64,000 nucleotides of DNA from Ascidiella aspersa (taxonomy: Eukaryota), in assembly GCA_963924565.1 (NCBI GenBank), contig OZ004609.1, positions 25,668,001 through 25,732,000 of the forward strand, in the 5' to 3' direction. Every line of letters begins with the position of its first letter. The stretch's first letter is position 1. Below the pieces are notes generated by a model. That model did not search any database. It saw only the letters and a program-made list of their open reading frames with translations, and was not told the DNA's origin. Shown here piece after piece: positions 1 to 64,000 of the stretch. The position numbers and the translations under genes are program-made.

Positions 1-3000
1 TCTGTTAACAGTAAAATTGTCATATAAAGAAATACGTGTTCAAATTTTTTAATTGTTATATCGGTTTAGGTTTTTAAACATATTTAAAAAACAAAAACAC
101 ATGTTTTAGTAAATTCGTTTTGAGTGTGGCCTCAATGTAACACGGAATAGTGATAGAAGATAGTAACTATACACATGTTTTGTCGGAATTATATATTTTA
201 ACGTATTTTTGGCGTATTTTTTTTTCAGTTTAATATTTATAAACGTAAAAATTAAACTCCGTATCTCTCAGGACAAAATCACCTAAAAGTTTCTTTAACA
301 GCACAAAGACGCGAGTAAGCAAACACATAAGAGTGCTCTAGCACCAAATTACCACCAATAAAAATAGTTAAAATGCTGTTTGGGAGGTGGGGGTAAAATA
401 TTTTAAAACCTATGCTAACAGTGTGCGAGCGTTATTGATGGAAATCGCTTCAGTCTTAATCAATAGGTCGAAACTGGAAACCGAATTGTTGAACAACGGT
501 TTAGCTCCTGCGGTTGGAGCTGTGTTCAAGTTCCGATAAACCCAAAGCAAACAGAAGCGCCTCGCAAACACGTTTTAAGTTGAGGATGCCAGGAAAGCTA
601 ATTTAGCCCTACCGTGGTATGCAGAAAATGGGGTCTGGGCAGCCGAAAAAGTCGGCGCGCCGGAATTCAGCGAAATGCAATATATACCTGGATAGTGGTG
701 GCGGTGGCGTTCGACCAGACTGGGTCGAGAACGTGGATTTCGGCGCAGCGCGCGATGCCGTCCCCAGCTCAAAATCAACAGGCAAAACAGTGTCAGCAGC
801 TCTATGGTTATCCTACGCGCGAAAGAGCCAAGTACCATCGTCGACGGGCAGCAGTGCGCCGTACAACCCTAAAGCCCAACCGCGCTCACTTTATCGCTGC
901 CGAGATAAGACCCGATTCATTAGGGGGACCGTTTGGGCGAAATGCATGTCACAGAGTGACAACGGAGAGCGATGGTAGGCGGGAAAACGGCCAACAAGCA
1001 AGCCTATAGTGGTTTCGACCTTTCATTGAGGCGGGGAACTGCTACCCGCTGCCATTCGCAGCCTCCATTAGGTTATCAGCGCGGCGGTGCGACTTCAAAG
1101 GCACGCACGATAGCGTTGTCTGCCGCGTACGCACCACAGGTACATATCGTCATTTACGTTACGTAACTGTGACCATTGCCGGCGCGCTTTGCATAGCCAA
1201 CGTCGTCTCCCGAAATAAAGCGCTTTGTGTTAAGCTTCCCAATTTCGCGCCGCGATTTGGCTAAGCGACGACCGCCCGTCCGCGCCCCATTGTCGGTCGC
1301 GAGCTTTGGCAAGAAAAGCAGTGTACGACGCGCGAGCATGCACACAGGACCTGCATAGTTCTAGCGACGCCCATTATCGGATGAAATTACAGACTGCGGG
1401 GCATTAGCGCGACAAACAGAGCGTAATTGCGCCACTTTTCGCCCCGGAATCAATATACCCGATAAATAATGCATAACCCGACGCGGGGTCCCTTCAATAA
1501 ATTAACTCCGGCGACCCGTTCGATTCGTGCAGACTCCCGATGCGTGGCCCGGTGACAAGCGACGGTCGCATCATCCAGACAGGTCAGTGAGTAATGGGTA
1601 AAAATTGCGGCCTTCCCTTTACGCGTTGTCGGACTCGGTCAAAGTCAGCTTGTTCTCCGCCGGCCGCCATATCGGTAATATCAATGGGCTTATAGTTGGG
1701 GGCGCTCCGTCATGGGAAACGCAAACGAGAAGCGATACAACAAACTTTCTGTTTCGCTCAAAGCTTGAGCGCGACGGCCAACGCCTCTTCCCCAGGAAAC
1801 GAGCGCACCCGCGTCACAAATGCTCGCTGGTGCGTGTCTGATGCGATGAGTTAATACGAGCGACGACCCAGGAAAGCTCGGCCCGGATCAACATCAGAAG
1901 CCCGCCATTGTTCGATCGCACCTCGCCGCAGAGCCCCCGGTCATGCTCCGGCGGTGCATCTGAATCAATTATCCCGGGCAGGATGATTATCGGCACCCGC
2001 GTTCGAAAGATCTCCTCCTCAGGGCGCTGCTTAACCTGCCTCGTATGCGCACGCACCTGGCGCCTTTCTTATTCTTTCCTGAAGTTCCTAAATTCTGACG
2101 CCCTTCGGCAAGCATATTTTGCTGCTTGCGCCACCTCCAAGCGAAATCAGACCCCGGAGATGGCAGATATAAAGTCACCCTAACCAGCATCAACGTATCT
2201 CTGCTACAAGGGCCGGTATCGAATGACCCAGCGCTGATCGCTGCAGCCCAGTCTAACCGCGGCGCCTTCGCCTATGCCGAAAGTCAGACAATGCTACGCG
2301 TTAAGGCTCGGCAAATAAAGCTCGACACAATAAAAAAGGTGACGGAGTGTGTTGTTGTCTCGCGCCCACTCGCCACACAGAAACGAGGCGTTGGTGCCGA
2401 GAGGACGAGAGGGAGTGTGGAATGGAGGGTGGAAACCCCTTTCAACACTAAGGGGGCATCGGGGCGCTGAGTACGTGGGGCAAACACAGTCTGTGGCACG
2501 TACTCGTCCGGACACCCAGACCCTCCTTGCGCACCGCACCCGCGCCGCACTAGCAATTGTAACTCTCGCGTCAAAGCGCCGCCAAGCTCTTACATCACTG
2601 TTTTGTTGCCCGACTGCAAGTGCCAACATCCGGCCTCGCGACTTTCGATTTCACTTCGCCATGTCGATGCGCGACTCACGGTGCTTGCAGCTCTTTGGCC
2701 GGTCACCTGGCCCGATCAAACGGCGCATTCCGGGCAGCCGACAAGCGCCCGAAGGAGGCCCTGTGTTCTGCGCCGCGGCACTTTGGGGACGCTTTTGTGA
2801 TTTCGGCGGGGTCGCGACCCCTCAGGTGGAAGACCGCGGCTTTGAAGTTCGGCCGAGTGCCCGCCTAGTACGTACAAGGCACTTTGCTTCTCGGAAGCCA
2901 GCGACAAATGGACCTGACAAGAGGCACGCGGCTGGTCCGCGGGTGCCAAGTACTTTGTGTCGAAACCCCACCACTTTTGAGGCGCATGCAAAAGGTGATT

Positions 3001-3761
3001 AGTCGACTGACGCACCGGCGCAGTTAATGCTCTAACGCGGCAGAGACTAAATATTTTTAGTCCACCCACAACAAAACCCATAAAACGGCAACACAATGAG
3101 AGTGCAAACGCGTAACTGTCGGACCTTTGTCTTACTTCTACCGGCCTCCAGTAATTGATTTCCGCGATATTTGCGCGCAATGCCATAAATCGTGCACTTG
3201 CTCGTCGCGGCACGTTCCTCATCGATCTGTAAACGTCCCCGGCGCGTCTGTGCCTCGGGTTCAACCGAAACGCAAGGAGGAGGCCCTTGTCCGCCATCGC
3301 CATGCCCTTGAGGTGTTCGCGCGCTTTATTGCTACTGACAAGAGAAAACTAAATGATTAAAAGTCCCCGGGATCTCACAACAAATAATACACACCGACGC
3401 ATGTTGACACGTTTTCGCGCGCGTGAAACGGCGTTCTGCTGTCGAGAAGGAGCTCGTCTGTCGACATGACATGCTCTTCCCGCCTAGAGAAGTCCGTCGC
3501 TTGTTTTCACCTCAAACCCGGGTGCTAACGTGATTGTTTGACGCGCCGTGTATATATCCAACACAGTGGACAGCGGGCGAAATTGCGAGCGTTTAGTTGC
3601 GCAAAACCGCGTGGATTACGGGCGAGGCGGCGCCGCAGATCAAACCATCTCCGCCGCGAATTTAGCGACTGGTTTGTAAAGCGCAGCTACCGGAGCCAGT
3701 TGTGGTGTGCGCATGCCAAAGTTCAAGAAAATTCCTAAAAACGCACGCGACGACGACTCAC

Positions 3762-3927
3762 CTCTTTTGCTGCGGATGTGTACGACCTTGTGGCGGCAGT
3801 TGTCCAGGTGAAATGCGGCCATCAGTGAGAGAAGCACGTAACTTAGAATTATGATGTAGAAGAGGTTGCCTCGATTGGGAGCGATCACCATCAGCATATC
3901 AGGCACCGATGACTTGGCTTTGTGCAT
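3762..3927 (-). CDS. Probable first coding exon of an unidentified secreted or type II membrane precursor (rest of gene not found, probably left of the window)
   Basis: ATG at 3927 with an in-frame upstream TAA. Encodes 55 codons, MHKAKSSVPDMLMVIAPNRGNLFYIIILSYVLLSLMAAFHLDNCRHKVVHIRSKR, with a hydrophobic stretch and an RSKR furin-type site. Ends at a strong AG|GTGAGT donor (intron starts 3761, phase 1). Confidence 0.55.
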
Positions 3928-6900
3928 GTTACCAAGTAAACATTATCATCCGACGTTGTCTCACACATGCTTGAGCCTTCAGGGCAAGTTCTTATAATTG
4001 CTTACAATAGAAACACACTTGGAAATGGTTATTTAGGTTTGGTGGAGATACACAGCATGCATTCCAAGCTAACTTCACAAGTTTATAATATCGACTGAAG
4101 TGCAGTATTTAGCGCTACAGCCCCCTTGGGGTTGTAGTTTATTTACAAGTTAGCTTTAGTTAATACATAACTTCCTATGACAATAGAGTCAAGCGAAATA
4201 CAACAGGTTGCTCTATTTGGAAATGTTCGTATCCGTGGAAAACACATTTACCTTACAAAAGAATGCTACAAATCAGCTTCAACTGCGCTAAGCTTACAAG
4301 CGTGACAACGCCGTACCGCTGTTTTAGGTCTACATGGGGCAGAACTGATTACAAACTGATGCTAACCTAGATTAGTAAAATATGTGTCCAAATAAAGCAA
4401 TGCGCCCCGCAACATTGGGATCAAAAATTTACCATGACTTTATCGACACATTGCTGCACGACTAAAGGGTTGTCATGACCGTGTTTGTGTTCCTGTGTTT
4501 GAAACATTAGGTAGTGTGTCGCCAGCTAAAGAATTTTTCTCTGTTGACTATTGACTACAATTTTCCGCTACCGTTCAATTTATAACAACAATTTATAACA
4601 CACGAATGTATAGAAATCACAGCATTTTAAGTCTAATTACAAGTACAATATTGAAACAAAAATATCAACCATGGTTCAAGGGGGTAAAATAAATACTTTA
4701 AATTTTAATTAAAAAATGAATTAGGCATTAAAATATGATTAATGGTAAAATATGAAGAGCTGTGAAAAAGTGAAAAATCAAGTTTTTCACAACTGTTTGG
4801 CAAACACTAATCCTCTGATTAACCAATTACCAGTAATAACTACAATTCGCTAAATACCATATATTTATATCAAAGTCGTATGTACTGTTCGCCTCTTTCG
4901 CGTGACCACAGGTCAGTCAACAGACAGGACAAAATGCAATTATGTTATGACAACGTTATTGTATCGAGGTGGGCGCACACGATCCAGCCTTTTGTAGTGG
5001 CCACAAAAGTCGCAAAATTTACAAAGGCTTGTTAAATAAACTCCGCAGCCATATGTAAACTTAGCTCTGGAGGCAAGGCAATATACATTTTTCACAAGGG
5101 GTAAGCCCACAAAGACATCAACGTGGCGCCAAAGTTCACCCAGAGTTTTAATATTCACACCAAAGGTATTTAATTTTGTGAGTCATCAATGTTTCATTTT
5201 GCAGGAGCTGATAAGGTGTAATTACCTGTCTAGGCGGCAATATAAGCTAAAGTAGGTTAACTGTGTTGTTGTATTCTCCAAGGTTTCCCCCCCCCAACCT
5301 TTTCCTTTTCTGCTCTACACTTAAATTGTTTTTATTTCGCTTTCGTGACGTCGTGGCTGAAGCCGCGCACGAGTGTCTGTTACGTCATAAACGCCTTGGC
5401 AATCACAACAAGCCAACCTTGCACCTCGTTTGATCTGCAGCGAGGCAAAATAAACTTTTGTAGCAACGTGGATTTCCTGTTGTGCAAACTAACTTCGCCG
5501 AGGGCGCCTGATCTGCTGACTTTAAAATGTCGTAAAAGAATTTTCGCGATTCGCCGCCGACTTTCGTTTCGCCAGTCGGGGCTGTTTGTGAATTCAGCTG
5601 GCTGGTATTCCAATGAATTCCTTCGCTAACGCGCTCCCTGGAAATGGTTGTTCCGTCGTCGTACGGCGAAACTTTCTTCTGTTGACTCTGCGTCGTCACT
5701 GTCGTCAACGCAAATACAGAGAAGAAGGCTCTCGCCAAGACAAAGCGGGCCGCAATCTACACGGAAGAATGCATTTCGACAATTAATTATCCTTATTCCA
5801 ATTACACGGTGTCCCTGCCAAGAGTCGGACGGGGCGGGTCGCCTAAGCAAACGATGCGCGTCAGTACTGTGGCACCGTAAAACAATATTTCACTTCCGCT
5901 TTGGTCTGTGCCCGGCCCGGCCATCAGCCGTAGAATCTAGGGGCTCGTGGTCACATCGAACTTGTTTTCGCCACAACAAGCCAGCAACCAATTTGGCGAA
6001 GGCTAGACTTTCAACCTGACCGACGCAGGTTGTCGGCAAGCCATTCCGGGCCTTTCTGTCTCCGATTTCTAATCTGAAATTTTCAAAGTACGCCGCCTGC
6101 CTCTATGAAGTGGTATTCTTCTATTCGTCATAGCGCAAGTCCCGTTGCTTGTTGTCGGTCGGTTGACAACTGAAAATACGGTTCGCGGATAAAAGTTTCA
6201 ATATTTCTCACATGCGGCTGCATTCCTTAACCGTTACTTCTAAGTGCTGGCTTATCTGTACAAAGTAAAGATAAAAGTCCAATAAACTTGCTTTCCAGGT
6301 GCCGTGCAACTGACGATCGCGCAAATCAAAATCAGTATCTGGGCGCTCTTTTCAGTCACGATATTCTCTTTTAACGTTATCGCATATCGGCTGCTTCTAT
6401 CTACCCTAACGTGCAGGTAGTAAAGCCCGCAAGAGCGACGGAAAGTACGCTTGCAGACAGACCGCAGGTTTTGATACTGCGTTTTTCACATATTACAAAC
6501 TTACACGCGTTTAGCTGTGTGTGCTTTTTTGGGGTACGGCCATCAATAAATAGCAGGGCAACGTCATCGCAAAGAAGCTGTTCTCCTACGCCGACAATGA
6601 AACGCGTTCTAGCCTTGAGATTCACGGAGAGATTGGCCGGCGTGTATGTTTATACGTACACCGCCATATATATTAAGGCAAATATTTACTGTTTGCTGTG
6701 TTCTATGGTATTTGTTTTGTAATCGCGCCTTGTTGCCTTATTTTAAAAGTATGGCAGGTATAGTCTGGCTTTCATTCCGGTGCCGTTTTAAACGAACACA
6801 GTGATTTGGCCTTTCTCGAAATGTCGAACACAATATTCTGCCGGCGTTGCGCCGACAATGCAATTTGCCCAACTTGTGCACTTGCCCAAATTTAGCATCG

Positions 6901-8570
6901 AGATTTAAAAGAGTGGCGCCACAATGAATGTTAAAAGGGCAATTTTGGCCGCGTTTGCGTTGTAGGGCAGAAAAGTAATGCAGTACGAATTGAACAAGAC
7001 TGCATATTTAAGCTAACCGCCTAAATACCTAATTCAGATAAATAAAATGGAGAAAAGGCCGTAACTTACAGTCTTCTGTATTGCCAACCAAGAGGCTCTG
7101 TCTGCGCTCGCACAATATAAACCAGACACCAGTTTAAACTCTGATTTATGGTTCCGGTCTAATTTGGGGTTAATGGCGCACATCATTCGACCTAGAAACT
7201 CATCGGTCTATACACCCGCCTTATCGAAGCGATATCAATTTTCGTGTATACACTGTAACAAATCATTTTGCAAACGAACTGATAACTGACTCCCGGCCTA
7301 ACGTTTTCGATAAATATTTTCTGAACCTAATTAAAACTTTGGCATGAAGCAAGCATCGTGGAAAGATATATTTTTGGCTTGGCAGATTTTATTTTGCGTG
7401 AGTTTACGGCTAAGTGTTCCGAAGTTTATTGAAAAAAACTTTAAATTTCACTCGAAAATTCGTAGAAAATACATACTACGGTTCGGGAGTTCCTGTGGCG
7501 TATTTCTTTGTTAAGCGCCGCTTTAAATTTAGATTACGCAACGTATGTGGGGCTTACCGCGTTTTAAAAGTGACTGTAAAATTTTACACAAAATTTGGCG
7601 AAGTGTGCCGTGACCAATCCGTTGCTTTAATCGACTATGGTTTAGGAGAGAATTGGACCAGAAGATTACCCTTGTTAGGGGATTAAAAAGTTTGCAACCG
7701 CACGCCACGTTTTTCTTATCCAATGACACTAATCCACGTGCTCATCTTCAATTAGGCACTGCGCGTTTCTGCTAGGACGAATTTTAGATGAGATTGGATG
7801 AAACGCAACGCTTTGTTTTTACGCTCGAATTTAAAGCAACTGTAGGTTTGATCCTGATAAGTCATCTGTAACTAAGCTGTGTTCGAAGGTGCTCTTGTGT
7901 TGTTGAATATACTAAATTTGCCTCCTTGTGCGTTGCTGAATAACTCGTATCTTTAATAAATAGCGCTGTTGCATTTTTGTTCAGTTGACAGTGGTAAACA
8001 GCTTTGCCCAAACTTCGATGAAAGATTTGTAGACTTTTAAGTCCGGGGGAATGTTAAGGGCACAACATTACGTTTAGCACCCAACCTTTATCTTACGACC
8101 TCTGAAAGACCGGCAATAATTAATCGGATTACAAGCTTCATGGTTTTGCTAACTAAATCAAGTCGCGATAAGGACGCTTAAGTAGACTCCCTTTCAAATC
8201 ACGATTGACGCCTGTTCAAAATTAAAAAAAAGTTTACATAGTAAAGTAAGCAGTTTCCACAAAACTTAATAAACTGTCTGTTTTAATTATAGAGGTGCAC
8301 GAGCTAAGATTTAAATAACATTTTAATTTTTTAGGGTTAACAATTAAAGGTTATCAACAAAACATAAATCACAAAATAAGACTAGGAACTATTACAAGAA
8401 TTTTTCTAATTCTGTGAACGAAAACTTAACTCTGAACTCAATACGTGTTTTTGACAAGCATCGATGCTATTTATACTAGACCACAATAATGTTACTCTTT
8501 TGTGCTGTAGGTTTCATTTTCGAGGTTGAAAAATATTGCTTAATGCTGACACCAAACGGTAAAAATTACT

Positions 8571-8584
8571 GTTGTTATGACAAC
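8571..8584. promoter_or_regulatory. RFX X-box-like motif GTTGTTATGACAAC
   Basis: Near-palindromic 14-mer of X-box form about 356 bp upstream of the TTC29 ATG. Ciliary genes are typical RFX targets. Confidence 0.5.
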
Positions 8585-8939
8585 AAATATCCAATGATGC
8601 ATCTGAATTTACACGTATTTTTATAATAAAAGTTAAAAATTATACCAAATAAAACTATAAAATCAGATAATACACACGTTTTATTTGCATGATTAGTAAT
8701 ATATGTTATACTTTTTGTATAAATTTATATGTATATATATGTATAAAATTATAAAAAATTCTTTTGTTTCCTATTTTATGTTACTATCATGGGATATACT
8801 TAAAAAACAGTTTCCAGCAAATACTCTTATAAGTTATGCTAACACAACTATTTTATCAATATGATTTACTAGTTTTAAAAACGTAATTATTTAAATCAAC
8901 TTGTAAGGCTTATTTTCAACTGTCTAAACATTCACAAAC

Positions 8940-11900
8940 ATGACAACTCTGCCTGATATAAAGCGAAAAGGAACGTCAAGTTCTATGAGAGAAAGAAGTG
9001 AGTTACAAGTAAATATATACATGAATAAAAATATTCGATCACACTTTAACGAAAAGGTACTTACAGCCTGATCACAATTTTCAAATTAAATTACCTAAGT
9101 TTGGCGCTCCTCTAGATTCCTACCACATTTTCGTCCGGGGTGAGGGTATATTGCTAACACTATTTGGGTTAGGGTGAGAGTTTGGGCTTGGATGTTGCAA
9201 GTATTATTAATATACTTAATTCTTACATATTTATGCCTTCCTTGCCATTTGAAATTTATCAACTCGTTTTGTTAGTGTTAAAAACAATCCTACCACAGCG
9301 TTCAAACAATTATTAAATCAACGCACAATATTTGGGTTAGGATGCAGGTTAGCATTAGGGTGTGGCTTGATCAAGTATTAATCTGTTTATTATCCTACCC
9401 AAATGCTAACCCAAATAATAATGTGGGCCATAGTACGATTCTAGACCAGCGCCCTAAGTTTAAATTGATCTATAACCTCTTTTATATAATTTAATGTATG
9501 AGTTACTAACACTAGGTGCAATGTATCTATAAATAGCAATATATTGTTGGTGCAAATATCCCCACACTTCATTTTCAGTAATAACATTTAAAAAAAAAAC
9601 TCTGTTATGAATATAGAAGGGGAAATCTTTATGGAATCCAAAACCAATGGCAGCAGGTTTCTGCTTGTCGATCACTGTTCCGCTGACGCGTATATAAACA
9701 ATAAAAAAGTTTAAAAACCAGAGTAAAATCAGGATCAGACATTTTTTTAAAAGGAATATATATTTCGCCTATACTGGCATCGTCAGTTCCTATAAGTCTT
9801 TACTTATCCTGATTTTACTTTGGTTTTTAAACTTTGAGTTTTATTGCTGATATAAATAAGTCCATGCTGTCTTGGTGTGCCACTTTCAACCTAGACTTTG
9901 TAAACTCTACGATTTTATGTTTAGCCGAAAAAAATAACTAAATTATTAGAACAATCCGGAAGTCAGGTTTATGTAGATGGAATTGTATTTACCAAAGCTA
10001 AATTGCTTTTATTCTGATAGTTTACAAATGCTTTGTCGGTTTTCTACCAATAAAGCCTGCATTAACACCCTAATAGCACAATTTTTTTGTCACAATACTG
10101 ACATGCAACCAAGATGACCTTAATGCAGTGTGATGTTTACCTTTGGTCAAAATAAATTTCTGTATAAAAGAACAAAACTTATTATAATTGCTTTTATAAG
10201 GTGCTCCTGCTCACAAAGCCATGAGATTTATGACATGGAAAGAAAGAGAACTTCAGAAACAGGAGGGCATTAGAGCAGAAAAGCCCATTATGACTAAATT
10301 GGAAACTGCAAGGTAGTATTTAAGTTAGTGATAATATTAGTGATAAAAAATTATATCATGTTCAATTTTTGATCAAATCTATCTTTGTAAACATAAAATT
10401 AAACGTAAGATATAATTTATGCAACAATATTGTGTTAAATTATCTTTAGGCCATAAATTGTACTTTTTACTTTGTTGTAAAGAATCTTAAAATCAAGAAA
10501 CGAAATGTGTTGCTTTTCCCCAAAAAGCGATTGCAAACCGTCAAATAAATTCATTTTTCAGTTACCGGAACACATACAAACACAACTTATGTGTTACCAT
10601 GCTCAAGGAGGGTTACCACAAATCATTTGACGAGTTGTTTAACTTGATTGAAAAGAGGAAAAAACTGAAAAAAGAAAGTGGCCCAGAGTCGGTTTTATGG
10701 CTTGTAAGCATAATATTTTATTGTCATTGAAACTCAGATAATAAGTTTATGATTTTATTTCTTTTTTCAGGAAAAACCTCTAGAAGAGGAAGAAGAAAAG
10801 CTTGATCAGCTATGGTTGTACCTCACAAAAGCTGAAGCATCTCTTAGAACAGGTTGGTATATTTATTTTAAACCAATCACAGAAATCCATTTTTTAGTGT
10901 ATATATTTTACACTATGTCCTTTAGAAATTTTTTTTCTGAGATAACAACATAATCGCCAAATAAAGAGGTATTGATTGGGACCAAAAACAATTTTCTTCA
11001 CCAAAAATATAAATCTGTATAACTAATTTGGTTAATGGGCATTCCAAAGGGACTGCGAAATACTGATTACAACAGCAATCAATGTGCACATAGTTTCAAC
11101 GGCTCCTGTAAACTATGGTTGTACAATGGGTAGTGGCCTTGCAAAGGGGGGCAGAGGACTTCACAATCTATAATGCCTTGAGAATTAAAAAAATGCACTG
11201 GTGGCTAATGTTTCTCCAAATAGACCACCAATGATGCAAGGCTGAATAGCATCGCTAAAAGCCTTTTTAATACTATCAATAGCTGATAAAGCTGCGAAGT
11301 TTTCATTGCCGTTTTAATCAAGCAAGCCACTTTACAATGCAGGAAAGTGGGAGGACGTGTACGCTTGTAGACACAAGCTCGCCGAGTACTTCCTGGACAC
11401 CGGCGACTCCTGGCTCTCAGACCACTTCTTCTCCACGGCTCTTGACACCAGCCTCAACATCCGGCTGGACGGACATCGGAGGGAGGCGGAGGCTAGGTGC
11501 AACATCGCGCTGTCGCACGAGAGGAACGGTGAGTACGCGTATCGGTCTCCTCCTTAATGAGACTATGTTGCGAGGGCGTACACAACTCGGAGCCATTTCT
11601 TGTAACGTATCACACCCTAAGCCGAGAGCCCGCAAAATCTTTAAAAAAAATCTATTTGAATTAAGAGAGTGGTGGCCAAGGTGAAATTATCTTGTAATTA
11701 ACGTGTGTCAACAAATATTTGACAGATCACTACATATATTTTCTAAATAATATAAACTGTAAAATAAATGCGATGTCCCGGTCGCTATATCGAGCAGCTG
11801 TTAAAGCAAACATATTTGTCACAGACAATGCCGGAATTTTGATTAAGCTTATCAACCGTGCGGAGCTAAGTTGTTACACATCCTGATAAAATTGTTGTGA

Positions 11901-14900
11901 CGACGTATGACATAACTACTTTTTGTTTCATTCATGTCAGTTTGTTTTTTGAAATACCTACCCGATGAGAAGAACGAATACAAAGATCAATGCTTTTTCC
12001 TTTAAAATCGCGCCCATTAGCAAAATGAAATGAAACAGTATTTACTTTTGGTCTGCGTAAATTGCTGGTAAACAACTACTCAATGCAGCGTTGGCAGTTT
12101 GATTGAACGGCTAATTTGCAAGCTTAAAATTTCCCTCATAACTTTCAACCCTCATAACCTCGCCTAGCGCATTTGAAGTCTGCGATTTTTTGAGCGTGTG
12201 TCAGTTACTAGGCGCCGAAATTGTTACCCCTGGGTTAAATCCGTTGCGAAGATGTTGATTTAACAAAGCCGTTAATTGCCCTGCACATACTGGGATACGC
12301 TGTTTGGTAAACCCGGCAATGAGATTTTGCGGTGTAAAGGCCAACGGGGCATACTACCATTAGCCCGAACGTTGCCTATCCTCATTACCGCGAGGATATT
12401 TTTACATTGCAGATTAGTAGAGTTGTCATTTTTACGTGGTCTACCCTACGAAATGTCGATTTTTCCAATAAAAGTGACAGCGCTATTTTTTACACATAGC
12501 TAAACTTTTTATGGGGAAGAAAAATCGAATTTCGCCGTTGATGTCGCATTTCGCTCCTTAAAAACTACGCCGATGCAGTTCGACGTCGAGCGCTAACAAT
12601 GTGTACTGTGTACACTGCACACTTTTCGACTTCCCTCGCGCAATGATAGATTTTTCGACGAAAAAACTTTCGTTCCAGTATGGCGAATCGACGTGTGCAA
12701 TTTGCAATTTCCTCAGCTTGCGATCCCGGCCGCGTTGACTATTTTTTTCTTTATTAATAAATAAAATTGTGAAAAAAGCACAAGGAAAACAAATTATAAT
12801 AAAAAAGTTCTCAGGCAGCTAACGACCATTTACTTTTGTTTATCGTGATACTTACTCTTTTTAAAGCCGAATGTTGCTCGGAATTTGTACAGAAGATAAC
12901 ATCGCGAAAAAGCATAACATAGTCGGTGCACTTTCTGCTGATTTACATTGATAAATGGCATACCGTGCACATAAAAGGACACAATTCACAAATGTTTTGC
13001 ACGGTTCATCTTTGTGCACTCCGAAGAGTAATTGCTCGGGGGAAAAATACACGATATTCGTAGTTTCATACTTAACCACTCGCTCACATTTTCGCAGTAT
13101 AAACACGTCACAGGACACAAATAGAACAGGTGATATACGGTTTTCGCAGCCTTTTTGCAGACGTTACATTGCTTTAATTCTATTTTACCAAACGAATACA
13201 GGGAATCATTTGTTACAATTGCGCCCAAGTTAAACTTAATCTGCAAGCTTCTTAGTTTGTTATTGATTGTTGAATTGTACAGGTTACGATCCGCAACTTA
13301 AGGTCCGCTGCTATTCTAATTGAGCTCTAGGTGGAAAGAGGGTTGTTGTTTGTATTTCTCGTGTTGACTAAAATCCGACCCCGCTCAGGGCACGAAGCGG
13401 GGAAACCCCGGCGGCAAAGTTCCAACCGGAACCAGGGCGTGCAGCGTGCCAAGGACCTAAGCTCCAAAACGCTCCCGCAAACTGACCCGTTAAACCTTGG
13501 AAATCATCCTGTGTGTAGGGTTCAAGTATGTTCCTCTGCCACGCGAACCCCTAATCTTGTGCTTTCGGCGCATATTTATATGTCCCGTAATAGGCCGACT
13601 TTATACGCGCGCGCGCCAGGGCGATTTACAGGCGGCTGTCGACTTGTGCAGGGCCGCGGTTTGTTTTCGATCTAGGCGCGCGGGGTCCTTTGATGGGTGA
13701 TCGCTTCATCTGTGGTGCCGACGGCGGCGGACCGCGGGGCCCGGGGCTGGAAAGACTCATGCGCTCTCTGTTTTGCCGGGGATTAAAGGCAGTGGCGGCA
13801 CGGCTTGACCCGGGGGGCAAATATTTACACAGCGCGCGATGCCCCCGGTTGTCTCGGCGCGACTGCTCAACTGTACATCAACCCGGGGTAGGTTTCTGCA
13901 TCTCGCGCGACGTTTTAGTCACAATCTGTTGTGTGAGTAAGCAAGCAGCATGAGTCATCGGTGGCCAGTCGTTCACACGGTCACTTCGGAAAGCAACTTT
14001 TTTCGCGCCCAGTTGTCAGCCGCTTTCCCTTACCAAACCTTTCGCATTGCATAAAATTGAGGGCACTCGCTTAATTTTCGTCTACGCACATTGCTGTGTA
14101 GTTTACAGTCGCGCCGCCCAGGATACCGCCCTGTGGCGATGTGACGCATTCCGGTCCTCGCATTGATCACCCCCGGTAAGCCCCCAACGGCAGCCGGGGG
14201 ATTGTTTTCCACTCCGTCTCGCACCTCGAGGCGCGAAGCCCTCGTTTCTCCGCGCCGCGTTTAAATCCCACCGCGGGATTTCGTACGTGCGATCGCCTTT
14301 TCGCGTGTGGTTTAATGCGCCCCTTGGTTGGTTCTGTTAATCGCTAACCCAATAACCGGCCGACGGGCGCGTTTAATTTTCCGTGTCTCATCGATAAACC
14401 GGACAACCGTTTGTCCGCCGGCGTGAGAATGATTCGGCACTGACCGCGCCTGATGCAGTACCCAGGGTGGCACGCGAAACTACAAAGCACCAGCGTGATT
14501 TAATGAGCGCATTTCTCATCAGGTGAAAGACGTCATTAGCCTAAGGAGCGGAGTGTTTAAACAAGCGATAGCAGACTAGGATTCCCCGTTGAAGTTTTGT
14601 GAATTTTGTTCGTCATTGGGCCTCTCCCCACTGAAATGCGCCTGTCGCATTTCCGTTATTTGCCTCCGCCCAAAATATATGGGGCCAAGCCCTTCCTGAT
14701 TTGCCAATCGAAAGTTGCACTTTCAATCAAACGAAAAGTTCAGTTTAATAACACTTGTATCGACGTGGGTGGGTTCGAAATTGCCCTGACTCCGTAATAC
14801 TTGTTTTTAGTTTGAACAGATATTTATTGACATATACCAGTGGTCGGCAATTTTTTTTGGTCGTATAGTAACGAAACAATCGTTGTACTCGACCTAATAT

Positions 14901-17900
14901 TTTTTATGACAATTTGTATCGGATTGAACGGCTGTGTATTTTGCAAAAAAATCAGGTGGTGATCTTACCGATAAAAATTATTTAATTTAACGTTTCTCTG
15001 TTCAGGGTCTTAATGATGTTTTGCCTACTTTTCTGCCAACACCATTACAGGACAGCCTCGACTTTTATGAACCTCCGTGGTATAATATCTAAGAATTAAA
15101 CTGATTTATTGTTGTATTTTTGTATGTCAGGTAATCTAAAAGCGGCGGCCGAGCAAATGGAGCAGTCGCACAGTTTGAGCTTGGATCGCGCGTGGATGGC
15201 AGATACAAGCTTCACACTACATCACCTCGTGTGTCGCCATATGTCAAGGTGGGCAGCAGCGTTAATTTCTTTGGATAAGCATTTATTCGTCAAATTGTGG
15301 AGAAAAAGCGTTTGTCATTGTTTTTTTATCATTAAGGAGTTCTCAAACAATTTCAGAGTATCTTACTTCTTGTGTTAATACGTCCTGTCCCAACGCCAAA
15401 AAGTCAAAAATATTTCTTATTGATTTTAAGCGAAAGCCGATAATTACTTTTAGCGATATGCAATCATCTTAACATTCGTCTAAGGCAGTGGTTCCCAACC
15501 TGGGGGTCACAAGGGGTTGTCTTGGGGGTCGCCGTGTAGTAGTTTTGCAGTATAGAAGGAGAAAAAGCAACCGCCAGTTTACATGGCTTTTGCTGTAGAG
15601 AACCATTACACTCTTCAATTAATGAATCAAGGCTAGCTTCAGTTAAACAATGTCTAATAAAAATGAACGAACGCTCAAACCGTAACTTTAGCTTGTGGGA
15701 CATACTTAAATAAGAACATTTTGGCCAAATGTCGATACAACCCGTCTAGATTTTTTTCCCAATTTGAATTTTGTCAATTTTAAAATGTGTTTTTTATTGA
15801 CGCTGGTTTATGTATCGTACACTATAATAGGGCGGTCGCGCAAGGTATGGAAAACTTGAAGGGGGTCGCGAGAACAAAAAGATCGGGAACCACTGGTCTA
15901 AGTTTAGCGTTAGCCTAACTTGACTGCATGATGCTTCGCTCGCTAATATCTGACGCGGACTATTACGCCGGACCGAATAGCAAGGGGCTGACGCAATCAC
16001 CGACCGATCCCCCATTAGCGGCGTTTCTGCTTTGACTCGCATGGTCACCGCACGTCAAAATAGGAAGTGCCGCGTTTTGCTCGTCACATTGCCGGTTAAT
16101 GGCGTATTTGGGGGGCTTCTCACTTCCGCCTTTCAGGCGAAAAGCGAAACCAAAACTTTCAAACCGCTTAGTCCCGAAACGAAACGAGTTTTGATCCGGC
16201 AGCGATCGTAAAAGGCCGCTCCCACCTGTAAAAGGATTGTGATTGCGTGGTCCCAACGCACGATTAAAAAAGCAGTGTATTCAGATTCTAATTTTAATTT
16301 GGATGAAATTTGGCAGAGGTATGTCTAACAAAAAAATTTTCTAAATCTGTCTTTTTCGTTCTTATTTACTAATTGTGCCGAAAGAATCACTTTGGTTATC
16401 CCCTGGATATATCGGAAATTATTATGTTTAAAACAAGTTTTCAACAATTAAGTTTCCTGAAGTCCTCTTCAGTTTTTTTATGTTTTAAAGAAAAAAAATG
16501 TGTTCAGTTTGCTTCGTGTTACATAATGATTTCATACGTAAGAGGAAAATCGTTGAGTAATGCTGGGCATGCAGGTAGAGAGAAGGTCCACCTTCCCGCA
16601 TAGATCATTCGCCCTTTAATGGCGCAGCTTATAGCATGACTTTAACATTTTCCCGTATCGTATGGCGAATTATCGATAAGGCGACCAAAAGCGCCAAGTG
16701 CTTTGCGTGGAAAGGTGCCGAAAAATTGGTCGCGCGACCTTGCGTGCAACAAAGCAAGATACTGTGTTTCCCTTATCGGTGGCAGATTAACAGTATCGCA
16801 TCGTTTCCTATCAGCGATTGGAAATTCCTTTCACACCCGTTGTCACGATCGACCCAGCCTGAACCCCGAACCGAAAACCCTTATCCAAACCGCCGAATAG
16901 TCCTCGCCACTTGTCAAACCTTTCCAAATGCGTTGCGAGGAATCTCGAAGCGGCCCGTAAATAACTTCCACTTTCACGCACGTGTTGCCTGACAATTCGC
17001 CAGCGTTGAAAACGCCCCTGTTGATTGACCCTCTATCGCACCGCATATCAGCTATAGATGAGCGGTTCATATGCACTTCCCCGTATCGTTGTGAATCCTA
17101 TCAGCGCCAAATCAAGTCCTGGTGCTGTTACTGTTGCTGCTTCGTGTTTTAGCGCGCGATAACTCACCCGAACCCTTCTGGAACCGTGTTTGCGGCGCGA
17201 TAGAGGGACGCTACCGACACCTTGCGACGTAAAAACGCATCGATAAAACTGCCCTGAGCAATAAAATCTAAAAGTCCCGCTTACCCGCCCGAGTTGTTAC
17301 GTTGAAACTAGTGGAACGGATGGTGCTTCTAATTACGGTAAAACTTCAAAGTGTGGGGGCCAGGTTTGAAAGTTGATCAAGTCAATTACCGACCAGTTGC
17401 GCCGGTCGGTGACGTCATTTACGTGGTCTCCGCTGCAAACTAAGGGTTGTTCGACATACCGGCAAAATTATCTTGCAAGATCGGGATTTTCGGTCTGCCA
17501 CTGCGCTTTTAAATGCATTCCTGCTAAATCGTTTTTCGAATTGTTGCGCAAGACACAGTCTGCGTAATATGACTTTTTGACATGTTCGTTTGCAATACAG
17601 CAAATCAGATAATCAGATTCCCATATAAAAACGGGGTATATTTGAGGATTTTTTTAATTTCGAGTAGAATGAACTACGATGTTTTTAAAGCCGGATGTTA
17701 TAATACACTTCTTCCCGGGCTGATTTTTTTCATTTCTATTCCGCGTTTCCCTTCCCCTGCAATAAAGCAATATTTTCGTGGGCTTGCAATTAGTAAAACT
17801 CGAAAGCAAAAAGGCTTCTCCAAAAAATAAAATCTGCTGATGAAAATTAAAGGTGATATTGCTAACGATTTTAGAAAAAACCTCGTGCAGGTATGGGCCA

Positions 17901-20900
17901 CTAACAGTTTTCGATATACAGACATCGAAGCTTACTAACATGTGTTCCTATGTCATCTGTTTGTCGACACTCAATTTCGATAAAAGCTAACTCTCTGACA
18001 TCAATCGTTATTACCGGAACTACTTTAAAACTAAAGTAATAGAACGCTATTATTTTTGTACTAAGGCTTAGTTGTCTTTTTGCCATTACCACGTTAGTTA
18101 CGGGTTATAGTTTGTTTCAAATCAATGTAATTATATTTCTGCGCTGGCTGTAAAATTCCACGTTAAGGCAAGTTAAGTTAAGACCTGAGCGGAGGCATTT
18201 TTACGCGCACAAACTTCTTTAAACCTCACACATGCGACGCCATTTTGTCAGGGTGATCAGGATTAATGATATGCACTGTAAGTACATACACTATAACTTA
18301 TATGTGCAAAATCTTAAAATAGTGTTCTTGTGAGTTTTTTACTGAACCAGTCGATCGCGAGTCTCTAAAAAAATATTTCAGTTGATCGCAATCGAACATA
18401 ATTTGGCTACACCCGGAATATAAGATTTATTTTACGCGTAGGATCTACACGTCTCTGGCCGAGAAGTCCTCTATTGTGGCCGACGCCCAGGCGCTCCTGC
18501 ACCGCGCCTACGACATGTCCAAGGAAGGTTGCGACAACATCCAGGAGGCGCGTGCGTCGCTGCAGCTCGGACGAAACTACGAGCTCGGCAAGGACTCGGA
18601 AACCGCCATCGAGGTATTGCGGGCTTATGCGATTGTTTTTTGGGGGGGCTTATGCGATTGTTTTCGCTGATTTAAAATACCGACCGATCTATTTAAAATG
18701 CGAAGCTCATCACCGTTTACCTTTCCGCGTACCGCAAAACGTTAAACGGTGAATTCCACGTCTTTTGCTCATGCGCTTTTCTACAGACCCCGCCATTTGT
18801 TTACCGATGGCGATAACGGTGCGCCACCGAAACCTTGCAAATTGAAATTGATGTCTTGCAAACGGCATCCGATTTTCGTTCTCAAAATTACCAGGAAATC
18901 GGTGTATTGTGTCCCAGCCTTTGCTGGCTTTGCAACTTTTTCCGTGATCGTTCGTGCGTCAAAACAACAGCGCATCATCAGAGCACGATGGAATTCCAGT
19001 AACAGCTTACGTAGAATTGCACCGCAGATGTAGTTGGGATTTTTGTTTTTATAAGTTGGTGATGTTTTTATGAAAGTAAAGCGCAATTCCCTGTCTGAAA
19101 TATACCATTAACTATTTAGACAAGTAAATTGATAATACCGTTTTCTTATAACTACAAATAATACACTTTTACAATAACTTAATTTCGATGTAATTGTTTG
19201 GCATACGTTGTTGAAAAATACTGCAGGATTTGTTCATTAACTTATATATATATGAAGAGCGTTAAATATCACGTTAAATTTCACTGTTATTATTAATTTT
19301 CTATAGGGGTTTGCCTTGGTAAAATATTACAACAAAACTTGACATCTTCCAGTATTTGTATCGGTTTAGCAACCTCCTGTTAATATTAAGTACAGAAAAA
19401 ACTTTGCAACTTTTCTGATCGCAATCAGTCCCGCAAACGGTTCGAAAAGCTCGCCTAAGAAAACAACGGGAATATGTCTAGATCCCGGGCGCTTAGTGGA
19501 AAGCCGGGTTAAATCCGACTGCCGGCTTAGCTCGAAATCGCCCCAACACGCGCCCAGACCGCAAACGCCCCAGTAGTCTGCGGTGCGTCGGGGCCGCCCG
19601 GCGAGAGGGGGGGGGGGCAGCCCGGGAATTCCTGGGCGCCCTGCCAGGGAAGCTTGCCGGCGCGTGGCGCCAAATTAGGTCGAAGGCCGAGGTTAAAATT
19701 GCCTGTAAACGCGGCTGTCGGGCGGGAGGCTTAATAGATAGCGGGCGGTCAAAATTACCCGTTCCAACTACTTGCCCGTTCGTAGGCGCGCTTACAAGCC
19801 CGAGTAGCAGCTACAAAGTAACGCCCGCCGTTTCTTTCTCTTTTTTCCGCGCTTGCTGCCCCGTCAAGTATCTGAGCCGCAGCCTGGAGATGGCCCAAGA
19901 TCTCGGCGATAGTCAGATGGTCGGCGAGGCGTGCGAGGCTCTGGCCCGCTCGCACCAGACCCAGGGCAACGTGGCCGCCGCCGTCGAGTGCCTGGAGCTT
20001 TTTGCTGAGACGTCACGCGCCAACGGGCACCAGGTCGAGCTCGTCCAGGCGTGCAACTGTCTCGGTGTCATCTACAACACAATGGTGAGAGTTGTTTTGC
20101 TTGCCGTCACTAATTGATTACTCGTGATGCCCGGTTTGCGTGACTCGCCTTTTGGTTTGCACACTCGTTGGTCGGCACGTATAGTTTAAAAAGTCCATTT
20201 TTTAATTTACAGATAAAGTGTATTGCTGTTAGTATTAAAGCAATTTTTAACTTTGCTGAAGAATGCTGGTGTACTCCTCTGCCAACTGCCCTGCCGCGTG
20301 TTCACACCCATAATTTCCAACTTTTGCTTTTATATAACAATATTACCTATAGCTTTTATATAACAACATTAGTTATATATGTCCTGGCTTTTTGGGGTTC
20401 CCTTCCTTTCTTTATACTAATTTCCCTTTTGAGAACTTCTCTTCTGTGAATGTCGTGCCACCCTTTGTCGCCATCTGGCGGAAGTTGCCACGGATCAGAT
20501 TCTGGCTGTGTTTACTGCGTTTTACCGTTTGCAAAACTTTTCTACGTGTTTACTACGCCAGCCATTTAAAGCAACGCTTGAGAGGAAGCGCTACATGCCA
20601 ACTTGCAAGAAATTACTATTAAAAAAATTAAAAACACTATTTTAAGGCCAAATCTGCAAAGCCCTTTCAATTCGAAGCTTATTCTAGTGAGTTATTGGAC
20701 AACAGGCAGCTACACCGATAAATACAGCCAATTATCAAAGTAATCGACGATGTTTGCGTAGATTCGTGTAGCGTGTAGCGGCTGTAGCCCTTAGGAGAAA
20801 CCGAAATTAGTCAACCAATAGGGATTTTATTTTAAACAAGATTTCGGTTGCCGAAAAAACTGCTTAGCTTTACCTTAAAGGTTTAACCATTTCTCCGCAC

Positions 20901-22336
20901 CGGGCAACTAAGACAAGTCGGTGAACCACTTCGGGTCCACATAGATATGGAGAGTGTTTAATATCGCGGTTAATTTAACTTAACTGAAATGATATCATCT
21001 ATAGGGGGTTGGTGGTGAAATATTATAATGAAACTTGACATATAATAATTAGTAATAAAAACCTCGCTTCCTGCACTCGCTGTCGATTTTAAAATGTTTT
21101 TGGTCGATTTAAGTGGCAAAGAGAGAGAATATATAACAACGTCAGCCGCGAAACTTTTTTTTTCTGTTAATTACTGAAAACCCACCCTTACCTTAGCTTT
21201 AACCATTCTCCCCCGCACAGGGCAACTACGACAAATCGGTGGACCACTTCGGCTCCGCTTACGACGTTGGCACCTCTCTCCAGGACAACATCCGGGAGAC
21301 CGGGGTGCAGCTCGGCGTCGCCATGGGCAACCAGATGCTAAACGCGTTCAAGCGGAACATGGAGCTGCCGACCCGTTTTATGCTCGAACGCATCGCGCTC
21401 TGGAAAGACGACCGCGTCAACGATTTTGGAAAGCCGCTGCCCACGAGTAACTATTGGCCGTGTTTGTTTTTTTTGTTTATCATTGTGTACCGTATTGCCT
21501 GGTATTTTTTGGTATGTGGAGGTCTAAACACTGTCGCTTTAACTGTATTACTTTTCAAAAATGCACATTTTGCAATTTTGTGAAATAACGGGCGGTCTAT
21601 TTTTTCTGATGGATTTATGTGACGGTTCACGTCAACTTCTGTGTGAAACAAAAAATCGAAATGGGGCAAAGATGCGTGACAGCCATCGTGCGGTTATTAT
21701 GTGGGCGAAAAGTATTCCGTAGGGTGGCGACAAAGAGACTATCCTTACCCAAAAACAGATTAGTTGTTTTTGTGACAATCGTAGTAACTGAATGGTACAA
21801 AAAAAGAGTAACTTTTCGAAATTAATTAACGTATGTATACCGAAGAAGGAAAGATTATGTTACCATTCACTCGAAAGGCTTATCAACCGAACCCCAAATA
21901 TGAAGAAAATATATGTACGATCAGGATGCAGCAGTCTACGGTTCTATGCTTGTTTCTCGACCTACTCCCATCTGAGCCTTTGTAGCGGTCGGACTGAGGT
22001 CGTGAGTTCGAACCTCACCGCAGGATTCTTGTTTTTTTCTTTCCTGGATTTGCTCGCACTACAATCCTGATTAGGCCAACTAATTTTGGTAATGACCTTC
22101 CTGAAGGTACCCGGACTTATCAACCGTTTACGGCTTGATCTATTTGTATTCGTTTGTCCAAATATACCCTTTAAAACCAATCGTATAACTAAAACAGCCA
22201 CGCGCGTCGTTTTCTCTAGGAATCCTACTTACTTTTGGTCGTTCTTGCAGATTACTCAACTCCTCCGAAAACCCCCGAAGGTCCTCCAGATCCAACTGAA
22301 CCGTTCCGAGAGGCTGAGAGGATGCAGACCCAGTGA
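8940..22336 (+). CDS. TTC29: Tetratricopeptide repeat protein 29 (cilia/flagella TPR protein), 10 coding exons, ~465 aa
   Basis: Exons 8940-8997, 10201-10312, 10562-10703, 10771-10852, 11343-11528, 15131-15248, 18442-18613, 19869-20084, 21221-21446, 22251-22336. All GT-AG with consistent phases (1398 nt). Peptides MTTLP..., [51 protein letters not shown] and LGVIYNTMGNYDKS match vertebrate TTC29 as recalled (MTTLP, [36 protein letters not shown]). The last exon is least certain (alternative AG at 22219). AATAAA at ~22652. Confidence 0.93.
9103..9453. mobile_element. Non-autonomous TIR element (MITE), Merlin-like termini
   Basis: Imperfect ~21-bp TIRs GGCGCTCCTCTAGATTCCTAC / GTACGATTCTAGACCAGCGCC. 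Perfect 8-bp flanking duplication CTAAGTTT (9095-9102, 9454-9461). Internal GGGTTAGG-type motifs. Confidence 0.75.
9706..9835. repeat. Fold-back inverted repeat / small MITE in TTC29 intron 1
   Basis: 30-bp arms AAAGTTTAAAAACCAGAGTAAAATCAGGAT (9706-9735) and ATCCTGATTTTACTTTGGTTTTTAAACTTT (9806-9835), one mismatch. Confidence 0.75.
12742..13283 (-). mobile_element. 5'-truncated, frameshifted L1/Tx1-type non-LTR retrotransposon 3' end (zf-RVT region)
   Basis: Minus-strand ORFs give CNVCKKAAKTVYHLFYLCP (CxxC...HLFxxC knuckle) and, in another frame, FSPEQLLFG...VLLCARYAIYQCK. Followed by a U-rich tail, AATAAA and an A-run ending at ~12742. No TSD recognised. Confidence 0.8.
15486..15895. mobile_element. 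hAT (Charlie-like) MITE
   Basis: TIRs CAGTGGTTCCC...GGGAACCACTG. 8-bp TSD gtctaagg/gtctaagt. Confidence 0.85.
19255..19345 (+). repeat. Dispersed intronic repeat fragment (second copy ~20951-21041)
   Basis: Both copies share a gag(c/t)gtt..aatatc..gttaa.tt...ctatagggg..t...ggt.aaatatta.aa..aaacttgaca backbone. Confidence 0.5.
20871..20950 (+). pseudogene. Decayed partial duplicate of the TTC29 exon 9 acceptor and exon start
   Basis: Aligns by eye to 21189-21270. The acceptor cgcacAG is changed to cgcacCG and TAC is changed to TAA. Confidence 0.75.
21990..22025 (+). repeat. tRNA-derived fragment (T-arm/B-box), possible SINE remnant
   Basis: GAGGTCGTGAGTTCGAACCTCACC resembles a tRNA variable loop plus T-arm with B-box GTTCGAACC. 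No A-box or acceptor stem seen. Confidence 0.35.
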
Positions 22337-25300
22337 TCCCCGTGTCAAGATATGTTTTTTTATTATTTTCCTTTCGTTTATGTATTCGCCCCTAAGTTGA
22401 TCCTACTCATATCGGTAGAGTAAACCTGATAACACATTTTAACACTTCCGCACGGTGGCGTAAGCGAGATTATTTTTGTTCGAGAAAAATCTTCTTCAAT
22501 TTTGACGCTCTGTGTTGTGTTATTGAAGTTTTATATTCTGCTTCAATCCCGTTTTTCTGCAAAAATCAGGTGACCAATGTATCATTCCGAAGTTTTGGTT
22601 CAAAAACATGTTCGACTGTTTTAAAGCTTTTCATATTTGGGACTTTTTCTTAATAAATATATAGTTTTTAGTACTCTAAAGTCTAAACCTTTTGCAACGA
22701 GTCGATGAGTCAAGTCAACTGTATGAATCAACAGACTGTCCGTAACGTAATGCATTTACAATACACGCGATTTTTAATCAATAACCTGTTCAGGAAGTGC
22801 AATATTTTGAAAAAAACAGCGGTGTAGCCTTTTAACATATAGAGTAAAATTCGTACTTTTGGTCGAATGAGCCTTATTGCAATGTCACTGTGGGACTGAA
22901 ATGGCTAGCAAAATTTTCTAAACCAAAACAAAAATCAATTTAAAAGAAGACCCAATTTCACCTTACCTTTAGTTAAGTCAAAAATAGAGTTTTTTGTTGT
23001 AAGACACAACAATGCTTTACTAGTGTTAAAAAAACAACGAGGAAATAATGCATTCATAAAAATATTTGTACAATGGGCAAATCATTCAGCAGTTTGATTT
23101 CTTCTTGGGAACAAATAGATTGTGTTGAAGATCTTATTTTTATTATTTGCATTTTTGTGTACAGACAATTGACATTTTGTAAACTCCTAAAAGTTACAAC
23201 CAACTGACTATAAACCTAATAAAATTTACTTTATAACTTAAATGCATCCTAAAATAGAAGGGACATGCTACATAATTTTAAAGACTTGCCGAAATTCGAC
23301 GCAAGCCTAAATATGCAGTACATCAGCGCTTTGACAGCATTATGTTGTGTTAGGCATAGTTGCTCTTATACCTTCTTCGTTTTCGTGTTTATCTCCGGCC
23401 GCAAAATTCGCGCTGCTTGCTTAATTTACTTGGATGTAGTGGGTCGCTTGTGGAGCGGTCCAAACAGAGAAAAAGGAGCCCGGGTGCGTTTATGGCCGAT
23501 TAATTATTTAATGCAGTTTGCACTTGTCCTGGTGCGCACCTGTCCCCTTCCGCCATCAAATATTCATCGCCCCAACCGTTGAAAAGGGTTCGGTGTCCGT
23601 CGTAGCCCGGAACACGCAACCGGCGCCGGTGTACACGGAAAGCAGCTTTCCCGTATTTATGAAAAGCGCGCGAATATGCGAGCGGCGGCGGCGCAAAGAC
23701 AATAATAAGCGTGGAGCGGGTCAACAACATGCAAGGACTGCTGTGCTCTCTCGCTCCTGTGCCCAACCTACTGAGTCACGTGCTCGCAAAGATCGATTAC
23801 TCTCAATTATTAATGACATGCAGGCAAGCAAGCGTTCGGCGAAGGGCGCCTATATGCGGCTCCTCCCTGGTTTGGTTCTGCAGCATGAGGCCCCCGATTC
23901 CTGGTTTTGCCTCTGCTGCTGCTGGTCATGGCGAGTTTGGCGATTTCGCACTTATACGGCCCACGTCATATGCCGTGTGATGGACGGAGCGCCAGAGCCC
24001 TCCCCCCCGTGCTCCCTGGACGGTAGTAGGACTCTTTACGTCACTGCTGTCGCGGTCCGCGTTCCGATTTTTTCTGCGGGTATATATTTTTTTCTTAACC
24101 AGGGCTCCCGTGGCGTTTGATGTAAGCGACGTGTGCAAGGCGACACTGACATGGCCTTTCGATTTCTGCGTCGCTTGTAAAACAAAGTGTACACAAACCG
24201 CGTAAATTTATCTTTCGACAGGCTGTCTGATACTGCTAGGTTTCGACAGTGACACAAGTTAGAATTATCTACATTTGTATAGGAATTAGTTCGATACATA
24301 AATTGTAAACTTTTGTTAGGGGCGATTATTTGGTTGTATAATATTCTCTTTAAAATGTGACATAAACACGTTACCGTCCCTATATTTCTAATATTTTTCA
24401 CGATCCTTGTGTGTCCACAATACGAAATCACAACTATCTACATAAAGGCATCAAACACCACTGATCTAAAGAGACACATAGAATACCAAATCCACTGTGG
24501 AGGGAGAAAATGACTTGAACTGAAATATCTAATAACTCTGCCGGCAAGAAAAAAACCAAACAAATGTCCCATGTTGCAAATTTTCAGGTAAAATGACAGC
24601 ATTTTTTTGTATAAACTTCAACTGTGGAAAGTAAGAAACAAATACAAATTTTGTTTTCGTTATTGTAAAGTAATTAAGCAAGATACGACACAGGAAAACT
24701 ATTTTTTTATTACAATTATTAAGGCTGATTGTCCGGCCATAGTTTCACTTACACTTACACCTTCTTGATGTTTTACTTTAGAATTTTTTTGGTCGGCTAA
24801 TCAGGCTGCCGGCAAAAATGATTTCCTACTGTCAGAAGCTTACTTAAGTGCTGAGAGAAAACGATCTAAATTCAATGTAGCCTAATCATCACGTCAAGAA
24901 GCAATTTACGCCAGACACATCTTGCATATCAGAATGTTTTTTTATTCAAAACAGGCTCCATCCATACCTATATCCTTGAGGATACCCAACTATCCCTTCT
25001 CTCCTTCAGGAAAACCGGCTCCATAAACTGGGACTAATAATCTAAAAACTGGATACAATAGACGCAAAATAATTGTATACCCTTGCTCTTCCTGCAACGT
25101 GCTACTGATTGACGTCGCACGCAATCGCTCACACCTCAAATTGGAGACGCAATGAGCATTTAATATTTATTAAACTTGTTCATGCATTCGCAATGAAGGC
25201 CTGAATATTTTATAAAACATTCGCTTGATAAAATATTGAACGGCGCGAAAAGCAAGACACATTTTCTGATCGTTTCCGACTTTCACTTTGGACACTCGCT

Positions 25301-28300
25301 TCGAGACGGAACAGTGTTTAATCGCGGTGCAGAATAAGAGAGCTCGTCCGGAACAAAGAGGAAGAATTGGATTTAACATCTGCAGGCGACTGCCGGATTA
25401 CAGAAACTTAGCTCTCGAAAGGCGCGAGAGCTTTTTTGTGTACTCACCTGGAATTAGGATGTGGATTATAACGAGAGGAAACGATAACGTTAGGAAGCAG
25501 ATCAAACCGGACGCTGCAAGGCGACAAAGGTGAGGCTTCTGGTCGGCCGTCGGTACTACACAAGGGCGGACATCGGGGCTCATCTGCCGGCGCCAAAAAC
25601 TTCGCCGATTTACGAGGATTAAATTCGCTGGAAGCAGAGCACGCGTGCCCACTTCGGTCACGTGGGCTAGTACGCGTGCCGTCTGCCGCCCTGTGCCCCG
25701 GGGGTGCTGGTCGCGCGACAGACTCCCCCTCGCCAAAGATGCCGTCTCCACGTTGACACACGCCTGGACATTTAAACTTGACGCTGGTCGGTGACCGTGA
25801 CTTGAACCACCACGTGTTTCCTCTCTCTCTGTCAGGTACGTAACAACACGTTGTTGCCGCGGTCATTATGTCAAACTCGCGCGGCGCTGTCGGTCAGCTG
25901 TTTTTCCTAGAGTCTGTCCAGTGGCCTCGTGGAGAACGAAGCCTCGTTAAAGTAGAGGGTTATTGTGACAGGGCGAACGCTGAACTCTGACGTGCCGTCA
26001 GCCAGCGGGTCTTTGTGTAACTAAAAACAGCATCGACACGATGATTTTTTTCGCCATCCCTTCTCCCCTATGACTCGACCTGAAATTAACGCCCGATGAT
26101 GAAATGAAATTGAGGGAACTTGGTGTAGTTGAATGGGCGATAACGCGCACAAGTGCCACTTTGGCGGGTGTCGCGAAACAATTTGTCGCAACTTGCCTTT
26201 TGTAAACAAATCCCTGGTAATGCGGCGAGCGGCGCGCGACGGTGGCACGCACGCGACAAGCAGCGGCGCAGTTATTGTTGCCGTGATGCTTGCGGAAACT
26301 TCGAATTGCTGGTTTGCGCGCGCGGCTCTTTGTCCCAGCGCGCGTGTTGGGGTAGACCAGCCCCGGCTAAATTACATCTGAGCCTCTGTGTTGCTACTTT
26401 AGTTGCCCGCGTATGACGACGACGTTACGCGACGGCGCGTGACCGTAATTTCCTCTAATGGTCAAATGAAATTACAAACCCCGCGAGCGTGAACGCGCGA
26501 CTTCAATCGGCGGTGGGACGTCTCCGGCGCTTGCTGGGGATTTCGCGCCGAGCCCCAACCCTTTTGAAATCGCGCCCCCGGACAAAATTGTCGCTCGAGC
26601 GTCGGCGCGATGAAAGGCGAAGTGATTTGTACTTTGGCGATGTTAACAAATCGAGAAGTGGCACCATACCGATTGTGGCGGAGTCTGTAGGGCGCGCGGC
26701 GCGTTTTTGTTCGTATTAATCGAGGCTCGTCACATAAAAGCGATGCAAATTGCCGCAAAATCATTTCGCCAGCGCACGTGCGAGGTAAGTGAGGGGGCGA
26801 TTTTAAAAGAGGGCCCCAGGACCCGCACCATTCAACATCGCAGGCGCATTTCGAGCAACGAATCGATATGCGCAGATAGGCTACATTACGGAATCCGCCA
26901 ATAAAGAATGTCAAGTCGAAATCTATATCGAACTCTCCTTTGCCGCAATTTTTTCTTCTATGTAGGGCTGCTGGCCAAAGCCCGGTTCGTAAATAGATTT
27001 CGATGCCGAAATCGCGTTCGCACATGCTACATAGTTGCTTTTCATGTCGTCCAAGCAAAGAAGAGACCGGAGTGCGCGAGCGAGATTAGCCCGATATCGA
27101 AGTTGCCTGAGCGACGGGGCCCGGCTTCGGCACAGCGAGCGCCTAATGTGTCCGGGCCGACTGCGTAATGGCGCGGGTCGTTGCTAATGAGATGATGCTA
27201 ATCGATTTTGCTCGGCACCAATGACAGATTTTTCGCCGTGAAAAAATGCGGCATATGTTTTCGGTGTCAATTTTTTGCTGCTGCGGCGGCGAAAGAAAAA
27301 GTCTAAGCGCACCTCTCGGCACACGTTTGTTTGTTGAACTTCTTTTAATTTATTCGACCTTGAGAACGGCAGGGTTCACCCTCACCTACTAATTGTTTTC
27401 AATAGACGGAAAACACTTTTCTTTTAAAGCACACTTTATATCCTCGAAATGGAAAGTTAATGTGCAACCACCTAACTAAAATATAGAGCTAAAATATATA
27501 CAAATTTCGAAATAATTGAAGTTAAGTCCTAATCGATTAAATTTTGGCAAAGTAGGACTGCAGTAAGAAAGCAAACAGGCCGTAATGCCCTTTGAAAAAT
27601 CGATAATTGTCAATCAATCCCAGCTGACATCTAATAATAATTATTCCTTTCGTTCGCTTAAATTTGATCAAAAGTCGCCATTCAAAGAATGATCACGTAA
27701 AGTCCGTGTGAAAAACATTACCAAACGCAATACAAACCTTGTGGTTTCAACCGCTCATAAAGCACCGAATCTTCTCGTTTGTTAATCATAAAAAATTAGC
27801 TAAGACGTTCAACGGTCAGTGTTTACAAGTCCGCGATTTCGCCGTTGGTTGAGGGTCAGGATCCGGCGGGAGAATTCGCGCTGGCCCGGTGTACCGGGTT
27901 ACCGCTGCGGCCAAGATAAATAAGTAATGAGTGGCGAGAAGCTAGCTACACTCTTGAATATTTTATTCTTCAATGAATTATTCAACCAGTGCAAGTGGCG
28001 ATAATTTGCTTGAGCCTGAATATTCATGAACTACTTTACTCAATTGTTTCTTTTAATATTTTATAGGGGCCCGGGCGTGTTTCTGAGCAGCTGATACCAG
28101 CCTACCTGCATCCAGCAGCTGACGCGGCGCGATTTCAAGTCTTTGCCCAACGGCTCGTGGGATTCTTTGCTGGGACTGATGACAACATTCACACAATTAA
28201 GCCGTAGTTTTAAACGATTTTTCGGTGTAGATTATTGTGAGAAGTCCTATTTCATTTGGCGGCACTTTGACCCAAGCCTTTGTGGTATGTCGTTTTACTG

Positions 28301-29758
28301 TGCAGAGCTATAGGTAGACTGTTTATAGTTGTATTTTACTATTATTTTTCACTATCACCACGAAACACATCCGCTTCCAATTCGTTGTCCACTGCTCATA
28401 GGCTGATAGTTTTACGTTTAACTTATAAATTGGTTAGATTGTTTTGCAAAGCTGCGAATACACGCGAAGCGTCGGAGAGGCCTACAACAGGCAATACGTA
28501 TAATTGAATCAATCTGCGGCAGCGCAGAGGCAGTTCGGTCAAAAGGCGCCGCAGCAGGGAACCCTATTTGTCATATGGCGTGGAAGCCCGCTGGCTGGCT
28601 GGCTGCTTTCTGCTGTACAACGCTGGTTCAACTGTAGTTGCTAACTGCTGGCACACGTCAATGCCCCCCGGGCCAAAGTCTTTCCGAAAATCGCCAATTG
28701 CACCGGTCGGGAGGTGCCGCTATAAAACGTCGCTGAAAACAAAGCGGAGTGACATCTGCCGTGGCGCGACAACTATCAGGGATTTCTAATCGAAAATTTA
28801 GCGCTTAAGCGCTGCACATGTCTCCCTACTACCTGCCAGAGATTTAAACAATAGGTATTGTTTGTTTTTGTTTGCGTTCGCCCTGCGAGCCGATAAAGAC
28901 TTGAAACGTTACGCAGAGAATATCTTCTGTCTGGTGTCGGGCACCTCTAAAATTTTGAATTCACTTGGTTCTTGTTTTTGTTCAATCAGATGTTTAATGG
29001 CATGTCTGTATTAATTTAATTAATGTTTTGGGTTTAACACTTAACCTCAAAGGTTTGCCACGGTTTCCCTGGAAAACGTTGCCCTTTTAATATAGCCTAT
29101 AGTATGGATTATAGTTAAAAACATAATACCTCTCACTCAAAAACAAAAAATACGTGGAGTGGATTACATTGTATCTGCAATTACTTGTTCTGATACCCAC
29201 TTTTAGAAAAGTTTAGAAAAGTCTGTTACAGCCTTTGTTTCCCAGTTTGAAATATATCACTCAAAAGTTCAAAATATTGTTCGACATCAGTTTATTGCAA
29301 CGTGCACATACTTAAAAGGAACTCAAACAAAAAATAAAAAATAAGAAGAGAAGAATTAACGAGAAACTTGAATCGAGGTTGTCGCCACAGCCGACGACAA
29401 CAACAGCAATGTATATAGCGCGGTATAGAAAATTGAAGAAAATGCCCGAGAGGTGCAAATCGAATCAGCAACGCAAAGAGAGTGTTTTCAGTTCTACAAA
29501 TCTTATTTCCAGGCTTTGTGCAAATCGGTGTCCTTGGCGCGTCAGTGCTCAGCGTTTGCAATCGACTCTCGGAGCCCTATGGTCCTTCTCCGACGACCAC
29601 AGTGCGTGTTTCACAGTATATAGCAGAAGCAGCAGCATCGTGTAGTACGTGATCGACTTGTAATTAAGGTAGATAGAGGAGAAACGGCAGGCAGCGGTTT
29701 CGGCTGAATCCAGCAACAGTGTCCCGCGTTAACGGCGATTAAAGCAGCATTTTGCACG

Positions 29759-32700
29759 TTACATCATTCCCTCCTGCGAACAGTCAAATTCGTTAGAATA
29801 GAGGTTTCGAAACCCAGTAAGATGTTCATTTATAAACTAAGTATACTTGCCAGATAAGCTGTAATGACTTTTAACTTAATATTTGCATTTTTAAGTAGAT
29901 TTTTTAGTCTAGTGTTAGTTCAATTTTCACGTTGTTTATTTTACTTACCGCGTTAAATGCAGAAAACTTCATTCTCTTTTGCTTTTGTCTCTGGTTACAA
30001 AACCAAACGCGGACTACGTTTTTCTTCAAGTCAAGCTTTTCGGCAATGGCAGCAATCTTCTCTGAAGACGGGCGAGGCTAAAATTGCAAAAAAAAATTGC
30101 TTTAAAAAATGTAAAAAAAAACATTTAAAGAAACTCTACTGATAAAGGAATACAAATTAACCATTTAGTGAATGTTTTTGGTAAAATAATTCTTTTGGGT
30201 GACAAATCATATGAGTACTCAATAAATCGTCTTACCTGGACAGCGAAGTAAGCCTCCAGTGATCTTTTCTCCGGAGCGGCTATGGAAGTCCTTTTCCTCT
30301 TCTTGTCTCCGAGTCCGGCGCTCTCCATCTTTCTCCTTTGTTCTTCCTCGGCTTTCTCCAGCCAAGCGATAAGGATCGGTTTGAGAGCAACCATGTTGTT
30401 GTGACTCAATGTCAGGGACTCGAATCTGTTAAAAGTTCCACGTTTGCTACAAAGCCAGCGATATGTAAATAAGCAGCGAACGAAATGTAAAACCCAACCT
30501 AATGAATTAAAAAAAGGTAAATAAAAAATACCATCATATTAGACCGGATATCAAGAATACACATAGAAAACGGGCAAGACGTTGACGTTTAGCATACAAA
30601 AAACTTCAACGAACCTGCAAATTGTGCTCTGGCTCAGAGATCCAACGCCAGGCAGCTTAAGGTTGGCAAGCGCCCGTCCAACGTCGTTTTGGGTCACTCC
30701 TAACTTAATGCGGCGTTGTTTGAACCTAAAGAATCCAAGAGAAACCATGTTAAACAAGCACTCGATTTCCCGCAAAAACAGCAAGGTTACACAGCAAAAT
30801 CGAAGCCGGTTTCGCTTTGCCTTTGTGTTTACGAACCTTTCCGCAAACGCCTCCAGTTCCCTTGGGTCTGCGTCGTACTCGCTTGCAGGAAAATTTGCCA
30901 CTATGGTGTTTGGCGACGCTGGAAAAAAACATTATAAATTTATTTGCGAATGCGGTTGGATTTAGGGCCTGTGTATGGGCCAAATAAAAGTATTTTGCAT
31001 GTACCAATCTACCTGTAGAACTGTTTATATCAGTGCTATTAAACTACCGCCCAGGGGGTACACCAGAGGTGAATTTGACAATGAAATACTATTTTAACCG
31101 CTAATGCAGCAAAAACTAATTAGCTAAACAAGGGGGTAACTTAAGTACTTTAATTTCTATCAGCGGTAACGATTCCAAAAAGGGTAAGAACCATTAGTTT
31201 ATTATGACTTTATAAATCACACATTGAAAACAATCTTATCTCCTTAATAAGCCTATCTTTTACCTGGCTGTGTCGAGTTGCAAGTTGCTGTTGAGGGGGG
31301 CGCCACTGAAGGGTGTATCGATGACGTCACCGGGTGAAAGTGACTGGTCGGGTTGTACGGAGGAGCAGTGTGACTGATGTAGTGCGGTTGAGGGGGCACA
31401 GTGTCGGCTGACGTCATCATAACCGAAGACGAGTTGAAGGTGGGGTGTTGGTAGGGAGGAAAAGCACTGGAAAGACAAGCAGGAAATGTTAGTGCTGGTG
31501 CGTACATGCGATGTAAACCTTATAAGACTTATATCTAACATTAAGGTGCGTGGCAAACAACGTTGAGACCGGCATTCTTTTTTAAAAAATTAATGATTGT
31601 TTTACTAATGCTTATAAGCACGGATTGTAGCTGTAGCCAACACTCATTAAACTTATCTTTCAACTCTACATAACCGTATAAAACCCAGAGAAAATGAATC
31701 CTGATTCCTGAATACGGGAACATGACTTTCAATTCTAAAGCCAAGCTTTGTCACAAATTTTATGAACTCACCAGTGCGATGATCCGAGTTGATCGATGAC
31801 GTCACTTGTGTCAAGGGAAGATTGTAGCGCCGCGGTGTGATGAAACGCCGAGGGAGGATGCATTGAACTGTACACTGCAAATTTGAACAATAAATTATTG
31901 AAATTTACAGGTGTAAATGTATTTCATGTTCCAAATTGTTACCTATATTTTTTAATAGGCGATTTTCGATCATTTTTATTCTTTCTTTGACTATTTTTAT
32001 TTTTCAAACAAACAACATGAACTTTTTAATAAATTACCAGGTGGGGGCATGCTTGAAGTGGTGTGTTGCTGGGTTGCGTAAGGTGCCGAAGGCGCGTAGT
32101 ACGAGTGGTTGTTCGGTTCCGGTTTGAACTGGTTCTTACCGGTGTAGTCAACGGCGGCGAGGGCCTCGGCCCTCGCCAAAAATGACTCGTCGAAGCCAGC
32201 AAAAAGATTGCCCTGTGAAAAACGAAGATTGTTGTGCTTTTGTAAAGACTATTAGTGAGTTTCATTTCAAGCCTAAAGACATGCGCTATTCCATAACTGT
32301 TTGGTTCGGATTTAAAGTGAATTAACGATTGAGTTCTGAAAAGAGCAAAACAGTTTCATAAGCACAGATGGCAAGCGGCTCGACAAATATATTCGAGAAA
32401 TATAATGTGGGTAAAATATAGCGCCGAGTTTCCCACGTCCCACAAAATTGCTTGCCAAAATCTCGTCGCCGGAACATGGCGAGCGACATCGAATCGAGTT
32501 AACTTATGACGGAGTGAGTTATTTGTCCAGACGATTGACCCCGATCCGGAGCGGTGGGGAACCTCGGCTCGCCGGCCTCATGACAAACGACCCGGGCGCC
32601 ATTTTGTTTTCGGCGTGAAATTCGCAGATGTCGGCGGAAAATTCGCCACAAAGTGCGCGGGCCGCGCTCGGCTGCTGCCGGTAATTAAAATATGTCCAGC

Positions 32701-33189
32701 ATAATGCGTCATGAAAAACAATTGTGCGCAGTACTGTGCGCGTCGAAATATAGCACTATAGCGAAAAGTGTCCGAATCGACAATTTCGATTGAATTCCCA
32801 TCACATCACTTTTAGCCGCCATTCTGGATATTGGCGTGTATAAATTTATCATCAAACTTTCGTTTTAACTTTCTTATTTTTTTTTATTTTAACTTTATTG
32901 TCAACAGAACAATGTTTGTGTTTCAAAAAGAAGCACTGCTTTCATTTATTACGATAGTCAATAAGATATACTTTTCTTAGAAGAATGCCACTTTTATGTT
33001 AAACGGCCAAGTGCAACTTACGGAATAGGCCACGGGCGACGTCATGCAGTGACGTCGCATTGCGTCGGCGGCATTGTGTAGGGGCGTGTACTTCTGCTCG
33101 GTGCCGTAGCAGTTGGCGTTGAGGGTGGACACGGTGCTGACCGGCGAAGGGGGTCGGTGGTGGTGAGGGGCGAGCATGTTGGTGAACAT
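29759..33189 (-). CDS. POU4: POU class IV homeodomain transcription factor (Pou4/Brn3/unc-86 family), 9 coding exons, ~391 aa
   Basis: Exons (minus) 33189-33022, 32212-32038, 31874-31772, 31466-31264, 30918-30837, 30725-30615, 30425-30236, 30077-29949, 29773-29759. Phases consistent (1176 nt). POU-IV box [22 protein letters not shown]; POU-specific domain [23 protein letters not shown]...[23 protein letters not shown]; homeodomain [60 protein letters not shown]. The tiny last exon (EGMM*) is less certain. Minus-strand AATAAA at ~29291-29296. Confidence 0.96.
31031..31195. mobile_element. Degenerate short hAT-like MITE in POU4 intron 4
   Basis: CAGTGCTATTAAAC...GGTAAGAACCATT ends with GGGGGTA subterminal motifs, similar to other CAGT-ended elements in the window. 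Confidence 0.4.
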
Positions 33190-33889
33190 CTTGCGGTGAA
33201 GAAATGAAGACGAGCAAAGTGCAAAGCAGTTGCTTTATTTTGAAGAACTAGAGGACTCTTAAAGCTGAAAACAAGCAGAATTTTTATAAGCGTGAACGCT
33301 ATACCTTTTCTTTCTGTAACTCAATAAAATAAACTTCACAAGATAAATTCTGCCGCTTGTAGCTGCTCCTGTAAATGGACAACGAAATTGTGCCAAAACC
33401 TCGAATAAAATTGTCATCCTTCAACAGGGGTAACGATCGATCCGACCTTTAATCGTTAATCGTCCGATCCCGGCGAATTATTCTCGCAGGCCTTAAGCGT
33501 CGGTGAGCCTATTAAAAAAAAACTTTTCTCGCCTATCAATATAAATATTTTATCGAAGCTGCAAATTCTCGACGGGCACCGAAACGATTAATAAATTATT
33601 GAGCCGGCGCGCCGTCCCAGCGCCCCATGCAAGCAAGCCGCCCGACGTGCGCAGCGCAGCGAAATGAACTCCGCGCCCGGCGCTGGGCCGCTCGCTTCTG
33701 ACCGCCCTCCCTTCTTCCACTTTCCCTTTTTGTTTTGCGGCCGACAGCCGATAACGCCCCCGGGGTCACGTGACCGCCTGGCGAGGACAGGTGGAAAGTA
33801 CGGCGGAGTCGAGTCGCAAGACGGAAGCAGCAGCAGGAATTGCGTGGATGAAGGCGGGTGTGGGTTTCATTGCGGTGCAATATGCTCAC

Positions 33890-34030
33890 CTGCTGCTCTT
33901 GCTGCTGATGACGACTCTTCGCCGGACAGCGTTAGAACGCAGAGCCGGAAGCTCGTCCAGTTTCGTTTTCTGCTGCTGCTCTTCCTTCTGTTGTTGTTTT
34001 TAGGGGGCGTGGATATTTTCCGCTTCCTGT
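33890..34030 (-). other. Candidate non-coding 5' exon of POU4
   Basis: Strong donor CAG|GTGAGC at 33889 and no ATG in the preceding ~140 nt. Acceptors downstream at 33264-33265 (ttgttttcAG) and directly before the ATG (33190-33191). The 5' boundary is approximate. Confidence 0.45.
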
Positions 34031-35499
34031 GCGGGGCGCTGGTATTTCCACGCGATACGGTTAATACCTTCCGTTTTTTAGGGATCGGAACAACTTGTCG
34101 TTATAAGTATGGCGACAGGTGCTTAAATTGTGCGACGCTTTGTTTTCACAGTTTTAAGTATTTACTTCAAAGCAGACTATTTATTGACAGATATACATTA
34201 CGGCTTTTTCACTAAAGTTTTTTTTTTGCCTGGTGTACAGCCTATAACGGTAAATTAACGTGTCGCGTCCCCTTGGACATTTTTTGTGTGTCGGTTAACT
34301 TATCCTAACTTCAAAATCTGTAAAAAACGTGTTGACGTACGGTATCATTAAAGTTTTAAAATACTAAAAAATCATAGCGTTTACTGTAAATCAAGAGTAA
34401 ATTTACAATGGTTATAAATGTATTTTAATATTTACCCAAATCGGTTAAATTTCAAGATATTTAGTAAAGCAAGTTGTAGCAAATATGGTTTAACCGAACT
34501 TTTGTATCGCAATACACAAACACCGCCAGTTGTGCGAGACTCGCTCTTTCCATGCACTGTCAATCAAACAAAGAGTCGCGCGTCGGTGTAATCCTTCCGA
34601 AATGCCTGGCATAGCGCGGGAGCCGTGACAAAACTACCGGATTGACGAATCGCGACAGATGCCCGATCGGGGGAGGGGAAAAATTATGCCCATACCGACG
34701 GCTAATTACAAAAAGAAGGGCCATTAATGGCGGGACGGGCGAATAATAAAAAATCGATTTCGACTTTTGCCGACGGACCGCGATTCCCGGGCAGATGCGT
34801 TTTGTTATCCAGCATTATGAATTTCGACTGCGCGTATATATTCGCTGCTTATACAGACATTGGGTGCCTGAGAAACAAACTGTGTCCAGATTACGCGAGG
34901 ACCGTGGCTTGATCGGATTATGACTTTCCAGCAAATATGACATCTCAACTGACCAGCGCAGCGTCAATTCTTTAGCGCGCGAAAAAAATCTCCTTGTTGT
35001 GTAAAAACAGAGGTCTGGCGAGTAAAACGGGAGAAATTTCTTTGGATAGGGAGCCCCCGGTTCATTAAATATGAACGACCGTGAGAATGTTTGAATATTT
35101 AATAGCTCCAGTCATTAAATATTGAATCTGGGCCCGTGTACTTTTTCGATGCCGCTACCGTGACGAGGCGCTTCGTCGACAAATTGTTGCTTCGTCATCG
35201 CCACAACACAAGTCCTGATTAGGTGGTCGATCTCTCAAAGGTGTGAAAACTTCACCGGGGGGCTAACTTGAAAAAAAAAACATGAAGAAAAAATAATAAT
35301 TTATCGACAAAACTCAACAAGGATATGTACAAAATATTCTTGTATATGTTTTTAAAAAGATTTTGCAACAAGTTATAAAAATAAAGAGGGTCAAAAAAGA
35401 AGTAATATTTTTTATCAAAAATAATTTAGGAAATAAATATGCTCTAAAACTATTTAAACAAAGTTTATAAACAAAATTTGATCTGTTTAAAGACTTAAA

Positions 35500-35538
35500 T
35501 GAATTATATGATATACCACGTCGATATCATATAATTCA
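35500..35538. repeat. Perfect 15-bp inverted repeat upstream of POU4
   Basis: TGAATTATATGATAT-accacgtcg-ATATCATATAATTCA. Confidence 0.7.
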
Positions 35539-38500
35539 ATAGTAAAGAAATATTCCTTGTTGAGCTGATTTACAAAAAAATGACATACGATCTTAAAAGT
35601 ATATGTCGGTATGTGCTTTGACAACGGCCTATTGGTTTCTTTTTTTCAATTGCTCGGTTGCGGAATATCGAGAGGTAAAATTACCGGTTTGTATTCACCC
35701 TTGCGGAAAAGCAATTATTTTTAGCGTTAGAGGCGTATATTAAAAAGACGCTTTCATCGAGGCAAACGTTGTACTCGTAAAATTCAGGTTAAATTAAGAA
35801 CAAACTTAGAACCTTGTTCAACTCAATCAATGCAACAGTGATTAGTTTCCCCTTAATTCGAAAAAACGCCGTGACATAAGGAAAATTTGCCTAGCGAAAG
35901 CGTTCTTATTTTGGAAGGTCAATTTCGTGTCTGCTTTCGTGTTACACCGGATCGCCTAGAGTCACGTGACCTTCCATATACCGAGGCCTCGGCACGCGTG
36001 ACGTCACCTGCGCTCGTGAATTATTAATCGCTATCGAAATAATTTTAAGACTCCTCGCGCGCGCGCGCCCCGACCGTCCCTGCTGTGTCGTCATAATTAC
36101 AAGGGGGAAAACGCGCCCTCTCCCCTCATGTTGGTGTTTTTTTGGCGCACGCAAGAACGCGCTTTGCCCGGTTTGTTGTTGTCGCCAAGGTAAATTAAAA
36201 TAAGCTTTTATGCATAACGCGTATGTGGTCAAACCTAGGCTGTCGACTTAAAAAAATGTTCAATTGGATTTAATGCTAATTCACAAGTACTCTAATGACA
36301 AGGAAATGGTTTGGTAATTGGTATAGAGCTCTGTGTTTTACACAAAACTTAACTATGCTAAGCATGGTGAAACACTTCATTTTCTTTAATCGAATTTTTT
36401 CTTTAAAATCGAAACTGTATTTCTTTAATCGAAATTTCACGCGTTTTCATATACAGTTTTAATTTCCAACAACATCAAATGTCTGTTGACTGCGACAAAT
36501 AAACCCTGTTGCGGACGGTGTACTTAAAATTTAGTGGAACCTATTAGTTTTTCTATGAATTAGCAAAGATAGTTACGGCACAACTTTGACATAAATGGTA
36601 AACAAGACATCTTTTCCGAGGACGAATTGTTTGTGCTGACATTGCCATAAAGAAGTGACCTGAAAGCTTTCTTACCAATTCGTCAGCCCAATCAATCGAT
36701 GATAATGTCAACGCAAAGTGCAATAATTAGTTTTCTTGCATTGCACCAATATGGGTATTCGATTGTAATTCCGTTATTCAAGCGACGGGGTTTCTGTTTC
36801 CTTTCACAAAAGCGCAAAATAGATCGTTTAATGTTTTTAATGGCACCCTGCATCAGCGCTAAGTCACTGGAAAATATTGTTCATTGGTCGCCACGGAGCA
36901 TCAGAAAGCGAATACAGCCGAATGAAAATAGTTACGGGAATATTGAAGCGTAAAACGTTCGGTGTGTATATTGTTAAACGCAATTGGATACTCGCGGAAA
37001 GAGCATATTGGATCCAACTAAAAATATTGTCCGTCTAAAATTATTAAATATTATTTCTTCTACATCATACAACGAAATGTATGATCTGAAACTCACAGGC
37101 TTGTAATTTAACAGCTGACTGCAAAACCTTTAATAACCGATATGGCAAGAAAAACAAGCAAAAAAACATTCGTTGGAATAAGAAACAGGAAAATATTAAA
37201 GAAAGTTATTTTAAATCACCACTATGTTTTATTATTTTGTCACCTTTAGATGTGTAAAGGTTGAATATTAACCAGGTATGCCATTTTTGTCATACTAACA
37301 TATTAAGCAGGTTCGCCATTTTTTAGTTAATTGGAATAAATTAAGTACGGGCCTACTGGTAGTTGGAATAATGTATGAGTTGACATGTGACCAATTTCGT
37401 ATGAAATTGCAGAAAAAATTATGCCAATTAAAACCCAATAAACGCGTTTCGCGCGATTGCACTTTATTTCAGTTCAAAGTTTTCGCACGAGTTCGTTAGA
37501 AAATAACATGTATTTTTAAGATTAATTGTTTGATGACGTCATGTTATGACTTAACTTGACGTCATCTCTAACAAATATTCTACTGGCGGTCATGAGAAAA
37601 ATAAGACTGTGAATACGGCCGGCAACACCTAAAAGGTTGTTCAACCCTTCCCTAATAAAATTAATTAGTGAAAAAGCTTCGTTTGTTTCAACCTTGTTTT
37701 TGTAGTTTAATAAGTCGTAATTTTACTGTGACCATTTGATTAACTCATCAATCCCAGAGCCTAAGTGGATCTTATAACTCCGAGTTAGGAGTTCCCTACT
37801 GCTATCTAGCGGAACTATTAAATTATCCCTTTTCGAAAGGAGTTTGTTTATTTGTTTTAAAACAACTAAACAGATTGACGGACGAGAACAGAAAAATAGT
37901 GCTTATTTAATACAAAGAGACAGTTGAGGCTAAAAGTCAGCTCACTTAACTTTGTATGTTGCAAGTTTTCTGGAGTTTAAATCACACATATTATCCTATG
38001 CTATTTAACAAACAATTAACGGTAAATAACGAACCGTTCACATAATAGTAAACAGTTCAAAATTTAATCGAAATAAGCTCCAAACAGAAAAGTTACAGGT
38101 TTGACAGAAAGGAAATCAAAGTTTTAAAGATATTCAAGATTTTTCCAAATAGCTTTTAATATGTTTACAATAATAGACTTACCATACAAATCTGTTGGCT
38201 TTTTGGCAAGTTATACCATAGCACCCCGTAGCGAGAGAAAAGAAACATGACGAATAATGTTTTATTTGAAAAGAATTTCCTTTAATCGTTTGAAGGTATA
38301 GTATGCAACTTTTACAGAATTAATAACAGGTATGTCACTTTAATCACTGTAAGTCCGATTTTAGGCAGAATAGAATCGCAGTCAGGATATTTCGTTTTTG
38401 TCATGAGGGGTAAAGCCTGCATAGCCTACCTATAATGCGACTCGAGCTAACTTGATGTTAATTTTGAAGACATTTGACATTTATTTCAATTTAATGTGTT

Positions 38501-39073
38501 TAAATGTCGTGCTGGATTGCTAGCAAAGTTTGAAAGACCTCGATTCGGTTGCGTATGAGGTAGCACCTCTTTTGGTTGTGTGGTAAAGTTTCCAATCTGG
38601 TCCATACTGTCCGATCCGATGGTATCAGATATCGCCAGTTGAAACAAAATCAAATTTCTGCTTGTTACAGTTTATGCGTATGTAAGGCCATTTTTGCACA
38701 GCGATAATTCAAAGCATTTATAATTTTTGTACTAAACAGTTGGATTAGCTTAAAATGAGGTTCGTGAAATATTTTCTCACACCAATAGCTCGACCATCGC
38801 AGGTTGAAACGGTAACAGTACATTTTGCTGAATAGTTTTCTTAGTTTTGGTACATATCTATGTCGTTTTTCAGGCTTTGTAAGATAATGTTGACTAGCAA
38901 GCGTGACATTCACAACTGACACGCCTAGGTCCTATAATTGCTGTGCGATTATTTATTTCCGCTGATGTCATAATTCATTTAGCTAATATTGCGACTGTTT
39001 TTTGTTGTTGTTGTTTTGTCCCGTTTAAACCTTAATGATCTGTATTAACTAAATTTGCCTTGTTTGTTTAAGA

Positions 39074-39713
39074 CAGTGTGGTCCAACTGCAGGCCCGTGG
39101 GCCAAAGTTGGCCCGCAAGCTCCGCTTTTTTGATCCGCGAACTGATGGTCAGCTTTGCTTCAATCTAGCAATATCACTTCAATTTTTGTTATTGTAATTA
39201 ACAAAAAAACTTCGTAAATGATCCTTTGTGATTTCATAACTACCGTAGCTGAACAAAGGTGTCCATTTCATAAAGTTAGTATATATGCCATAGGCCAGCG
39301 GTTCTTAACCTGGCATGGTGATCTTTTGAAACAAACTAACGTACTGTTTAAATCAATGTGTCGAGCACGAGCAATTTGTTGTGTGGCCAATGCGAAAAGC
39401 CTCCTGAATTTACGGTTTAGCGCCAATTAAACTAAAAAAAATTTCGCGCTTCGCGCGACCAACAACACGCTTTACTATTTTCAAATTCTCTAAGTGACAT
39501 TTAATTGAAAATTCCGAATTGCTTTTTGTTGGGGGGCGAAAGGCATTGGAAAATTACCAAAGGAGGTGCGGCTAAAAAAAGGTTAAGAACCACTGCCATA
39601 TGCTATGTATAATTTCCAGCAATAAGCCTAAGAATCGCTATTTAAAAACATTGACCCGCAAGATAAAAAAAAATTGTTTTTGGCCCGCGATGAAAAGAAG
39701 TTGGACCACGCTG
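39074..39713. mobile_element. hAT-like MITE (outer element of a nested pair)
   Basis: TIRs CAGTGTGGTCCAAC...GTTGGACCACGCTG. TSD gtttaaga/gtctaaga. GGCCCG subterminal motifs. Confidence 0.85.
39296..39595. mobile_element. hAT-like MITE nested inside 39074-39713
   Basis: TIRs CAGCGGTTCTTAACC...GGTTAAGAACCACTG. TSD ccataggc/ccatatgc. Confidence 0.85.
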
Positions 39714-42700
39714 GTCTAAGATATTAATTGTAAATTTGGTTTACTTCAGTCAGGAAGACCTTTTGGGCCTAAAACGTAACCTATGATGTTTTAGATTTCT
39801 AGAACGTGTTTAAATGTAACGAAACTTACATGAATTATTTTAATGTTTTTAATTCGAAATAAATGAACGGCTTAAAGAATTAACGACTATAAGACGTTGG
39901 CTGACGTAAATTTCATACATGTTGTTCTTGTTATGGTTAGCAGTGCAACAAATCTTGGCCAGATCTTAAATGGTTGATTCAAAGGCAATAAAAACAAGAC
40001 GTTTTATTCACTTGCCGTAAAAACCCAATTCATGTCCTGAAAGGCGTTTGGCGTAACCGATATGGCGCCCGCAAAAAATCGCTTTATTTGCTCGCAAACA
40101 AAAGGGGGCTTGGTTCGCGTGTGTCAACGTGGGTTTAGCCCAGGTCGTCGCCGAGCAAATCGCCCTCTTCGGACCACGACAGAGAATGAGAGAGAGAGTG
40201 ACAGAGGGCGGGAGTGGGACATCACTCCACCCAGTATTTTGTCAGTATTCCGGACTCGCCAAGTCGCTGGCCTTTTCGTATCGCGAGGAACAAAGGGAAA
40301 ATATGCACGCACGAATTGACCTGAAATATATGCTTCAATCGTCGTGTAGAATAAGGTTATGCCGGCCAAGTCGCCGCGTGTTGTTAAACGTGGCAGCGCT
40401 GGGCGTAACCCAGGTGCTTGGGCGAAACGTTTGGCAACGCCTTTGTCCGCGCTCAAGGCTCCGAATAGTCACAACAAAACGGATTTATTCCGTTATGGCC
40501 AGGGATTACGAGAAAGCCTGGTGAATTCAAATGGAGCAAGGAAACGCGTTTTCGTTATCGCAAAAGCCCTGAATGAAGTATTTTGCTGTGTGCTGAGTTA
40601 CGGGACTTTTATTTTATCAGAATAAGCCGCCAGACTCATATCGATTAATCAGCTATACAGCTATTCAAGCAGGCTAGAGTGAAACAGAAAGCATTTTACG
40701 ATTTGTTTGCGCGGAAGGACTAATGCGACTATAACCGTTATAACGACTCTATAAACAGATAAAAAAATGAAAATGCTTAAACGTGTTTGAAGTCTCTTTT
40801 GTTCAAGCGGTGTCGCAGTGAAGATCCGTTATCTAAATTCTAAACTATTGTTAAATGTTAGTTTTAAGAAAAAAACATGCGATTAAAAGCAATTATACGA
40901 GTTGGCAGTTCAACAACTGTAAAACTTTTCATTTTAACCTTTTAACGAACAGACGACTCCGCGGGCGTATTCTCTCGACTGTTACTTTTTTGCGATCGGC
41001 AAAACGGATTCCGAGCGCCCTCGTGTATTGTACCTCAAACGAAATTGCGGCGTAAACTGACGCTATGACGTATGGCTGCGTTTTGCGAGTTCCGCTAAAA
41101 AACCCACGCAAAATGACGCTTCTTTGTTGCAGCATTGAGCGGCGCAACTGCACATTAGGCAAACGTTTGAAAGCATGTGTTGAGGCAGCTGATGTGTAAT
41201 TTGTTTTTTTTAACGAAAAATATTAGCGATTTACAGTTTGTGCGAATATGGCGTCATGTCTGTGATAGTACAAGTATAACTGGGTTGTTTAAATTTTATT
41301 GGCAGGTACAGTAAGAAAAAACCTAAAGTATTAAACTGGGTAAACTGGAGAAGTTGGTAGTGTAATATAGTGTAAGTGTGTGTAAGTGTGTAACGCTAAG
41401 GTAATACGTCGATACCCCATGTTTTTAGCACCACTGAAAATCCTAGTTCAGTGGAACTTATTTGTTAAATTCCTTGTTCTAATTTCGGTTAATGGTTACA
41501 ACCCTGTTTGGCGCTTAACATTGTTTTAAAATGTTTAGTTAAATGGATTACATTTAATGGCGCCTAACCTATTTAAGCACTAAGATTAGTTTGGCCGTAA
41601 ACTTACGGGGTGCGAATTGGGGGTTTCGACTCGGTGTAAAGTCTGATAGTGCTATACCGCTTAACTTGAACCAATATATGTTTTTAAGTGATAAGTACGT
41701 AATATGCAAAATAAGAAAACCCAAAGCAACAACGATCGCATTGTGGATGCGTTATACTTCGACTTGGCGAAGTGCAACTTTGGTATCGCGTTAATATTTA
41801 AGCCTCTGTTTGTGAAAAGATAAGGCAAAAATGGCAACAGGAAGCTTGTCACATAGGACATGTTCGACACACCGCAAACGTTTGTTCTAACGCCACGTTT
41901 GCGTTAACAGAGTTTGTTGACCCCGCAGTTAACTTATATACCCTCCTCTTGCTATAGCAGAGACATGGTATATGTTTGCTATATACTGATCAGCACTTTT
42001 CGATAATTTTGAGCGTCGACCAGCCTACGTGCAATAAAAGACCTGGTAACATAGATTTAACTAAGAAATAGTGATATATTCCGTTAAATGGCCCACCTCA
42101 CTGCAGCGCCACTAACAAAGGGTGTGGTATGAGGCCGGTCAGCAAACATGAGTACAACCAAACAAAGGTTTGGTTGGGCATTCCTCAACCTAAAGCCTGG
42201 TTATGAGCCTTTTGTTATCGGAAATACGTCGGTTGAAAATACAGAATATCGTTTGTTCGTATATCATATAATAATACATCTAGTTTGCCATCATGTGTGT
42301 TTCATCATACGAGAACCGTTTTTTGTCACTTCGTCAAATCGCCTGTCCTCTTTGGATGTGGTCGATATTTGGCAACTGCGGTTAATATTTAACCTTTCCG
42401 TCACATACCGTCGACAAAGCCGAGAAATTAAAGCCGTTAACGAGTTGGGACCGTATCAACTTGCTGTTGTGTCTGGCGAAAGCAGATCTCGATAAAATAA
42501 CGAACGTCATGATAGTTGCGTTTGGTGTAAGTTGCATCTCGCGATTTTCGAAACCAAACAGAAGAAAATTTAATGCAAACATTTTTCCCTATGAAAATAT
42601 GTTTGCAATAGACATCAGTCATTTAGAAATATTAGGGTCGATTAGGAATTTTTGATACCGGTATTATAAGGACGAATAGTTAAGATTTGGGTTGAGAAAG

Positions 42701-43117
42701 ATTTATTCCGACAACTTTTTCGATTAAAATTGTGAGAATAACGTTTCAACCAGTTTCGATAAGATAAAACTTGTATTTAAAATTTCACATCGAACGTTTC
42801 TATACCTGTAAGCTTAAAGGGTTAAGAAGTGTTGGAAATGTTGCGCATCTTAGTACAGTTCATTGAGGTTCAATTAATATCTAGAGAAGCGTCCACCGAC
42901 GTTAGTGTCTGAAACAGGGACCACATGCGTATCAATGGCGTGTAAGACGAAGTAGTTGCATTGTCCGACTGACGAGTTTGCCGACAGCGCTTAGTGTCAA
43001 GTTGGCACCGCTATCATCGTAAATCAACCATTGGCCATCGCTTGTTTATCGCCTCGCTCCCTCGAGCAATCGAGAGCAATGACATCTCTCGTATCGGTGC
43101 AACTTTCAATACATGAA

Positions 43118-43131
43118 TGGTCACGTGACCA
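43118..43131. promoter_or_regulatory. Extended E-box palindrome TGGTCACGTGACCA (USF/MiT-TFE CLEAR-type) in the CAP gene promoter
   Basis: 14-bp perfect palindrome about 130 bp upstream of ATG 43262. TATA-like TTTATATAG at ~43187. Confidence 0.45.
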
Positions 43132-43261
43132 GCGTTCGTTTCCTGGGGTGTCGCGCAGACAGGCGCCCTGGCGTACATAGATTGCATTTATATAGTTCAA
43201 CGGTCAGTTTGCGAAGGCAGCGTTAGCGGTTTCAACGAAACACAGCAGCGAAACATTCACG

Positions 43262-44796
43262 ATGGGAAATCTATTTTCTTCGCGCAGAAAAGGCTCGCGT
43301 AAATCGCGAAAACGCTGGAAAGCTTCCTATTCTTCGGGCAGCAGGGACGACCTGGTAACGATACCGACCGTTCAAGAGCGCAAGGAACAGCTCTTCCTCA
43401 GGACACCGTCGCGCGATAACTTTGAAGTCGACGACTTGGAGGACTACGTCCGCAGCAAGAGAGATACCCGACACACTACTACCATCAGAAACAGCAGCCC
43501 GGTTCAATCCAGGATGAGTGCCAAGTTCGAGGCCGACTGCATCGCAGCGCACAACAGCTACCGGCGCAAGCACGGCGTGGGCTGCCTGACTCGCAAGAGC
43601 GAGCTGTCCAGACAGGCGCAAAAGTGGGCCGACCAAATCGCCAAAGCCGATAGTCTCAAACACTCTCATGCCAAGGGCCTTGGCGAAAACGTGGCTTTCA
43701 CAAGCAAGGAAAACCCGTCAGGTATTCACGCATATTTTTTTGTAATTTTCAAAGAAACTAAAATAAATAAATATGGATGGTGGCCATCTCTTTCAATTGT
43801 CGAAATATTGTCAAAATTGGCAATACTTTCTCATGTAAAAAAATCAGTATTTGTTTGGTCCTGTATTTAACAACCTGTTACCTGTAATAATTGCCCTGTA
43901 GTTCGTTTAAAATACTTAAATTAAGGCCAAAAAAGGGAGGTCACGGTGTCATACAAGTCACTGCCCATTCCATTCAGGAAAATTATCTTATTTTTTACCG
44001 CTGACATAAAAATCCATTAGGATAGCGATAGCTAAAATCCGGGTATTTAGAGTGTCTTTTTACCCGTTTATGATGTAATAACATTAATAACGGTTAGCTA
44101 GTTTTGTGTAGAGCACGAATATTTTGAGCTTTAACCAGCTCAAGTGCTGGTAGAATCCGGTCAAATGAATGTGAATAGGTTGGCTTGGGCGTAATCACCA
44201 AGTAGCTTTAGAAACTCAAACTGTGTTGTCATTTTAAATGTCATGCGTGGGAGTGGCTATTGTACAGTAAGCTGAATACTTCGTTTTACTTAGCCGCGTA
44301 TGACGTTATGTATTTACACCGCACAGGATGCATAATTTAAACATTTGTAAAACCGAAGTTCTTTGCCTATCCACCTATGCTAGCCGCCTGCATTAGCAAT
44401 GATCGATGAAAACCACAACCTCAAAATACAATTGATCCGAGGAAATCCAGGGTTTAACTAATATATGGATGTATAACAGCACTCGTTTGGAATACTTTAC
44501 AGGAGAAGAAATCACGGCGATGTGGTACGACGAGATTAAAAAATACGACTTCCGAAAACCAGGGTTTCTGTCTGGAACAGGTAAAAATATTTAACGTTGT
44601 CTCAAATTTGCGAGCAAAACGGTTCGTACTTTGTAAACTAAGGGGTTATGGTTATGGTACCCTTTCTCTGTACTGACAGAGCACAACGTGTTCAAAACTA
44701 ATTACAAACGACTAATGATAAACGTAACGGCATTTACATTGGAAGAAGAACAAAGTTAATAACATTGGCATGTGGTATTGCATTTACAGCAAACAC

Positions 44797-44843
<47 letters not shown>

Positions 44844-47800
44844 ATTAATATGCAAACTGGTGTGACAACGGGAAGGTACTTTATCCCGAAACCATTAGCA
44901 AAAATTTCGACCAATAGCTCAATTTTATTAAAAAATACTTAAAGAAATTCTTTATTTCAACCCAAGTCGTTTGTTCAAAAGACTTAAGTCAAGTCAAGTC
45001 ATTTGTCCGAAAGACTTAAGTCAAGTCAAGTCATTTTGCCCAAATGACTTAAGTCAAGTCAAGTTATTTAGAAACAATGACTTAAGTGCAATTAAGTCAA
45101 GTCATTGACTTAAGTCATTACAACACTGGTTTGAATACTTGCAAAAGTCAAATATTCGGTATATTTATTATTTTTGTAGGACACTTCACCCAAGTGGTTT
45201 GGAAAGACTCGACTTACATTGGAATTGGAATCGCAAGAGGGCGCAATGGAACGTATGTAGTGGCCAATTACGATCCCCAGGGAAACATCACCAACGCCGG
45301 TTATTTCGAGAAGAACGTGCTGCAGGGAGGAAGCAAGCCATCGAAGAGCGGGAAGTCGGGAAGAAGTTCGAAGAGAAGAGACTCCTCCTCATCCTCTTCG
45401 TCGTCTTCATCGTCGTCTTCCTCGGATGATGAAGGAAGTAGAAGACAAATAGGTGCGACATTAAGTTCGACTTGCTTATTATCGACTTTTCGCAAGTGAA
45501 CGTCGTTGACTGAGAGCAGTTATTTGGTCATTTTGACACGAAATATTTGATATTTTACTTTCATAATTATACCATTATTAAATTGATCGTGCATCAAAGA
45601 AATGTATTTAAGTTCACTTGAAACCGGGTGATTTTTAATATTAGTACAGTAAATAAAAACAAATCACTAGCATTTTATGCATCACAGTAAAAAAGGGTGG
45701 AGATTCTGGGACTAAAACAGAGACCAAGGTACAAACCGAAGTGGAAGAATTCACCGACGAAAAGGGTAAGCTTTTAAAACTAACGGCAAAATAGCAAAGC
45801 TAGCAATTCTTTTAAAAGTATTTCGTAAAAAATAAAATTTCATGTATTCTCAATAGAATGTCCGAGTTTACCATTAAGTATTAAATAATAAAAACTGTTG
45901 AGTATTTACTAATTTTACTCAATACCTTGTACAACAAATGGGCAAAAAATAATCATACTATAAAATAAATACTTGACTAGTAAGTTGGAAACAACTTAAC
46001 AAAATCAAATGGGAGTCACATTATATCAATAAATTCCTAAATAATCTTAACAATACAGCAATAGTTGAACGTTTCTGCAAGCTATTAAGAAGAGCTGACT
46101 GGCGTGTCATTAAAATATAAAAAACGTAGGTTATGTCTACTCCGATATTATTATTTCTTATGTGATAAACATTTCCAAAGGTCGGAAAGCGCGCCGGACA
46201 ACTAAGACCACAATCACTACAACTACTAAGGGAGGATCGAAGTCAACATCGACTAAAAAGGAAGTCAACACGGAGTACATCAACTCAGGTTTAGACTAAC
46301 GCAAACATATATAATCCCATGTTACTTTAAGGAAAAAAAATCAAATGTTTTTTTTTTGTTGTCAAATGGTGACAATGTCTTGTGAAACGTTTGCTGGCCG
46401 GACAAAAAAGTGGCCGGACAAAATATTGGTTTTAAGTTTTCGGGCAAATCAGACGCGCGCTGTTCACTTCTACTTTTTTCATTCTAGAAATTCGACAACT
46501 TATTTAAGGGGGAAAAATGAAATAAATTGTTAGAACTGAACATTTTTGTTTGTTGATAGCTTGTGCTTGGTCAAATAGATTAATATCATCGATTAAAATT
46601 CGACTTAATTGCTCATGACTTCCGAGGTCGTTACCCCTGGGACAAACTACATCTCCTTCCTACTGCATATGCTCTTTATGCGGTCGAGCGACGACGTCAA
46701 TAATTATGTATAAATAACCGCGACTCCAGAACGTTCCAGCAAGCGCGATGCAGCAGTTTATACTTGGCGAGTTGCCTGGCCGTATTCACTTACTGCAAAT
46801 GCCAACGTAAACAGGTTTAGACAGAAATTGCGACAGGCAAAAATAATGCGATTTTCTAACTCCGTACTGTTGAGAAAAGGCGACGAGCTGATTGCGATAG
46901 GTATAATATTTTATCCTGCTCCTGTTTATTTGACGCTCTTAAATCTGTGTTAGCCCTTTCGTTTAAAAGTTATCTAAGACTGATTTGACATGAAAAGCAT
47001 AAAGTTGACTTGGTATTATGTAACTAGTTCCCAGGATTCTGCTTTTGCATTGTCTAACTCAATATGAGTGCTAATTTTCCTGCTTCCTGTTAGTCAAATC
47101 AACTGCCACCAACCAAAACGGAATACAATATAAAAACCGACAGCTGCAGTATCATTTGTAACAAAACGTATACCTTTTTGCACAAAATTGATCGTTTCTC
47201 AGTTAGATAAACACTTACATTTAGCAACCAATACCCGCGGGTTAAATATCAACGTATAGATTTGAAGAAGTGACCAACCTATATAGATCAGATCTGTAGG
47301 TAAAACTATTGGCCTGATGATCCGTAGTCCAATGAGTTTATCATGGGTTAAATTTCCAAAATATTTTACAGGCGACTCCCGAAAGCTGAATGACGACATG
47401 GGGGCGATGAAAATCAAGGACAAAAGCAAGGATGGATGCGGAAGCTCTTCCTATTCTTCCGGCAAAAACCATCTGAGCTCGAGCGAGATTCGAAAGTTCC
47501 AGGACGACTGCATTGACCGCCACAACGAACTGCGAAAAAAGCACGGCGTCCCCAAGTAGGTTTCTATTTCTGCCGCCTTCGGCGCGTGGAAAGATTACGA
47601 TCGAAGCCCCCTGTGTTGCTGCGAATCCGAATGATATGAAATCTTGTAAATTATGAGACTTTGGTTATCATAAAATACCTCTGTTTAAATTATTTTTGGA
47701 TACAACTTAAACCAGACTGACTTGACTTAACGTTGAAATTTTTCTATTAAAAGCTTTTTGTACTTTTTGTAAGACTCGGTATTTTGTTGTCACGTTTCCT

Positions 47801-48953
47801 ATTTGAAATTTGTAAAATGCTGCGACAAAGCTTACGAAAACCGTTCCGCAGCTTTTAAGGTAATAAAGGGCTTTCCTGTTTGCTGCATTTAGTGACATTT
47901 GCAAAATATAGAAGTTACTCATGGAGAGGGATGATTTTTTTAATTCAAAACTGGACAGCAAGTGTCCATGTAATTTATGTATCAAACAAGATGTGGTGTG
48001 ACTTCCTAGCTCTCTGTTTGAAAACCTGACCTGTCTTCAGCGTACATTGCATATTAGTAAATAATTAATCTGGTTTAGATTGAAGCGCTCATCCAAACTG
48101 CATGACAAAGCTCAGAAGTGGGCAGAGAATTTGGTAAAACTGGGAAAGCTAAAGCACAGCGGGGAGGCAGACCTTGGCGAAAATGTGGCTTATAAATATT
48201 CGTCTGACAAACGCGTATTCGGAGGTGAATCTTAGTAAACTTACAAATTTGTATTTTAAATTTATTTTATAGTATTGCTATATTAAACATGCGAAAGCGA
48301 AGATACTTTATTTGTTCGTTTTGTCTATAAAGGCATACTTTTATTTCATGAAAACAAGTATACGCTACAACATGTCTCTACTGAGCGTGGAATTATTATT
48401 TAGATTCGAATTCGCTTTACAGAAATGCATTTTTATTTTAAATTGAAATATTCCTTTTGTTCACAGGGGATGAAATAGCGGACATGTGGTACGACGAAAT
48501 TCAAAATTACGACTTTGGCAAGCCGGGATTCTCTTCCAACACTGGTAAACAAATTAATCCGCACGCGAACCTGGACTTTTTTATCAAAGGGAAACATGCA
48601 GATCGAAATTTCATCGTGTTATATTTCCGAAAGTATACAAGATATCGATCAGAATTTTTACACATTGCTCCAAGCAACCTAACTTAGCCAGCAATCAGAC
48701 TTTTATGGTCGATATCTTACTGTAGGATATATCACACGATGAAATTTCGAGCTGCATGCTTCCTTTTGGTAACCCTTCTCACCCTTGCCTGTTTACAGGT
48801 CACTTCACCCAAGTGGTGTGGGAGGACAGCAAGGAGATTGGGGTGGGTGCGGCGACCGACGGAAAGGGTACGCTCTACGCCGTCGCCAACTACTCGCCGG
48901 CTGGCAACTTCAGGGGAAAGTTCGACGTGAACGTAAGAAACCTGAGAAAGTAG
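43262..48953 (+). CDS. GAPR-1/GLIPR2-like protein with two tandem CAP (SCP/PR-1) domains, 9 exons, ~519 aa
   Basis: Exons 43262-43721, 44503-44580, 45180-45452, 45688-45765, 46181-46288, 47372-47555, 48079-48224, 48467-48544, 48799-48953. Phases consistent (1560 nt). N-terminal MGNLFS myristoylation motif plus a basic tract, no signal peptide. Both domains show HN..R..HG, AQKWA, LKHS...[23 protein letters not shown] and VANY.P.GN. Ser-rich and Thr/Lys-rich linker. AATAAA at ~48999 and ~49280. Confidence 0.9.
44797..44839. repeat. (TA)n microsatellite
   Basis: Near-perfect AT dinucleotide run. Confidence 0.9.
44979..45128. repeat. Tandem GACTTAAGTC(AAGTC)n subterminal array ending in a TIR-like TTACAACACTG (DNA transposon end)
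   Basis: Three ~33-bp units plus partial copies of the palindrome GACTTAAGTC. The terminus is the reverse complement of CAGTGTTGTAA, also seen at ~63958. Confidence 0.65.
46846..46900 (+). CDS. Candidate alternative first exon of the CAP gene ([18 protein letters not shown]), internal promoter
   Basis: ATG at 46846 and a phase-1 donor AG|GTATAA at 46901, compatible with exon 47372. TATAAATA at 46709-46716 inside a local CpG-rich patch. Confidence 0.4.
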
Positions 48954-49405
48954 GCAACAGATCAAGAAGGAAACAACGCTCTGACGACGACGATAGGAAA
49001 TAAAATCAGATATTATTTGAAATGCATTATATATCGATTTATTGTAGCCATCCATTTTGTCCTGTGTTATACATATGTGTGCTAATTGTTTTTGATGCTG
49101 TTCCAGCTGTTTTCTTATTTCTTCAATTTTTCGACCAATTTGGCTTTTAAAGTTGGATTACCCTTTAAAATGTTTCTTCACATATTTCGCTTTGCTGAGT
49201 AATTTTGGCGTCCACAACTGAAAAATGCGTTTTTCCTTTGCGAGGCTGTAATACATTCCACTGCGTAATCCAGTTATGCAATAAAATGAAAACTAAGGTG
49301 TCGATTTTATACGTACCTCGCCATCCTTAATAAATTGTTGTGAGTAAATAAAAGACAGACTTCATTTGCGGCAACTTGAAAAATTGACAGATACTTAATA
49401 GCATC

Positions 49406-50140
49406 AGGGGTGGGAAATTATTTTTAACCGCGGGCCGTATAAGAAACTTAAAATGTTGTGGCGGGCTGGTCAAAAATAAGATCTGAAATACACACAATAA
49501 ATAACGTCATATCCGACGCTATAAAACAAATAAGCTAACGAACTTGTTATTACGTTGGGAGTTGTGCGCAAATGTGCAATTTAAGTCGAATTTAAAAGAA
49601 AGAAAAAGTTGCCACTATAGGCGCGTTAACCAAAGAATTAAAGTTAAAATACGTAAATATTTCGCGACGGTATAAATCGGGAGAAAAACACACAACATGG
49701 CATTAAATAAATTAGGTTAACAAAATGTGAATCGGCATGTTTATAGTTTAGAAAACGGCCGGTATTTCGTTTATATTTTAAAGACGGAATACATTTGACC
49801 GAAGCGCAAAAAATATACAACTATTAGGCTACAAGTTTGGTAAAGTTTCGTTAGGAAACGGCTACAGTGTGGAGAACGCTTTTTGTGTGTAACGATGCCT
49901 GAAAATCTCGTTGAACTTATGAGAAAGACAGAAGAAATTGGCGCGTAAAGCGAAAACAATTTTCATTTTAGTATTTAAAACAGGCTAAAAAAAAGTTTGG
50001 TGGGGTCATGACTAGATCCGTCCCTGGAAAGAGTGTTTACTATACAACCAAGCATGTAGAAACTCGCCCTTGGTTTCGCTTAGCCTATGTATTTTAAGAG
50101 AAAAAAGCCGCGGATCGGATTAAATCGCTTGGCGGGCCGC
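49406..50140. mobile_element. Degenerate hAT-like non-autonomous element
   Basis: Left end CAGGGGTGGGAAA...CGCGGGCCG; right subterminal GCGGATCGGAT...GGCGGGCCGC. Right TIR not seen. Confidence 0.45.
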
Positions 50141-50844
50141 TTTAACTTTTATATTTTGTTTCAGGTTACGAAACAAGCGGTGATATTTTTTGTATTTTTA
50201 TTTTTCAATCAATATCTTGAAAAAATATAAGGGTATCATTTTCTGTTTAGAATTATTTTTGGAGGCCCCATTTTTGTCGCTGGGGCTTAAGCCTAAGACA
50301 AGTGGACCCAATGGTGTACAAGGTATAGCTCAAAGAAATTAATATTTGTCGTCTGGATTTTCAAACTTCCATTTTTCGTCGATTTCTGCAATTCGTTTCC
50401 AAAATGTTAAGCAACAAAGACTATAGACCTGGTAACAATTGAATAGGATACGATATCATTCTTTAAGTTGCATAACAATACGATATCATCCTGTAAATTG
50501 CCAGCGGTGATGACCACTTTTCTTGAGTCGTTTCCACTATCCACGGACTCACATAACAACTAGTGGTCCGTGCTCATGTTAACGACAAACGTTACAGTGT
50601 TTTTTGTTTTTTTTTAAGTTACAGAACGTCGCACGGGAGGTTCCTAAACTAAAATCATGAAAAATACAAATTTGAGTATAACTATATTTAAATGTTTAAG
50701 TTAGTGAACACCGGACAGCATGCTTTTTGACCCACTTGTGGGCGGTAGAGATACCACATGATAAAAACCTGTCCAAGAGCATTGTAACACAATGTTATCA
50801 TTGTAACACAATGTGATCAAACTTAATTCTATTATATTTTTCAG

Positions 50845-53800
50845 TCGCAAGGGGTCACTAAAGTGTTATAAGACAGCCAACATATCACGTTTTGTAGAAG
50901 GTAAGGTATCAAAAGCTGGCTGATTATTTCCTTCATACATTACAATGTCCAGAGTACACGAGATTTACAATAAATTAGCTATATTTAGTGTATGATAAAC
51001 TTAATTTATGGAATGAAGGGCGAGTGATTTAGTTCAATTTTAGCCGGATAATCAAAAAAGCGATAATAAATAAACTTTTGAGACTAATTAATAAGCCAAA
51101 TAGTCATGGAAGTCAACGTCCTTTTTGTGTATTTGCCTAATAATCTTAACTGAATTCATGAAGTTTTTGCGTCAAGGATGACCAAAGATTTAAAATTGAA
51201 TTTTAGCTGTGCGCAAATAACAGTAAGTTTTTTTATAAATAAGGATTTGAAACGTATAAAAAATAATACCTAGGTTAATAAACCTTGTTACGTGAAGAGG
51301 TTATCAAAAGTAACTACACACAGATTCGTATTTACCTTAGACACCCCGGACCGCAACAAAAGGTTTCTATTTGATCAAAAATAATGTCACCATGTCCTGT
51401 TTCGGGACCAGGATGTGAAAGCCCCCCTGATGAATACAAAATAAACCTTTCCTGTCCTCAAATAAATATATATGAATTGGTCCGTTTAGTTGGCGCCAGG
51501 CACAGAGGGAAGTAATCATGTCTCGAAAATACATTTTTCAAACACTTCCTTGATTCTACAACAGAGCAACTGAATTAGGCCTATGCTTTTTTTACTCATG
51601 TTTTGTCAGTTTACGGGTTAGTCTATTTACTGTACAATCCTACCAAAGCCGTGCCAATAAATATTTATTATGAGTGAATGTTGTATTTTCGTTGGGAGGA
51701 GGGTATCAGAACTTTTTATTGTATTTTTATAGAGTTAAATGCAGTTGTTTAGCAGTACAAGTGTTATTTTCCCTATGGGCGGTTAATACGTGGGACTAGG
51801 CTACTTTGGAATAAACGTTTTTTTATTCACATAAACGGGGAAACACAATTTTTGCGAGCTGGTCAAAATATGACACATTCAGCATAAACAAGCGCAAGGA
51901 TACTTAGCTATGATTTGGCTGGTTATTCATAAACGAATTGCAGCGAAACCATTCAGTTCCATTTAAATATTTGTTGTATGATGCAAGTTTAGGCGTGGTA
52001 TCACATCTGACAAACTGAAAAAATTGCAAACGCCGTCCGTTTCAATGTTTGTTTTTTTCTCTGGCAACACACACGGGCGCAAGCCTTTATCCGAACCGAA
52101 AATTTACCAAATAACTAATTGGTGGCATGAACGGTTGACTGTGTAAAGCGCCAACTACGTTTTTACTAATCACTTCCTTCCCGTCGAGTTCAGTTTTCTG
52201 GTACTTGATTTGCTACTGAGCAATTAAGTCGGATCAATTTCGCTTCTACAAAACACAGAGCGCAAAACCGCCCTGTCGAACGAAGCGCAAACGTAAAAGG
52301 CGCTTTCGAAAAAACACCGCAGTCACCAGCTGCAGAGAATTGAAAAGACCTGGGTCTCGCCGTGCAGCTGTTATCGAGGTTTCGCTTTGTGCATGCGCGG
52401 CAGGGTATAAGCACGTGATAACACGCAGCGGACAACTGGTTCAAGGACACCAACGTCGCGAAGTGTTATAATAGTAGCGATTCGCCTCAAATGCATGTGA
52501 CTTTTGCCATTGTGTTCTTAAATCATCGTTGCTGAGTCATTAGTGTTTGTAGCACAAGATACAGGGACTTCAGCAACGCTGCACTGTACAGTGTACCGTT
52601 TATTAAGTTTATGCTTAAAACAACGCTGCACTGTACAGTTTATTAAGTTTATCGAATAAACGATTTTGAAAGAGAAAGATTAGAACGCAAAGTCGTCTAA
52701 TGGCAAATTGTAAATACTTCGTTGTAACAAATTATTCAGGATTGTCAAAGAAGCAAATTCTGTTTTCATCATGATAAGTCGATTTCGTCGAGTTTCGATG
52801 TCGACGTCATAATTTTCTTTTCACTTCTAATGTCATTTTGGGATTAAGTATTTACTTATCGAACTATGTATGCATTCTGTTCCCTAAGCATGTGTCATTT
52901 GGGGGTAAACTAATTATTTTTGAAGTATGTCTGCCTTGTGTTTCCTAAGCATGATTTTATTCAAGCTTGAATTCACAAGCGCCTTTTTCTCGTGATTATA
53001 AGGCTGCCTAAATTAGTCACGTGTATACGTCAACAACGAAAACAAGAGACGAATGTTGTTTTGTTCACAATGCAGCCTTAGTTTTGCTGTGACTGACTTC
53101 TGAACATAAGGCGAGCTAACTGGAAGTAAAAAGCGTACCGAGACAAAGGAATATGAGAATCGAAACCAACTTGTGCGCACAAGGTTAGTAAAACTCTGTA
53201 AAATAATTTGACGAAATTCAACACAGCTTGCTTGTTTCGGTTTGTTGTTTAGCACTTAAACTCGATTTTAACGACTGTTGAACGTGTGATACCACGACAC
53301 TTTAACTTTAACCGCGGTATATCACGCCAAAAAGCTAAAACCTAGACCAGGGGTGTTCAAATTATTTCTGCCATGATCCACCACAGTCAAACCTAACAAC
53401 ATGATGATCCACCAAATTCGAATAGTAAACATATTAGACACGCTTTAATTTTTATGGTGCTTTATTTTTGTAAACGCGATAACTTATTAGTTAATCTTGT
53501 TTAGTATTTGTTAACCTTTCGAAGTCAGGGTGCTCGTGGCGAGCGAAGCGAGCGCGATTTTTTTAGGTATACCGGCATTCCTTTTTAAATTTCTTGCAAG
53601 TTTTTATTACATTGCCGAAAATACAAAATGTTAAAAAATATATGTCCAATATTTTTGAATGCGTTTTCCATTAACGGTAGCGAAGCGCTGATGTTCAAAA
53701 GACCGCATCTAGTTCAAAAGACCGCGTCAAAACGTAAACAGGCCGGACGTAGAAAAATGATTCGCGCAAAGCGGGAAAATTTTTCGCAATTACGTAGTTA

Positions 53801-56800
53801 AAATAGTCCAAAAGTATTTGAAATGGACTCGTATCTAGTTTGTTAAAGAGGCGGCGGACCGAATGAATTACATTGGCGGGGCGCATCCGGCCCGCGGGCC
53901 GTAGGTTGCCGACACCTGCTTTAGACTATAGGTCTTACAATAGCATCGAAAAGGCTTTACTGGTATCCTCAAACGCTCACAAAGATTAGCATTTGGGAGT
54001 CTCGTTCTATGCTTAATTTTTTAGAAAATTCATTAACACTGACAATTGGTATTCACATGAGACACTGTAGAAAGTTTATTTTTTTAAGACTACATTAGAA
54101 GATCCGCACAAAACGCTGAAAAGATCCGGAACCGGATCGCGATTCGCCATTTGAACATGACCGACCTAGACCATTCACGATTATTGAGTTCGTGAGCGTG
54201 TGTGACATATTTCTTCTGTATTGCAGATGAGAGAACCGCCTTTCAAGCCCAATGCGTCCACCAGCACAACATTCTGAGACGATTCCACGGCGCCGATCCG
54301 TAAGAATTTTTGCTATTTTGTTTACTGGGAAAATAACGTTACAATAGGGCCACAGCTATGCTAATGTCACAGTGCTTGATAGTTCAAAGCACGTCTTTTC
54401 AAATTTGTAACCTGCGAACCCTTTTTTATTACCCTACTAAACTTTCCACCCTTGGTAATGGAATGAGCAACTTATAGCTTAAGATTATGTTTTATCAGCT
54501 TTTATATTTGCAAATCGAAAGGAAATGCTCAGGTAACATTACATACACATAAAACTAGTCGCGTCCTCAAATTCGGAAAGTCCTGCTCAAAGATATCCAA
54601 TTCGACATGATTTGTTTGTTGTTCAGATTAAAAATCAGTCAAAGGCTCACGGAAGAGGCGCAAGAGCACGCCGACCAACTTGTGAGCTGCAGAATGGACG
54701 CCACACAGGCCTCTGAGCACACTGTTTGTCACGTGATCGCACGATCCATATCTGGTAAGGCGACGATTTAAATTATTGAACACTCTATATTTGTGCCCCA
54801 AGCTTCGGGTAGAGTTGAATAAGCGCATTGTGTCACCATCGTGCAACCTTAGGCTTGGTTACATGCTAAATCGTTTTGTTTCCTATTAACAGATATAAAA
54901 ATAGCTTGCCGGAACGCTTTATTTAAGAACTATATATCAGTGTTATTAAATTTGCCTGCGATTTACCAGAATAAAGTTAAAGTAACTATTTTATCAGTTT
55001 TGGGGTTACAACCAATTGGCTAGCAGCTCGTTACCACTATAATATGTCGTTTAATCAATTTCCTTATTACAATCGATGTCCTGAAAACTCAACTGGGCAA
55101 AATACGGCCCGCGGGACGGGTCCGCTCCGCCTAGCAATTTAGTCCGTCCTTATTTTTTTAATGTTTACTATAAAGAGAGTAAGGCACATAAGTAAAATCA
55201 AACATGTCATTGTTTGGTTATATCATATACAATTATACATACCCCACTCATATACCAGAGAATAATTGAAGTATGTCGGCCCAAGCAGTATGTTAAAGCC
55301 GTTTGAGAGAGTGTCCCGATTCACATTGTTTTTTTCAACGAATTTTAACGAATTTATACCGCAATATGACCATTGAACCGTAAGCAACACATCAACTTAA
55401 AACTCGAATAAATTAAACGCATTGTAAGTTTTTTGAGCTTCATGCGAACTTTTTACGTGTTATTTTAACAGTCGTAAATCTGTTTAACAAATGCCCCCCG
55501 CAATTAGGTAAATGCTAATATTTCGAATGTGCATATTGTATGCTCGATGCGTCACCCCTTTTAAATCCAAATTAAAGTATATATAGTCGCATATTTTTGG
55601 CCCGCTTTCGTTTATATTTACTAGTTCAACATAATAGCAGTTTTCTTAAGCTTACTCATTTCAAATTATCACATTACGACGTATCCTGTGAAGTTTATTT
55701 AGAAGAAAGGTTTTTTAAAAAGAATCCTCGATCCGCCTCTGACCTTCAACTTGTCAAATAATGCTATAAAAATTTTGAAAAGAGTTAGAACTCATATTGT
55801 GATATTTGAGATGCTCTTTTTCACCGCCACAATATTTTTTTCATTTGGTCCGCAGCAAAAAATAATTGCCTATACCACTGCCTAAAAAGATCGATTTTAG
55901 TTTGTGTCTTTAACCAAAAATTTTGTTTAAACGGCGATCGTAGTCATCCAGTGACAGTGTACATTCCTAGCGCCCATCGATTTTTCAACGGGCACCAAAT
56001 AATAATTTGTTTTTATCGCAGCCGAGGAAATTACCGACATGTGGTATTCGGAAAGTTCTAAAGTAAACTTTTGCAATCCTGTTATCGACGACCTGACATG
56101 TAAGTCTATTAAACGGCTTTCTTTTAATTTATTTTACATATTTGCCAATGATGGCAAATAGGCAAGCCTGATATTAGTAGCAGGTTACCCCTACAAGGCA
56201 AAAAAATACACTTCATCCACCCTATGAGTAAAAATTCTCATTTGAAGCACTTCAAATATTCAAAACAGCATATGGTTAATCAAATCATGTTGTGTTTTGT
56301 GGTATATTTTACTTGAAATCAAACGGATATTTCCAATAAGGCACGCTAAATGACGACAAAAAACAAGAGAATATATAAACCGTATGGAAAACATTTTAAA
56401 TTGCTAACACATCGGCATTCTTGTCACAACTTCTGTGGTTATATTATCAGCTATGTTGTGATGTTTTGTAAACCAGTGCTCTTCCAATGACACACGCGGA
56501 TTGCCCTGTTGTACTTCGTGCTACAGGACCCACTATTTCCTTTCATCAAACAGTATACCGGATTACGTATGTAAACAAAACGTATCATCACCGGGCTGCC
56601 AACGCACCGCGGACCCCCGGGCCTCGAGTGGGAACAACATTTCCTCTAAATGAATTGTAAATTTGCCTTGCTCGCAGCCCGCTTCACTCAGATGATCTGG
56701 AAGGGAAGCAGAGAGATCGGAGTGGGGATCGGCCGCGGTTCGAACGGGCACTTTTACGTCGTGGCCGCTTATTCTCCCGTCGGAAACGATCCGCACGTGG

Positions 56801-56835
56801 CCAAACTCAACCTGAGTCCGCCGCGAAATTGGTGA
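50845..56835 (+). CDS. Divergent third CAP domain (either a 3' extension of the upstream CAP gene or a separate tandem paralogue)
   Basis: Exons 54227-54299, 54627-54754, 56022-56099 and 56678-56835 have the same intron phases and the same 78-nt middle exon as CAP domain 2. Peptides FQAQCVHQHNILRRFHGADPLK, MWYSE and SRFTQMIWKGSREIGVG...YVVAAYSPVGN. The upstream exon 50845-50900 is tentative; an alternative start is possible at ATG 52700. Confidence 0.78.
53348..54163. mobile_element. hAT-like element with a fragment of a second element inside (right end at ~53875-53918)
   Basis: Perfect 8-bp TSD ACCTAGAC (53340-53347, 54164-54171). Degenerate TIRs CAGGGGTGTTCAAA / TTTGAACATGACCG. Internal GGCCCGCGGGCCGTAGGTTGCCGACACCTG end. 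Confidence 0.8.
55090..55880. mobile_element. Degenerate hAT-like element
   Basis: CTGGGCAAAATACGGCCCGCGGG left subterminal sequence; right end TTGCCTATACCACTG. Confidence 0.45.
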
Positions 56836-57350
56836 ATACCGAAGATGACACAACGAGTCGGCGCTTGGCGCTTTTTGCTATAGGCCAACACGATTTCGCG
56901 TGACAACTCGGTTCCGCGTCATCCGCTGGCTCATATCGGTGTCTTGCTCGCGCGGCCGAATCAAAGACTGTGTTTTTGTCTTCGTTTATGTTCACTACGA
57001 TTTCCGCTCGGCATAAGCACTGTGACTGATGATGCGTCACCGCGAATAATCCACAGCGAATCTAACGCTCGTGAGTGTGTGTGTAAACGCCTTTCCGCGT
57101 GGTCGGGGCCTATAGTGTGCACCATTTGACTGTAATTCGTAATGAAATGATGAAATAATCAGACGGCGCTCGGCTTTCGGGTGCATTTCGCGCATCGTAA
57201 AGTAAGTTTAACGTGAAATGCGCCTCGATATAAGGCAAAGTAAGATTGTCCGATAATGTCTTGCGCGTCGACACTACTGCAATCTTTTATGCGTGGTGTT
57301 GTGTCTTAATAAATATCGTCGGTGACTGGACAACACGACTGAAACGTACA

Positions 57351-60300
57351 TCACATCGCATACGGCGCGAGCTCTTCGTAGTTGAGTTCTACCGCAAAGT
57401 CCTCCTGGTAAATGTGCCATGTCTTCTTCTTGTGCGGATTATCGATTTCCTCCCGATGTATCGTGACGCGATCGCCCTCCAGAAACGAGGTGTTCACCCA
57501 AAAATAGAAGGCGCAGTTGTCGTAGCCTCGTGGCAGGTTTCGCTGGCAACGTAAAGCTCAACAGTTTCGAACCGTTACAGTGACTTGCGTATTTACAAAA
57601 GTAAAAAAGAGTAATCGTTTCAACAACATAGACCCTGTTCATTTCCCGCTTGGTGAGAAATAAGAGGGTTCATTTAGGAGACCGTCGGGTAACGACAGTC
57701 ACTTATTAGGGGTCGTTTTGCCAAAACACTCGTTTTATGTTGCTTCAAGATATGCTATTTTTCGAATTGGACTATAGATAGGCTCATAAAATAATTGTTC
57801 AGTTTATTTTCGTTTTTGGGAGATAGAGATTCATTCCACTGTAATACGAAATATAGCCAATGATTCGTTTCTAACCGTCGGATCTTGGTTGTTAAAATTT
57901 TAGGCTCTTGGGTGTTTAAATTTTACTTTTCACTTGCGATATGCGGCAACTTGACTTACCGCTGAAGATGTAAACCTTATCTTGACGTCACCGGTTAGGG
58001 ACGGGCAGGAACTGACGTCACAGGAAACTGAGTTTTCCTCGGATTTGTGTTGAACCTAAAAATATCGTGTCTGTTTTCAACGCCTTAACATTTAGGCAAG
58101 TTTAATGCACAAAACACAACTGGAACAAATTTATCAGTATATCTTACCCAACCTGTTCTTGCTTAGATTTGATAAACGCTCAACAACGTGAAATGGCGTT
58201 TTACAGTGAAATTATTTGCTATTTCGGTAATAATTGCACAAGTTTATATTTACATTATACAGTATAAAGTTAATACTAAGGGTTCCCGTAACGCCATGCA
58301 CGGCTATTTGGTGTCAGTACATAATTCCACCTGGAGGGATGTTTATAAATAGTACACATGGAGGTACAAACCAGTGATATGCCATAAACATACAATCATT
58401 GCAAAATAGCCAATTAAAACTTTCCATAGCAAGGAAATAATAAATGTTGCCAAGTTTTATTAATTAAAAGTTTATAGGATTCCGAAATACAATTTCCGTA
58501 CAGTGTGGCTTAGCCTTTCTTAACGCAAAAGTCGCTTCAAGACAAGGAAATTTCGCTTAACATCAGAATAGCCAAACCAGACGCAACTACGTGCGCGTTT
58601 TACCTTACAGTTGTAATCTTCCGCAAACTTGCACATGAGCACCTCCTGGCCTTTCACAAAAATTTGCATCGACAAATCCGAGCCGTTTCCCCGGCCGACA
58701 CCTCAAGACCAAAGAAATACGTTTATATAGCGTTGAGTATACATATTTGTAAAATTGTTACGAAATAAATATGTCCATGTCCCCAAAAGCTGTTGTTAGA
58801 ATTATTTATCCGACTTGACGATGCTAATTAAAGTTCAAGAATAAATCGTCCCCAAAGAGTGCAACAAAGCTATTGCCCCTGCACAACAAAGTTCGTGTGA
58901 ATATAGGTGTTTGTCAAAAGCCCTATAGTGCCCATTTTGCGTTGGGCAAATGAACAGTTATCAAAAAAATAAACAGCGTGCTTAGGGCGTGACAATTGTA
59001 TGTGAAACCAATATTTAGTAATCTTAAAGTTAGAGGTACTTCAAAGGTATTTTCGCCGTCAGAACAACCAATTTAATAATGATGTTTACGACGATACAAA
59101 AGTGGAAAAATTCTGTGTAAAATGTCAAAAGTACACCTGCGATAGAGCTGATAACGACTTTGGTAATTCTGACAGTTTTCTCGGGCGGCAATTTTCCGCC
59201 GAATTCCTTCTTGATTCTTTCGAAGTAACCGACGTAGCGGATCTGCGACGCTGTTTCCACCCCCTGGAACGTCGTCCCCACCTCCATGTCGGTTCGCCTC
59301 CCACCGAAATATTCGAGGGACTCCTGGTTATCGAATTGAAAATATATATTGTTTTATACTGTTGTTTTAAATGTTCACTCTATGGAAACATTAATACTAG
59401 ATACGCGAAATAAAAATTGTAATTGGCTTTAAAGTAATTAGTAGTGTTTAGGTGTTATTCCGAACTGTGTTTTACTCCAACTAAATATTGCTCTATTTTC
59501 GGTCCTATTGCTGCAGTCCCTCCATAGATATACTTATATAAAACCGATAGCGGGCAAACGATTGGCGGCGAAAGCACATATACGAAGCAAACGCGCCTAC
59601 CTTTGAGTTGTCGAACTTGTCACAGGCCAAGAGCCAAGCGCAAACTGCGGTCCCAGTCCGGCCCTTGCCCCCCTTGCAATGGACGGCGATCACGTTCTCT
59701 TCGTCCTCGGACATCCACCGCTGCACGTCGTCGATGAACTCAAGCAGGCCGCTGTACAAGTACATCAAGGGTTTTAAAATTCTGTACAGCAGAACTTTTT
59801 TGTAATTTTGAAAAATCACCGGCTTATGTTAGGTCATCCTACACTTGATAAGTCTTTGACGTGGAATAAAGTAACTGTCAAGGCGTAATTACAATGGATT
59901 GTTATTTTATAATATAAGGTGTTCCTATAATTTTTTTTTCTTGACGTATAGTGCAACCCCTGCTGAAACAGTTAAGAACCACTGACGTACAACAAGTAGA
60001 GTTTAGCGATGGCACCAAAGCTGCGCTCAATAACGCACTGGGTGTTACGTATAGTTTCATAATAAGGCTAATTGCCTAACATTTCAGTCAAAGTCAAAAT
60101 TACTGCTCCAACTCCAAAGTTTTATTCATCATTTCGAGTCCTACGTTTGTGTTTGTCGGTCGGATCAAATCATCACCATTCGTTTTAACCGCATTCACAA
60201 AGCGAAAGCGTGTACCTCATAGATGGCACGTTATGGTCGTCGATCATCATTCGGTAGCACTGTCCTTCGAAGAAACTCTCGTCGTAACTGCGCTCACCTG

Positions 60301-63300
60301 AGAAACATAGAACGTTACAGAAAACATACTGCAACGGTGATGCTTGGATTTAAAAACGAAAGCAACCAGTAGAGGTTTGCGCGTTGGTAACTTACTGCAC
60401 AGGTTGTAGATTCTGTATTTGCCCGGGTGCTTGGTCTTGAAGAAGAGGCTGACCTGCTTTATCGGGTTCCTGAAAATGCTCTGGAGGCCGCTGCTGGGAA
60501 ACGACATCGCTATCACTCGCTCAGTGACGTAGGTCAAGTCAAGATCGAAACCGTCTTTCTGCGAATAAGGCCAAAGGCATTGAACAAAGCGCACAAAGTA
60601 GGCTAAGTACATTATAATTGTTCCTAAAGAATAGACCACACTTTGGTCCTTTCCGGTCTATTCTTATAGTTTCATAGACGTATCTTGAAAATTCGCGTAT
60701 TTTATTATTATTACCAAGGCAACTAAAACAACTCATGTCAATACAGACAAATAAACTTGTTAGTATAATTGCGCTAAGCATGAAAATAACATGTATGCCC
60801 GTACTGACGTACAAGTCAATATATTCCCTTAAATTTCCAAAGTCACCTTTGAAATCACTTAAAATGACTTGGTGTCTATATAGTCTGCCTAAATTTTACT
60901 ATATTTACTATAATTAAATAACATAGGTTTATTGTTTTTTTTTTACATGTTATGTTTATTCACTTTTGCATGGTGTTATTTATTTTCGTAAGCGTCGTTT
61001 AATAATACTTGTACTGCATTACATGCGTTTGAGTTCGGCGCAAGGTGAAATCAAGTTATTATCGCCCTTCGTCTCATTTTTTCAGCCGGCGGCGTGCAAG
61101 CTTTGTTGTGTGGATTTCAGCAGTTTGCCTGTTAAGCCATTTGTTGTCACAGCAATGTTTTTTAAGAAGTGCAACAGTTGAAAAAATGGATCTTTTATTT
61201 AACGGTACAAGAGTTGATCCAGGTGAACTGCAAAAGTTTTTAAAAAAGGTAAGCCATAATTAACTTGCTTGATATCTCCTCTTGTTCATCGAAATGGTCT
61301 TTCTTGTCGACTTCTTTGTCTGACGATGCGCGTAAAAGATTCTTACAAAACGGACAATTCTCAGCAGACGAGCAAACACTATTAATCTGAAAGACAACGT
61401 AACTCACAGAAGGTATAGTTCATGAAAACAAAATACTTCGAAGCAGGATTAAACTTACGATAAAACCTTATTTTTTTAAGTGAAACTAGAATATTATAAC
61501 ATTGGTAACTGATTGTATCCATTTCAGTATGCGGTTTATCAGGACTAATAAGATTTGATTTACTTTGCGTAGTGTTCTTCATCCACGGCTGAGACCACGC
61601 TGTCCAACGCTGTGTAAATGACAGTGACCAGAAATGTAATAACAACGATCAACCCGTCGACAACCTCCCATCGATTCGTGAAAAACTCTTTGCATCTTCA
61701 AAAAGACAAGAAACTTTTTAAGGTTTAGGCCTATATTTTAAAAGGCTTTTAAAAATATGCTTTTAAGGGAAACTTTTCTGTTTTACCTAATACCATCGTT
61801 TTATAGATCCTAATACTATCGTTTTATAGATTTTTCTGCTTTAATTATTGTTGAATTTTAGGTCTTATTGTATGTTCCCCTTCAGGCTTAACCACGTGTC
61901 AAATATACAGCTTTACTGGCCGCATGCCACCCTTGGCACACACACAAATTAAAAAATGAAATCTTGGCATTTTTTTCTAAATCGTGGCATTTATGTGGTC
62001 ATCGCACAATACGCCATATTGTCCACGTCACAAAACATATAACTTGAAAGGGCATGTTGTTGACCCTTGGCAATCGAATTGTAAAAATATAAGTACTCTA
62101 CGTACGAAAAAGGTTCGTTAACTTAACCTGCAGAAAACAATAAACCCTCTTACAAATATATACAGCGAAAATATACTTTTTTACAAGTAGTATAGATTAT
62201 AGAACTACAGTATTTGAATTTCTATCGTCGGTACAACTAAAGTAGTAAGACAACAAGAACCACTAATGCAGTGGTTCTCAAACTGGGGTCCGCGGTCCTT
62301 TTGGGGTCCGCGAGACAATTTTCGGGGACCGCACCTAACAAAAAAATCAACACGACTCTCCTAAAGAAGGTAATTTTTTGTGCAGTAAAATTTTCAGGCA
62401 ACGAACATTTTGGTTGACTAATCGCGACATGGGACAAAGTGCTAAAAATCAAGACTTTTCCGGCTAAAACGGGTCGTAGCCTACAGCATGCCTAATTAAA
62501 AATCTTTGTTTCTTAGTTATGTTAGTGCGGCCCGCAGATGAATTAAGTTATCTCACGCGGCCGATAGTTAGACTTGATTTGACACCCTAAAACAGATCGA
62601 GTCCAATCTGACTCGGGGTATTTTTAACCGACTCCGCAGCCCTGGTTTGTGAGTACAATTTTGTTTGTCGAACACGTCACACACGAAAAAGTGGGTTGGC
62701 TCATGCAAATGTTTTTTCTTTAACAACCCAGTCCCAATTGCGCTTCTAGTGACGCATACTAAATACTTGGCTAAAAATAATGAATTCATCAAGATTATCT
62801 TACCATTGCCCAAGCATAATTTTTAACTTACAAAATAGGTAAAAGATTAGCTACAAAAACTTGGTCGCCTATGCATAATCTTTCTTTTAGGGGAAGTGAG
62901 AACCAAGCCTTTTTTTATTTTTTGTTACACATCCCTCGGTTTATGTGATTGCCATTGTGGTGCGTGCTTCGCCACTATCTCCCACTCGATTTGTTTTCCC
63001 TCATGCAAGTTATTAACCAAATTAAAACCACTCGGGGCAATGATGAGCTTAAACCAAAGGTAGGTTTTAGCAAATTGCTAGTCCCACCAACCCTGAAGTT
63101 ACTGAGCCCTCGAAAAAACTTTTTATGACTTTAGTGGACAAAAGTTGTTTTAAAGACAAAAAAATGCCATAACCTTTTGTTATAATTTTTACTTTGACAA
63201 ATAATAAACCCAGCCGATAATACTCTGTCTTTAATAAACCCAGCAGATAATAAAACAAAACAGCACTCAGCGACACATACCCGTAGGAGAATATTCTCGC

Positions 63301-63490
63301 CATTAGATCGATCATGAAAACGCACGACAGCGTCATGGCAACGCTGTCAAACATCAGTTGCGAACTAGGGCTCTTTTCTGGGATGCTGAGGTCAATTATC
63401 ACCATGATAATGTCGAGAAGGATCAATATGATGCCAGCCACCCTGACACCCAGGTTCTCGACAAAGCTGCGAACTTTGAACTGGACTCGC
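57351..63490 (-). CDS. VSP: Voltage-sensing phosphoinositide phosphatase (Ci-VSP/TPTE orthologue), 5'-partial, 10 exons in window
   Basis: Exons (minus) 63490-63281, 61695-61564, 61386-61269, 60558-60396, 60297-60216, 59751-59601, 59323-59137, 58701-58604, 58055-57960, 57542-57351; phases consistent. S1-S4 voltage sensor (S4 [18 protein letters not shown]), linker [25 protein letters not shown], catalytic [17 protein letters not shown] loop, C2 domain with [13 protein letters not shown] and [10 protein letters not shown]. Confidence 0.96.
62269..62588. mobile_element. hAT-like MITE fragment(s)
   Basis: Left end CAGTGGTTCTCAAACTGGGGTCCGCG. A right end of a related family, GCGGCCCGC...TTTGACACCC, suggests a chimera. 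Confidence 0.55.
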
Positions 63491-64000
63491 CTTGGTTGAA
63501 CAAGTAAAACAGTACTAAACGAAAACAGCTGCTTAACAAAATTGCCTTTGAAACGGTTATATTTGTGTGGTGACAAAATCAAATTAAAATTTAATAGATA
63601 ACATCGGGTGAAACAATTGCCAATAAAATGTATGAAAACCTCTCTTCATATCGATTTCAATCGACAAGGCGACAAATAAAATTCGAAATAATAAAGACAG
63701 ATGGTTATTCTTATTAATTTTTTTTTTTTTCTTTTTTTCAAAATCGATATTTTTAAGGTGCAGTTCTTGTTTGTTCTCCGCATAGCGGTTTACAGTCTGA
63801 TCACATTACGATTAATATTTCGTTTTATATAATTGGCAAGAACCTTAATTTAAAATGTTACGTTGGAAACTAAAATGATGGAATATAAATGTATTAAATT
63901 ATTTACCCAAGTTTTTTTATTGAAAAAATGTTTTTCTTAAAACCATATGTGATCAGCCAGTGTTGTAAACAATTCATTTTAAATTGATTTAAGTCTTAAT

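What the first reader, a model, noticed from the sequence alone, without database searches (positions are those of the whole stretch)
8940..34030. TTC29-POU4 tail-to-tail pair: apparent ancient chordate microsynteny / genomic regulatory block
Seen: TTC29 (+) and POU4 (-) converge, with stop codons ~7.4 kb apart. Established (recalled): human POU4F2 and TTC29 are convergent neighbours on 4q31, and tunicate genomes have lost most vertebrate microsynteny. Inference: the pair is kept together because POU4 enhancers lie inside the bystander gene TTC29. Both genes also relate to ciliated cells, so co-regulation is an alternative explanation.
Basis: partly seen in the sequence, partly recalled or inferred. 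Interest (0 to 1): 0.8.

Follow-up and report, generated by a model that had tools for sequence, protein, structure and literature searches.

The report
Conserved POU4–TTC29 tail-to-tail gene pair
In this sea-squirt genome the sensory-neuron regulator gene POU4 and the cilium gene TTC29 lie tail to tail, as POU4F2 and TTC29 do in vertebrates and apparently in amphioxus; this is a good example of a known kind of ancient gene pair, probably held together by POU4 enhancers, but that mechanism is not shown here.

Summary
An intact 10-exon TTC29 gene (+, ATG 8940, stop 22334-22336, 465 aa) and an intact class IV POU gene (-, ATG 33189, stop 29904-29906) converge. 7,567 bp of unique, ORF-free, RNA-gene-free DNA lie between the stop codons. 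The genome is an ascidian: its TTC29 is 71% identical to Phallusia and 61% to Ciona. Both genes are single-copy.

The ancient-synteny reading is largely supported. Papers place Ttc29 on the 3' side of Pou4f2 in mouse. The pair is also kept between human and fish. In Branchiostoma floridae v1 the two proteins are four accession numbers apart. In the hemichordate Ptychodera they share a chromosome but are probably not adjacent.

The regulatory-block mechanism is documented only in vertebrates, where mouse retinal Pou4f2 enhancers lie within and beyond Ttc29 and Atoh7 binds its terminal intron. In this ascidian it remains an inference. The 3' introns of TTC29 are long and GC-richer. Comparison with a congener (~90% identity), motif scans, CpG content and repeat content did not discriminate.

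Verdict: a real and tidy new example of a known kind (trans-dev gene plus bystander microsyntenic pair), of moderate interest.

The parts
8940..22336 (+). TTC29 gene, CDS span. Exons: 8940-8997, 10201-10312, 10562-10703, 10771-10852, 11343-11528, 15131-15248, 18442-18613, 19869-20084, 21221-21446, 22251-22336 (stop 22334-22336).
   Evidence: tblastn of Phallusia TTC29 P0001 covers residues 1-465 colinearly. Splice search gives all GT-AG junctions and a 1398-nt CDS. PDB TTC29 hits come exon by exon. The gene is single-copy in G000. An RNA joint links 15246/8 to 18440/2.
11529..22250 (+). 3' half of TTC29: introns 5-9 are long and GC-richer (3602, 3193, 1255, 1136 and 804 bp; GC 0.39-0.45). Introns 1-4 are short and AT-rich (67-1203 bp; GC 0.21-0.35). 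This half is the candidate extension of the POU4 regulatory landscape, which is an inference.
   Evidence: Intron table. Mostly unique DNA apart from three short repeats. Blocks 13385-14814 and 15909-17474 align to a congener at about 89-91%, close to exon 6 at 91.5%.
22337..29903 (.). 7,567-bp spacer between the two stop codons. It holds the 3' UTRs of both genes and unique non-coding DNA.
   Evidence: Only a self-match in the 308-Mb genome. No Pfam domain in its long ORFs. No Rfam family or tRNA. Poly(A) signals lie at 22652 and 23218 on + and at 29291-27962 on -.
29904..30077 (-). POU4 last exon: C-terminal part of the homeodomain, plus the stop codon at 29904-29906.
   Evidence: 100% identical over 40 aa to amphioxus, lamprey and Ptychodera POU4. 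Stop-free segment.
30236..30425 (-). POU4 exon: end of the POU-specific domain, the linker, and the start of the homeodomain.
   Evidence: Pfam Pou. PDB POU-domain hits. All named homologues are class 4 POU. Junctions.
30615..30725 (-). POU4 exon: the main part of the POU-specific domain.
   Evidence: Pfam PF00157, E = 2.5e-13. tblastn. Junctions.
30837..30900 (-). POU4 exon encoding the segment just before the POU domain. Its 3' end at 30837 is firm; its 5' end is approximate.
   Evidence: tblastn to P0211, P0416 and P0434. Junction.
32045..32248 (-). POU4 exon with the class IV N-terminal box (about 32215-32147). Boundaries are approximate.
   Evidence: Aligns to the POU-IV box region of lamprey POU4 P0416 (E = 3e-9) and Ptychodera POU4 P0434.
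33034..33189 (-). POU4 first coding exon: first in-frame ATG at 33189, donor at about 33034.
   Evidence: Aligns to the N-terminal motif of P0416 and P0434. In-frame ATGs at 33189 and 33177.
15477..15902 (.). Interspersed repeat (SINE-like) inside TTC29 intron 6. It is not part of the conserved block.
   Evidence: More than 40 copies at 75-87% identity across the genome. Multi-copy depth in the DNA and RNA runs.

Best explanation
This is an ancestral chordate microsyntenic pair. A class IV POU gene, a developmental regulator of sensory neurons, and TTC29, an axonemal inner-dynein-arm protein gene, have stayed neighbours in 3'-3' orientation since before tunicates, cephalochordates and vertebrates split. 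The most likely reason is cis-regulatory constraint of the genomic-regulatory-block type. Under this model, enhancers that act on the POU4 promoter lie 3' of POU4, in the 7.6-kb spacer and in the long 3' introns of TTC29. A breakpoint between the genes would then cut POU4 off from part of its control region, and TTC29 would be a bystander.

Shown here:
- both genes are intact, single-copy and convergent;
- TTC29 is transcribed and spliced;
- the spacer is unique non-coding DNA.

Shown by others:
- the vertebrate linkage;
- mouse Pou4f2 enhancers in and beyond Ttc29.

Indirect: the amphioxus linkage, which rests on accession order.

Inferred only: that enhancers sit in TTC29 in this ascidian.
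For: Gene models. Class IV identity. TTC29 identity. Single copy. Spacer unique and free of genes.

Vertebrates:
- Atoh7 binds sites in the terminal intron of Ttc29.
- A medaka ttc29 relic exon drives pou4f2-like expression 42 kb from pou4f2.
- Human TTC29 is kept in synteny with POU4F2 in stickleback.

Amphioxus: TTC29 is XP_002600909 and POU4 is XP_002600913.

The retention is selective. MeaB, MH2 and SBF family genes (the families of MMAA, SMAD1 and SLC10A7) are at least 4 Mb away or on other chromosomes.

The pair fits the known pattern. 54.6% of the ancient pairs retained in tunicates are trans-dev plus non-developmental, and bystanders have longer introns. Here the introns facing POU4 are the long ones.
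Against: No enhancer, contact or open-chromatin evidence exists for this species. The congener laid on introns 5-7 is too close to tell constraint from neutrality: introns 87-91%, exons 91.5-94%. Brn3-type motifs are not enriched. CpG o/e is at least 1 across nearly the whole window, so the 'CpG-rich islands' are not special. The repeat-free state of the spacer is matched by 1-8900. In Ptychodera flava the genes share a 50.6-Mb chromosome, but their accession numbers are about 528 apart, so the tight pair may not predate chordates. Amphioxus adjacency rests on accession order, not coordinates, and orientation there is unknown. No second tunicate was examined.
Confidence: 0.6

Rival explanations
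1. Neutral survival. The pair is ancestral but persists only because no rearrangement has yet fixed in the short interval between the genes. Nothing in TTC29 or the spacer is needed by POU4.
For: The block is only two genes. The interval is small (7.6 kb), so it is a small target for breakpoints. No discriminating non-coding conservation, motif or chromatin signal was found. An equally repeat-free stretch lies outside the pair.
Against: Ascidian genomes are heavily rearranged and keep few ancient pairs. Other 4q31 neighbour families have dispersed. The same pair is kept in three chordate subphyla, and in the same 3'-3' orientation in mammals and here. Enhancers inside Ttc29 are documented in mouse.
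Confidence: 0.25
2. Co-regulation. The two genes share a chromatin domain or enhancers because both are used in ciliated sensory cells, so selection keeps them together for joint expression.
For: TTC29 is an axonemal protein: it hits TTC29 chains of cilia and sperm doublet structures and the Chlamydomonas inner-dynein subunit. Pou4 marks ciliated epidermal sensory neurons in Phallusia and Ciona.
Against: Co-regulated ancient pairs are mainly 5'-5', whereas this pair is 3'-3'. In mouse retina Ttc29 is barely expressed and unaffected in Pou4f2, Atoh7 or Isl1 mutants, and the enhancers track Pou4f2 rather than Ttc29. TTC29 is expected in all motile-ciliated cells and in sperm, far beyond POU4 domains (established knowledge).
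Confidence: 0.1
3. Independent re-association. The adjacency arose separately in tunicates and vertebrates by chance.
For: Genome-wide, about two adjacent pairs are expected to coincide between two fully scrambled gene orders (own estimate).
Against: The same orientation in both lineages plus proximity in amphioxus make chance very unlikely. Irimia et al. found 0.015 pairs in randomised genomes under multi-lineage criteria.
Confidence: 0.03

Closest known systems
Vertebrate POU4F2 (Brn3b)-TTC29 locus (human 4q31, mouse, fish)
   Same: The same two orthologous genes are immediate neighbours, with TTC29 on the 3' side of the POU4 gene (convergent). TTC29 is not co-expressed with the POU gene in retina. 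Enhancers assigned to Pou4f2 lie in and beyond Ttc29.
   Different: Scale: here the whole pair spans about 24 kb, whereas the mouse Pou4f2 enhancers spread over about 350 kb. Vertebrates have three POU4 paralogues and TTC29 stayed only beside POU4F2; the ascidian has one POU4. Enhancers are documented in mouse but not here.
Conserved ancestral microsyntenic pairs / genomic regulatory blocks (Irimia et al. 2012, PMC3514665; Kikuta/Engstrom GRB model)
   Same: A trans-dev gene is paired with an unrelated non-developmental 'bystander'. The pair is linked across distant lineages. The bystander has long introns. It is the class of pair preferentially retained in tunicates.
   Different: Conserved non-coding elements inside the bystander, the operational hallmark of a GRB, were not demonstrated. 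Whether this pair is already in their list could not be checked, because the supplement is not held.
Medaka ttc29RR 'recycled' enhancer (Eichenlaub & Ettwiller 2011, PMC3206014)
   Same: It shows that sequence at the TTC29 position can act on pou4f2 from tens of kb away. The recycled exon corresponds to exons 3-4 here (10562-10852).
   Different: In medaka, ttc29 is lost and a dead exon became the enhancer. Here TTC29 is intact and expressed, and the orthologous coding exons showed no enhancer activity in mouse.

Membership tests
TTC29 (axonemal TPR protein) | Full-length colinear similarity to TTC29 orthologues rather than to generic TPR proteins | tested here: met
   All ten exons cover residues 1-465 of Phallusia TTC29 at 71% identity (Ciona 61%, amphioxus 42%, mouse 38%). 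The exon 5 search of 1.84 billion proteins returns TTC29 orthologues on top. The PDB best hits are TTC29 chains.
TTC29 (axonemal TPR protein) | Intact, expressed gene | tested here: met
   No stops, canonical GT-AG at all nine introns, and the same length as Phallusia TTC29. The exon 6-7 joint is seen in 8 RNA-seq reads. Only one junction was checked with reads.
TTC29 (axonemal TPR protein) | TPR repeats recognised by Pfam | tested here: inconclusive
   Exon-by-exon scans give TPR_12, TPR_6 and TPR_7 hits below the curated cut-offs, with E from 1.8e-4 to 0.05. The joined protein was deliberately not scanned.
POU class IV (Brn3 / Unc-86 / Acj6) | Bipartite POU domain: POU-specific domain plus POU homeodomain | tested here: met
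   Pfam PF00157 on two exons. PDB POU-domain hits. The homeodomain exon is 100% identical over 40 aa to POU4 of amphioxus, lamprey and Ptychodera.
POU class IV (Brn3 / Unc-86 / Acj6) | Class-specific N-terminal POU-IV box and class IV best hits | tested here: met
   The exon at about 32215-32147 aligns to the POU-IV box of lamprey and Ptychodera POU4. Every named hit among the 120 best is class 4, Brn3 or I-POU. No tree against the other POU classes was built.
Genomic regulatory block / conserved ancestral microsyntenic pair | Linkage (four or fewer intervening genes) conserved across several major lineages | tested here: met
   Ascidian: directly shown in this window. Vertebrates: literature. 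Amphioxus: three intervening accession numbers, which is indirect. Hemichordate: same chromosome but probably not tight. Other tunicates were not testable.
Genomic regulatory block / conserved ancestral microsyntenic pair | One developmental regulator (target) plus an unrelated non-developmental bystander | tested here: met
   A POU4 transcription factor and the axonemal TTC29.
Genomic regulatory block / conserved ancestral microsyntenic pair | Conserved non-coding elements or enhancers of the target inside or beyond the bystander | tested here: inconclusive
   The only relative available (organism C) is about 90% identical in introns and 91.5-94% in exons. No motif enrichment was found.
Genomic regulatory block / conserved ancestral microsyntenic pair | Physical and functional interaction of those elements with the target promoter | not testable with these tools
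   This needs 4C/Hi-C, ATAC-seq, reporter assays or deletions in an ascidian.

The most novel reading that the evidence does not exclude
The POU4-TTC29 3'-3' block is one of the few regulatory blocks to survive tunicate genome scrambling. Its compact ascidian form, about 24 kb, would hold in the spacer and in TTC29 introns 5-9 the miniature counterpart of the ~350-kb vertebrate Pou4f2 enhancer landscape, including proneural-factor input. That would give a directly testable model of how a sensory-neuron selector gene has been wired since the chordate ancestor.
Probability: 0.4. Interest if true: 0.55.

Novelty: new member of a known kind. Interest (0 to 1): 0.4.

Why it matters
POU4 (Brn3) genes are terminal selectors of mechanosensory and retinal ganglion-type neurons. 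How their expression is controlled is only partly mapped, even in mouse, where the enhancers are scattered through Ttc29. If the ascidian pair is held together by the same logic, all candidate elements lie within about 18 kb, in animals where electroporation reporter assays take days. That makes enhancer homology between tunicates and vertebrates testable at this locus. It also adds a clean 3'-3' case to the catalogue of ancient trans-dev/bystander pairs, and it dates the association to at least the chordate ancestor. It does not reveal a new kind of mechanism.

Tried and rejected
1. The look-up of encoding contigs was tried on amphioxus TTC29 (P0004, P0126) to read gene order directly.
2. The supplements of Irimia 2012 and Touceda-Suarez 2020, which would show whether the pair is already listed, are not held.
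3. Paper searches for TTC29 with POU4, microsynteny or Ciona found no statement of the tunicate or amphioxus linkage. Phrase searches for Ciona Pou4 reporter regions in two papers found nothing.
4. RefSeq XP-number distance was used as a proxy for adjacency in Ptychodera. It is only suggestive, because XP numbers are not guaranteed to be positional.
5. Brn3 site scans (RTTAATGAGY: 0 found against 0.9 expected; ATAATTAAT: 4 found against 1.8 expected, with none in the TTC29 introns) showed no signal.
6. CpG o/e is high nearly everywhere in the window, so it is not a mark of the introns.
7. Repeat-freeness of the spacer was considered as a sign of constraint. It was rejected as weak, because 1-8900 is equally repeat-free.
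8. Long ORFs in the spacer, in the introns and around the POU4 5' end have no Pfam domains, so they were not taken as genes.
9. Cross-species footprinting with public runs failed. Runs X4 and X3 are essentially the same species, and X5 is too close.
All searches were done exon by exon or with database orthologues.


Full report
**What is in the sequence**

The window has no N runs. On the + strand, ten stop-free pieces between 8940 and 22336 align colinearly to the entire 465-aa TTC29 of the ascidian Phallusia mammillata (P0001, CAB3267335.1).

A splice-site search constrained by reading frame and by similarity to P0001 gives these exons:
- 8940-8997
- 10201-10312
- 10562-10703
- 10771-10852
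- 11343-11528
- 15131-15248
- 18442-18613
- 19869-20084
- 21221-21446
- 22251-22336

All nine introns are GT-AG. The CDS is 1398 nt, which gives 465 aa, the same length as the Phallusia protein.

Searched separately against PDB sequences, the exons hit 'Tetratricopeptide repeat protein 29' chains from axoneme structures at residues 133-198, 251-303, 304-366 and 367-441. Exon 5 alone, searched against 1.84 billion representative proteins, returns TTC29 orthologues on top: Phallusia 78%, and the Branchiostoma cluster named TTC29. Whole-gene identity is 71% to Phallusia, 61% to Ciona, 58% to Clavelina, 42% to amphioxus and 38% to mouse. The genome is therefore an ascidian, closest to the phlebobranch Phallusia among named sequences.

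TTC29 is single-copy in the 308.6-Mb assembly. An RNA-seq run of the same species shows the exon 6-7 joint (15246/8 to 18440/2, GT..AG, 8 reads) on the strand expected for a + strand mRNA.

On the - strand lies a class IV POU gene. The firm 3' exons are 30725-30615 (POU-specific domain), 30425-30236 (end of POUs, linker, start of the homeodomain) and 30077-29904 (rest of the homeodomain, stop at 29904-29906). These rest. Upstream exons carry three further segments, each aligned to lamprey and Ptychodera POU4:
- the segment just before the POU domain, ending at 30837;
- the class IV N-terminal box, at about 32215-32147;
- an N-terminal motif in the first coding exon, with the ATG at 33189.

The N-terminal junctions are ambiguous. 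Every named protein among the 120 best hits of the POU exon is class 4: Brn3, POU4F1/2/3 or I-POU. The genome has three POU loci and only this one is class IV-like.

The two genes converge, with 7,567 bp between the stop codons.

**Surroundings**

The spacer 22337-29903 matches only itself in the genome. Its long ORFs have no Pfam domain. It holds no Rfam family or tRNA.

Poly(A) signals suggest a TTC29 3' UTR of about 0.3-0.9 kb and a POU4 3' UTR of about 0.6-1.9 kb. That leaves about 5-6.5 kb untranscribed, which is an inference.

TTC29 is asymmetric. Introns 1-4 are short and AT-rich (67-1203 bp, GC 0.21-0.35). Introns 5-9, the half facing POU4, are 804-3602 bp with GC 0.39-0.45, like the spacer.

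Interspersed repeats lie at 15477-15902, about 18307-18436 and about 21892-22110. The rest is unique as far as it was scored.

Beyond POU4 there are about 10 kb without recognisable genes, holding a 650-bp repeat at about 39060-39740. Then comes a CAP-domain gene (+) and a PTEN/VSP-like phosphatase gene (-). Upstream of TTC29, 1-8900 is unique, GC-rich and without recognisable coding sequence.

**Is the linkage ancient?**

*Vertebrates, from papers*
[quoted passage not shown] Ttc29 is barely expressed there and is unaffected in Atoh7, Pou4f2 or Isl1 mutants (bioRxiv 10.1101/2022.03.05.483140).
- Two Atoh7-binding sites lie in the terminal intron of Ttc29 (PMC7954457).
- Human TTC29 is kept in synteny with POU4F2 and EDNRA in stickleback. 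In medaka a dead ttc29 exon 42 kb from pou4f2 acts as a pou4f2-like enhancer (PMC3206014).

*Amphioxus*
- The B. floridae v1 proteins are XP_002600909 (TTC29, 512 aa), XP_002600904 (a TTC29 fragment) and XP_002600913 (POU4 POU domain).
- EukProt numbers them P015421, P015416 and P015425.
- In that submission, accession numbers follow gene order on scaffolds. This is my own knowledge and was not tested. On that basis the genes are separated by three models, inside the 'four or fewer intervening genes' criterion of Irimia et al..
- Orientation there is unknown.

*Hemichordate*
- In Ptychodera flava, POU4 (XP_070553236) and TTC29 (XP_070553764/5) lie on the same 50,616,078-bp contig. Their numbers are about 528 apart, so tight linkage is unsupported.

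*Within this genome*
- Families of other human 4q31 neighbours are at least 4 Mb away or on other chromosomes. These are MeaB for MMAA, MH2 for SMAD1 and SBF for SLC10A7. Paralogue identity was not resolved.

Only the pair has stayed tight. Tunicates keep few ancient pairs (197 in Ciona, 842 in amphioxus, 600 in human). Those they keep are mostly a trans-dev gene plus a non-developmental gene (54.6%).

**Mechanism**

The best-supported reading is a genomic regulatory block, with POU4 enhancers in the spacer and in or beyond the 3' part of TTC29, and TTC29 as a bystander. It is supported by the mouse data, by the 3'-3' orientation (co-regulated ancient pairs are mainly 5'-5'), by the selective retention of the pair, and by the intron asymmetry.

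It is not demonstrated here. Four tests failed to discriminate:
- Contigs of a relative (organism C, run X5) laid on 13300-19299 align over 13385-14814 (88.6%) and 15909-17474 (87-91%). Exon 6 is 91.5% and exon 7 is 93.9%, and other intron parts are replaced or unaligned. This relative is too close to separate constraint from neutrality.
- Brn3 motifs are not enriched.
- CpG o/e is at least 1 nearly window-wide, apart from 9-11 kb.
- A repeat-free stretch of similar size exists outside the pair.

The rivals are neutral survival (0.25), co-regulation in ciliated cells (0.1) and chance re-association (0.03).

**Limits and compliance**

- The spliced protein models were built only as coordinates.
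- Organisms of the sequencing runs are coded. Organism A is the window's species.

**Verdict**

The pair is an ancestral chordate microsyntenic pair with high probability (about 0.85). The regulatory-block mechanism is plausible by analogy with mouse (about 0.5-0.6) but untested in ascidians. This is a new, compact member of a well-described class, not a new kind of thing.

Noticed in passing
window 30726-30836 (-): The intron that splits the POU4 coding sequence just before the POU-specific domain is 111 nt, a multiple of three. It has no in-frame stop, and the stop-free frame runs 30554-30931. If retained, it would insert 37 residues directly ahead of the POU-specific domain. Whether this occurs is unknown.
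   Followed up: no
window 15477-15902; 18307-18436; 21892-22110; 39060-39740; 49405-50140: Five interspersed repeat families have dozens to thousands of copies in the genome, at 75-94% identity. The first two also show multi-copy RNA-seq depth, so members are transcribed somewhere.
   Followed up: partly
window 9001-11000: This is the only CpG-depleted part of the window (CpG o/e 0.38-0.70, against at least 0.9 elsewhere). It coincides with the AT-rich 5' exons and introns of TTC29.
   Followed up: no
window 1-8900: A unique, repeat-free stretch that is partly very GC-rich (0.51-0.58 at 1001-4000). It has long ORFs on both strands but no Pfam domain. It may be non-coding regulatory DNA lying 'beyond TTC29', or an unrecognised gene.
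   Followed up: partly
window 43196-57000 (+) and 59000-64000 (-): Neighbours on the POU4 5' side are a multi-exon CAP/CRISP-domain gene and a PTEN-like, voltage-sensing-phosphatase-type gene. Neither is a neighbour of POU4F2 in vertebrates, by my own knowledge.
   Followed up: partly
window 13300-19299 in runs X4 (organism B) and X3 (marine metagenome): Low-coverage contigs labelled as another organism, and as a marine metagenome, are 98-100% identical to this locus. These samples therefore contain this species or a very near relative, through mislabelling, contamination or environmental DNA.
   Followed up: no
window 18472-18473, 18526 (TTC29 exon 7): RNA reads of the same species, and the congener's contig, carry G, C and G where the assembly has T, A and A. 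In the RNA run this is 8 of 11, 8 of 11 and 6 of 6 reads. This is likely an allelic haplotype rather than editing.
   Followed up: no
G000 C3:19.36-19.79 Mb, 21.46 Mb, 35.14 Mb: SBF-family and MH2 (SMAD) genes lie on the same chromosome as the pair, but 4-10 Mb away. This may be a remnant of macrosynteny with the human 4q31 region. Orthology is not resolved.
   Followed up: no
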